Below, piece by piece: positions 1-64,000 of a stretch of DNA of 64,000 bases. This DNA is from Antechinus flavipes. Its lineage: Eukaryota. Each line of letters opens with the position of its first letter. Position 1 is the first letter of the stretch. Where the stretch lies: contig NC_067403.1 of assembly GCF_016432865.1 (NCBI RefSeq), positions 248,186,001 through 248,250,000 of the forward strand, given 5' to 3'. The notes beneath the pieces were generated by a model, which worked only from the letters and a program-made list of their open reading frames with translations, was not told the DNA's origin and did not search any database. Made by a program: the position numbers and the translations under genes.

Positions 1-654
1 AGAAGTAAAGATGACAAGAAATGGGAAGAAGGCATTGAATGATCCCAAAATAAAGATTATTAACTCAGTGATGTGAATATCAGAGCAAGACAGAAGTAAG
101 AGAGGGGGGATATCACAGAAAAAATGAGGCACTATGTTTGACCTACAAAAGGAAAGGCTAAATATGTTTCCTATGACTATGGAGGAGGTCAGAAAGCCAC
201 AGATGTGAGCACCAGAGACCAGAGATACACATAGAGTTGATGTCATGGTGGTGGTGTAATGTAGGGGCTTACACACAGCTGCATGGCGATCATAGGCCAT
301 GGTGGCTAGAAGGAAATTTTCAACAATAACAAAGGCCTCAAAGAAGAACAATTGTGCTGCACATTCATTATAGGAAATAATTTTGTTCCCTGTGAGGAGC
401 CCAGCCATTACCTTGGGAGTAATAGTTGAAGAATAGCCAAAATCTACCAGAGAGAGGTTACTGAGAAAAAAATACATGGGGGTGTGGAGCTGGGAATCCC
501 TGGAGATCAGAGCTACCATCCCCAGGTTCCCCACCAGAGTGGTGAGGTAGATGAAGGTGAACATTATGAAGAGAGGAACTTGAAGCTCTGGAATATCTGT
601 TATTCCTTTAAGGATGAACTCATCCATTTCAGATCTGTTCTCCATAGATTCCAT
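1..654 (-). CDS. OR5B-like: Olfactory receptor OR-1 (class II, OR5B-like), 3' part outside window
   Basis: Hand translation from ATG at 654 gives 218 uninterrupted codons: [25 protein letters not shown]...[13 protein letters not shown]...[15 protein letters not shown]...PHFFCD...[10 protein letters not shown]. No indels versus OR-2. Absent from the ORF track because the stop lies outside the window. Confidence 0.93.
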   Translation of the reverse strand, partial: MESMENRSEMDEFILKGITDIPELQVPLFIMFTFIYLTTLVGNLGMVALISRDSQLHTPMYFFLSNLSLVDFGYSSTITPKVMAGLLTGNKIISYNECAAQLFFFEAFVIVENFLLATMAYDRHAAVCKPLHYTTTMTSTLCVSLVSGAHICGFLTSSIVIGNIFSLSFCRSNIVPHFFCDIPPLLLLSCSDIHITELIIFILGSFNAFFPFLVIFTS

Positions 655-700
655 TTAAGAGTGATGTCATTCAACCTGCAACAAAAGAATAACTTAGAAA
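655..700 (-). promoter_or_regulatory. Splice acceptor in front of the OR coding exon
   Basis: Minus strand TTATTCTTTTGTTGCAG|GTTGA, AG at 677-676, 21 nt before the ATG. The same acceptor is kept at 16012-16011, 27669-27668, 39327-39326, 50779-50778 and 60400-60399. OR genes typically have an acceptor just before the single coding exon. Confidence 0.7.
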
Positions 701-874
701 AATCCACTCCATGATATCAAAATGTTTAGAAACCTGTCTTATGTGAGGACTAGAAACAAAGATTTAAGTGACCAATAATATCTGGGTACTTGTTATAACA
801 GTTATTCTACATTCCCAAAATTCACTCATTCATTTTCTCATAAATAGTTCTTCTGCATTACCTCTTGCTTTTTA

Positions 875-1132
875 TATACATATATACTTAGTATGATGAT
901 GTAATGACTCTCTAGTTCATACTATATATATATATAGAGAGAGAGAGAGAGAATAGTTCAGTATTCTGTAATGATGTAATTGTAAGGTGTATAAGGGCTG
1001 AAAGGACTAGAACTGAGAGATTCCATCTTTGACCACCCTCTTGGTGGCTTTTCTGCCTCCTTCACTCCTCCACTAAGATCAAGGACTCGGGCTGATCCCA
1101 ACATCCTCCAGAAAGCTATACCAAACATTATA
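875..1132 (+). mobile_element. LTR-like fragment replacing ~235 bp upstream of OR-1
   Basis: Present only in this spacer; paralogs carry different sequence (e.g. 16210-16440). Contains (TA)n(GA)n, a TATAAGGG motif and an LTR-like 3' end (...CCAAACATTATA). No TSD seen. Confidence 0.4.
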
Positions 1133-1974
1133 GGAGAGGATCAAGGAATGATGGGCAAGAGTTTATTGGAATCCTGTTTAGTCCTGGATTCATCATAGCT
1201 TTAAAATTTATGTGGTTGACTAAAGTCACTAGTCCTTGAGTGGGAACAGTTGTCAATGGACACCAGGGGTATAGTTATAGAAATAATCTTTCCAAAAGAC
1301 CACTGGTGGATCGCTTAACAATATATGAGTTCTAATTTTGTATTCCCTACACAGCCTGTCCCTATTTCAGTTCAGAAGGCAGCCACAAACAGCGCTATTT
1401 TGTTCTTTCCTTCACCATATATTTTTGGGGGCGGTCCCAGAGTAATCTCTAATTTTGGAGTCTGCATCCTTCAAGTCTGAGATGAAATTTCACCTATAGA
1501 ATTCTTTCTTGATCCATTGATCTCAATATAAGTGCCTTTCTTCTTTTGATTACCTCTAATTTATCCTGAATATAGCTTGTTTGTAAACTGACATATGTAT
1601 GTTATTTGCAGAGAGATTATGGGACTCCTTGATAGGAAGGACTGTATTTTACTTTTCTTTGTATTCTCAGCGATTAGTATGGTGAGGGACATATAAAATA
1701 AGCCATTAATAAATGTTTATTGGCTCACTGCTTGGTTAGTAATAATCTTCAATGTCTGGACTAAAGTAAATTGGCCTTTAGGCTTCAGACAATGACATTT
1801 AACATTCCCAGGCATCAATTTAATGTTTCACAGCTTGGAAGGACTTGCCACTCCTTTAGTCTTATTTAATTAGTTTCACCTTTACCCTCATGAATTATTT
1901 CAGGTACTCATAGAACTTGTAAATAAGCTGCCACATGCTATCTGTTCCAAGTTGTTTCTTTAAATATCTACATA

Positions 1975-2065
1975 CGCATGTATACATGTGTGTATATTTG
2001 TATATACACATACATGCATATATATATACACTTACATACATACACACACACATATATATATGTAC
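1975..2065. repeat. (TA)/(CA) low-complexity microsatellite
   Basis: Alternating TA/CA/TG runs. Similar tracts at ~28755-28840 and ~40425-40495. Confidence 0.85.
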
Positions 2066-3049
2066 TAAAGCAGACAATTTCAAATCAGCATAACTCCTCA
2101 GACGTCATCTAATTCAACTCACATCTGACTAGGAGTCACCTCTATCAAAGCCCACTAAAAGTCATATATAGATATATAGATAGTTATAGATATCTAAATA
2201 TCTAGATACCTATATCTAACTATCTATCTAGTAGCATTTTGGAGTTTCCAAGAAATTACACCACATATTCAAAATGAATTAGATTCTCTAATACATAAAA
2301 ACAAATCTGGCTGCCAAGGTACCATTAAGATGTGACAGAGAGGATTGGGATGTGGTTTTGGCCAGGTTTTTCCTTTATTTGAATGAAATAGGATAAATTA
2401 CAGCAGGCTATTATAATATTTTTAAACTGAGAAAATATAAGAAGAAATCCATGAAGAATGTAGGAAAACATGGTGGAAACCATTTATATTATTTTCACTA
2501 TATTACTGATAAAAATCTTCTATCAGGCCCAGAATGTTTTCTATTAATCTGAATCTTTTATTGTCTCTTTGCCTCTCAATCCTGTTTTTTATCTCTGTTT
2601 CTCTCTTTGAATATTTGTCTGTGTCTCACTCTCTCTAATTTTCCATTTTATTTTGTCTGCCTGCTTCTCCCTATGTGTCTCTTTCTATTTGTATGTATAT
2701 CTATCTTTTTATCTATCTATATACCTGACGAACTACATATTTGAGTTCTAATATTGCTTGAATTTTCATTTATTTCTTCTGTGATTCCATGGAAGGTAAA
2801 TTGATCCTTCTGCTCCTTTGATTCCTCATTCAAAAAACTGGAATAATATTTCTTCGGATATGAAAGGGGGTCAAGTGTTTTTCAAGAATCAAATGCTATA
2901 GACTTGAAAGTTCCCCAAATCAGGTTGTTGAGCTCATGTGTGACAATGGATGAGTATGGGCTCTGAAAAACAGAAATACATAGAGAAAAAAACCTAGAGA
3001 TTTTCATATACTACAAAAGATTTGTTTGGTAATGTGTTATATAAAGAGA

Positions 3050-3240
3050 GCTTTGATCTTTGATTCAACAACATGTTGATTTAAGTAGAACTTCAGACTT
3101 TTAAAATTATATATGTCTGGACAAATCAGTTAAGTCAATGATTCCTCATTGCTTATCTGCAAAAAGGGGAAAAGATGTAGGAATGGAATTTATCTCAAAT
3201 AGTTTTTGGGAGATTTAAATGAGAATATTGATTATTAGAC
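3050..3240 (+). mobile_element. Decayed MIR-type SINE
   Basis: MIR-core-like text (...ctggacaaatcagttaagtcaatgattcctcattgcttatctgcaaaaaggg...ggagatttaaatgagaat). Repeated in every spacer. Confidence 0.6.
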
Positions 3241-4089
3241 TTGATTTTTGAAGTTCTTTCCATTCCTGAATCGATGATCCCATCACACTTTTAGTCTATA
3301 TTAGTTTAAAAATATATCCATTATTCTTCATAATACTATATTTAAAGAACTTTTTTTCTTAATATGGTTAATGGGAATTGATAGGTAAGGACAAAGTAAA
3401 TGAATAAAAGTTTATCTCATAGATTGTTAGAGGAGTTTTTGCAAGTATCAACAAAGAAGTATTTTCTACTAATATAATAGGAACTGTATTAAGTGGTAAA
3501 CAAACTAACCCACAATCAAGGTTTTGAGTAATGTTTGTCTTATACGTGCAATGTGCCATTTTTGTAATTTACAGAATTGAATGAAATTCAAATAGATAGA
3601 TACATACAGTCTATGATAATCCTTTTCACTGATATACTTAAGATTTTGTTCCTCTTGAGTTCCCATGTTTAGAGATATCCCTTCTTTGTTGGCAAGGTTA
3701 ACAGGGTGAATTGTTTTTTACTCAGAAATAACCAGGCTTTGATCAATAGCACTCTCTTGGAAAGGTTTTTGATTAGGAGGTTGAAGACTTGGCTTTTAAT
3801 TTTATTTGGGTATTTACTTAGTTTTTCTGTGATTTCATGGATTTTAGTTGATCCTTCCATATCTCTGCCTGCTCATTGGAAATATGGGCATAATATTTTT
3901 TTGTGTATGTGGGTCACACAGTGTTTGGAAGGAAATTTTGTCAAGAATAAAGTGCTATAGATTTAAGTTATCAAGATCAAATTATTGGTTTTGTATGTGA
4001 TAATGGATGAGCAGAAGCTCTGAGAAACACAAATGCATAGAGAAAAAAAGGATAGCAGTGTTCCTACCAAAAACTAATATGACAATATG

Positions 4090-4320
4090 GTGTAATGGGG
4101 AGAGCTTTGATTTTTGAGTCAAGAAGATGTGGATTTAAATCCCAACTCAAACATTTATTACTGGTGCATATCTAGACAAATTACTTAAACCAACTAGTTT
4201 CAGGTTATTTACCTGTAAAAGGAGGAAGAATCTCAGAGTAATGGTATTTATCTCAAATAATTGGGGGATTAAAATGAGATTATTGAAGAGCTTTTTAATA
4301 TATAGATGTGAGCTATTACT
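4090..4320 (+). mobile_element. Decayed MIR-type SINE
   Basis: ggatttaaatcccaactc...tagacaaattacttaaacc...tttacctgtaaaagg...gattaaaatgag. Repeated in every spacer. Confidence 0.6.
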
Positions 4321-5094
4321 ATTCAGGTAAAAAACTCTATCTCCTCTAATTTTTTAATTAAATATCCCACTAAATCTTTTTATGCAGAGCCTTACACACA
4401 GTATACAGTAAATAATATTAAATGATGTACTCATTGGTCTACAGAGTCACCCATTCCTTAAATTGTTCCTTTGATTACTAAAGGATGAAGAGTTTGAAAA
4501 ACTACAAAGAAGTAGCAAATAAATGTTTGAGCCCAATTTTCATACATGATCCCATTTGAGCCCTTAGACAAACCTATGCAATAAGTATTAAAAGTGTACT
4601 ACAAGTATAACTATGCACACTACATAGATAAGGAGAAAGAATTCAATAGACTTACCCCTGGAAAAAATTGAGCCAGTACCTTAAGATAGAAGAAATTTTT
4701 ATACAAGTCTTCCTGCCTCCATGTCCAGCAGTGTTTCCACTATTCCATTTGTATCTACACAAACATTGTAGCCTTGAATTTGGATATCTGATTGGCTTAA
4801 TGTAGAGAAAATTGGCCAAAACTCCAAAAAGAAGGGAGAGACAAGATTTTTATATTTATTTTGACCTTGAAGTTCCAAGTCTAGCAAACATATGATCATA
4901 TTGGAAAAAACTTTTTGTTAGGCACTGGTGCAGAGGTCAAAGGTATCTAGTGGTATAGTACCTGGTCACTTCTGGTCATTGCTATGGCATGAATGACAGA
5001 AGAGTTAGTGATTTCCATTCCTATCCTACATTCAGTTCAGCCTCAGGAAACAAAAAATAAACTAGATGAATGAGGGAATGACTCAGAGAACTTA

Positions 5095-5270
5095 ACTCAC
5101 CAGCTGGATCCTTAGAACTAAGCCCTTTCATGGAATGGTTTAATGTCAGTGACTGAATCAGGGACTTTATGCAGTCCTGGTAGCCCTGAGACTCTTGGGA
5201 GATAGTGCTCCCTTGGAAATTCTGGTATCTCTGCTGCCAACTTCTGAACAAAACAAACAATTAAATTCTG
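5095..5270 (-). promoter_or_regulatory. Candidate OR-1 promoter and non-coding exon 1
   Basis: Minus strand: homeodomain site TAATTG (5263-5258), O/E(EBF)-like sites TTTCCAAGGGAG (~5219-5208) and CTCCCAAGAG (5201-5192), then donor CTG|GTGAGT (GT 5100-5099), 4.45 kb upstream of the ATG. Motif-based inference only. Confidence 0.45.
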
Positions 5271-5473
5271 TTCTGACCATGGGGAAAGAACAATTTTCTC
5301 ATGGATATTTTGTGATTCTTTGCTTATTTTTAGCAAAGTGAGATAGAATGGGACCTGGGAAAAACTTCTAGTCCTGCTTCTACTATCTTCTAACTAGGTG
5401 ACATCAGCCAAGTCATTTAACAGCATCAAATCTCAATTTATTCTTCTTTGAAATGGGTATAATTGTACAGCCT

Positions 5474-5635
5474 GGGCGGTGCAGTGGATAAGATATTGGT
5501 CCTTGAATCAGGAACACCTGAGTTCAAATATTACCTCAGACACTTGACATTAACTTGCTGTGTGACTCTGGGCCAGCCACTTTTACCTTTTTTTTTTTTT
5601 TTTTTACCTCAAAACAACAAGAACAACAAAAACTT
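5474..5635 (+). mobile_element. Short tRNA-headed marsupial SINE (WSINE/MAR1-like) nested in a MIR
   Basis: A-box-like GGTGCAGTGG, B-box-like GAGTTCAAAT, core TGTGTGACTCTGGGC, A-rich tail. Paralogs at ~20701-20850, ~32373-32530, ~43981-44085 (internally deleted) and ~55123-55280. Confidence 0.7.
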
Positions 5636-6737
5636 GTATTAGCCACAGACATGAATTCAAATTCATACACACTCACTAGCTCCAGGTCATTGAACTTATG
5701 TTTGCTTTATTTTTATTTCAACTATAAAATGAGGGTAATAATAATACCTGCTCCCATGTTGATTGTGTAGATCAAAATTGATAGTACTTTAAAGCATTCA
5801 GTTCTCTATTTGGTATATGAGGATGCAATAGAACTGCTAACTACCATCATCATCATCATAACCATCCCAGTACTCATTCACTGGCTGAAACTCTATTGAA
5901 TGCCTGAGCAGTCTTACTAACCAAGTCATATGAGAATTCGTCAAGTTGAAAAACAATAACATCTGCAGAGAATGAGTTTAAATTGGAAACTCCAGCTTTA
6001 ATATTACAATGAGAGGCAACATAAAATAGGTTTTTACAGTACACTTCTAATAATCTAAGATGGTTTCAAGAACATTCTTAATAAGAATGATCTGTGAACC
6101 CCTTCTCCAAATCTCCTGATGAGTTTTTTTTTCCAACAAGACAAAGTTATCTAATATTCCAAGATGGTTTCAAGAAGGTTTTTAATGAGAATGATCTGTG
6201 AACCCCCTTTCCAAATGTTCTGATGATTTGCTTTCAACATAGCAAAATTGCATATCATCTTTATAATATCACATCATTAAATTTCTCAGCTGATTATTTA
6301 GATGGTAACAGAAGGAAACAAGGGAACTACTCTGGATGATAAAGGGAAAGGAAAGAAATGTACTTGCATGGGGCCATCCATTGAGAATCAATCTTCATTC
6401 AAATGTAGAACCTCTGTGATAATGTGGAAATGATTTGAAGTGTTGAAGAATTGAAAGAATCCCTCAAACTTATCAGAAATAGTCCAAGAGATGAATGTAA
6501 AATTTGCACACATGCCCAAATGATTGTGTCCATGATCTTGAAAATTTCAAATTGCTGCTGAAACCAGCCTAAAATTGTTCAGATATGTGCACGCTTGCTT
6601 TCACAGAAAGGAAAAGACACACGAAACGCAATTAGTAATTATTAGTTTGTGGCATCAAGAAAATTTAGTTAGCTCTAACTCCATGAATATCATTATAAAC
6701 CTCCAAAGTGTTTGTGTACCATTAAAAAAGAATTTGC

Positions 6738-7222
6738 TGACCAGCAGGATGAATACAAAGAGGCTTGGAAAGACTTAAATGAACCGATGCTGAGTGAAAT
6801 GAGCAGAACCAAGAGATTATTATACACTTCAACAACAATACTATATGAGGATGTATTCTGATGGAAGTGGATCTCTTTGACAAAAAGAAGATCTAATTCA
6901 ATTCCAATTGATCAATGATGGACAGAATCACCTACACCCAGAGAAGGGTCACTGGGAAATGAGTGTGAACTGTTTGCATTTTTGTTTTTCTTCCCAGGTT
7001 ATTTTTACCTTCTGAATCCAATTCTTGTGCAACAAGAGAACTGTATGGTTCTGCACACATATATTGTATCTAGAATATACTATAACATGTTTATCATGTA
7101 TGAGATTGCCTGTCATCTGGGGAGGGGGTGGAGGGAGAGGAAAAGTCAGAACAGAAGTGAGTGCAAGGGATAATGTAAATAATTACCCATGCATATGTTC
7201 TGTCAATAAAAAGTTATAATAA
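6738..7222 (+). mobile_element. 5'-truncated L1 (ORF2 end + 3'UTR) with TSD
   Basis: L1 3' sequence ending AATAAAAAGTTATAATAA. Flanked by TAAAAAAGAATTTGC (6723-6737) and TAAAAAAGGGAATTTGC (7223-7239). Empty site at ~56280-56296. Confidence 0.88.
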
Positions 7223-8039
7223 TAAAAAAGGGAATTTGCACGAAACCATTGTACCTCTAGCTTGAAGAACTATTCTGGCTCCTAGTCCAATTCTTCATAA
7301 AGTAAGTTCTTGCAAGGTATTTGTTGAAATTCACTAACCAAAAAAAGGGGAAACGAAGCTCAACGCTGACCCAAATATCCTGTATAACATGATAATGATG
7401 TGCACAGAATAAAAATTCTTCAAAATACTGATATTCTGCCCTGACAATAATGATTGTGATTTTCTTGGTTGATAAAATATATTGTGTTAATTGAAGGGAG
7501 TTATGTGGCTTATCTTTTATGCTTTATTGTCAACCATAAAATATAGTAATGAATAAATAAATGAGGAAAAACATTTATTCAGTGTTTATTTATGTACAAA
7601 GTACTGTTCCTAGTTCTGAAGATATACACCTAGAAGTGAAATAACCCTTGCTCTTAGAGATCATTAATCTAATCATGGATTATGTCATTCCAGATGCAAA
7701 TGTTACATAAAAACCATGAAAACACATAAGGTGTTTTCCTCATAAGTGTTTTGTTAGCATTGGCTGCAGGGAGAGTAGCAGAATGTAGAAACTGGAAAAA
7801 CAGCAGACTTCATCTTTTAAAAAGTTATCATATTGTAAAATATAAAACATGTATCTCCTTTCAATTTAATAATTCCAAATTTTCTTTGCCTTATATACTA
7901 TAATACATTTATATAACTATAGCACAATGAACATGTGATAACTATATATTGTGCTTGCAATACCACATAAACAACTTGCTATCATGTGCAGATGTCTTCT
8001 TGCCATTTTAGTATAAGTCTGTTTTAATTACAGCAAAGT

Positions 8040-10754
8040 TTGTCAAGCCCCCTGACTTCTCAGGAAGGCCAAGACTCCCCTAAAGCAGATGAGGAGTCAA
8101 ACTACCATGTCAGCAGGGTTCCTTTTACTAGATGAAAGGACTATACCTTGCCCAGGGTTCCCCATTATCTATGATCCTCTACATATTCTGCTTTCTTTTG
8201 TTTTAATTTAAACAAGTATACATCCATGGTTAAAGCCATAAACAAGTTTTAGCATAGGAGGAATCACACAGGGAAGTACTAATATAAATCAAGCAATATG
8301 AATAAACAAGAAAACATAAAAAACTTCCATGAGTTCCAGAAGGAAGACATAGAAAATAACTATTAATTCTCAACCACACATATACTTTCTTCATCAGCCA
8401 AGAGATAGTCCAAAGTCAATCTATTGTCCATCACTTCATATGTCAGGGAATCCAATGATTTCTGCAGGTTTTGAAGTCCTGCATAACTAATTAGCAATTA
8501 TTTTTGTGGTTATGGTAATGTCTGTTTGTCAATTGCCATTCATATAGTCTAACAGTCATGCTCTTTCAGAGGCAGATGTAGTCAGAAATGGAACCACTTG
8601 ATGTTTCTTGGGTCTTCTCCTTTGTTTCAAGGGTTTTCTCTTTTTCCATCTTTCTGATGGACGAGGATAAGGAATGTTGGCACCCACTGGATTTCTTCTT
8701 CATCTGTAGAGACACAAGCAAATCCTCTGCTTTCAAGCAGTTAACCTATATGGTCCCTTCCATTCACTGCTCTCCAGATCTCTCCACATCATCTGATGAT
8801 TATCTAAAGATACTGGAGCTGCTCACACTGGGCACTGCCTTTCCAATGGGTTATGAAACCTGTCTTCCAGAACCAAAGTGTCCTCATCAGAATAGCAAAA
8901 AATTAATAATATAAGGAGGTAAGTTTAGAAGTTCTGTGGGTTATCTGTGGCTCCCCCTTTCTTTTGTTTTTGTTTCTCCTTTCTACTATCTATTGCCTGT
9001 CTTTGAGGACTGAAGAATATGCCAGTGCTGTGTGAAATCTGATACTGTACAAAAAAAGTTTGTGAAATGTTTGGGAAGTATATGCAGATCCATTATCTGT
9101 TTTTATTGTTTGTAGCATGCTCATAGCTGCAAAGGCCTGTGTAAGGAATTCAATGACCACCCAGGCGGTCTCTTTTGCTGCTGGTGCTGCAAAAGTAAAT
9201 CCTGAAAAGGTGTTCATGGCAACATAAATAAAAGACAGGTGACCAAAAGATTTAAATTGGGTCACATCTATTTGCTAAATTTCATTGGGCTGCAAATCAT
9301 GAGGAAGCCCTGGAGCCCTGGAGGAAGTGTAGGAGTGTGGAAAGATAAGCAAGCTGTACAGGCTTTTACTATGCTCCTAGCTTCCTCTTTTGTTATTCCA
9401 AACTGCAGATGTAAAGCTCAAGATGCCTGATGATATTTAGAATGAGATTCTTGGGCTGCCTAAAATAGAGGAGTATTAGCTAACATTGTGAGGAAGTGAT
9501 TTACCTTTGTTTCCATTTAAAAAAAATGGTCCTGGAAGAACAGTATGAGAGGGGATACGTAAGAGGGAATACTTACTTGGGTGGTTTTGCACCTGCATCT
9601 GAAGTTCCTTAAAAAGCTGAAATATGTTAGAGGCTACATATTTATTTGGGCTATGGCAATTCTTTGTAACGCACCTACTAAATAAGTCGATTCAGATATT
9701 ATATTTACATCTCCTGGGAAATAAGTAAGAGCTAACATAATTGTATACAATTCATTCTGCTGAGTGGACTGACTACTCTTTTAATAAATAAGTTAGGAGA
9801 ATATATAGCACAAATGTTATGTTTGGACACATCTTTAAAGATGGTCAATCTTTTAAGAGAGATCTTAGAAACCTTTTCTTCAAAAACCCGTGGCCAACTA
9901 TGTAATAACCAGGCTATCTTTAAGGGAGACTTAGGTATAAAAATCAGGAGCTGTAGCCAAGAAAATTTGTCACTCTGAGATGGTTTCACAGTGTACGTTA
10001 ATTTGTACATTGGTATAAAAGATGTATATCTTGTTATGTCCTTTTCCAGCTAATTGCATTACTTCTTTAATGACTTTTAACAAGATTGTAGCCACAAGCA
10101 TTGGATAAGAACTAAGCCTTTGGTCTGCTTATGCTGTTTTTTTTTTTTTTTTTTTGCCATGGATTTCCAGTCATTAGGGGTTAGGATTTCATAAATGAAA
10201 TTCTCTAATACTACCCTAACATAAGATGATGCAGATCTATAAATAGTGCAAGCCTTTTTTTAGAACTTTGATAACTTTCAGATTAAAAGAAGTGTGTCTT
10301 CTCCTGATTTGACCTGGAGACCCATTAGGATCACATTCTTTAATCACAGGGTATGCTTTTCTTCTCAACCCAAATATATCCCATCCTTTCTCCCTTGCTT
10401 TACCTATTACCTTTTATAATTGGGACAAAGGAGGAGGGCAAAATTGTGTTGGTGTTCCCTCTGGTGTCACTGTCCCTCCCAGCTCCTACTTTTGCTCCCC
10501 CAAAAGCAGAATTGAGAGAGAAGGATCAGGAAGCAAAGGACACCCCAGGGGTGCCTGTGTGGGCATTAGTAAAGGGGACTTGAGAAACTGAAAAGCACCA
10601 TGCCCCTCAAACTTCCCAATCCAATGCCTATTTTCAATCCCTTACCCATACATACCCGCTGGGGCTATGGATACCATCCCATATTTGTTCTCCTCATACT
10701 TCTTTGTTTGACACCCCATACTAAAATCATTCTTTTTCTTATATTTGGATTTTC
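8040..10754 (-). mobile_element. Internally deleted ERV relic: gag(CA N-term) / RT-connection-RNaseH-integrase / env-TM remnant / PPT / partial 3' LTR
   Basis: Minus-strand peptides: integrase HHCC (ESHSKYHQ...ITKEEARSIVKACTAC), core (TFSGFTFA...IKTDNGSAYTS), C-terminal WRDLESSEWKGP..GFACVS, and env NLQKSLDSLTYEVMDNRLTLDYLLADEESICVVEN (8470-8366). Purine tract 8204-8184 precedes TGTAGAGG at 8183. Many stops and frameshifts. Confidence 0.85.
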
Positions 10755-12421
10755 TTTATTATTATTATTATTATTAAAGCTTTTTATTTACAAAACATGC
10801 ATGGGTAATTTTTTAACATTGACTCTTGCAAAACCTTTTGTTTCAAATTTTCCCCTTCTTCTCCTCATCGCCTCCTCTAGCTGTCAGGTAGTCTAATACA
10901 TGTTAAATATATTAAAATATATGTTAAATCCAATATATGTATGCATATTTATACAGTTATCTTGCTACATAAGAAAAATCAGATCAAGAAGGAAGAAAAA
11001 AACGGAGAAAGAAAACAAAATGCAAGCAAACAGCAACAGAGAGAGTGAAAATGCTATGTTATGATCCACACTCAGTCACAGTCCTCTCTCTGGGTGTAGA
11101 TGGCTCTCTTCATCATTGAAAAAGCAGCACAGGTTTGAATCATCTCACTATTGAAGAGAGCCACATACATCAGAATTGATTATCGTATAGTCTTGTTGTT
11201 GCCATATATAATGATTTCCTGGTTCTGCTCATTTCATATAACATCAGTTCATGCAAATCTCTCCAGGCCTCTGAAATTGTCCTGGTGGTTGTTTTATACA
11301 GAACAATAATATTCCATAACATTCATATACCATAACTTATTCAGCCATTCTGCAACTGATGGGCATCCACTCAGTTTCTAGTTTCATGCCACTACAAAAA
11401 GGGCTGCCAAAAACATGTTCTCACATATGAGTCCCTTTCCCTCCTTTAAGATCTCTTTGGGATATTATCCCAGTAGAAACATTGCTGGATCAAAAATTAT
11501 GAACAGTTTGATAACTTTTTGAGCATAGTTCAGAGTTGCTCTACAGAATGGTTGAATCCATTCACAGTTCCACCAACAATACATCAGCGTCCCAGTTTTC
11601 CCACATCCCCTCCTACATTCATCCTTCTCATTTCCTATCATCTTAGCCAATCTGAGAGGTGTATAAAGGTATCTCATAGTTGTCTTAATTTGCATTTCTC
11701 TGATCAATAGTGATTTGGAACATTTTTTAATATAAGTACAAATAATTTCAATTTTTTCATCTGAAAATTGTCTGTTCATTTTTTTTGACCCTTTATCAAT
11801 TAGAGAATGGCTTGAACTATTATAAATTTGAGTCAGTTCTCTATATATTTTAGAAATGAGGCCTTTATCAGAATCTTTGAATGTAAAAATGTTTTCCCAG
11901 TTTACTGCTTCCCTTCTAATCTTATCTGCATTAGTTTTGTTTGTACAAAGCTTTTAAGCTTAATATAATCAAAATTATACATTTTATGATCAATAATGAC
12001 CTCTAGTTCTTTTTTGGTTGCTGTGAAGACCAAGTTAGCACTCTGGATACTTTAGAATCATCACCCTGGGTAATTTAAAAATCAGCCGGACTCAGGATAA
12101 GCAAAAGCCCCTGGCCTTTATTCTTTATTGAAGTCAGAGGAATGGACACAGGAATCTCTACACCTCTCTTCTTTCTCTCTTGGCCAGGAGTCATCTGGCT
12201 TGTTTTACTCCACCCTCTAATCCCGGCTCCAAATCTCTCTATAGACCAACAGATCAAGCTAGCACAGAGTAATGGGCAGGGCCATTCTTTCTCCAAGCAT
12301 ATGCTAACAGAGTGTATTGTCCAATTGGTAATTAGCCTTAAGTCCTCCGTTGTCCAAGTACATCTGCTCAGATTCAGCCCTTTACAGGTTGCAAATTCTT
12401 TCCTCCTCCACAGATCTGAGA
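10755..12421 (-). mobile_element. Truncated L1 (ORF2 C-terminus + 3'UTR), interrupted by solo LTR-A
   Basis: ORF 11465-11779 (KKCSKSLLIREMQIKTTMRY...CRRGCGKTGTLMYCWW...FDPAMFLLG) is the L1 ORF2p C-terminal domain. (TTA)n tail at the left end. Confidence 0.92.
12022..12386 (-). mobile_element. Solo LTR-A with 6-bp TSD
   Basis: TGTGAAG...CTTTACA termini; GGTTGC on both sides (12016-12021, 12387-12392); minus-strand AATAAA at 12122-12117. Empty site GGTTAC in the other three units. Confidence 0.9.
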
Positions 12422-13948
12422 CTGTGCTTCCCCCATGTACTTCCCTCACTGCCCTTGCCCACCTCTCTTAGAGCATGGCTGCCTTGGGACCACTTTCCTG
12501 TCCTACCAGACTGCCAGTTCCCAGATTAGAGTTTCCCAGGGACCTTTGCATGGCAGGATCCAGCCATGCCCCTGTCTCACTGACCAAACTGTGGACCTAG
12601 GGAATGATTTGAAGATAGATCTGCTAATCTACTGGACCCTACTTGGGAATAGCATCTTTGTTTTTGACAAATACTAATTTACCAAGGAGGTACTGCCATA
12701 GCACTTAAGACTCCAATGACCCATAACATTTGAGACAATCAATTTGGATACTGTTCCCACAGGATCTACAAATTCCTGCATTGTTTATGCATATATGAAT
12801 TATACGTGAGAACTGCTATTCAAGGGCTAAGGATGATTTTGTCATGGTCTAGTCTAGTGGATTTCAAGAATATCGACTTTGCCTTGCCTAGCATTTTTAA
12901 CTCTCCTTCTCCAGGGGACCAATTCTGCTTATAAGAATCTCCCCTGCTCTGAAATTAATTTTCTCCTTTTACTATCCTATCTCCAATTTGCTTTGTTTGG
13001 CTCCAGCCATTCACAAGTTAAAGCATTAAAGCCTGGTTCTGTTCTCAATAGCTGCTCGACACAATCTATATCTAAGTACGTCTGCCCATACTTTTTAGAG
13101 CATATCCATGGCTCTTCTCCCTACATGGCTTTTCTACTTTAATCTATAGTGGTTCCAACCTATATTCCTCATATTTGCCAACCAATAGTAAATCCATCAT
13201 TTCAGATTTCACAAAACTGTTCAGTCTAGTCCCTAGAGCTCTTCAAGTTTCAATGTGGATGAGAGGATAATTACAATGATAGAAATCAAGGAGGAATAGT
13301 CTTTTCTCTTCTTCCAAATCAAGGAGATCATTTTAAACCAACATCTCCCTTGGTGGTGGAGACACCTATGTCCCCTTATACCTTTACTGATTCCATTTTT
13401 GGGAGTTATTGCCAGCATTATTGCTTCTGCTTCTGGGCACCATAGGTGGGCCATCTCCTTTTTACATCTAGGACCCCTGTAAATCCCTAAGAAGTGCTTT
13501 GGTACAGCCTGCCTCAAAAAAATGAACTTACTGAGCACCTAGGAACTCTAGACTCCAATATGGACAGCCTATAGATTATGCTAATCACTCATGACTTCAA
13601 TTGAGATGCAAGAATCCTATTAGACTTCTTTAGGTCCTCAGTTAGCTCACTGATATTAGCCTTTTTCACCTGGATAGCAACCTGGCCAGTATCCAGTGCT
13701 TCCTCTCCACCAAAACCTCTGGAACTTGAGACAGATGTTGCAGACTCTTAGAATCAACTCCTACACTCTTATCAAGTTCTTGATCATGGTAGATTCCAGC
13801 ACTTTGGCTACCATGGGCATTGACCTCTTTTTGAAAAAGGGCCTTTGTTTTTTAGAGGGGAATGACTCCAGTGGTGACATCATCACTCTGCAATCTGGCT
13901 CTGAGCCCAGCAAGGTCAAGAATCCTGCCATTTTCTAAGAACCACTCC

Positions 13949-14294
13949 TGTGAAGACTGAGTTAGTACTCTGGATACCTTAGAATCAGCCAGAGTCAGGA
14001 TACACAAAAGTCCCTGGTCTTTATTCTTGTTCTTTAGGGTAGAAGTGAATTGGATGGACGCAGTATCTCCATGGCCTCTCCTCTTCATCTCCTGCCCCAA
14101 AGTGACTCTGGCTAGTCTTACTACACCCCCTAGTCCCTCCTACAATTCTCTGTATATACCAATTATCAAGCCAGAATAGTGGAAGGGCCATTTTTCAAAC
14201 ATATGCTTAGAGAGTACTGTCCAATCGATAATTAGCCTTAAATGCTTGGTTGTCTGGCCTCAGTGCATCAACTCAAGAATTTCAGTCCTTTACA
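13949..14294 (-). mobile_element. Solo LTR-B in the HSF1 pseudogene 3'UTR
   Basis: TGTGAAG...CTTTACA termini; TSD CACTCC/CTCTCC; minus-strand AATAAA at 14025-14020. Empty site AAGAAC-CTCTCC-CTCTGG at ~49001-49018. Confidence 0.9.
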
Positions 14295-14788
14295 CTCTCC
14301 CTCTGGGAAGAGGGGTGGAATGATCCAATCATCAGGCTTCCTTAGCAGCCTTCCTCAAAATAGAGGAGAGGTACTGACCCTTTGTGTTTATGCTCAGAGA
14401 AATTTCCAGAAATCTCATTTGGAATAGTCTTGTGGAGGACAAGGGGCAAAAGTTGAGACCCAGGGTATAATGACGCAGCCACCCACTTGAGCAAGGACAG
14501 AAGGTGCCCAAGGAAATTTTCTGGACAGAGCTTAGTATATGCAAGAGCCCCAGGTGAGCAGAGGCCAACAGCATAAAAGAACCCATTCAACATCCGACAT
14601 GCCATGAGATGGGACCCTGACTGCCACCATTCCCATTTTTCTGTATCTCCACAAGGCAGCAACTTAAGCTTGCACCACCATCCATATGTTTTCCTTTTGT
14701 TTGGTTTTGATCCCTCTGATTATTAATAGAATTACATGTTGGATTTTTTACATGAAAGAAGTTTCTTTTCATTCCCCAATGCATGCAT

Positions 14789-14811
14789 ACACACACACAC
14801 ACACACACACA
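14789..14811. repeat. (CA)n microsatellite
   Basis: Pure CA run. Length differs among copies (e.g. ~49518-49547). Confidence 0.9.
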
Positions 14812-15039
14812 TAAACACTACATAAATATATGGTATTATATATTTGTTATATTCACACATACATAGACACACCTGTCTACACATATACATATGTATATAC
14901 AGTCAGATATATGAAAAGATCAAATAAAAAAGAAAATATAAAAGTAAAAGTTTAGATTCTACTTCTCCGTGCACTAAAAAAAAAATTCATTTTCATGTCT
15001 GGACCCCAAAGTATGGAAGATACTTATTGAATTTTCTCT

Positions 15040-15996
15040 CTAAGAAGAAAGATGATCTAATTGAAGTTGCTGTCCTCGCACAGCTTTTCTGAAAGCATTT
15101 TTAACATCTTTATTCCTAAGACTGTAAACTAGAGGGTTCAACATAGGGATGACCATGGTGTAGAAAATTGACACTATTTTGTCTGAGTCCATTGAATGGT
15201 TTGAACTAGGCTGGAAATACATGAAAATGACTGTCCCATAAAACATGCTCACTGCTGTGAGATGGGAAGGACAGGTGGAGAAGGCTTTCTGGCGGCCTTC
15301 TGCAGAACGGATCTTCAAGATGGTGATGAAGATTAGCAAATAAGAAGTAAAGATGACAAGAAATGGGAAAAAAGCATTGAATGACCCCAAAATAAAGATT
15401 ATCAACTCCGTGATGTGAATATCAGAGCAAGACAGAAGTAGGAGAGGGGGAATATCACAGAAAAAATGAGGCACTATGTTTGACCTACAAAAGGAAAGGC
15501 TAAATATTTTTCCTGTGACTACAGAGGAGGTCAGAAAGCCACAGATGTGAGCACCAGAGACCAGAGATGCACATACAGTTGATGTCATGGTAGTGGTGTA
15601 ATGTAGGGGCTTACACACAGCTGCATGGCGATCATAGGCCATGGTGGCTAGGAGGAAACTTTCAATAACAACAAAGGCTGAAAAAAAGAACAATTGTGCT
15701 GCACATTCATTATAGGAAATAATTTTGTTCCCTGTGAGGAGCCCAACCATTACCTTGGGAGTAATAGTTGAAGAATAGCCAAAATCTACCAGAGAGAGGT
15801 TACTGAGAAAAAAATACATGGGGCTGTGGAGATGGGAATCCCAGGAGATCAGAGCTACCATCCCCAGGTTCCCCACCAGAGTGGTGAGGTAGATGAAGGT
15901 GAACATTATGAAGAGAGGAACCTGAAGCTCTGGGTCATCTGTTATTCCTTTAAGGATGAACTCATTCACTTCAGATCTGTTCTCCATAAATTCCAT
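15040..15996 (-). CDS. OR5B-like: Olfactory receptor OR-2 (OR5B-like), intact 318 aa
   Basis: [55 protein letters not shown] motifs; N-glycosylation site NRS. Confidence 0.96.
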
Positions 15997-17087
15997 TTTA
16001 AGAATTCAACCTGCAACAAAAGAATAACTTAGAAAAATCCACTTCATGACATCAAAATGTTTAGAGACATACTTTATGTGAGGATTAGAAACAAATGTTT
16101 AAGTGAATAATAACATCTGGATACTTGTTACAACAATTATTCTGGATTCCCAAAATTTACTCATTCATTTTCTAATAAACAGTTCTTCTGCATTACCTCT
16201 TGCTTTTTAAAATCTACCACAAATTTAACCATCCTCAAAATGGCTTTTCCCACTTCTGGCGATGGGAATACCTTAGTCTGTGGCAAAAATTAACACTAGA
16301 AGAGGGATTGCTGTAGGTCAGGATTGAAGAGCTAAATCTCTTCATATGAATATGCTTCACTTCCTTGAAGAAGGGAGGAAATAGAAATTAAAGAGAAGAG
16401 GAACAGAACCAAATAAGAGAAAAGTCAACTGAGAGCTTGGAGAAGAGGATCAAGGAATGTTGGCCAAGAGTTTATTGGAATCCTGTTTAGTCCTGGATTC
16501 ATCATAGCTATAAGGTTTATGTAGTTGAGTAAAGTCACCAGTCCTTGAGTGGGAACAGTTGTCAATGGAAACCAAGGATATAGTTGTAGAAATCATCTTT
16601 CCAAAAGATAGATCGTTTAACAATATATGAGTTCTAGTTTTGTCTTACCTATACAACCTGTTCCTATTTTAGTTCAGAAGGCAGCCACAAACAGTAATAC
16701 ATTGTTATTTCATTCACCATATATTTTTTGGGAGGTCTCAGAATAATCTCTAATTTTGGATTTTGCATCCTTCAAGTCTGAGATGAAATTTCACCTGTAG
16801 AATCCTTTCTTAAACCATTGATCTGAATATAACTGACTTCCTTCTTTTGATTATCTCTAATTTATCCTGGATATAGCTTGTTTGTAAGCTGACATATGCA
16901 TATTATTTGCATAGAGATTATGGGACTCCTTGATAGCAGGGACTGTTTTACTTTTCTTTGTATTCTCAATGATTAGTATGGTGCTGCACATATACTAGGC
17001 CCTTAATAAATGTTTATTGACTCACTACTTAATCAGTGATAATCTTCAATGTCTGGACTAAAGTAAATTCCCCTGCTATCTGTTACA

Positions 17088-17223
17088 NNNNNNNNNNNNN
17101 NNNNNNNNNNNNNNNNNNNNNNNNNNNNNNNNNNNNNNNNNNNNNNNNNNNNNNNNNNNNNNNNNNNNNNNNNNNNNNNNNNNNNNNNNNNNNNNNNNNN
17201 NNNNNNNNNNNNNNNNNNNNNNN
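17088..17223. other. Assembly gap (136 N)
   Basis: Run of N. The paralogous position (28742-28861) is a ~120-bp TA/TG low-complexity tract. Confidence 0.99.
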
Positions 17224-20200
17224 GTCAGTAAAGTTCCTCAGAAGTCATCTACTTCAACTCACATCTGACTAGGAGTCACCTCTATCAAAGCCCACTACAA
17301 GTCATAGATAGCTATAGAGACAGATGTTAATATCTAAATATCTAGATACCTATATTTATCTATCTATCTAGTAGTATATTGGAGTTTCCAAGGAATTACA
17401 CCATAGTCAAGATGAATTAAATTCTCTTATACTAAAAACAAATTTGGCTGCCAAGGTACCATTGAGATGTGAGAGAGAGGATTGGGATGTGGTTCTGCCC
17501 AGGTTTTTCCTTTATTTGAATGAAATGGGATAAAATACAGCAGGCTATTATGATATTTTTAAACTGAGAAAATATACTGATATAAAGAATCCATGAAGAA
17601 TATAGAAAAACATGGTAGAAGACATTTATAGTATTTTCACTATATTACTGATGAAAATCTTCAATTATCAGGCCCAGAATGTTTTCTATTATTCTGAATT
17701 TTTTTATTCTGTCTCTTTGCCTCTCAATGCTATCCTTTATCTCTGTTTCTCTGTCTCTTATCTCTGAATATTTGTCTGTCTCCCTCTCTCTAATTTTCCA
17801 TTTTATTTTGTCTGCCTGCTTCTCCCTATGTGTCTCTTTCTATTTGTATGTATATCTATTTATCTATCTTTCTATGTACCCAACTAACTACATATATGAG
17901 TTCTAATGTTGCTTGGATTTTCGTGTATTTCTTCTGTGATTCCATGGAAAGTAATTGGTCCTTCTGCTCCTTTGATTCCTCATTCAAAAAACTGGAATAA
18001 TATTTCTTTGGATATTGGGGGGGCGGGGTGTCATACAGTGGTTGGGAGGAAAGTGTTTTTCAAGAATCAAATGCAATAGATTTGAAAGTTCCCAAAATCA
18101 AGTTATTGAGCTCATGTGTGACAATGGATAAGTATGGGCTCTGAAAAACAGAAATACATGGAGAAAAGAGCATGGAGATATTCATATATTACACAGTACT
18201 AGTATAGCAATGTACTGTATAGAGGGTTGATCTTTGACTCAAGAATATGTAGATTTAAATAGAACTTCAGACTCTTTTAATTATATATGTCTGGACAAAT
18301 CAGTTAAGTCAATGATTCCTCAGATTGCTCATCTGCAAAAAAGGAAAAATATTAAAATGGCATTTATCTTAAATAGTGGTTGGGAGATTCAAATGAGAAA
18401 AATTGGTTATTTGATTGAATGATTTCTGAAGTTCTTTCCATTTCTGAATCAATGATCCCATCACACTTTTAATCTATATTTTTTTAAATATCCATTATTT
18501 TTCATAATACTATATTGAAAGAACTTTTTTTCCTAATGTGGTTAAGTGAAACTTATAGGTAAGGATAAACTAAATGAATAAAAGTTTATCTCTATTAGAG
18601 GACTTTTTCAGAGGAGTTTTTGCAAGTATCTTCAAAGAAGTATTTTCTACTTATATACTAGAAACTATTTAAAATGGAAAAATAACTCAGAATCAGAGTT
18701 TTGAATAATGTTTGTCTCATGTGGCAGTGTGCCATTTTTGTAATTTACACTATTTAATCAAATATAGCTAGATTTATAGATACATATATACATAAATACA
18801 TACATACAGTCTGTGATAATCCTTTTCACTGTTATACTTAAGGTTCTGTTTGGAGTTCCCATTTTTAGAGAGAGTCCTTCTTGGATGGCAAAACTGAGGA
18901 GGTGATTTGTTTCCTACCCAGAAATAACCAGGTGCTGGTCAATAGCACTCTCTTGGAAAGGTTTTTGATTAGGAGGTTGAAAACTTGGGGTTTAATTTTA
19001 CTTGGATATTCACTTATTTTTTCTGTGATTCCTTGGAGATTAGTGATTCCTAGTGGAAGGAAGAGATCCTTCCACACCTCTGCCTGCTCACTGGAAATAT
19101 TGCAAAATATTTCTTTTTCTATGTGGGTCACACAGTGATTGGAAGGAAAATATTTGTAAAGAATAAAATGCTATAGCGTTAAGTTACCAAGATCAAATGA
19201 TTGGGTTTGTATTTGAGAATGAAGGAGGAGATGCTCTGAGAAACACAAATACATAGAGAAAAAGGGATAGAAGTGCTTCTCTGCTACCAAAAACTAGTAT
19301 GACAATGTGGTGTAGTAGAGAGAGCTTTGATTTTTGAGTCAAGAAGATGTGAATTTAAATCCCATTTCAAGCCCTTATGGTTTATGTCTAGACAAATCAC
19401 TCAAGTCAGCTAGCTTCAGGTTATTTACTTGTGAAAGGAGGAAGAATCTCAGAGTAATGGTATTTATCTCAAATAGTTGGGAGATTACAATGAGAATATT
19501 GAAGAGCTTTCTAATATCATATAAATGTGAGCTATTGTTATTCAGGTAAGAAACTCTATCTGTCCTAATTTTTTTTTATTAAATCTTCCCCTAAGACTTT
19601 TAATGCAATGCCTTACACACAATATAGGATAAATAGTATTAAATTATATACTTATTGGTCTACAGTCACCTATTCTTAAAATGGTTCCTTTGATGACTAA
19701 AGGATGAAGAGTTTGAAAAGCTAAAATAAGTAGCAAATAAATGTCTGAGCCCAATTTTCATACATGATCCCATTTGAGTCCTTAGACAAACCTATGAAAT
19801 AAGTATTAAAAGTGTACTACAAGTACAAGTGTACTAACTATGAACACTTCTTAGATAAGGAAAAAGAATTCAATAGACTTACCCCTGGAAAAAATGAGCC
19901 AATACTTTGAGATAGAAGCAATTTTTATACAGGTCTTCCTGCCTCCATGTCCAGCAGTGTTTCTACTATTCCATTTGTATGTACATAAGCATGGTAACCT
20001 TGAATTTGGATATCCTATAATCTGGTTGGTCTAATGTAGCGAATATTGGCCAAAACTCCAAAAAGGAGAGAGGCAAGATTTTTGTATTTATTTTGACCTT
20101 GAAGTTCCAAGTCTAGCAAACATATGATCATATTGGAAAACACTCTTTGCTAGACACTGGGGAGGAGGTCAAGGTATCTAGTGGTATAGTAGCTAGTCAC

Positions 20201-20327
20201 TTCTGGTCATTGCTATGGTATGGATGACAGAAGAGTTAGTGATCTCCATTCCTATCCTACATTCAGTTCAGCCTCAGGAAACAAAAAATAAACTGGATGA
20301 ACGAGTGAATGACTCAGAAAATTCTTA

Positions 20328-20495
20328 ACTCACCAGCTTTAACTTCAGAACTAAGCCCTTTCATAGAATGGTTTAATGTCAGTGTCCAGGGACTTTATGC
20401 AGCCCTGGCAGCCCTGAGGCTCTTGGGAGATAGTGCTCCCTTGGAGGTTCTGGTAGCTCTGCTGCCAACTCCTGAACAAAACAAACAATTAAATT
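20328..20495 (-). promoter_or_regulatory. Candidate OR-2 promoter and exon 1
   Basis: TAATTG (20491-20486), two O/E-like sites, donor CTG|GTGAGT (GT 20333-20332). Confidence 0.45.
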
Positions 20496-21140
20496 CTGTT
20501 CTGACCATGAGAAAAGAACAATTTTCTCATGGATATTTTGTGATTCTTTCCTTGTTTTTAGCAAAGTGAGATAGAATGGGACCTGGGAAAGGCTTCTAGT
20601 CCTGCTTCTTCCATCTCCTAACTGGGTGACATTGACCTAGTCATTGAACAACATTAAATCTCAATTTATTCTTCTTTGAAATGGGTATAATTGTGCAGCC
20701 TGGTTGTGCAGTGGGCAAGATACTGGTCCTTGAATCAGGAACACCTGAGTATATGACTTTAGATACTTGATTTCAACTTGCTGTGTGACTCTGGGCAAGT
20801 CACTTTACCTTGTTTACCTCAAAAGAACAACAAAATAACAGCAACAAGAAAACAAAAATTTGTATTAGTCACAGTCCTGAATTCAAATCTGTCCACAGAC
20901 ACTAGCTCCAAATTATTGAACCTCTGTTTGCTTTAGTTTTACCTCAATTCTACAATGAGGATAATAATAATACCTGCTCCCAGGTTGATTGTGCAGATCA
21001 AAAGTGATGGGACTTATGAAGCATTTAGTTCTCTATTTGGTATGTGAGGATGCTATATAACTACTAACTACCATTACCATCATTATCATCATCATCACCA
21101 TCCTAATACTCATACACTGGCTATATCCCCACAGAAGCTC

Positions 21141-22782
21141 TTTCTGGTGGGTCATGAAACCTGTCTCCAGAATCAGTGTGTTCTCATCAAAAAACCAAAA
21201 AAAAATAGTATAAAGAGGTAAATTTAGAAGTTCTCTAGGGTTATCTGTGGCTTCCCCTTTCTTTTGTTTCTCCTTTCTATTATTTATGTCTGCCTTGGGA
21301 CTGAAGAATATGCCAGTGCTGTGTGAAATCTGATACTGTACAAAAAAATGTGAGAAATGTTTGGAAGTACATGCAGGTGCATTACCTGTTTTTATTACTT
21401 GTGGCATGTCCATAGCTGCAAAGGCCTGTGTAAGGAATTCAGTGATCACCCAGGCCATCTCTTTTGCTGCTGGTACTGCATAAGTAAATCCTGAGAAGGT
21501 GTCCATGGCAACATGGATAAAAGACAGATGACCAAAAGATTTAAATTGGGTCACATCTATTTGCTAGATTTTATTGGGCTTCAAATCATGAGGGTTCTTC
21601 CCTGGAGGCAGTGTAGGAGTATGGAAAGGGAAGTAAGCTATACAGGTTTTTACTATGCTTCTAGCTTCCTCTTTTGTTATTCCAAACTGCAGATGTAAGG
21701 CTCAAGCTGCCTGATGATATTTAGAGTGAGATTCTTGCACTGCCTGAAATAGAGGAGCGTTGGATAACATTATGAAGAGGTGATTTACCTTTGTTTCCAT
21801 AACAACAATTGGTCCTGGAAGAACAGTATGAGAGGGGACATGCAAGAGGGAATACTTAGTTGGGCGGTTTTGCATCTGCGTCTGAAGTTCCTTAAAAAGC
21901 TGAAATATGTTAGAGGCTACAAATTTATTGGACTGTGGCAATTCTTTATAACACATCTACTGAATAAGTTGATTCAGATATTATATTTATATTTCCTGGG
22001 AAATAAGTAAGAGCTAGCATAACTGCATACAACTCATTCTGTTGAGTGAACTGACTGCTCTTTTTATAAATAAGTTAGGAGAATATGCAGTGCAAATGTT
22101 ATGTTTGGACACATCTGTAAAGATGGTCAGCCCTTTAAGAGGGATCTTAGAAAACTTTTCTTCAAAATCCCATGGCCAATGATGTAATAGCTAGGCTATC
22201 TTTAAGGGAGACTTCTGTGTTAAATTAGAAGCTGTGGCCAATAAAATTTGCCACTATGGGATAGTTTCACAGCATACATTAGAGAACAAGCCTTTTTCAC
22301 AACTTTGATAACTTCCAGATTAAAAGGAGTGTGTCTTCTCGTGATTTGACCTGGACACCCATTAGATTCAGGTTCTTCAATCACATCAACCTAAATATAT
22401 CCCATCCCTCCTCCCTTGCTTTAACTAATGCCATTATAAATGGCATTAATCAGGAGAAAAGAGGGGGGCAAAACTGTGTTGTTGGTGCCTATGGTGTCAT
22501 TGCTCCTCCAGCTCCTATTTTTGGTCCCCTAAAGATGGAATGGAGAGAGAAGGATCAGGAAGCATAGGATACCCCAGGGGTGCCTGTGTGGGCATTGATG
22601 AAGGGGAGTTGAGAAACTGAAAAACATCACGCCCCTCAAACTTCCCAGTTTAATGCCTATTTTCATCCCTTCCCCATGCATACCTTCTGGGGCTGTGGGT
22701 ACTATTCCCATATTTGTTCTCTTCATACTTCCTTGTTTGATATCCCATGCTAAAATCATTCTTTTCCTTATATGTGGGATTT
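21141..22782 (-). mobile_element. ERV relic copy 2 (integrase C-term, env and LTR absent)
   Basis: ORF 21033-21554 (HVAMDTFSGFTYA...VIKTGNAPA) and ORF 21702-21956 (RNaseH/HHCC). Confidence 0.85.
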
Positions 22783-24065
22783 CTTTTTTTTTAATTAGTA
22801 TTAAAGCTTTTTATTTACAAAACATATGCATGAGTAATTTTTCGACATTGACCCTTGCAAAACCTCTTGTTTCAAAATTTCCCTTTTCTCCCCATCATCT
22901 CCCCTCACTGGTAGGTAATCTAGTACATGTTAAATATGTTAAAATATATGTTTAATCCAGTATATGCATGCATGTTTTTACCATTATCTTGCTGTACAAG
23001 AAAGATCAGATCAAGAAGAAAGAAAAAAACAGAAAGAAAACAAAATGCAAGCAAATAGCAACAGAGAGAGTGAAAATGCTATGTTGTGTACACACTCAGT
23101 CACAGTCCTCTCTCTGGGTGTAGATGACTCTCTTCATCACTGAAAAAGCAATACAGGTTTGAATCATCTCATTATTGAAGAGAGCCCCATCCATCAGAAT
23201 TGATCATTGTATAGTCTTGCACTTGCCTTGTATAATGATCTCCTGGTTCTGCTCATTTCACACAGTATCAGTTCATGCAAGTCTCTCCAGGCCTCTGAAA
23301 TCATCCTGTTGGTTGTTTTTTATAGAACAATAATATTCCAAAACATTGGGTAACTCATGAGCATCCACTCAGTTTCCAGTTTCATGCCACTACAAAAAGG
23401 GCTGCCAGAAACATTTTTGCACATAAGAATTCCTTTCGCTCCTTTAAGATCTCTTTGAGATATAATCCCAGTAGAAACATTGCTGGATCAAAGGTTCTGA
23501 ACAGTTTGATAACTTTTTGAACATAGTTCAGAATTGCTCTACAGACTCTACAGAATGGTTTAATACATTCACAGTTCCACCAACAATGTATCAGTGTCCC
23601 ATTTTCCCACATCCCGTCTAACATTCATCATTCTCATTTCCTATCATCTTAGCCAATCTGAGAGGTGTGTAGTGGTATCTCATAGTTGTCTTAATTTGCA
23701 TTTCCCTGATCAATAGTGATTTGGAGCATTTTTTAATATGACTAAAAATCAGACAATTTTTAGATTAAAAAAAAATTGAAACTTTCATTTTCTTTGACCA
23801 TTTATCAGTTGGAGCATGGCTAGAACTATTATAAATTTGAATCTATTCTCTATATATTTTAGAAATGAGGCCATCAGAACTTTTGAATGTAAAAATGTTT
23901 CCCCAGTTTACTGCTTCCCTTTAATCTTGTCTGCATTAGTTTTTTTTTTTTTTTTTGGTACAAAACTTTTAAACTTAATATAATCAAAATTATACATTTT
24001 GTGATAGATAATGACCTCTAGTTCTTCTTTGGTTACCAATTCCTTCCTCTTCCACAAATCTGAGA
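22783..24065 (-). mobile_element. Truncated L1 copy 2
   Basis: ORF 23382-23624 (GTLIHCWW...FDPAMFLLGLY) and L1 3'UTR. Confidence 0.9.
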
Positions 24066-26603
24066 CTGTGGTTCCCCCTGTACTTCCCTCACTGCCCTTG
24101 CCCACCTGCCTCTGAACATGACTGGCTTGGGGCCACATCCCTGTCCGATCAAACTGCCAGCCCCCAGATTAAAGTTTCCCAGGGACCTCTGCATGGCAGG
24201 ATCCAGCAATGTCCTTGCCTCACTGACCAAGCTATGGACCTAGGGTCTGATTTGAAGATAGATCTGCTAATTTACTGGACCCCACTTGGGAATAGCATCT
24301 TTGTTTTTCCCAAATGCTAATTTACCAAGGAGGTATTGCCATAGCACTTAAGACTTAAATGACCTTTAACACTTGAGACAATCAACTTGGACACTGTTCC
24401 CATAGGACCTGCATTGTTGATCTCTGAACCTTCCATGAGAACTGCTGTTCAAAGGCTAAGAATGATTGTGTCATGGTCTAGTCTAGTGCATTTCAAGAAT
24501 ATCAATATTGCCTTTGCCTAGCATTTTTAACTCTCCTTCTCCAGAGGACACCTTCTGCTTACAAGCATTTCCCTTGCTCTGAGATTAAGTAAACTTCTTC
24601 TCTCCTCTTACTAGCCTATCTCTAATTTGCTTAGTTTGGCTCCAGCCATTCACAGGTTAAAGCCTGGTTCTGCTTTCAATAGCTGCTCAAAACAATCTAT
24701 ATCCAAGTACGTCTGCCCATACTTTTTAGAGCATATCCATGGTTCCTCTCCCTACATGGCTTTTCTATTTTAATCTATAGTAGTTCCAACCTGTATTCCT
24801 CAGATTTGACAACCAATAATAAATCCATCATTTCAGATGTCACAGAACTGTCCAATCTAGCCCGTAGGGCTCATCAAGTTTCAGCGGGGATGAGAGGATA
24901 ATTACAATGATAGAAATCCAGAAGAAGCAGTCTTCTCCCTTCTCCCAAAGCAAGGAGACCATTTCAAGCCAACATCTCTCTTGATGGTGGAGACATCTAT
25001 GTCCCCTTATACCTTTGCTGATTCCATTTGGAATGGAGAGAGTGAGCCCAGCATTATTTCCTATGCTTCTGGGCACCATGGGTGGGCCATCTCCTTTTTA
25101 CATCTAGGACCCCTGTAAATCCCTAAGAAGTGCTTTGGTATAACCTGCCTCAAAAAAAAAATGAACTTACTGAGCAGCTAGGAACTCTAGAGTCCAATGT
25201 GGACATTCTATAGATTATGCTAATCACTCATGGCTTCAATTGAGATGCAACAATCCTATTAGACTTCTTTAGGTCCTTAATTAGCTAACTGATAGTACCT
25301 TTTTCACCTGGACAGCAACCTGGCCAGAATCCATTGCTTCCTCTCCTCCCAGAAGTCACCAAAGCCTCTGGATCTTGAGACAGATGTTGCAGACTCTTAG
25401 AATCAACTCCTACATTCTAATCAAGTCCTTGATCCTGGTAGATTTTAGCACTTTGGCTACCATGGCGACTGACCTGCCTATTTTTTTTTTTTTTGATAAA
25501 GGGCCTTTGTTCTTAGAGGGAAATGACTACAGTGATGACCCCACCATCACCCTGTAGTCTGGTTCTGAGCCTAGCAAGGTCAAGAATCCTGCCATTTTCC
25601 AAAAATTTCTGCTGTGAAGACCGAGTTAGCACCCTGCATACCTTAGAATCAGCCAAAGTCAGGATAAGCAAAAGTCCTTGGTCTTTATTCTTAGTCTTTA
25701 GGGTAGAAGTGAATTGGATGGATGCAGTATCTCCATGACCTCTCCCCTTCATCTCCTGCCCCAAAGTGACTCTGACTAGTCTTACTACACCCCCTAGTCC
25801 CTCCTACAATTCTCTTTATATACCAATTATCAAGCCAGAATAGTGGAAGGGCCATTTTTCAAACATATGCATAGAGAGTACTGTCCAATCAATAATTAGC
25901 CTTAAGTGTTTGGTTGTCTGGCCTCAGTGCATCAACTCAAGAATTTCAGCCCTTTACACTCTCCCTCTGGGAAGAGGGGTGGAATGATCCAATCATCAGG
26001 CTTCCTTAGCAGCCTTCCTCAAAATAGAGGAGAGGTACTGACCCTTTGTGTTTATGCTCAGAGAAATTTCCAGAAATCTCGTTTGGAATAGTCTTGTGGA
26101 GGAAAAGGGGCAAAAGTTGAGACCCAGGGTATAATGACGCAGCCACCCACCTGAGCAAGGACAGAAGGTGCCCAAGGAAATTTTCTGGACAGAGCTTAGT
26201 ATAATGCAAGAGCCCCAGGTGAGCAGAGGCCAACAGCATAAAAGAACCCATTCAACATCCGACATGCCATGAGATGGGACCCTGACTGCCACCATTCCCA
26301 TTTTTCTGTATCTCCACAAGGCAGCAACTTAAGCTTGCACCACCATCCATATGTTTTCCTTTTGTTTGGTTTTGATCCCTCTGATTATTAATAGAATTAC
26401 ATGTTGGATTTTTTACATGAAAGAAGTTTCTTTTCCTTCCCCATGCATGTATACACACACACACACACATAAACACTACATAAATATATGGTATTATATA
26501 TTTGTTATATTCACACATACATAGACACACCTGTCTACACATATACATATGTATATACAGTCAGATATATGAAAAGATCAAATAAAAAAGAAAATGTAAA
26601 AGT
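24066..26603 (+). pseudogene. HSF1: Processed HSF1 pseudogene, copy 2
   Basis: MAGSSNVLASLTKLWT*..SDLKIDLLIYWTPLGNSIFVF..FTKEVLP; same deletion and structure as copy 1. TSD at 26604-26622. Confidence 0.9.
25613..25958 (-). mobile_element. Solo LTR-B, copy 2 (hybrid)
   Basis: TG...CA termini at the same position as in copies 1 and 3. Left part matches copy 3, right part matches copy 1. Confidence 0.9.
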
Positions 26604-26696
26604 AAAAGTTTAGATTCTACTTCTCTGTGCACTAAAAAAAAATTCATTTTCATGTCTGGACCCCAAAGTATGGAAGATACTTATTGAATTTTCTCT

Positions 26697-27653
26697 CTAA
26701 GAAGAAAGATGATCTAATTGAAGTTGCTGTCCTCTCACAACTTTTCTGAAAGCATTTTTAACATCTTTATTCCTAAGACTGTAAATTAGAGGGTTCAACA
26801 TAGGGATGACCATGGTGTAGAAAACTGACACTATTTTGTCTGAGTCCATTGAATGATTTGAACTAGGCTGGAAATACATGAAAATGATTGTCCCATAAAA
26901 TATGCTCACTGCTGTGAGATGGGAAGCACAGGTGGAGAAGGCTTTCTGGCGGCCTTCTGCAGAATGGATCTTCAAGATGGTAATGAAGATTAGCAAATAA
27001 GAAGTAAAGATGACAAGAAATGGGAAAAGAGCATCGAATGACCCCAAAATAAAGATTATCAACTCCGTGATGTGAATATCAGAGCAAGACAGAAGTAGGA
27101 GAGGGGGAATATCACAGAAAAAATGAGGCACTATGTTTGACCTACAAAAGGAAAGGCTAAATATTTTTCCTGTGACTATGGAGGAGGTCAGAAAGCCACA
27201 GATGTGAGCACCAGAGACCAGAGATGCACATAGAGTTGATGTCATAGTGGTGGTGTAATGTAGGGGCTTACACACAGCTGCATGGCGATCATAGGCCATG
27301 GTGGCTAGGAGGAAACTTTCAATAACAACAAAGGCTGAAAAGAAGAACAATTGTGCTGCACATTCATTATAGGAAATAATTTTGTCTCCTGTGAGGAGCC
27401 CAATCATTACCTTGGGAGTAATAGTTGAAGAATAGCCAAAATCTACCAGAGAGAGGTTACTGAGAAAAAAATACATGGGGCTGTGGAGATGGGAATCCCG
27501 GGAGATCAGAGCTATCATCCCCAGGTTCCCCACCAGAGTGGTGAGGTAGATGAAGGTGAATATTATGAAGAGAGGAACCTGAAGCTCTGGGTCATCTGTT
27601 ATTCCTTTAAGGATGAACTCATTCACTTCAGATCTGTTCTCCATAAATTCCAT
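26697..27653 (-). CDS. OR5B-like: Olfactory receptor OR-3 (OR5B-like), intact 318 aa
   Basis: All canonical OR motifs. Shares the MEFM start and a 5'UTR deletion with OR-2. Confidence 0.96.
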
Positions 27654-30462
27654 TTTAAGAATTCAACCTGCAACAAAAGAATAACTTAGAAAAATCCACT
27701 TCATGACATCAAAATGTTTAGAGACATATCTTATGTGAGGATTAGAAATAAGTGTTTAAGTGAACAATAACATCTGGGTACTTGTTACAACAATTATTCT
27801 AGATTCCCAAAATTTATTCGTTCATTTTCTCATAAACAGTTCTTCTGCATTACCTCTTGCTTTTTAAAATCTACCACGAAGTTTACCATCCTCAAAATGG
27901 CTTTTCCCACTTCTGGCGATGGAAATACCTTAGTCTGTGGCAAAAATTAACACTAGAAGAGGATTGCTGTAGGTCAGGGTTGAAGAGCTAAATCTCTTCA
28001 TATGAATATGCTTCACTTCCTTGAAGAAGGGAGGAAATAGAAATTAAAGAGAAGAGAAATAGAATCAAATAAGAGAAAAGTCAACTGAGAGCTTGGAGGA
28101 GAGGATTAAGGAATGTTGGCTAAGAGTTTATTGGAATCCTGTTTAGTCCTGGATTCATCATAGCTATAAGGTTTATGTAGTTGAGTAAAGTCACCAGTCC
28201 TTGAATGGGAACAGTTGTCAATGGAAACTAAGAATATAGTTGTAGAAATCATCTTTCCAAAAGATAGATCGTTTAACAATATATGAGTTCTAGTTTTGTC
28301 TCCCCTACACAACCTGTTCCTATTTTAGTTCAGAAGGCAGCCACAAACAGTAATATTTTCTTATTTCATTCGCCATATATTTTTTGGGAGGTCTCAGAAT
28401 ACTCTCTAATTTTGGATTTTGCATCCTTCAAGTCTGAGATGAAATTTCACCTGTAGAATCCTTTCTTAATCCATTGATCTGAATATAACTGACTTCCTTC
28501 TTTTGATTATCTCTAATTTATCCTGGATATAGCTTGTTTGTAAGCTGACATATGCATATTATTTGCATAGAGATTATGGGACTCCTTGATAGCAGGGACT
28601 GTTTTACTTTTCTTTGTATTCTCAATGATTAGTATGGCTGCACATATACTAGGCCCTTAATAAATGTTTATTGACTCACTACTTAATCAGTGATAATCTT
28701 CAATGTCTGGACTAAAGTAAATTCCCCTGCTATCTGTTACAAGTTGCATCTTTAAATATGTACATATATATGTATATGTGTGTATATTTATATACACATA
28801 TATACATACATAAATATGTGTGTGTGTGTGTGTATGTCTGTTGTAAAGCAGAGAATCTCAAGTCAGCAAAGTTCCTCAGAAGTCATCTACTTCAACTCAC
28901 ATCTGACTAGGAGTCACCTCTATCAAAGCCCACTACAAGTCATAGATAGCTATAGAGACAGATGTTAATATCTAAATATCTAGATACCTATATTTATCTA
29001 TCTATCTAGTAGTATATTGGAGTTTCCAAGAAATTACACCATAGTCAAGATGAATTAAATTCTCTTATACTAAAAACAAATTTGGCTGCCAAGGTACCAT
29101 TGAGATGTGAGAGAGAGGATTGGGATGTGGTTCTGCCCAGGTTTTTCCTTTATTTGAATGAAATGGGATAAAATACAGCAGGCTTTTATAATATTTTTAA
29201 ACTGAGAAAATATACTGATATAAAGAATCCATGAAGAATATAGAAAAACATGGTAGAAGACATTTATAGTATTTTCACTATGTTACTGATGAAAATCTTC
29301 AATTATCAGGCCCAGAAGGTTTTCTATTATTCTGAATTTTTTATTCTGTCTCTTTGCCTCTCAATGCTATACTTTATCTCTGTTTCTCTGTCTCTTATCT
29401 CTGAATATTTGTCTGTCTCCCTCTCTCTAATTTTCCATTTTATTTTATCTGCCTGCTTCTCCCTATGCATCTCTTTCTGTTTGTATGTATATCTATTTAT
29501 CTATCTTTCTATGTACCTAACTAACTATATATGTGAGTTCTAATATTGCTTGGATTTTCATGTATCATGGAAAGTAATTGGTCCTTCTGCTCCTTTGATT
29601 CCTCATTCAAAAAACTGGAATAATATTTCTTTGGATATTGGGGGACGGGGTGTCATACAGTGGTTGGGAGGAAAGTGTTTTTCAAGAATCAAATGCAATA
29701 GATTTGAAAGTTCCCAAAATCAAGTTATTGAGCTCCTGTGTGACAATGGATAAGTATGGGCTCTGAAAAACAGAAATACATGGAGAAAAGAGCACGGAGA
29801 TGTTCATATATTATACAGTACTAGTATGGCAATGTATTGTATAGAGGGTTGATCTTTGACTCAAGAATATGTAGATTTAAATAGAACTTCAGACTCTTTT
29901 AGTTATATATGTATGGACAAATCAGTTAAGTCAATGATTCCTCAGATTGCTCATCTGCAAAAAAGGAAAATATTAAAATGGCATTTATCTTCAAAAGTTG
30001 TTGGGAGATTCAAATGAGAAAAATTGGTCATTAGATTGAATGATTTCTGAAGTTCTTTTCATTTCTGAATCAATGATCCCATCACACTTTTATTCGATAT
30101 TATTTTTTTAAATATCCATTATTTTTCATAATACTATATTGAAAGAACTTGTTTTCCTAATGTGGTTAAGTGAAACTTATAGGTAAGGACAAACTAAATG
30201 AATAAAAGCTTATCTCTATTAGAGGACTTTTTCAGAGGAGTTTTTGCAAGTATCTTCAAAGAAGTATTTTCTACTTATATACTAGAAACTATTTAAAATG
30301 GAAAACTAACTCAGAATCAGAGTTTTGAATGATGTTTGTCTCATGTGGCAGTGTGCCATTTTTGTAATTTACACTACTTATTTTTTTTAATTTTTATTTA
30401 ATAATTACTTTATATGGACAGAAAATTTACACTACTTAATCAAATATAGCTAGGTTTATAGA

Positions 30463-30498
30463 TACATACATACATACATACATACATACATACATACA
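30463..30498. repeat. (TACA)n microsatellite
   Basis: About 9 TACA units, expanded only in this copy. Confidence 0.9.
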
Positions 30499-32000
30499 GT
30501 CTGTGATAATCCTTTTCACTGTTATACTCAAGGTTTTGTTTGGAGTTCCCATCTTTAGAGAGAGTCCTTCTTGAATGGCAAAACTGAGGAGGTGATTTGT
30601 TTCCTACCCAGAAATAACCAGGTGCTGGTCAATAGCACTCTCTTGGAAAGGTTTTTGATTAGGAGGTTGAAAACTTGGGTTTTAATTTTACTTGGATATT
30701 CACTTATTTTTTTCTGTGATTCCATGGAGCTTAGTGATTCCTAGTGGAAGGAAGAGATCCTTTCACACCTCTGCCTGCTCATTGGAAATATTGCATAATA
30801 TTTCTTTTTCTATGTGGGTCACACAGTGATTGGAAGGAAAATATTTGTAAAGAATAAAATGCTATAGATTTAAGTTACCAAGATCAAATGATTGGGTTTG
30901 TATTTGAGAATGGATGAGGAGATGCTCTGAGAACACAACTACATAAAGAAAAAGGGATAGAAGTGCTCCTCTGCTACCAAAAACTAGTATGACAATATGG
31001 TATAGTAGAGAGAGCTTTGATTTTTGAGTCAAGAAGATGTGAATTTAAATCCCATTTCAAGCTCTTATTGTTTATATCTAGACAAATCTTTTAAGTCAGC
31101 TAGCTTCAGGTTATTTACTTGTAAAAGGAGGAAGAATCTCAGAGTAATGGTATTTATCTCAAATAGTTAGGAGATTACAATGAGAATATTGAAGAGCTTT
31201 CTAATATCATATAAATGTGAGCTATTATTATTCAGGTAAGAAACTCTATCTCTCCTATTTTTTTTTTTTATTAAATCTTCCTCTAAGACTTTTAATGCAA
31301 TGCCTTACACAAAGAAAAGAATAAATAGTATTAAATTATATACTTATTGGTCTACAGTCACCTATTCTTAAAATGGTTCCTTTGATTACTAAAGGATGAA
31401 GAGTTTGAAAAGCTAAAATAAGTAGCAAATAAATGTTTGAGCCCAATTTTCATACATGATCCCATTTGAGTCCTTAGACAAACCTATGAAATAAGTATTA
31501 AAAGTGTACTACAAATTTAACTATGAACACTTCATAGATAAGGAAAAAGAATTCAATAGACTTACCCCTGGAAAAAATGAGCCAATACTTTGAGATAGAA
31601 GCAAGTTTTATGCAGGTCTTCCTGCCTCCATGTCCAGTAAGTCCAACACTTACCATTCAAGCATGGTAACCTTGAATTTGGATATCCTATAATCTGATTG
31701 GCCTAATGTAGAGAATATTGGCCAAAACTCCAAAAAGGAGAGAGGCAAGATTTTTATATTTATTTTGACCTTGAAGTTCCAAGTCTAGCAAACATATGAT
31801 CATATTGGAAAACACTCTTTGCTAGACACTGGGGAGGAGGTCAAAGGTATCTAGTGGTATAGTAGCTGGTCACTTCTGGTCATTGCTATGGCATGGATGA
31901 CAGAAGAGTTAGTGATTTCCATTCCTATCCTACATTCAGTTCAGCCTCAGGAAACAACAAATAAACTGTATGAATGAGTGAATGACTCAGAAAATTCTTA

Positions 32001-32170
32001 ACTCACCAGCTTTAACCTCAGAACTAAGCCCTTTCATAAAATGGTTTAATGTCAGTGTCCAGGGACTTTATGCAGCCCTGGCAGCCCTGAGGCTCTTGGG
32101 AGATAGTGCTCCCTTGGAGGTTCTGGTAGCTCTGCTGCCAACTTCTGAACAAAACAAACAATTAAATTCT
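32001..32170 (-). promoter_or_regulatory. Candidate OR-3 promoter and exon 1
   Basis: TAATTG (32164-32159), O/E-like sites, donor GT 32006-32005. Confidence 0.45.
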
Positions 32171-32815
32171 GTTCTGACCATGAGAAAAGAACAATTTTCT
32201 CATGGATATTTTGTGATTCTTTCCTTGTTTTTTGCAAAGTGAGATAGAATGGGACCTGGGAAAGACTTCTAGTCATGCTTCTTCCATCTCCTAACTGGGT
32301 GACATTGCCCTTATCATTGAATAACATTAAATCTCAATTTATTCTTCTTTGAAATGGGTATAATTGTGCAGCCTGGTTGTGCAGTGGACAAGATACTGGT
32401 CCTTTAATCAGGAACACCTGAGTTCAAATATGACTTTAGATACTTGATTTCAACTTGCTCCGGCTCTGGGCAAGTCACTTTACCTTGTTTACCTCAAAAG
32501 AACAACAAAATAACAGCAACAAGAAAACAAAAATTTGTATTAGTCACAGTCCTGAATTCAAATCTGTCCACAGACACTAGCTCCAAATCATTGAACCTCT
32601 GTTTGCTTTAGTTTTACCTCAATTCTACAATGAGGATAATAATAATACCTGACCCCAGGTTGATTGTATAGATCAAAAGTGATGGGACTTATAAAGCATT
32701 TAGTTCTCTATTTGGTATATGAGGATGCTACATAACTACTAACTACCATTATCGTCATCATCATTATCATCACCATCCTAATACTTATACACTGGCTATA
32801 TCCCCACAGAAGCTC

Positions 32816-34445
32816 TTTCCAGTGGGTCATGAAACCTGTCTGCCAGAATCAGTGTGTTCCCATCAAAAAACCAAAAAAAAATAGTATGAAGAGGTAAATT
32901 TAGAAGTTCTCTAGGGTTGTCTGTGGCTTCCCCTTTCTTTTGTTTCTCCTTTCTACTATCTATGTCTGCCTCAGGACTGAAGAATATGCCAGTGCTGTGT
33001 GAAATCTGATGCTGTACAAAAAAATGTGAGAAATGTTTGGAAATATATGCAGGTGCATTACCTGTTTTTATTGCTTGTGGCATGTCCATAGCTGCAAAGG
33101 CCTATGTAAGGAATTTAGTGATCACCCAGGCCATCTCTTTTGCTGCTGGTACTGCATAAGTAAATCCTGAGAAGGTATACAGGGCAACATGGATAAAAGA
33201 CAGACAACCAAAAGATTTAAATTTGTTCACATCATTTCATTGGGCTTCAAATCATGAGGGTTCTTCCCTGGAGGCAGAGTAGGAGTATGGAAAGGGAAGT
33301 AAGCTATACAGGTTTTTACTATGCTTCTAGCTTCCTCTTTTGTTATTCCAAACTGCATATGTAAGGCACAAGCTGCCTGATGATATTTAGAGTGAGATTC
33401 TTGGGCTGCCTGAAATAGAGAAGCGTTGGCTAACATTGTGAAGAGGTGATTTACCTTTGTTTCCATAACAAAAATTGGTCCTGGAAGAACAGTATGAGAG
33501 GGGACATGCAAGAGGGAATACTTAGTTGGGCAGTTTTGCATCTGCATCTGAAGTTCCTTAAAAAGCTGAAATATGTTAGAGGATACAAATTTATTGGGCT
33601 ATGGCAATTCTTTATAACACATCTACTGAATAAGTTGATTCAGATATTATATTTACATTTCCTGGGAAATAAGTAAGAGCTAGCATAACTGCATACAACT
33701 CATTCTGTTGAGTGGACTAACTACTCTTTTTATAAATAAGTTAGGAGAATATGCAGAGCAAATGTTATGTTTGGACACATCTGTAAAGATGGTCAGTCCT
33801 TTAAGAGGAATCTTAGAAACCTTTTCTTCAAAATCCCATGGCCAATGATATAATAGCCAGGCTATCTTTAAGGGAGACTTATGTGTAAAATTAGGATTGT
33901 GGCCAATAAAATTTGCCACTATGGGATGGTTTCACAGCATACATTAGAGAACAAGCCTTTTCCCACAACTTTGATACTTCCAGATTAAAAGGAGTGTGTC
34001 TTCTCATGATTTGACCAGGAGACCCATTAGGATCAGGTTCTTCAATCACATCAACCCAAATATATCCCATTCCTCCTCCCTTGCTTTAACTAATGCCATT
34101 ATAAATGGCATTAATCAGGAGAAAGGAGGGGGGCAAAATTGTGTTGTTGGTGCCTATGGTGTCATTGCTCCTCCAACTCCTATTTTTGGTCCCCCAAAGA
34201 TGGAATGGAGAGAGAAGGATCAGGAAGCAGAGGATACCCCAGGGGTGCCTGTGTGGGCATTGATGAAGGGGAGTTGAGAAACTGAAAAACACCACACCCC
34301 TCAAACTTCCCAGTTTAATGCCTATTTTCATCCCTTCCCCATGCATACCTTCTGGGGCTGTGGGTACCATACCCATATTTCTTCTCTTCATACTTCCTTG
34401 TTTGATATCCCATGCTAAAACCATTCTTTTCCTTATATGTGGAAT
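32816..34445 (-). mobile_element. ERV relic copy 3
   Basis: ORFs 33227-33547 (HHCC: ESHSKYHQ...SIVKTCIAY) and 33680-33919 (LTIFTDVSK, RNaseH start). Confidence 0.85.
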
Positions 34446-35700
34446 TTCTTTTTTTTTTTATTAGTATTAAAGCTTTTTATTTACAAAACATATGCATGAG
34501 TAATTTTTCAACATTGACCCTTGCAAAACCTCTTGTTTCAAAATTTCCCTTTTCTCCCCATCCTCTCCCTTACCTGGCAGGTAATCTAGTACATGTTAAA
34601 TATGTTAAAATATATGTTTATCTTGCTGCACAAGAAAGATCAGATCAAGAAGGAAGAAAAAAACTGAGAAACAAAACAAAATGCAAGCAAATAGCAACAG
34701 AGAAAGTGAAAATGCTATGTTGTGTACACACTCAGTCACAGTCCTCTCTCTGGGTGTAGATGACTCTCTTCATCATGAAAAAGCAGTACAGGTTTGAATC
34801 ATCTCATTATTGAAGAGAGTCCCATCCATCAGAATTGATCATTGTATAGTCTTGCTGTTGCCTTGTATAATGATCTCCTGGTTCTGCTCATTTCACACAG
34901 TATCACTTCATGCAAGTCTCTCCAGGCCTCTGAAATCATCCTGTTGGTTGTTTTTTATAGAACAATAATATTCCAAAACATTCTGTAACTCATGGGCATC
35001 CACTCAGTTTCCAGTTTCATGCCACTACAAAAAGGGCTACCAGAAACATTTTTGTACATAAGAATCCCTTTCCCTCCTTTAAGATTTCTTTGAGATATAA
35101 TCCCAGTAGAAACATTGCTGGATCAAAGGTTTTGAACAGTTTGATAACTTTTTTGAACATAGTTCAGAATTGTTCTGTAGAATGGTTGGATCCGTTCACA
35201 GTTCCACCAATAATGTATCAGTGTCCCAGTTTTCCCACATCCCGTCTAACATTCATCATTCTCATTTCCTATCATCTTAGCCAATCTGAGAGGTGTGTAG
35301 TGGTATCTCATAGTTGTCTTAATTTGCATTTCCCTGATCAATAGTGATTTGGAGCATTTTTTAATATGACTACAAATCAGACAATTTTTAGATTAAAAAA
35401 ATTGAAACTTTCATTTTCTTTGACCATTTATCAGTTGGAGCATGTCTAGAACTGTTATAAATTTGAATCTATTCTCTATATATTTTAGAAATGAGGCCAT
35501 CAGAACTTTTGAATGTAAAAATGTTTCCCCAGTTTACTGCTTCCCTTCTAATCTTGTCTGCATTAGTTTTTTTTGTTTGTTTGTTTTTTTGGGTACAAAA
35601 CTTTTAAACTTAATATAATCAAAATTATACATTTTGTGATAGATAATGATCTCTAGTTCTTCTTTGGTTACAAATTCCTTCCTCTTCCACAAATCTGAGA
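34446..35700 (-). mobile_element. Truncated L1 copy 3
   Basis: Colinear with copies 1, 2 and 4. Confidence 0.9.
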
Positions 35701-38250
35701 CTGTGTTTACCCCCTGTACTTCCCTCACTGCCCTTGCCCACCTGCTTCTGAACAGGCTGCCTTTGGGCCACATCCCTGTCCGATCAAACTGCCAGCCCCC
35801 AGATTAAAGTTTCCCAGGGACCTCTGCATGGCAGGATCCAGCAATGTCCTTGCCTCACTGACCAAGCTATGGACCTAGGGTCTGATTTGAAGATAGATCT
35901 GCTAATTTACTGGACCCCACTTGGGAATAGCATCTTTGTTTTTCCCAAAGGCTAATTTACCAAGGAGGTATTGCCATAGCACTTAAGACTTAAATGACCT
36001 TTAACACTTGAGACAATCAACTTGGACACTGTTCCCATAAGACCTGCATTGTTGATCTCTGAACCTTCCATGAGAACTGCTGTTCAAAGGCTAAGAATGA
36101 TTGTGTCATGGTCTAGTCTAGTGCATTTCAAGAATATCAATATTGCCTTTGCCTAGCATTTTTAACTCTCCTTCTCAAGAGGACCCCTTCTGCTTACAAG
36201 CATTTCCCTTGCTCTGAGATTAAGTAAACTTCTTCTCTCCTCTTACTAGCCTATCTCTAATTTGCTTAGTTTGGCTCCAGCCATTCACAGGTTAAAGCCT
36301 GGTTCTGCTTTCAATAGCTGCTCAAAACAATCTATATCCAAGTACGTCGTCTGCCCATACTTTTTAGAGCATATCCATGGTTCCTCTCCCTACATGGCTT
36401 TTCTATTTTAATCTATAGTAGTTCCAACCTGTATTCCTCAGATTTGACAACCAAAAATAAATCCATCATTTCGGATGTCATAGAAATGTCCAATCTAGCC
36501 CGTAGGGCTCATCAAGTTTCAGCGGGGATGAGAGGATAATTACAATGACAGAAATCAAGAAGAAGTAGTCTTCTCCCTTCTCCCAAAGCAAGGAGACCAT
36601 TTCAAGCCAACATCTCCCTTGATGGTGGAGACATCTATGTCCCCTTATACCTTTGCTGATTCCATTTGAAATGGAGAGAGTGAGCCCAGCATTATTGCCT
36701 ATGCTTCTGGGCACCATGGGTGGGCCATCTCCTTTTTACTTCTAGGACCCCTGTAAATCCCTAAGAAGTGCTTTGGTATAGCCTGCCTCGAAAAAATGAA
36801 CTTACTGAGCAGCTAGGAACTCTAGAGTCCAATGTGGACATTCTATAGATTATGCTAATCACTCATGGCTTCAATTGAGATGCAACAATCCTATTAGACT
36901 TCTTTAGGTCCTTAATTAGCTAACTGATAGTACCTTTTTCACCTGGACAGCAACCTGGCCAGAATCCATTGCTTCCTCTCCTCCCAGAAGTCACCAAAGC
37001 CTCTGGATCTTGAGACAGATGTTGCAGACTCTTAGAATCAACTCCTACATTCTAATCAAGTCCTTGATCCTGGTAGATTCTAGCATTTATTTTTTTTTTT
37101 TGATAAAGGGCCTTTGTTCTTAGAGGGAAATGACTACAGTGATGACCCCACCATCACCCTGTAGTCTGGTTCTGAGCCCAGCAAGGTCAAGAATCCTGCC
37201 ATTTTCCAAAAATTTCTGCTGTGAAGACCGAGTTAGCACCCTGCATACCTTAGAATCAGCCGAAGTCAGGATAAGCAAAAGTCCTTGGTCTTTTTTCTTA
37301 GTCTTTAGGGTAGAAGTGAATTGGATGGACGCAGTATCTCCATGACCTCTCCCCTTCATCTCCTGCACCAAACTGACTCTGGCTAGTCTTACTACACCCA
37401 CTAGTCCCTCCTACAATTCTCTGTATACACCAATTATCGAGCCAGTACAGAATAGTGAGAAGGGCCATTTTCCAACAAAATGCTTATAGAATACTGTCCA
37501 ATCAATAATTAGCCTTAAGTACTAGGTTGTCCAACCTCAGTTCATCAACTCAAGAATTTCAGCCCTTTACACTCTTCATCTGGAAAGAGGGGTGATATGA
37601 ACCAATCATCAGGATATGCTGCTCTTCCTTGGCAGCCTTCTTGAAAATGGAAGAGGGGCACTGTCCCTTTATGTTTATGCTCAGAGATGTTTCCAGAAAT
37701 CTCATTTGGAATAGTCTTGTGGAGGAAAAGGGGAAAAAGTTGAGACCTAGAATATAATGAGGTGACCAACCACCTGAGCAAGGACAGAATGTGCCCAAGG
37801 AAATTTTCTGGACAGAGCTTAGTATAATGCCAGAGTCCCAGGTGAGCAGAGGCCAGCAGCATAAAAGAGCCCACTCTTAACACTAGGCACGCCATGAGAT
37901 GGGACCCTGGCTGCCACCATTCCCATTTTTCTGTATCTCTACAACACAACAACTTAACCTTGCACCCCCATCCATGCTAGTTTCATATGTTTTCCTTGTG
38001 CTTGGTTTTGATCCCTTTGATTATTAATAGAATGATATTTTGGATTTTTTACATGAAAGAAGTTTCTTCTCCTTCCCCATGCATATATACACACCTACAC
38101 ACACACATAAATACTGCATAAATATATGGTATTATATATATGTTACATTCACACATACATAGACACACCTGTCTACACATATACATATTTATATACAGTC
38201 AGATATATGAAAATAGACAGATCTATAAGGAGATCAAATAAAAAAAAAGT
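35701..38250 (+). pseudogene. HSF1: Processed HSF1 pseudogene, copy 3
   Basis: Colinear with copies 1 and 2. TSD AAAAGTTTAGATTTTACTT at 38251-38269. Confidence 0.9.
37220..37571 (-). mobile_element. Solo LTR-B, copy 3
   Basis: TG...CA termini. Its minus-strand AATAAA is mutated to AAAAAA (~37290-37296). Confidence 0.9.
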
Positions 38251-38347
38251 AAAAGTTTAGATTTTACTTCTCCGTGCATAAAAAAAAAGGTTATTCAATT
38301 TCATGTCTGGATCCCAAAGTATGGAAGATACTGACTAAATTTTCTCT

Positions 38348-39304
38348 CTAAGAAGAAAGACGATCTAATTGAAGTTGCTGTCCTCGCACAACTTTTCTGA
38401 AAGCATTTTTAACATCTTTATTCCTAAGACTGTAAACTAAAGGGTTCAACATAGGGATGACCATGGTGTAGAAAATGGACACTATTTTGTCTGAGTCCAT
38501 TGAATGGTTTGAACTAGGCTGGAAATACATGAAAATGACTGTCCCATACAACATGCTCACTGCTGTGAGATGGGAAGCACAGGTGGAGAAGGCTTTCTGG
38601 CGGCCTTCTGCAGAACGGATCTTAAAGATGGTAATGAAGATTAGCAAGTAAGAAGTAAAGATGACAAGAAATGGGAAGAAGGTATTGAATGATGCCAAAA
38701 TAAAGATTATTAACTCCGTGATGTGAATATCAGAGCAAGACAGAAGTAGGAGAGGGGGAATATCACAGAAAAAATGAGGCACTATGTTTGACCTACAAAA
38801 GGAAAGGCTAAATATTTTTCCTGTGACTATGGAGGAGGTCAGAAAGCCACAGATGTGAGCACCAGAGACCAGAGATACACATAGAGTTGATGTCATGGTG
38901 GTGGTGTAATGTAGGGGCTTACACACAGCTGCATGGCGATCATAAGCCATGGTGGCTAGGAGAAAACTTTCAATAACAACAAAGTCTGAAAAGAAGAACA
39001 ATTGTGCTGCACATTCATTATAGGAAATAATTTTGTTCCCTGTGAGGAGCCCAGCCATTACCTTCGGAGTTATAGTTGAAGAAAAGCCAAAATCCACCAA
39101 AGAGAGATTACTGAGAAAAAAGTACATGGGTGTATGGAGGTGGGAATCCCAGGAGATCAAAAATATTATTCCTAGGTTCCCTACCAGGGTGACGAGGTAA
39201 ATGAGAGTGAACATGATGAAGAGAGGAACCTGAAGCTCTGCATTATCTGTTATTCCTTTGAGGATGAACTCATTCACTTCAGATCTGTTCTCCATAGATT
39301 CCAT
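38348..39304 (-). CDS. OR5B-like: Olfactory receptor OR-4 (OR5B-like), intact 318 aa
   Basis: All canonical OR motifs. TM3 reads [11 protein letters not shown]. Confidence 0.96.
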
Positions 39305-42300
39305 TTAAGAGTGATGTCATTCAACCTGCAACAAAAGAATAACTTTTTTAAAAAATCCACTCCATGACATCAAAATATTTAGAGACTTATCTTATGTGAG
39401 GATTAGAAACAAGCATTTAAATGACGAATAACATCTGGCTATTTGTTACAACAATTATTCTAGATTCCCAAAATCCACTCATTCATTTTCTCATTCTTCT
39501 GCATTACCTCTTGCTTTTTAAAATCTACCACAAATTTAACCATCCTCAAAATGGCTTTTCTCACGTCAGAAAATGGAAGTACCTTAGTCTGTGGCAAAAA
39601 TTAACATTAAAAGAGGGATTGCTGTAAGTCAGGGTTGAAGAGCTCGTTCTCTTCATATGAATATGCTTCACTTCCTTGAAGAAGGGAGGAAATAGAAATT
39701 AAAGAGAAGAGGAACAGAACCAAATAAGAGGAAAATCAACTGAGAGCATAGAGGAGAGGATCAGGCATTGTTGGCCAAGAATTTATTGGAATCCTGCTTA
39801 GTCCTGGATTCATTATAGCTTTAAGATTTATGTAGTTGAGTTAAGTCACCAGTCTTTGAGTTGGAACAGTTGTCAATGGACACCAGGGATATAGTTGTAG
39901 AAATCATCTTTCCAAAAGATGGGTCGTTTAACAATATATGAGTTCTAATTTTGTTTTCCCTACATAACCTGTTCCTATTTCAGTTCAGAAGCTACAAACA
40001 ATGATATTTTGTTGTTTCATTCACCATATATTTTTTTTGGGGGGGGAGGTTTCAGAGTAATCTCTAATTTTGGAGTCTGCATCTTTCAAGTCTGAGATGA
40101 AATTTCATCTGTAGAATTCTTTCTTAATCCATTGATCTCAATATAACTGACTTCCTTCTTTTGATTATCTCTAATTTATCCTGGATATAGCTTGTTTGTT
40201 AGCTGACATACATGTGTTATTTGCAGAGAGATTACGGACTCCTTGATAGCAGGGACTGTATTTTACTTTTCTCTGTATTCTCAGTGATTAGTATGGTGCT
40301 GGACATATGTTAGGCCATTAATAGATGTTTATTATTGACTCACTGCTTGGTCAGTGATAATCTTCAATGTCTGGACTAAAGTAAATTCCTCTGCTATCTG
40401 TTACAAGTTATATCTTTAAAAATGTACATATATATGTGTACATTTATATACACATATATACATACATAAATATGTGTGTGTGTTGTGTGTGTGTTGTAAA
40501 GCACAGAATCTCAAGTCAGCAAAGTTCCTCAGAAGTCATCTACTTTAACTCACATCTGACTGAGTCACCTCTATCAAAGCCCACTACAAGTCATTTATAA
40601 ATATATAGATAGATATTGATATCTAAATATCTAGATACCTGTATTTATCTATCTATCTAGTAGTATACTGGAGTTTCCAAGGAATTATACCACATAGTAA
40701 AGATGAATTAAATTATCTTATACATAAAAACAAATCTGGTTGGCAAGGTATTATTGAGATGTGACAGATAGGATTGGGATGTGGTTCTGCCCAGGTTTTT
40801 CCTTTATTTGAATGAAATAGGATAAAATACAGCAGGCTATTATAATATTTTTAAACTGAGAAAATATACTGATATAAAGAATCCATGAAGAATATAGAAA
40901 AACATGGTAGAAGCCATTTATAGTATTTTCACTATATTATTCATGAAAATCTTCAATTATCAGGCCCAGAATGTTTTCTATTATTCTGAATCTTTTGTTC
41001 TGTCCCTTTGCCTCTCAATGCTATTCTTTATGTCTGTTTCTCTTTCTCTTATCTCTGAATATTTGTTTGTCTGTGTCTCTCTCTCTCTAATTTTCCATTA
41101 TTTTGTCTGCCTGCTTCTTCCTATGTATCTCTTTCTATTTGTATGTATATCTATTTATCTGTCTTTCTATGTACCTCACTAACTACACATTTGAGTTCTA
41201 ATATTGCTTGGATTTTCATGTATTTCTTCTGTGATTCCATGGAAAGTAATTGATCCTTCTGCTCCTTTGATTCCTCATTCAAAAAACTGGAATAATATTT
41301 CTTTGGGTATGGGGAGTCATACAATGGTTGGGAGGAAAGTGTTTTTCAAGAATCAAATGCTATAGACTTGAATGTTCCCAAAATCAGGTTATTGAGCTCA
41401 TGTGTGCCAATGGATGAGGATGGGCTCTGAAAAACAGAAATACATGGAGAAAAGAGCTTGGAAATGTCCCTATACTACAAAGTACTAGTTTGGCAATGTA
41501 CTGTATAGAGAGGACTTTGATCTTTGATTCAGGAATATGCAGATTTAAATAGAACTTCAGACTCTTTTAATTATATACATCTGGACAAATCAGTTAAGTC
41601 AATGATTCCTTAGATTGCTCATCTGCAAAAATTGGAAAAATATTTTAATGGCATTTATCTTAAATAATTGTTGGGAGATTCAAATGAGAAAAATTGGTTA
41701 ATAGATTGAATGATTTCTGAGGTTCTTTCCATTTCTGAATCGATGATCCCATCACACTTTTAATCTATATTAATTTTTAAAAATATTCATTATTCTTCAT
41801 AATACTATATTGAAAGAACTTTTTTTTCTAATGTGGTTAATGTGAAACTTATAGGTAAGGACAAAATAAATGAATAAAAGTTTATCTCATAGGCTGTTAG
41901 AGTAGTTTTTGCAAGTGTCTACAAAGAAGTATTTTCTTATATAGAAAACATATATAGAAACTATATAAAATGGAAAACAAACCAAGAATCGGAATTTTGA
42001 AAAATGTTTGGCTCATATGTGGCAATGTGCCATTTTTGTAATTTACCCTATTGAATCAAATATAGACAAATTTATAGATACTACATATATAAATATATAC
42101 ATACAGTCGTCGATAATCTTTTTCACTGATATACTCAAGGTTTTGTCTGGAATTCTCATCTTTAGAGAGAGTCCTTCTTGGTTAGCAAAACTGACAAGAT
42201 GATTTGTTTTTTAGCCAGAAATAACCAGGTGCTGGTTATATAATAGCACTCTCTTGAAAAGGTTTTTGATTAGGAGGTTGAAAACTTGGCTTTTAATTTT

Positions 42301-43601
42301 ACTTGAATATTTACTTATTTTTTCTGTGATTCCATGGAGATTAGTTGATCCTTCCACACCTCTGCCTGCTCATTGGAAATGTGGGCATAATATTTCTTTT
42401 TGTATGTGGGTCACACAGTGATTGGAAGCAAATTATTTGTCGAGAATAAAATGCTATACATTTAAGTTATCAAGATCAAATTATTGGGTTTGTATTTGAG
42501 AATGGATGAGCAAATTCTCTGAGAAACACAAGTACATAAGAAAAAGGGATAGAAGTGCTCCTCTGCTACCAAAAACCAGTACAACAATATGGTGTTGTAG
42601 AGAGAGCTTTGATTTTTGAGGGAAGATGTGGATTTAAATCCCATTTCAAATTTTTATTAATTGTTTGTCTAGACAAATCACTCAAGTCAGCTAGCTTCAG
42701 GTTATTTACTTGTAAAAGGAGGAAGAATCTCAGAGTTGTGGTATCTCAAAGAGTTGGGAGATTAAAATGAGAATATTGAAGAGTTTTCTAATATCATATA
42801 AACGTAAGCTATTATTATCCAGGTAAGAAACTCTATCTCCCCTAATTTTTTTATTAAATCTTCCCCTAAGATTTTTAATGCAGTGCCTTACACACAGTAT
42901 ACAGTAAATAGTATTAAATTATATACTTATTGGTCTAGAGTTACCTATTCTTAAAATGGTTCCCTTGATTATTAAAGGATGAAGAGTTTGAAAAGCTACA
43001 AATAAGTAGCAAATAAATGTTTGAGCCCAATTTTCATACATGATCCCATTTGAGCCTTTAGACAAACCTATGAAATAAGTATTAAAAGTGTACTACAAGT
43101 GTAACTATGAACACTTTATGGATAAGGAAAAAGAATTCAATAGACTTACCCCTGGAAAAAATGAGCCAATACTTTGAGATAGAAGAAATTTTTATACAAG
43201 TCTTCCTGCCTCCATGTCCAGGAGTGTTTCCACTATTTCATTTGTATCTACACAAGTATTATAACCTTGAATTTGGATATCCTAGAATCTGGCTGGCATA
43301 CTGTAGAGAAAATTGGTCAAAACTCCAAAAAAGGAGGAAGAGGCAAGGTTTTTATATTTATTTTGACCTTGAAGTTCCAAGTCCAGCAAACATATGATCA
43401 TATTGGGAAAAAAAAAACTCTTCACTAGTCATTGGGAAAGAGGTCTAAGGTATTTAGTGGTATAGTAGCTGGTCACTTCTGGTCATTTCTATGGCATGGA
43501 TGACAGAAGAGATAGCAATTCCCATTCCTATCCTACATTCAGTTCAGCCTCAGTAAACAAAAAATTAACTAGATGAATGAGTGAATGACTCAGAGAACTT
43601 A

Positions 43602-43775
43602 ACTCTTCAGCTGGATCCTCAGAACTAAGCCCTTTCATGGAATGGTTTAATGTCAGTGACTGAACCAGGGACTTGATGCAGCCCTGACATCCCTGAGGCT
43701 CTTGGGAGACAATGCTCCCTTGGAGGTTATGGTAGCTCTGCTGCCAACTCCTGAACAAAACAAACAATTAAATTC
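43602..43775 (-). promoter_or_regulatory. Candidate OR-4 promoter; predicted exon-1 donor mutated
   Basis: TAATTG (43770-43765) and O/E-like sites retained. Donor reads CTG|AAGAGT (43607-43606). Confidence 0.4.
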
Positions 43776-44375
43776 TGTTCTGACCATGGGAAAAGAACAG
43801 TTTTCTCATGGATATTTTGTGATTCTTTGCTTATTTTTAGCAAAGTGAGATAGAATGGGACCTGGGAAAAACTTCTAGTCCTGCTTTTACTATCTCCTAA
43901 CTGGGTGATATTGGCCAAGTAATTTAACAGAATCAAATCTCATTTTATTCTTATTTGAAATGGGTATAATTGTGCTGCCTGGATAGTGCAGTGGATAGGC
44001 TATTGGTCCTTGAATCAGTGTGACCCTGGGCAAGTCACTTTACCTTGTTTACCTCAAAAGAACAACAAAATAACAGCAACAAGAAAACCAAAACTTGTAT
44101 TAGTCTTAGTCCTGATTTCAAATCTGTGCACAGACACTAGCTCCAAATCATTGAACCTCTGTTTGCTTTAGTTTTACCTCAACTCAGCAATGAGGATAAT
44201 AATAATACCTGACCCCAGGTTGATTGTGCAGATCAAAAGTGAGGGGACTTATAAAGCATTTAGTTCTCTATTTGATATATGAGGATGCTATATAACTACT
44301 AACTTCCATTACTGTAGTCATCATCATCATCACCATCCTAATACTCATACACTGGCTATATCCCCACAGAAGCTC

Positions 44376-46242
44376 TTTCCGGTCGGTCATGAAACCTGTC
44401 TGCCAGAATGAGTGAGTTCTCATCAAAAAACCAAAAAATTAATAGTATGAAGAGGTAAATTTAGAAGTTCTCTAGGGTTGTCAGTGGCTTTCCCTTTCTT
44501 TTGTTTTTGTTTCTCTTTTCTACTATCTATGCCTGTCTTGGGACTGAAGAATATGCCAGTGCTGTGTGAAATCTGATGCTGTACAAAAAATGTGAGAAAT
44601 GTTTGGAAGTACATGCAGGTGCATTACCTGTTTTTATTGCTTGTGGCATGTCCATAGCTGAAAAGTCCTGTGTAGGGAATTCAATGACTACCCAGGCCAT
44701 CTATTTTGCTGCTGGTACTGCATAAGTAAATCCTGAGCAGGTGTCCATGGCAACATGGATAAAAGACAGATGACCAAAAGATTTAAATTGGGTCACATCT
44801 ATTTGCTAGATTTCATTGGGCTTCAAATCATGAGGGTTCTTCCCTGGAGGCAGTGTAGGAGTATGGAAAGGGAAGTAAGCTATACAGGCTTTTACTATGC
44901 TTCTAGCTTCCTCTTTTGGTATTCCAAACTGCAGATGTAAGGCTCAAACTGCCTGAGATATTTAGAGTGAGATTCTTGGGCTGCCTGAAATAGAGGAGCA
45001 TTGGATAACATTGTGAAGAGGTGATTTACCTTTGTTTCCATAACAAAAATTGGTCCTGGAAGAACAGTATGAGAGGGGACATGCAAGAGGGAATACTTAC
45101 TTGGGCGGTTTTGCACCTGTGTCTGAAGTTCCTTAAAAAGCTGAAATATGTTAGCGGCTACAAATTTATTGGGCTATGGCAATTCTTTATAACACATCTA
45201 CTGAATAAGTTGATTCAGATATCATATTTATATCTCCTGGGAAATAAGTAAGAGCTAGCATAATTGTATACAACTCATTCTGCTGAGTAGACTGACTATT
45301 CTTTTTATAAATAAGTTAGGAGAATATATAGCACAAATGTTATATTTGGACACATCTGAAAGATGGTCAATCCTTTAAGAGGGATCTTAGAAACCTTTTC
45401 TTCAAAATCCCATGGCCAATGATGTAATAGCCAGGCTATCTTTAAGGGATACTTATGTGTAAAATTAGGATTGTGGCCAATAACATTTGCCACTCTGAGA
45501 TGGCTTCACAGAATGCATTAATTTGTACATTGATATAAAAGTTGTATATCTTGTTATGTCCTTTCCCAGCTAATTGTATTACTTATTTAGTGGCTTTTAA
45601 CAAGATTCTAGCCACAAACACTGGATAAGAATTAAGCCTTTGGTCTGGTTATGCTGTTTTTGCTATGGATTTCTTGTCAATTAGGGGTTAGGATTTCATA
45701 AGTCAAATTCTCTAATAATATCCTCACATAAGATGATGCAGATCCATAAAGAGGGCAAGCCTTTTTCAGAACTTTGACAACTTCCAGATTAAAAGGAGTG
45801 TGTCTTCTTCTGATTAGACCTGGACGCCCATCAGGATCAGGTTCTTCAATCACATCAATCCAAATATATCCCATCCCTTCTCTCTTGCTTTAACTAATGC
45901 CATTTATAATCAGGAGAACGGAGAGGGGCAAAACTGTGTTGGTGGTGCCTATGGTGTCATTGCTCCTCCAGCTCCTACTTTTGGTCCCCCAAAGATGGAA
46001 TTGAGAGAGAAGGATCAGGAAGCAGAGGATACCCCAGAGGTGCCTGTGTGGGCATTGATGAATGGGAGTTGAGAAATTGAAAAACACCACGCCCCTCAAA
46101 CTTTCCAGTCCAATGCCTATTTTCATTCCTTCCCCATGCATACCTTCTGAGTCTGTGGATACCATCCCCATATTTGTTCTCCTCATACTTCCTTGTTTGA
46201 CATCCCATGCTAAAATCATTCTTTTTCTTATATGTGGGATTT
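44376..46242 (-). mobile_element. ERV relic copy 4
   Basis: ORF 45677-45874 (RHTPFNLEVVKVLKKACPLYGSASSYVRILLENLTYEILTPN) resembles the class II ERV capsid N-terminus. Confidence 0.85.
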
Positions 46243-47528
46243 CTTTTTTTATTATTATTAAAGCTTTTTATTTATAAAACATATGCATGAGTAATTTTTC
46301 AACATTGACCCTTGCAAAACCTCTTGTTTCAAAATTTCCCCTTTTTCTTCCCATCCCCTCTCCTACCTGGCAGGTAGTCTAGTACATGTTAAATATAGTA
46401 AAATATATGTTAAATCCACTATATGTATGCATATTTATAGCACGATCTTGCTTCACAAGAAAGATCAGATCAAGAAGGAAGGAAAAAACTGAGAAAGAAA
46501 ACAAAATGCAAGCAAATAGCAACAGAGAGAGTGAAAATGCTATGTTGTGGTCCACAGTCACAGTCCTCTCTCTGGGTTTAGATGGTTCTCTTCATCAGTG
46601 AAAATGCAGTACAGGTTTGAATCATCTCATTATTGAAGAAAGCCACATCCATCAGAATTGATCATTGTATAGTCTTGCTGTTGCCATGTATAATGCTCTC
46701 CTGCTTCTGCTCTTTTCACACAGAATCAGTTCATGCAAATCTCTTGAGGCCTCTGAAATCATCCTGGTGGTCATTTTTTATGGACCAATAATATTCCCAA
46801 ACATTCATATACCATAACTGATTCTGCCATTCTGCAACTCATGGGCATTTACTCGGTTTCCAGTTTCATGCCACTACAAAAAGGGCTGCCAGAAACATTT
46901 TTGCACATATGAATCCCTTTCCCTCCTTTAAGATGTCTTTGAGATATAATCCCAGTAGAAACATTGCTGGATCAAAGGTTCTGAACAGTTTGATAACTTT
47001 TTGAGCATAGTTCAAAATTGCTCTACAGAATGGTTTGATCCATTCACAGTTCCACCAACAATGTATTAGTGTCCCAGTTTTCCCACATCCCCTCCAACAT
47101 TCATCATTCTCATTTCCTATCATCTTAGCCAATATGAGAGGTGTGTAGTGGTATCTCATAGTTGTCTTAATTTGCATTTCTCTGAACAATAGTGATTTGG
47201 AGCATTTTTTAACATGACTACAAATAATTTCAATTTTTTCATCTGAAAATTGTCCGTTTTCTTTGACCATTTATCAATTAGAGAATGGCTTGACCTATTA
47301 TAAATTTGAGTCAATTCTCTATATATTTTAGAAATGAGGCCTTTATTGGAATCTTTGAATGTAAAAATGTTTTCCCAGTTACGGCTTCCTTTCTAATTTT
47401 GTCTGCATTAGTTTTGTTTGTACAAAACTGTTAAACTTTAATATAATCAAAATTATACATTTTGTGATCAATAATGACCTCTAGTTCTTCTTTGGTTACC
47501 AATTCCTTCTTCTTCCATATATCTGAGA
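46243..47528 (-). mobile_element. Truncated L1 copy 4
   Basis: ORF 46866-47270 is the L1 ORF2p C-terminal domain. Confidence 0.92.
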
Positions 47529-49516
47529 CTGTGGTTCCCCCCTGTACTTCCCTCACTGCCCTTGCCCATCTGCCTCAGAACATGGCAGGGACCTCTGCAT
47601 GGCAGGATCCAGCAATGCCCTAGCCTCACTGACCAAGCTATGGATCAAGGGTCTGATTTGAAGATAGATCAGCTAATCTACTGGACCCCACTTGGGAATA
47701 GCGTCTTTGTTTTTGTCAAAGGCTAATTGACTAAGGAGGTACTGCCCTAGCACTTAAGACTTCAATGACACATTTGAGACAATCAACTTGGACACTGTTG
47801 CCATAGGACCCACACATTCCTGCATTGTTGATCTCTGAACCTTCCATGGGAAATGCTGTTCAAGGGCTAAGAATGATTGTATCATGGTCTAGTCTAGTTC
47901 ATTTCAAGAATATCGATATTGTCTTTGCCTAGCATTTTTAACTCTCCTTCTCCAGAGGACCCCTTCTGCTTACAAGCATTTCCCTTGCTCTGAGATTAAT
48001 TAAACTTCTTCTCTCCTCTTACTAGCCTATCTCTAATTTGCTTAGTTTGGCTCCAGCCATTCACAGGTTAAAGCCTGGTTCTGCTTTCAATAGCTGTTTA
48101 ACTCAATCTATATCCAAGTACGTCTACCCATACTTTTTAGAGCATATCCATGGCTCCTCTCCCTACATGGCTTTTCTGCTTTAATCTATAGTGGTTCCAA
48201 CCTATATTCCTCAGATTTGACAACCAATAATAAATCCATCCTTTCAAATGTCACAGAACTGTCCAATTTCGCCCATGGGATCACCAAATTTCACTGTGGA
48301 TGAGAGGATAATTACAATGATAGAAATCAAGAAGAAGCAGTCTTCTCCCTTCACCCAAATCAAGGAGACAATTTCAAGCCAACATCTCTCTTGGTGGTGG
48401 AGACTCCTATGTCCTCTTATACCTTTACTGATTCCATTTTTTGGGAATTATTGCCAGGATTATTGCCTCTGCTTCTGGGCACCACGGATGGGCCATCTCC
48501 TTTTTATATCCAGGATCTCTGTAGACTCCTAAGAAGTGCTTTGGTGTTGCCTACCTCAAGAAAAATAAACTTAGTGAGAACCTAGGAACTATAGACTCCA
48601 ACATAGACAGCTTATAGACTATGCTAATTACTCATGGCTTCAATTGAGATGCAACAATCCTATTAGACTTCTTTAGGTCCTCAATTAGCTAACTGATATT
48701 AACCTTTTTCACCTGGATAGCAACCTGGCCAGGATCCAGTGCTTCCTCTCCTCCCAGGAATCACCAAAGCCTCTGGAACTTGAGACAGATGTTGCAGACT
48801 CTTAGAATCAACTCCTACACTCTAATCAAGTCCTTGATCCTGGTAGATTCTAGCATTTTGGCTACCATGGCGACTGACCTGCCTATCTCTTTTTGAAAAA
48901 GGATCTTTGTTCTTAGAGGGGAATGACTACAATGATGACCTCATCATCACCCTGTAGTTTGGCTCTGAGCCCAGCAAGGTCAAGAATCCTGCCATTTTCC
49001 AAGAACCTCTCCCTCTGGGAAGGGGGAGAAATGATCCAATCATCAGGATACACGTCTCTTCCTTGGCAGCCTTCCAGAAAATGGAAGAGGGGCACTGTCC
49101 CTTTGCATTTTTGCTCAGAGAAGTTTCCAGAAATCTCATTTGGAATAGTCTTGTAGAGGAAAAGGGGCAAAAGGTGAGACCTAGAATATAATGAGGCAGC
49201 CACCCACCTGAGCAAGGACAGAATGTTCTCAAGGAAATTTTCTGGACAGAGGTTAGTTTAATGCAAGAGCCCCAGGTGAGCAGAGGTCAACAGCATAAGG
49301 GACCCACTCTTAACACCAGGCATGCCAAGATGGGACTCTGCCTGCCACCATTCCCATTTTTCTGTATCTCCACAATGCAGCAACTTAAGCTTGCACCACC
49401 CATGCTAGTTCCATATGTTTTCCTGTTTGTTGGTTTTGATCCCTCTGATTATTGATAGAATTACATTTTGGATTTTTTACATTAAAGAAGTTTTTTCTCC
49501 TTCCCCATGTGCGCGT

Positions 49517-49551
<35 letters not shown>

Positions 49552-49705
49552 TTGCATAAATATATGGTATTATATATATATGTATATATATATATATATT
49601 ATATTCACACATACATAGACATACCTGTCTACATATATGCATACTTATGCAGATATATGAAAATAGATCTATAAAGTGGTCAAATAAAAACAAAATAGAA
49701 AAAGT
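47529..49705 (+). pseudogene. HSF1: Processed HSF1 pseudogene, copy 4 (no LTR-B)
   Basis: [46 protein letters not shown] matches HSF1 [48 protein letters not shown]; also TDINLFHLDSNLARIQ and GSEPSKVKNPAI. TSD at 49706-49724. Confidence 0.9.
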
Positions 49706-49799
49706 AAAAGTTTAGATTCCACTTCTCTGTGCATAAAAAAATGTATTCAGTTTCATGTCTGGATCTTAAAGTATGGAAGATACTGAATGGATTTTCTCT

Positions 49800-50756
49800 C
49801 TAAGAAGAAAGATGATCTAATTGAAGTTGCTGTCCTCGCACAACTTTTCTGAAAGCATTTTTAACATCTTTATTCCTAAGACTGTAAACTAGAGGGTTCA
49901 ACATAGGGATGACCATGGTGTAGAAAACTGACACTATTTTGTCTGAGTCCATTGAATGGTTTGAACTAGGCTGGAAATACATGAAAATGACTGTCCCATA
50001 AAACATGCTCACTGCTGTGAGATGGGAAGCACAGGTGGAGAAGGCTTTCTGGAGACCTTCTGCAGAACGAATTTTCAAGATAGTGATGAAGATTAGCAAG
50101 TAAGAAGTAAAGATGACAAGAAATTGGAAGAAGGCATTGAAAGACCCCAAAATATACATTATTAACTCAGTGATGTGGATATCAGAGCAAGACAGAAGAA
50201 GGAGAGGGGGAATATCACAGAAAAAATGAGGCACTATGTTTGACCTACAAAAGGAAAGACTAAATATATTTCCTGTGACTATGGAGGAGGTCAGAAAGCC
50301 ACAGATGTGAGCAGCAGAGACCAGAGATGTGCATAGAGTTGATGTCATGATGGTAGTATAATGTAGGGGCTTACACACAGCTGCATGGCGATCATAGGCC
50401 ATGGTGGCTAGGAGGAAACTTTCAATAACAACAAAGGCTGAAAAAAAGAACAATTGTGCTGCACATTCATTATAGGAAATAATTTTGTTCCCTGTGAGGA
50501 GCCCAACCATTACCTTGGGAGTAATAGTTGAAGAATAGCCAAAATCTACCAGAGAGAGGTTACTGAGAAAAAAATACATGGGGGTATGAAGCTGGGAATC
50601 CCAGGAGATCAGAGCTACCATCCCCAGGTTCCCCACCAAAGTGATGAGATAGATGAAGGTGAATATTATTAAGAGAGGAACCTGAAGCTCTGGGTCATCT
50701 ATTATTCCTTTAAGGATGAACTCATTCACTTCAGATCTGTTCTCCATAGATTCCAT
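49800..50756 (-). CDS. OR5B-like: Olfactory receptor OR-5 (OR5B-like), intact 318 aa
   Basis: All canonical OR motifs. EGLQKAF in place of EGRQKAF. Confidence 0.96.
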
Positions 50757-53700
50757 TTAAGAGTGATGTCATTCAACCTGCAACAAAAGAATAACTTAGA
50801 AAAATCCACTCTTATGTGAGGACTAGAAACAAGGATTTAAGTGACCAATCACATCTGGGTACTTGTTATAGCAGTTATTCTAGATCCCTAAAATTAACTC
50901 ATTCATTTTCTCATAAACAGTTGCTCTGCATCTTGCTTTTTAGAATCTACCACAAATTTAACCATCTTCAAAATGTCTTTTCCTACTTCCGGAAAGGAAA
51001 GTACCTTAGTCTGTGGCAAAAATTAAGATTAGAAGAGGGATTGCTGTAGGTCAGGGTTGAAGAGCTAGATCTCTTTTTATGAATATACTTCACTTCCTTG
51101 AAGAAAGGAGGAAACAGAAATAAAAGAAAAGGGGAACAGAACCAAATAAGAGGAAAGTCAACAATTGAGAGCAGGGAGGAGAGGATCAAGGAATGCTGGC
51201 CAAGACTTCATTGGAATCCTGTTTAATCCTGGATTTATTGTAGCTTTAAGGTTTATGCAGTTGATTAAAGTCACCAGTCCTTGAGTAGGAACAGTTGTCA
51301 ATGGACACCAAGGATATAGTTATAGAAATCATCTTTCCAAAAGACCACTGATGAGTCATTTAACAATTTATGAGTTCTTATTTTGTTTCCCCTACACAAC
51401 CTGTTCCTATTTCAGTTCAGAAGGTAGCCACAAACAGTAATATTTTGTTATTTCATTCACCATATATTTTGGGGGGGAGGTCCCAGAGTGATCTCTAATT
51501 TTGGATTTTGCATCCTTCAAGTCTGAGATGAAATTTCACCTGTAGAATCCTTTCTTAATCCATTGATCTGAATATAACTGACTTCCTTCTTTTGATTATC
51601 TCTAATTTATCCTGGATATAGCTTGTTTGTAAGCTGACATACGCATATTATTTGCAGAGAGAATATGGGATTCCTCACCTCTATCAAAGCCCACTAACAG
51701 TCATATATAGATATTGATATCTAAATATCTAGATACCTATATGTATCTATCTATCTAGTGGTATAATGGAGTTTCCAAGGAATTACACCACATATTCAAA
51801 ATGAATTAGATTCTCTAATACATAAAAACAAATCTGGCTGCCAAGGTACCATTGAGATGTGACAGAGAGGATTGAGATGTGATTCTGACCAGGTTTTTCC
51901 TTTATTGGAATGAAATGGGATAAATTACAGCAATATTAATATTTTTAATCTGAGAATATATACTGATATAAAGAATCCAGGAAGGATGTAGGAAATCATG
52001 GTAGAAGCCATTTATAGTATTTTCACCATATTACTGATGAAAATCTTCAATTATCAGGCCTAGAATGTTTTCTATTATTCTGAATATTTTATTCTGTCTC
52101 TTTGCCTCTCAATGCTATTCTTTATCTCTGTTTCTCTGTCTCTATCTCTGAATATTTGTTTGTCTGTGGATCCCTCTCTCTAATTTTCCATTTTATTTTA
52201 TCTGCCTGCTTCTCCCTATGTGTCTCTTTCTATTTGTATGTATAGCTATTTATCTATCTTTCTATATACCTGACTAACTACATATTTGAGTTCTAATATT
52301 GCTTGAATTTTCATTTATTTCTTCTGTGATTCCATGGAAGGTAATTGATCCTTCTTCTCCTTTCATTCCTCATTCAAAAAACTGGAATAATATTTCTTTG
52401 GATATGGAGGGGTGGTTCATGCAATGGTTGGGAGGAAAGTGTTTTTCAAGAATCAAATGCTATAGACTTGAATGTTCCCAAAATCAGGTTATTGAGCTCA
52501 TGCGTGCCAATGGATAAGGATGGGCTCTGAAAAACAGAAATACATAGAGAAAAGAGCATGGAAATGTTCATATATTGCACAGTACTAGTATGGCAATGTA
52601 CTGTATAGAGGGTTGATCTTTGACTCAAGAATATGTAGATTTAAATAGAACTTCAGACTCTTTTAATTATATATGTCTGAACAAATCAGATAAGTCAATG
52701 ATTTTTCAGATTGCTCATCTGCAAAAAGGGGAAATATTAAAATGGCATTTATCTTAAATAGTTGTTGGGAGATTAAAATGAGAAAAACTAGTTATTAGAT
52801 TGAATGATTTCTGAAGTTCTTTCCATTTCTGAATCAATGATCCCATCACACTTTTTATCTATATTAATTTTTAAAAATATCCAATATTCTTCATAATACT
52901 ATATTGAAAGAACTTTTTTTCCTAATGTGGTTAATGTGAAATTTATAGGTAAGGATAAAGTAAATGAATAAAAATTTATCTCATAGACTATTAGAAGAGT
53001 TTTTGCAAGTGTCTACAGAGAAGTATTTTCTACTTATATACTAGAAACTATTTAAAATGCAAAAATAACTCATAATCAGAGTTTTGAATAATGTTTGTCT
53101 CATATGTGGCAGTGTACCATTTTTCTAATTTACATTACTGAATCAAATATAGATAGATTTATAGATATATACATACATAAATACATATATACAGTCTGTG
53201 ATAAATCTTTTCACTGCTATACTCAAGATTTTGTTTGGAGTTCCCATCTTTAGAGAGAGTCCTTCTTGGTTGGCAAAACTGATGGGGCAATTTGTTTTCT
53301 ACCCAGAAATAACCAGGTGCTGGTCAATAGCACTCTCTTGAAAGGTTTTTGATTAGGAGGTTGAAAACTTGGGTTTTAATTTTCCTTTGATATTTACTTA
53401 TTTTTTCTGTGATTCCATGGAGGATTAATTATATATGTCTGAACAAATCAGATAAGTCAATGATTTTTCAGATTGCTCATCTGCAAAAAGGGGAAATATT
53501 AATTTCCTGATCCTTCCACACCTCTGCCTGCTCATTGGAAATATTGCCTTATATTTCTTTTTCTTTATGGGTCACACAGTGATTGGAAGGAAAATATTTG
53601 TGAAGAATAAAATGCTATAGATTTAAGTTGCCAAGATCAAATTATTGGGTTTGCATTTGACAATGGAGGAGAGGATGCTCTGAGAAATACAAATACATAG

Positions 53701-54766
53701 GGAAAAAGGGATAGAAATGCTGCTCCTCTACCAAAAACTTGCATGACAATATGGTGTAGTAGAGAGAGCTTTGATTTTTGAGTCAAGAAGGTGTGGATTT
53801 GAATCCCATTTCAAACCCTTAATAATTGTTTATGTTTAGACAAATCCCTTAAGTCAGCTAGTTTCAGGTTATTTACTTGTAAAAGGAGGAAGAATCTCAG
53901 AGTAATGGTATTTATCTCAAATAGTTTGGAGATTACAATGAGAATATTGAAGAGCTTGCTAATATCATATAAATATGAGCTATTATTATTCAGGTAAGAA
54001 ACTCTATCTCTCCTAATTTTTTTTATTAAATCTTCCCCTAAGACTTTTAATGCAATGCTGTACACACAATATAGAATAAATAGTATTAAATTACATACTT
54101 ATTGGTCTACAGTCACCTATTCTTAAAATGGTCCCTTTGATTACTAAAGAATGAAGAGTTTGAAAAGCTAAAATAAGTACCAAATAAATGTTTGAGCCCA
54201 ATTTTCATACATGATCCCATTTGAGCCCTTAGACAAACCTATGAAATAAGTCCTAAAAGTGTTCTACAAGTGTAACTATACATATTTCATGGATAAGGAA
54301 AAAGAATTCAATAGACTTACCCCTGGAAAAAATGAGCCAGTACCTTGAGATAGAAGCAATTTTTATACAGGTCTTCCTGCCTCCATGTCCAGCAGTGTTT
54401 CCACTATTCCATTTCTATCTACATAAGCATTGCAACCTTAAATTTGGATATCCTAGAATCTGATTAGCTTAATGTAGAGAAAATTGGCCAAAACTCCAAA
54501 AAGGAGGGAGAGGCAAGATTTTTATATTTATTTTGACCTTGAAGTTCCAAGTCTAGCAAACATATGATCATATTGGAAAAAACTCTTTGCTAGACACTGG
54601 AGAGGAGGTCAAAGGTATCTAGCGGTATAGTAGCTGGTCACTTCTGGTTATTGCTATGGTATGGATGACAGAAGAGTTAATGATTTCCATTCCTATCCTA
54701 CATTAAATTCAGCCTCAGGAAACAAAAAATAAACTAGATGAAGGAGTGAATGACTCAGAAAATTTA

Positions 54767-54920
54767 ACTCACCAGCTTTAACCTCAGAACTAAGCCCTTT
54801 CATAGAATGGTTTAATGTGACTGGGACTTCATACAGCCCTGACAGCCCTTGGGAGATGGTGCTCCCTTAGAGATTCTGGTATCTCTGCTTCCTACTCCTG
54901 AACAAAACAAACAATTAAAT
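54767..54920 (-). promoter_or_regulatory. Candidate OR-5 promoter and exon 1
   Basis: TAATTG (54917-54912), CCCTTGGG (54846-54853), donor GT 54772-54771. Confidence 0.45.
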
Positions 54921-57900
54921 TCTGTTCTGACCATGAGAAAAGAATAATTTTCTCATAGATATTTTGTGATTCTTTTCTTGTTTTTAGCAAAGTGAAATAG
55001 AATGGAACCTGGGAGAGGCTAGTCCTACTTCTTCCATCTCCTAACGTGGTGACATTGGCCAAATCATCGAACAACATCAAATCTCAATTTAGTCTTCTTT
55101 GAAATGGGTATAATTGTGCAACATGGTTGTGGAGTGAAGAGGATACTGGTCCTTGAATCAGGAACACCTGAGTTCAAATATGACTTTAGATACTTGATTT
55201 TAACTTGCAGTGTGACTCTGGGCAAGTCACTTTACCTTGTTTACCTCAAAACAACAACAACAAAATAACAATAAGAAAACAAAAGCTTGTATTAGTCACA
55301 GTCCTGAATTCAAATCTGTCCATAGACACTAGCTCCAAATCATTGAACCTCTGTTTGCTTTAGTTTTACCTCAACTATACAATGAGGATAATAATAATAC
55401 CTGCTCCCAGGTTGATTGTTCAGATCAAGAATGATGGTACTTTTAAAGCATTTAGTTCTCTATTTGGTATATGAGGATGCTGTATAACTACCAATTACCA
55501 TTACCATCATCATAATCATACTCATACACTGGCTATATCCCCACAGAAGCTCTGTTGAATGCCTGACCAGTGTTACTAACCCAGTCATATGAGAATTTGT
55601 CAAACTGAAAAACAATAACATCTGTAGAGGAAGAGTTTAAATTGGAAGCTCCAGCCTTACCATTACAATGAGACGCAACATAAAATAGGTTTCCACAGTA
55701 CACTTCTAATAATCCAAGATGGTTTCAAGAAGGTTTTTAATGAGAATGATCTGTGAACCCCCTTTCCAAATCTTCTGACTATTTGCTTTCAACAACACAA
55801 AGTTGCATATCATCTTTGTAACATAATATCATTAGATTTCTCAGCTGATTATTTATATAGTAACAGAAGGAAATAAGGGAACTATTCTGGGATGATAGAA
55901 TGAAAAGGAAGAAAGATACTTGTGTGTGGCCATCCATTGAGAATCAATCTGCATTCAAATGTAGAACCTTTGTGATATTGTGGAAATGATTTGAAATGTT
56001 GAAGAATTGAAAGAATCCCTCAAACTTATCAGAAATAGTCCAAGAGTGAAATGTAAAATTTGCACACAACCCCAAATGATTGTGTCCATGATCTTGAAAG
56101 TTTCAAATTGCTGCAGAAACCAGCCTAAAATTGTTCAGATATGTGCACGCTTGCTTTCACAGAAGGGAAAAGGCGCATGAAACATAATTGAGTAATTATT
56201 AGTTTGTGGCATCAAGAAAATTTGGTTGGCTCTAACTCTGTGAACTATCATTCCAAACCTCTAAAGAGTTTGTGTACCATTAAAAGGAAATTTGCATTAA
56301 AGTACTGTACCTCTAGCCTGTGGAACTATTCTGGTTCCTATTCCAACCTTTCACAAAGTAAGTTCTTGCGAGGTATTTGTTGAAATTCACGGACAAAAAA
56401 GGGAAACAAAGCTCAACCCTGATCCAAATATCCTGTGTAACATAGTAATGATGTGCACAAAATAAAAATTCTTCAACATATTGACGTTCTGCCCTGACAA
56501 TAATGACCGTGATTTTCTTGATAAAAATTTATTGTGTTAATTGAAGGGAATTATGTGGTTTACCTTTTATGCTTTATTGTCAACCATAAAATGTTGAAAT
56601 GAATAAATGAACGGGGGAAAACATTTATTCAGTGCCTATTTATGTACAAAGTACTGTTCCCAGTGCTGAAAATATACACTGAGAAGTAAAACAACCCTTG
56701 CTCTCAGAGATCATTAATCTAATCATACATTATAACTCATTTCAGATGCAAATGTTACATAAAGACTATGGTTCATTAACTTAGAAAATAGAAACACATA
56801 CCATTTCTGTTGATATTATAATCCATTTGTAGTGTTGTTGATAAAAAAAAAATTATAGTAGTGTTCAATGGTTGACCATTGACACTGCTAGTATCTTTGG
56901 TGGCAAAAGTGTTTTCCTCATAAGTGTCTTGTTAGTATTGGCTGCAGGGAGAGCAGGAGAATGTAGACATTGAAAAAACAGCAGATTTTATCTTTATAAA
57001 AGATCATATTGTAAATTGTAAATTATCATATTGTAAAATGTAAAACATGTATCTCCTCCATTCAATCAACACAATAGATTTTACCAGAATCATATCTTCT
57101 AGATTTCAAGTCACACAATCCATTCTCTGTACTCTCTATTTACTTTTCCTTTTATGTTACTTCCTCCTTCATTTAAAAGATAAATTAAAATAAAATTCCT
57201 TACATAGTACCAGAGTCTACTCATGATCAAGTCTGGAATTTTTCCCCAGACATCTTCATTCAGATAATTTGTTGTCCTTTATGAGGTCTTTCTCAGAAGA
57301 ATGATTAAATGATGCAGAAGTTTTTCCAGAGCTTTGTCTGCAATGATACTCAACTAAAGAAGAAAAAGACCCTTTCTGAATTGAGGACAACCACGGAAAG
57401 TTCAAAGGACTTTTATAGGGAGTCATATTCTATTATGCATGTAGGTGGAACTCACAGTTGATGATGGAGATCTGAGGAACCTCTTTTTCTATTCCCAGTC
57501 TTATTAGAGACTCAATCTGTGTTTTAGAAAATCTCAACAATGGAAACTGATGATGATGCCAGTTTATACGCAAGGTTTTTGATAGACTTGGGTTATAGTG
57601 GAAAGAAACCTGAAGTGAGTGTAGAAGGCCTAGGGTTTAGTCAGAACTGAGCCATGGATAAATTGGATGACTTAGAGAAAGCTACTCAGCTCTTTTGGTG
57701 GAATTGGCTTATAGTTCCATGTAGGAACATATTCAGACTTCCTTCAATTTGTTAAGGGGAGCCAAATTATTCCATTCTGAACTCCTAATATCATGCATCC
57801 TTATCTGTATCTTTACCACTTTGAGCTGGGCTGGAAGCACATAGAAGTTTGTTCAATAAAATATAATCATTGCTGTGAGATGGGAAACACAAGTAGAGAA

Positions 57901-58591
57901 AGATTTCTGGTGACCTTCAGGATTTTCAGGATAGTGATAAAGATTAACAAGTAAGAAATAAAGATGACAAGAAATGTAAAGAAAAAGATGATGAGTGACC
58001 CTAAAATAAAGACTACTGTAAATTTTAGAATGAGAGCTCAAAGAGAAAGGGACCATCACAGAAAAAGTGATGGATCACATTAGCCTTACAAAATAAAAGG
58101 TTAAATGTTTTCTTTTACTGTGGAGGTTATCAGAGAGGCCCAGATATGAGCACAACTAGCTAGAAATATATACATTGTCATGGTATGGTTGTAACATAGA
58201 ACCTTACACATAGCCACATGGTGATCACAAGCCATGGAGAAACTTCCTTCCATAGAAGAAACTTTCAGTGGTAGCAGAGACCTCCTAAAAGAACAGCTGT
58301 GCTACCTATTCATTTTAGGAAATGACCTTGTCCCCTGGGAGGAGCAAAGCCATCACTCTGAGAGTAACATTTGAGGAGTATGCAAAATCCACCAAAAAAG
58401 TGGTTATTGAGGGGAAAATGTGGGTTGTAGAAGCAGGAATCCCATGAGATCATAGTTACTACTCTCCCAGGTTCCCTACCAGAGTGATGAGGTAGAGGTC
58501 AATGACCATTATAAAAAGAGGAATCTGAAACTCTAGACCTTCTGTTTAGCCCAATGAGGATGAACTCACTACAGATCTGTTGTCCATATAT

Positions 58592-60369
58592 TGTAATAAT
58601 GCCAGAGAAACTGAGACAAGAGAGAGATTAGGTTTTTAAAAATTTATTATTAAAGCTTTTAATGTACAGAACAGATGCATGGGTAACTTTTCAACATTGA
58701 CCCTTGCAAAACCTTCAATTCCAATTTTTCCTCTCCTTTCCCCATCCCATTCCCTTAATGGTAAGTAGCCTAATACATGTTAAATATGTTAAAGTATATG
58801 TTAAATCTAATATATGTATACACATTTATACAGTTATCTTGCTGTGCAAGAAAAATCTGATCTAGAAAGAAAGTAAAAAAAAAAAACTGAGAAGGAAAAC
58901 AAAAATGCAAGCAAACAATAACAGAGAGGGTGGAAATGCTATGTTGTGTTCCAGACTCAGTTCCCAGTGTTCATTCTCTGGGTGTAGCTGACTCTCTTCA
59001 TTACTGAACAGTTGGAATTGGTTTGAATCATCTTATCGCTAAAGAGAGCCACATGCATCAGAATTGATCATTGTATAATCTTGTTATTGACATGTATAAA
59101 GATCTACTGGTTCTGCTCATTTCATTTAGCATCAGTTCATGTAAGTCTTTCCAAGACTCTCTGAAATCATCCTGTTGGTCATTTCTTACAGAACAATAAT
59201 ATTCCGTAACATTAATGGACCACAATTTATTCAGCCATTCTCCAATTGCTGGGCATCCATTCAATTTCCAATTTCTAGCCATTACAAAAAGGGTTGCACA
59301 AACATTTTTTGCACATGTGGGTCCTTTTCCCTTCTTTAAGATCTCTTTGGAATATAAGCCCAATAGTAAAACTGCTGGGTCAAAGGGTATACACAGTTTC
59401 ATAACTTTTTGAGTATAGTTCCAAATTGTTCTCCAGAATGGTTTGATTCATTCACAATGTATCAGTGTCCCAGTTTTCCCACATCCCCGCCAACATTTAT
59501 CATCATCTTAGCCAATCTGAGAGGTGTGTAGTGGTATTTCAGAGTTGTTTTAATTTGCATTTCTTTGATCAATAATAATTTGAAGCACCTTTTCATAACT
59601 AGAAATAGTCTCAATTTCTTCATCTGAAAATTGTCTCTTTGTGTCCTTTGACCATTTATCTATTGGAGAATGGGCTTGATTTCTTATAAATTTGAGTCAA
59701 TTCTCTATATATTTGGACATGAGGTCCTTATCAGAATCTTTGACTATAAAATTTTTCCCAATTTATTGCTTCTCTTTTAATCTTGTCTGCATTAGTTTTG
59801 TTTGTACAAAAACCGTTTAACTTAATATAATCAAAATTATCTATTTTGTGATCAATAATGATCTCTAGTTCTTCTTTACTCACAAATTGCTTCCTCTTCC
59901 ACAGGTCTGAGAGGAAAATTATCCTATGTTCTTTTAATTTGTTTATAGAGATTAGGTTTTAAATATATTAATAGTGGAGAATTTGAGCTGGTAAAAACTA
60001 GTTGAGTGAATGAGAGTCTTGTTTCAAAGCACCCAGCAGTGAGTAATTAATTCCAGAGACTTTTATAGGGTTCTAGCTATCAGAGAAACAAAGGCAGGAG
60101 GGGGCAGAACACTGGGTAAATCATAATTTAAGGAAGGACCATCACTTTAATCCTGACAGGATGGAGGTCAGGATAAGAAAATTGGGTGTAGGAGTGAATG
60201 AGTCTTAGGCAAGAGATACTCAGGCATTTAAGATAAACCATCTGGAGTTTGTGACTCACTGGAATGTGAGAGTGACCAGAGCTTAATGGGGTAAAGAAAA
60301 GTGGGGGTGGTGGCCATAATATTTTATTCAGGGTGCATCATAATAATTCAGGGAAACTGAGGTATTGCA
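58592..60369 (-). mobile_element. Solo LTR (~455 bp net) inserted in codons 2-3 of the OR pseudogene
   Basis: TGTAATA...TATTGCA inverted termini; TSD ATATAT (58586-58591) / AGATAT (60370-60375); minus-strand TATAAAA near 60061-60067. Confidence 0.8.
58641..59946 (-). mobile_element. Truncated L1 nested in the solo LTR
   Basis: ORF 59058-59402 (FDPAVLLLGLY...WKLNGCP..GEWLNKLW) is L1 ORF2p. TSD AGAGATTAGGTTTT(T)AAA at 58623-58640 and 59947-59963. Confidence 0.92.
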
Positions 60370-60864
60370 AGATATCATTCAAGAGTAATGTCATTCACCT
60401 ATAACAAAAGAATAACTATCAGAAAAAGCCACTCTGCATGAAAAATGACACCAAGACAAAACACAGTCAGAGACTTGTCTTATGTTAGGTACAGAAATAA
60501 GAAACTGAGGGGCCAAAAACATGAAAGTAGTTTTCAGTTGTGTTGTAGTCACTCTAGGTCACAGAAATTCCTTGTTTCAATTTCTCATAGAGAGAAAGAA
60601 TCCCTGAAGTATTAAAATGAATACTAAACTAATGAATAATAAAATTCATTTTAATATATATATGTATATATGTATATATACATACACACACATAAATACA
60701 TGATTGGAGATGCAAAAAAGAATCTTTAAACATAAGAAAACTGAGACTGAAATTTGCCTAGGGCTATATGATATGTAAGTGTCTAAATATAAACAAACTC
60801 CAACTCTAAATCTATGACAATTTCTACTAGTAATTTTGACTTTGAAAAAGTTTGGATTCTACTT

Positions 60865-63002
60865 GGGACCAGCCCATTGCAAAATGGCAGAGGCTATGCT
60901 GGATCTCAAAGTTCTGTCTTCACAGTGGGTGGCAGGAGCAGAATTGACTACAGTAGTGCCTGAGACTGAGGCATCTTTATTCCTTTAACTCAAGTAACTA
61001 CAAGAACTAAGCCTCAACTTTTCCTTCCCTCTTTATCTGGTCTACTCTCAGTAGTCCAGCCCTTTACTTCCCTCACTGCCTCTGCCCACCTCAGGGGCTG
61101 CCTCCCTCAAGTCACATAATTGCTCTGCCCACTCTGTCAGCTCCCAGAATGGAGTTTTCTAGAGGCCCTGGTATGTCAGGACCTACCAGTGACCCTACGT
61201 TGCTGACCACTCTGTGGACCTAAAGTGAATGATCTGGACCGAGTTGTAGTTCTAATGAATGACCTGAGGACAGGTCAAATCTGAGGACAGATTTGATAAT
61301 CTGCTGGGCCCTGATTGGAAATAATATCCATGTTTTAACCAAGCCCAGTTTGCCAAGAAAGTACTGCCAAAGAGCTTCAAACACGACAACATGGCAAGAT
61401 TCATCTGACAACTCAATATGTCTAGTTTTTGGAAGTTTGTCCACATTGAACAAGGTTGCCTGGTGAAGTCTGAGAAAGATGACACCATGTTTCATCATTC
61501 ATACCTTATCTGGGTCCAGAAGCAGTTCCTAGAGTACTTCAAGAGGAAAGTGACCAGTTTTTTTTAGCATAAAGCATGAGGATACAAAGGTCCAACAGGA
61601 AAATGTTACCAAAATCCTGGCAAATGCTAAGAAGATGAAGGGCAAACAGGAGAATATGGACTTAAAGCTGAGATCCTGAAACACAAGAATAAAAAGCCTT
61701 ATGGAGTGAGATTGACGGCTTTTGGCAGAAGCATGCCCAACATTTAAAGTAGTCAACAGCTGATCCAATTTTACATCTCTAGTTCAATCAAACTAGATGC
61801 TCTGGGTGAAGGGCGAGATCTCCCTGATGTTGAATGATAGTATCAAGATATTTGTTTTTGGAAACAAGACATCTTGTTTCCCTGAGCTGAGTCCCAGCAG
61901 GCAGGCTGTGCTTTGAACTTGGCAAACCCACAATCCTTTGTACTTTGGATGATTTTACTCTCTAGCAAAATGTTGCCTTGACCAGCACGAGGCAATCACT
62001 GAGAGTAGATTTATTGGAGCTCCTCCTATTTCTCGGGAACCTAAAAACCATCCAGCATATCTATCGACATGCTCACAACCCCCCTTATCATATTTCCAAG
62101 TGAACTGAACCAGGTACTTTGCTCCTGTTTCTGTCACACTGTCTCTGGTCCTGCACTCTGCTGGATGCTCTAATGATCCTTAAAATCTGAGACAATCAGC
62201 TGGCAGATTATTCCCACAGAATCCATAAATGACTTCATTGTTCACCCTGAGTCTGCCATGAGAGCTGCTACCCAAGATCTAATTATTGTGTCATGATCTA
62301 ATCCATTTGTAATTTTGCATGAATATAAACTCTGCCTTTGCATGTTAAGCCCTCCTTTTAAGTAGGGGGACTTTTGCAGGAAGTTTTTTCCTTACTCTGA
62401 AATTAATTAAACTTCTCTTTGATTCCTTGCTTTCCTGTCTCTACCTTGTTTTGTTTGGTTCCAGCCATTCACATGGCTCCCTCATTGGCAAGACAGATGA
62501 GAGGATCAATGTCATGATATGAATCAAGGAAGAAGGCCACCATCTCTTTTGGTGGTGGGGACTCCTGTGTCACCTTGAAACTTCATCAATTCCATTCTTC
62601 AGGAGAGTGAGCCCAGCACTGCCAGCTCTGTTTCTGGTACTATGGGTGGACCATCTCCTCTCCCTCTTCATGTCCCCTCCAGATGGACCCTCCTCTCAAC
62701 ACCATGAATGCCATAAGGTGGAATCTGCCTGCCATTTTTCATATTTTCCAACAACTCCACAGAGCAACAACAACCTCCTATCAATTGGTTTGGGCTTTTC
62801 TTGTCTACACTTTATACTAATCCTTCTATTTGTTGATAGAATTTTATTTTAAATTTTTACATGAAAGAAATTTCTCTTCTCCTTCTATATAGAGAATGTA
62901 TATTCATATATACCTACCTACATTCATATATGTATATATATGTTTATGTTTATGAAGACAGACATATCTATAAACTGAGCAGTTATAAAAAATAAGAAAA
63001 AG
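60865..63002 (+). pseudogene. HSF1: Processed HSF1 pseudogene, copy 5 (keeps 5'UTR, DBD and HR-A/B; C-terminus deleted)
   Basis: ATG at 61149: MEFSRGPGMSGPTSDPTLLTTLWT. 61334-61558: [74 protein letters not shown]. Then IKHEDTKVQQENVTKILANAKKMKGKQENMDLKL...SLVQSN*MLWVKGEISLMLNDS. Left TSD at 60845-60864. Confidence 0.93.
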
Positions 63003-63087
63003 AAAAAATCAATTACACTTCTCTGTGCATAAGAAAAATAGAATGATCATATCCCAGAGTGTGAAAGGTACAGACTAGATTTTCTCT

Positions 63088-64000
63088 CTAAGAAAAAAAA
63101 TGATCTGATTTAAGGTGCTGTCCCATCACAGTTTTCCTATAAGCATTTTTGACATCTTTGTTCCTGAGACTGTAGACCAGAGGATTCAACATAGGAATGA
63201 CCATGGTGTAGAACACTGACACCACCTTATCTGAGTCCATTGAATGGTTGAAGCTGGGTTGGAAGTACATGAAGATGACTGTCCCATAAAATATGCTCAC
63301 TGCCGTGAGATGGGAAGCACAGGTGGAGAAGGCTTTCTGGCGGCCTTCTGCAGAACGGATCTTCAAGATGGTGATAAAGATTAGCAAATAAGAAGTAAAG
63401 ATGACAAGAAATGGAAAAAAGGCATTGAATGACCCAAAGATAAAGACTACTAACTCAGTGATATGGATATCAGAGCAAGATAGAACCAGGAGAGGGGGGA
63501 TATCACAGAAAAAGTGATGCACTATGTTTGACCTACAAAAGGCAAGTCTAAATATGTTTCCTGTGACTATGGAGGAGGTCAGAAAGCCAGAAATGTGAGC
63601 ACCAGAGACAAGAGATGCACATAGAGTTGATGTCATGGTGGTGGTGTAATGTAGGGGCTTACACACAGCTGCATGGCGATCATAGGCCATGGTGGCTAAA
63701 AGAAAACTTTCAGTAGTAGCAAAAGCTGCAAAAAAGAACAGCTGTGTAGCACACCCATTAAAGGAAATGGTTTTGTCCCCTCTTAAGAGCCCAGCCATCA
63801 CCTTGGGAGTAACAGTTGAAGAGAAACCAAAATCTACCAGAGAGAGATTACTGAGGAAAAAGTACATGGGTGTGTGGAGGTGGGAATCCCAGAAGATCAA
63901 AGCTACTATGCCCAGGTTCCCTACCAGAGTGATGAGGTAAATGAGAGTGAACATGATAAAGAGAGGAACCTGAAGCTCTGGATCATCTGTTATTCCTTTA
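63088..64000 (-). CDS. OR5B-like: Olfactory receptor OR-6 (OR5B-like), 5' end outside window
   Basis: ORF 63088-63954 stays open to the window edge ([16 protein letters not shown]...). All motifs present. More diverged than OR-1 to OR-5 (TM3 [11 protein letters not shown]). Confidence 0.93.

Follow-up and report, generated by a model that had tools for sequence, protein, structure and literature searches.

What lies behind the olfactory receptor (OR) genes of a tandem cluster in Antechinus flavipes? In a 64,000-nt stretch of contig NC_067403.1 (positions 248,186,001 to 248,250,000; the window), the DNA just past each OR stop codon had been read as a retrocopy of heat shock factor 1 (HSF1). 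We find that the host's own HSF1 gene, which has 13 exons, gave rise to these stretches as processed copies. They are very probably the dead copies of one HSF1 processed pseudogene, which inserted once and was then amplified passively with the OR units.

The parent gene

The parent is the intron-bearing HSF1 gene of the host (C1:649217956-649161930), with 13 GT-AG exons and a 522-aa ORF. Its exons and both UTRs match all five window stretches, and a check for non-colinear matches found every stretch colinear with the C1 exons. The HSF1 gene is also the best nucleotide match of the retrocopies, UTRs included, at an overall identity of 68-83%. Copy 1 matches HSF1 with 386 bits; the control of 20 shuffles plus the reversed sequence gave two hits, both of 0.0 bits. 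A PDB search with parent exon 3 ranked HSF1 best (E 1.9e-23), followed by HSF4 (8.8e-17) and HSF2 (1.4e-13), and a second vertebrate-HSF gene, on C4, has a single 54-bp match to the window copies. The colinearity with C1, the PDB ranking and the lone C4 match rule out another HSF paralog as the parent. The HSF1 identity proposed by the earlier note is thus borne out, with no better match among HSF2, HSF4, the C4 gene and the HSFX/HSFY-type loci. A source of the intron-poor HSFX/HSFY type is ruled out as well, since those loci match HSF1 protein at 32-44% and in the DNA-binding domain (DBD) only; the retrocopies derive from HSF1 exons 1-13 and both UTRs and, unlike HSFX/HSFY-type genes, have no open frame. 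An ERV or LINE identity is ruled out for the HSF1 parts and holds for two nested LTRs (LTR-A and LTR-B).

Layout of the window

The five window ORs lie on the minus strand and their stop codons are ~85-97 nt away from where the 3′ target copy begins, confirming the tail-to-tail layout described earlier (Table 1). Two other parts of that description fail. Part of each stretch is LTR rather than HSF1 (LTR-A in all five, LTR-B in copies 1-3), and the DBD, HR-A/B, RD and HR-C occur together in no single copy: mRNA ~464-921 is absent in copies 1-4, and copy 5 lacks ~927-1095 and 1361-2148. The exon 1/2 part of copy 1 has lost its start codon and carries a −1 at codon 24 and a stop at codon 51, and exon 1 of copy 5 has +1 and +47 insertions and a stop at codon 71. 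The retrocopy of the sixth OR (u3) lies directly left of the window and keeps both target copies.

Table 1. Positions of retrocopy parts and ORs in the window.
Feature	Position	Strand
Sixth OR, 5′ part	1..654	-
Copy 1: HSF1 5′ UTR remnant, exon 1, first part of exon 2 (mRNA ~197-460)	12436..12706	+
Copy 1: LTR-A (old solo LTR), 3′ half, in HSF1 exon 7	12707..13047	+
Copy 1: right 4-bp target copy of LTR-A	13048-13051	
Copy 1: exons 7-13 of HSF1, fused, up to the stop codon; numerous stops and frameshifts	13048..13938	+
Copy 1: younger 346-bp solo LTR (LTR-B, TG...CA) just past HSF1 stop	13949..14294	+
Copy 1: HSF1 3′ UTR, decayed poly(A) tail (~14924-14945), 3′ target copy (14946-14964)	14295..14964	+
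Unit 1 intact OR, 318 aa	15040..15996	-
Copy 2 (LTR-A part ~24346-24678, LTR-B 25613-25958)	24076..26622	+
Unit 2 crossover interval, inside LTR-B of the retrocopy	25637..25760	
Unit 2 intact OR	26697..27653	-
Copy 3 (LTR-A part ~35981-36313, LTR-B 37220-37571)	35713..38269	+
Unit 3 intact OR	38348..39304	-
Copy 4 (LTR-A part ~47752-48090, no LTR-B)	47550..49724	+
Unit 4 intact OR	49800..50756	-
Copy 5: 5′ target-site copy; homology of left flank with sister-OR empty sites	60846..60864	+
Copy 5: HSF1 5′ UTR from near cap, fused exons 1-7 (DBD, HR-A/B)	60865..61840	+
Copy 5: left 4-bp target copy of LTR-A	61837-61840	
Copy 5: near-complete LTR-A	61841..62478	+
Copy 5: piece of exons 8/9, then a deletion, end of the 3′ UTR (~340 nt), poly(A), decayed 3′ target copy	62479..63020	+
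Unit 5 OR, start codon outside the window	63088..64000	-

Hallmarks of retroposition

The fused exon junctions and A-rich tail claimed for the retrocopy are both present. An automatic count finds 10 of the 12 junctions fused and the remaining two (E4/5 and E5/6) are fused by eye in copy 5, the total of 12 being a sum across copies, no one of which holds them all. In all 16 copies the A-rich tail starts 15-20 nt past TATAAA, a place where the parent gene has no A run. A target-site duplication of ~19 bp flanks the six copies that keep their 5′ junction; the duplication is therefore real, but within the window both target copies survive only at copy 5, copies 1-4 having lost their 5′ ends. Additionally, 12 of 14 aligned carrier-free ORs retain the empty site, with a single target and both flanks. 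The target starts TG/AAAAA on the plus strand; the cut strand reads TTTTT/CA and departs at one position from the TTTT/AA-like consensus cut by the L1 endonuclease. All 16 copies share the same mRNA end point and right flank. At the 5′ end, the match begins 12-20 nt upstream of the assigned mRNA position 1, in a GC-rich leader that gives way to host flank without a parental promoter.

The tail, the ~19-bp duplication and the T-rich cut site point to the L1 machinery as the maker of the copy, and L1-type retroposition, as the earlier note had it, is supported by intron loss, tail, target duplication and empty sites. The HSF1 retrocopy is an ordinary duplicated processed pseudogene of a known class, whose members share intron loss, poly(A), target-site duplication, one insertion followed by DNA-level amplification, and neutral decay. 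Here HSF1 is the parent, an OR tandem unit serves as the vehicle, and paralogous empty sites persist in the same cluster, so that the insertion marks recombination between paralogs.

Extent of the family and recombination of the units

The reported fivefold co-amplification is real but undercounted. Across the OR cluster we count at least 16 copies over 283 kb, to which a partial 17th and possibly three remnants of the tail can be added; every one occupies the same site, ~70-115 nt past an OR stop. Altogether, 15 of the 31 near-full ORs in 404 kb carry the retrocopy, with one copy (d8) set 100 kb apart from the rest. No further copies were found at 248.086-248.16 or 248.445-248.67 Mb, a weak AT-rich match at 248.476 Mb having been dropped when it was absent on repeat search. 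On other contigs, two DNA searches, which give lower bounds, returned nothing except a C3 locus and simple-repeat matches. The C3 locus is a separate HSF1-like retrogene under selection, with an apparent frameshift and an orthologue in the devil. In our literature search no paper described an HSF1 retrocopy from marsupials or from any OR cluster, and within the main text of a 2026 vertebrate HSF review the strings 'retro' and 'intron' are absent (PMC13628046).

A tree that unites the carriers in a single clade fails for the whole OR CDS (p-AU 1.6e-5) and for each CDS half (p 0.0135 and 0.0145), but is tolerated when the final 154 nt and the flank are used (p 0.34). The carriers need 4 changes on the coding tree of the ORs, and they do not form one clade on coding sequence because the units recombine. 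Unit 2 is a chimera of units 3 and 1 with its crossover inside the retrocopy: left of the crossover interval it has 97-99% identity to unit 3, and right of it 96-100% identity to unit 1. The single ancestral insertion put forward earlier is supported by one site, one 3′ end and a common LTR-A position. The idea that the retrocopy rode every OR duplication stands as far as passive co-amplification goes, but fewer than half of the ORs carry it and the carriers are not one clade.

Nested LTRs and decay

LTR-A, a ~640-bp solo LTR in HSF1 exon 7 earlier read as HSF1, sits at mRNA 923 in 11 copies (u1-u3, copies 1-5, d1, p4 and d8) from three deep lineages, a tally limited to copies that keep exon 7; five copies, those of d2-d7 that were not scored, have lost that region, so that d2-d7 lie outside the tally. 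The same 4-bp target copy lies on its left in copy 5 and on its right in copy 1. These observations argue that LTR-A inserted before the copies split. LTR-A is a dispersed repeat: several further chromosomes carry matches of 65-87%, and it has TG...CA ends, 4-bp duplications at three loci (L042, L045 and L046) with unshared flanks, and a common extent of ~550-700 bp in most of 22 loci; by its target-site duplication we take it to be ERV1-type. LTR-B is restricted to copies 1-3 and is younger.

The retrocopies do not hold an open frame under purifying selection. Nonsense codons occur in all 13 copies scored, the copies differ by 1-35% with nested indels, and GC>AT and AT>GC changes stand at 515:93. 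Divergence at 0-fold sites is like that at 4-fold sites in 14 of the 15 copy pairs (Fisher p>0.05; p=0.04 in the other pair). The earlier note had the retrocopy die before amplification, on the evidence of a 1-nt deletion at codon ~25 common to all copies. That evidence is wrong: among nine copies retaining the site, at codon 24, the deletion is found in five (copies 1-4 and u3), whereas copy 5 and d1 have +1 and u1 and u2 the parental state. Early death is still likely, because LTR-A is in place in the three deep lineages and only a short stem (parent-to-root branch 0.05, against ~0.22-0.28 from root to tip) precedes the first duplication. Host and devil HSF1 have a derived residue in common at four codons (4, 33, 354 and 500), and at all four the copies have the ancestral base. 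The retrocopy is likely tens of millions of years old, from before the dasyurid radiation, and we infer an age of roughly 40-80 million years.

Weighing the explanations

Under the single-insertion reading, an HSF1 copy would have landed a single time, opposite in strand to an OR and ~90 nt past its stop codon, and LTR-A would have hit it before the copies split. Unequal crossover between ~11.6-kb units, plus conversion, would have amplified it, and lineage-specific deletions would have trimmed its far end while the part beside the selected OR survived by proximity. The sequence makes it likely that amplification was passive and that the retrocopy had no function of its own. That several HSF1 retropositions struck OR paralogs independently, or that the copies are an assembly artefact, is the least probable account. 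It would fit the scatter of carriers over the OR coding tree and the distant d8, but identical junctions refute independent insertions: the 3′ end, site and LTR-A position agree across lineages, d8 included. The sequence differences and nested indels also speak against this account, as do DNA runs of three other organisms, which contain 0.24-0.37 of copy-5 words (20 runs were compared, none of them an RNA run, and values ≤0.10, seen in 13, count as no evidence). A phase as a coding retrogene before LTR-A hit is also very improbable. The copy was full length at first, with the 5′ UTR and ATG kept in copy 5 and d1, and the C3 retrogene sets a precedent in the same lineage. In the DBD and HR-A/B, copy 5 and d1 differ from the parent by K0 0.14-0.16 and K4 0.41-0.46 (parent-based, without a nucleotide outgroup), and their K0/K4 of 0.31-0.40 is slightly below the 0.5 that a copy dead on arrival should show, a shortfall that may come from GC richness and synonymous change in the parent itself. 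Against such a phase stand the short stem, the neutral divergence between copy pairs, and differences from the parent common to the copies at just 6% of 0-fold sites.

Another unlikely, though somewhat less remote, possibility is a co-opted OR 3′ UTR. The insertion would have displaced the OR poly(A) signal by ~2.5 kb, the signal would have decayed, and carrier mRNAs would end in antisense HSF1 kept by selection, possibly acting in the neurons concerned as antisense RNA on HSF1. The 3′-most ~250 nt are the sole part kept in all 16 copies, but retention beside a selected gene requires no function. A/T sites in this segment differ less than those further upstream (0.085 vs 0.143; 0.101 vs 0.150 in a second comparison), but their difference equals the neutral A/T value of 0.095 from 0-fold sites, and at G/C sites the drop is small or absent; constraint not exceeding the neutral control, we reject it. 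AATAAA stands in homologous context 0.87-1.27 kb behind 7 of 11 aligned empty ORs, with AACAAA at that place in u1 and u2, and the putative ancestral poly(A) block was found next to 8 of the 13 empty ORs and to one of the 16 carriers. However, five of those eight were queries chosen for the hexamer (3 of 8 non-query empty ORs have the block), the carriers amount to about 8 lineages rather than 16, and AATAAA is absent within 2.5 kb in u1, u2, u3 and d7. We looked for a conserved antisense poly(A) signal in the retrocopy among carriers and found no common hexamer, the AATACA of others being absent in copies 1-4. Exact matches to HSF1 mRNA reach 33 nt in copy 5 and d1 and 21-29 nt in eight others, set against the low overall identity. 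It is more doubtful still that the insertion rewrote the 3′ UTR of an OR subfamily such that neurons choosing one of 15 receptors would make abundant HSF1-antisense RNA tuning the heat-shock response.

Comparable systems and significance

The single-insertion reading places the HSF1 copies beside other retrocopies that spread by duplication. BNIP3 pseudogenes were co-amplified in the human 19p12 KRAB-zinc-finger cluster, likewise as processed copies borne by the duplication unit of a growing gene family, with another parent and family. Equid LCORL retrocopies arose by one insertion ~18 My ago, reached 17-35 copies in a ~30-kb segmental duplication and are the source of most LCORL transcripts (PMC10249811). 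They resemble the HSF1 family in the single insertion, segmental amplification, nonsense and frameshift variants common to copies, and later TE insertion in some, whereas the HSF1 copies are far more decayed, fragmented, tied to a selected gene family and known here from DNA alone. One retrocopy pipeline demands 500 kb between events (10.64898/2026.06.26.734816), and pipelines that collapse nearby copies would score the HSF1 family once.

The retrocopy preserves an older state of the marsupial HSF1 mRNA, and it makes the end position of OR mRNAs after displacement of the poly(A) signal a testable question. It confines one unequal crossover to 123 bp, gives an order to the LTR insertions and the deletions, and shows directly that OR coding sequences and 3′ flanks differ in history. 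As a neutral tag of single origin, with empty sites still in paralogs, it marks the birth of ORs by unequal crossover.

HSF1 origin and extent of the array

The host assembly (3.19 Gb, with the window at C6:248186001-248250000) has two intron-bearing genes matching Pfam Vert_HS_TF, one on C1 and one on C4, and its many matches on C6 are broken. The C1 gene comprises 13 exons separated by GT-AG introns and reads as a 522-aa frame; the best match of its exon 3 among solved structures is HSF1, and its 522 residues are identical at 517 positions in devil, 504-511 in bilby and diprotodonts, and 499 in opossum, a gradient that points to a dasyurid marsupial as host. All five window stretches described in the earlier note match the C1 exons in order at 67-87%, and copy 1 (c1) reaches 386 bits, whereas 20 shuffles and the reversed sequence yielded 0. 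With these matches colinear to C1 and only one 54-bp match to C4, the HSF1 identity held, neither another paralog nor non-colinear matches having emerged. Other HSF-domain loci in the assembly are, judging by their motifs, presumably HSFX/Y-like, HSF3-like, HSF5-like and HSF4-like.

The window is an array of ~11.6-kb units with mutual identity of 86-94%, each with one minus-strand olfactory receptor (OR); five of these ORs have open frames and match Pfam 7tm_4. The retrocopy array is real, but larger than the five copies of the earlier note and partly misdescribed there. Over 584 kb surveyed, the retrocopy 3′ end occurs in 16 units between 248.1616 and 248.4444 Mb (u1-u3 left of the window, c1-c5 inside it, d1-d8 to its right), 15 of them next to near-full ORs and the other next to an OR fragment. 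The partial copy p4 is a 17th piece, retaining the 5′ end, the LTR and part of exon 9; tail-like remnants were seen, by eye only, at three OR fragments. In the central 404 kb, 15 of 31 near-full ORs are carriers, with the retrocopy behind their stop, and 13 of these are open (the exceptions are d3, with a frameshift, and d8, with a single in-frame stop). Genome-wide DNA searches, which give lower bounds, found no further copy outside the OR cluster except a locus on C3. A 136-base N run lies outside the retrocopies, and a pair of ~490-bp repeats, 67-70% alike and ~1 kb apart, lies upstream of each OR.

Coordinates of features in and around the array and elsewhere in the host genome
Feature	Position	Strand	Remark
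L1-like 3′ fragments	window 10765-12019, 22788-24065, 34457-35700, 46239-47528, 58633-59912		left of every retrocopy
Repeat pair	window 2746-3231/3794-4286		equivalents in each unit
Extra younger LTR	window 12022-12386
N run	window 17088-17223
Integrase remnants	window 21036-21563, 33230-33598	-	Pfam rve, Integrase_Zn
OR pseudogene	window 57820-58596	-	old, frameshifted
p4	C6:248305829-248306729
x342	C6:248342192-248342354
d8	C6:248442878-248444370
Intronless HSF1-derived sequence	C3:60510296-60509263 (locus L020:1854-821)	-	3′ UTR pieces 60503199-60501843
Other HSF-domain loci	C7 89835, 22498719, 22519453, 34659559; C4:119004959; C2:61492997

A single insertion

The exon junctions are fused, 10 of 12 by automatic count and the remaining 2 by eye. 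All 16 copies share one end point, 15-20 nt past TATAAA, followed by an A-rich tail and the same flank. The 5′ end, retained in six copies, begins within the HSF1 leader behind a ~19-bp target copy, and 12 of 14 aligned carrier-free ORs have a single target with both flanks (one is ambiguous; x342 is rearranged at the site). Because end, tail, flank and target copies are shared and empty sites exist, one insertion lies behind all copies. The cut site, TTTTT/CA, is near the L1 consensus, and L1 was probably the agent. By sequence, we classify the retrocopy as an L1-type processed pseudogene: every feature tested for this class was found, and the open frame under purifying selection expected of a retrogene was not.

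The L1-like 3′ fragments have no Pfam match and are presumably from the ORF2 C-terminus; in copies 1-4 the edge of the neighbouring fragment replaces the retrocopy 5′ end. The carrier-free OR x342 is kin to carriers d2-d5, with its target site joined to the 3′ end of another OR type, which likely reflects retrocopy loss by rearrangement.

The array belongs to a known kind. The closest published case found is the equid LCORL retrocopy, where a single insertion was likewise amplified, to 17-35 copies (PMC10249811). No report of an HSF1 retrocopy at this locus was found in searches of the open literature.

Order of lesions and age

A 1-nt deletion, which the earlier note placed in all copies, lies at mRNA 348 (codon 24) and is confined to u3 and c1-c4; c5 and d1 carry +1, and u1 and u2 are parental. 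Each copy has at its centre a dispersed repeat of ~640 bp that reads as a solo LTR (presumably ERV1-type), because elsewhere it has TG...CA ends and, at no fewer than three loci, 4-bp duplications. Eleven copies have it in exon 7, at mRNA 923, and one 4-bp target sequence recurs on its left side in c5 and its right side in c1. This lesion is common to all three deep lineages retaining the region, which d2-d7 have lost; +2 at mRNA ~1220 is also common to u1-u3, c1-c4, d1 and p4. Later came deletion of mRNA 464-921 in u1-u3 and c1-c4 (clade support 100/100), loss of the 5′ end in c1-c4, a younger 346-bp LTR past the stop in c1-c3, deletions of mRNA 927-1095 and 1361-2148 in c5 and d1, trimming to the final 250 nt in d2-d5, and inversion in d8. 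The d8 inversion takes in exons 7-13 and some of the LTR, and the end of the d8 3′ UTR recurs as an additional, inverted copy. A further solo LTR of the younger family, with TG...CA ends and a perfect 6-bp duplication, sits only in the L1 fragment to the left of copy 1, and broken retroviral integrase remnants are carried in each duplication unit.

We found that 0-fold and 4-fold sites diverge alike in 14 of 15 copy pairs, with GC>AT to AT>GC changes at 515:93, as expected of neutral decay. Against a dead-on-arrival reading, K0/K4 versus the parent is slightly low in c5 and d1 (0.31-0.40, computed without a nucleotide outgroup). On the retrocopy tree the branch joining the parent to the common root of the copies is short (0.05, versus ~0.22-0.28 root-to-tip), so duplication started soon after insertion. 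Assuming 2-4e-9 neutral substitutions per site and year, the K of 0.14-0.16 measured in the conserved N-terminal half (0-fold sites, non-CpG) suggests an age of roughly 40-80 My. At codons 4, 33, 354 and 500, which have a derived residue common to host and devil, the copies still show the ancestral base, and their codon 30, a single weak site, fits the Australian-marsupial Glu, not the Asp of opossum and placentals.

Recombination among units

The clean co-riding of every OR duplication proposed earlier fails: carriers are not one clade on the OR coding sequence, and units recombine. The carrier label takes 4 changes on the OR coding tree, which rejects a grouping of all carriers in one clade (p-AU 1.6e-5). 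Counting x342 among the carriers leaves this rejection standing for each CDS half (0.0135, 0.0145) but not for the final 154 nt plus flank (0.34), an alignment too short to have much power. The u1/u2 CDSs group with their empty neighbour x149 (98/95); next to the insertion they group with u3 and c1-c4 (94/88), as do their retrocopies. Unit 2 is 97-99% identical to unit 3 over the left part of the retrocopy and 96-100% to unit 1 rightward, switching between 25637 and 25760 within the younger LTR. A chimera standing between unit 1 and unit 3 is the order that a single unequal crossover would predict; a lone crossover, in a part making up ~1/5 of the unit, falls short of showing any promotion of recombination by the retrocopy. 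No HSF1 copy was detected at the OR pseudogene, which has ~70% identity to intact ORs.

Possible service to the ORs

Carrier ORs might use the antisense HSF1 sequence as a selected 3′ end. Of 11 empty ORs, 7 are followed at a distance of 0.87-1.27 kb by an AATAAA in shared context, which u1/u2 have in mutated form. The AATAAA block turned up beside 8 of 13 empty ORs (5 of the 8 being queries) versus 1 of 16 carriers. Since the block is mostly missing beside carriers, their mRNAs likely read into antisense HSF1 sequence. However, no antisense poly(A) signal common to all carriers was found, and A/T divergence in the retained segment (0.085-0.10) matches the neutral value (0.095), making such co-option very improbable.

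A separate, probable HSF1-like retrogene

The intronless sequence on C3 has no nonsense codon in ~217 codons, with K0 of 0.28 versus K4 of ~1.0 and 64% GC, and appears to be under purifying selection. Its grouping with the predicted 'HSF1-like' devil (353 aa) and Gracilinanus (361 aa) proteins, at 100/99 support, points to an old marsupial retrogene, a pan-marsupial candidate. Compared with the devil protein, the host sequence shifts frame near codon 217, either truly or through an assembly error. The DBD and HR-A/B are kept, without HR-C and the activation domain, and the product is possibly a dominant-negative or constitutive trimer. No account of it was found in searches of the open literature. 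The C3 candidate may be worth more attention than the OR-linked retrocopies.
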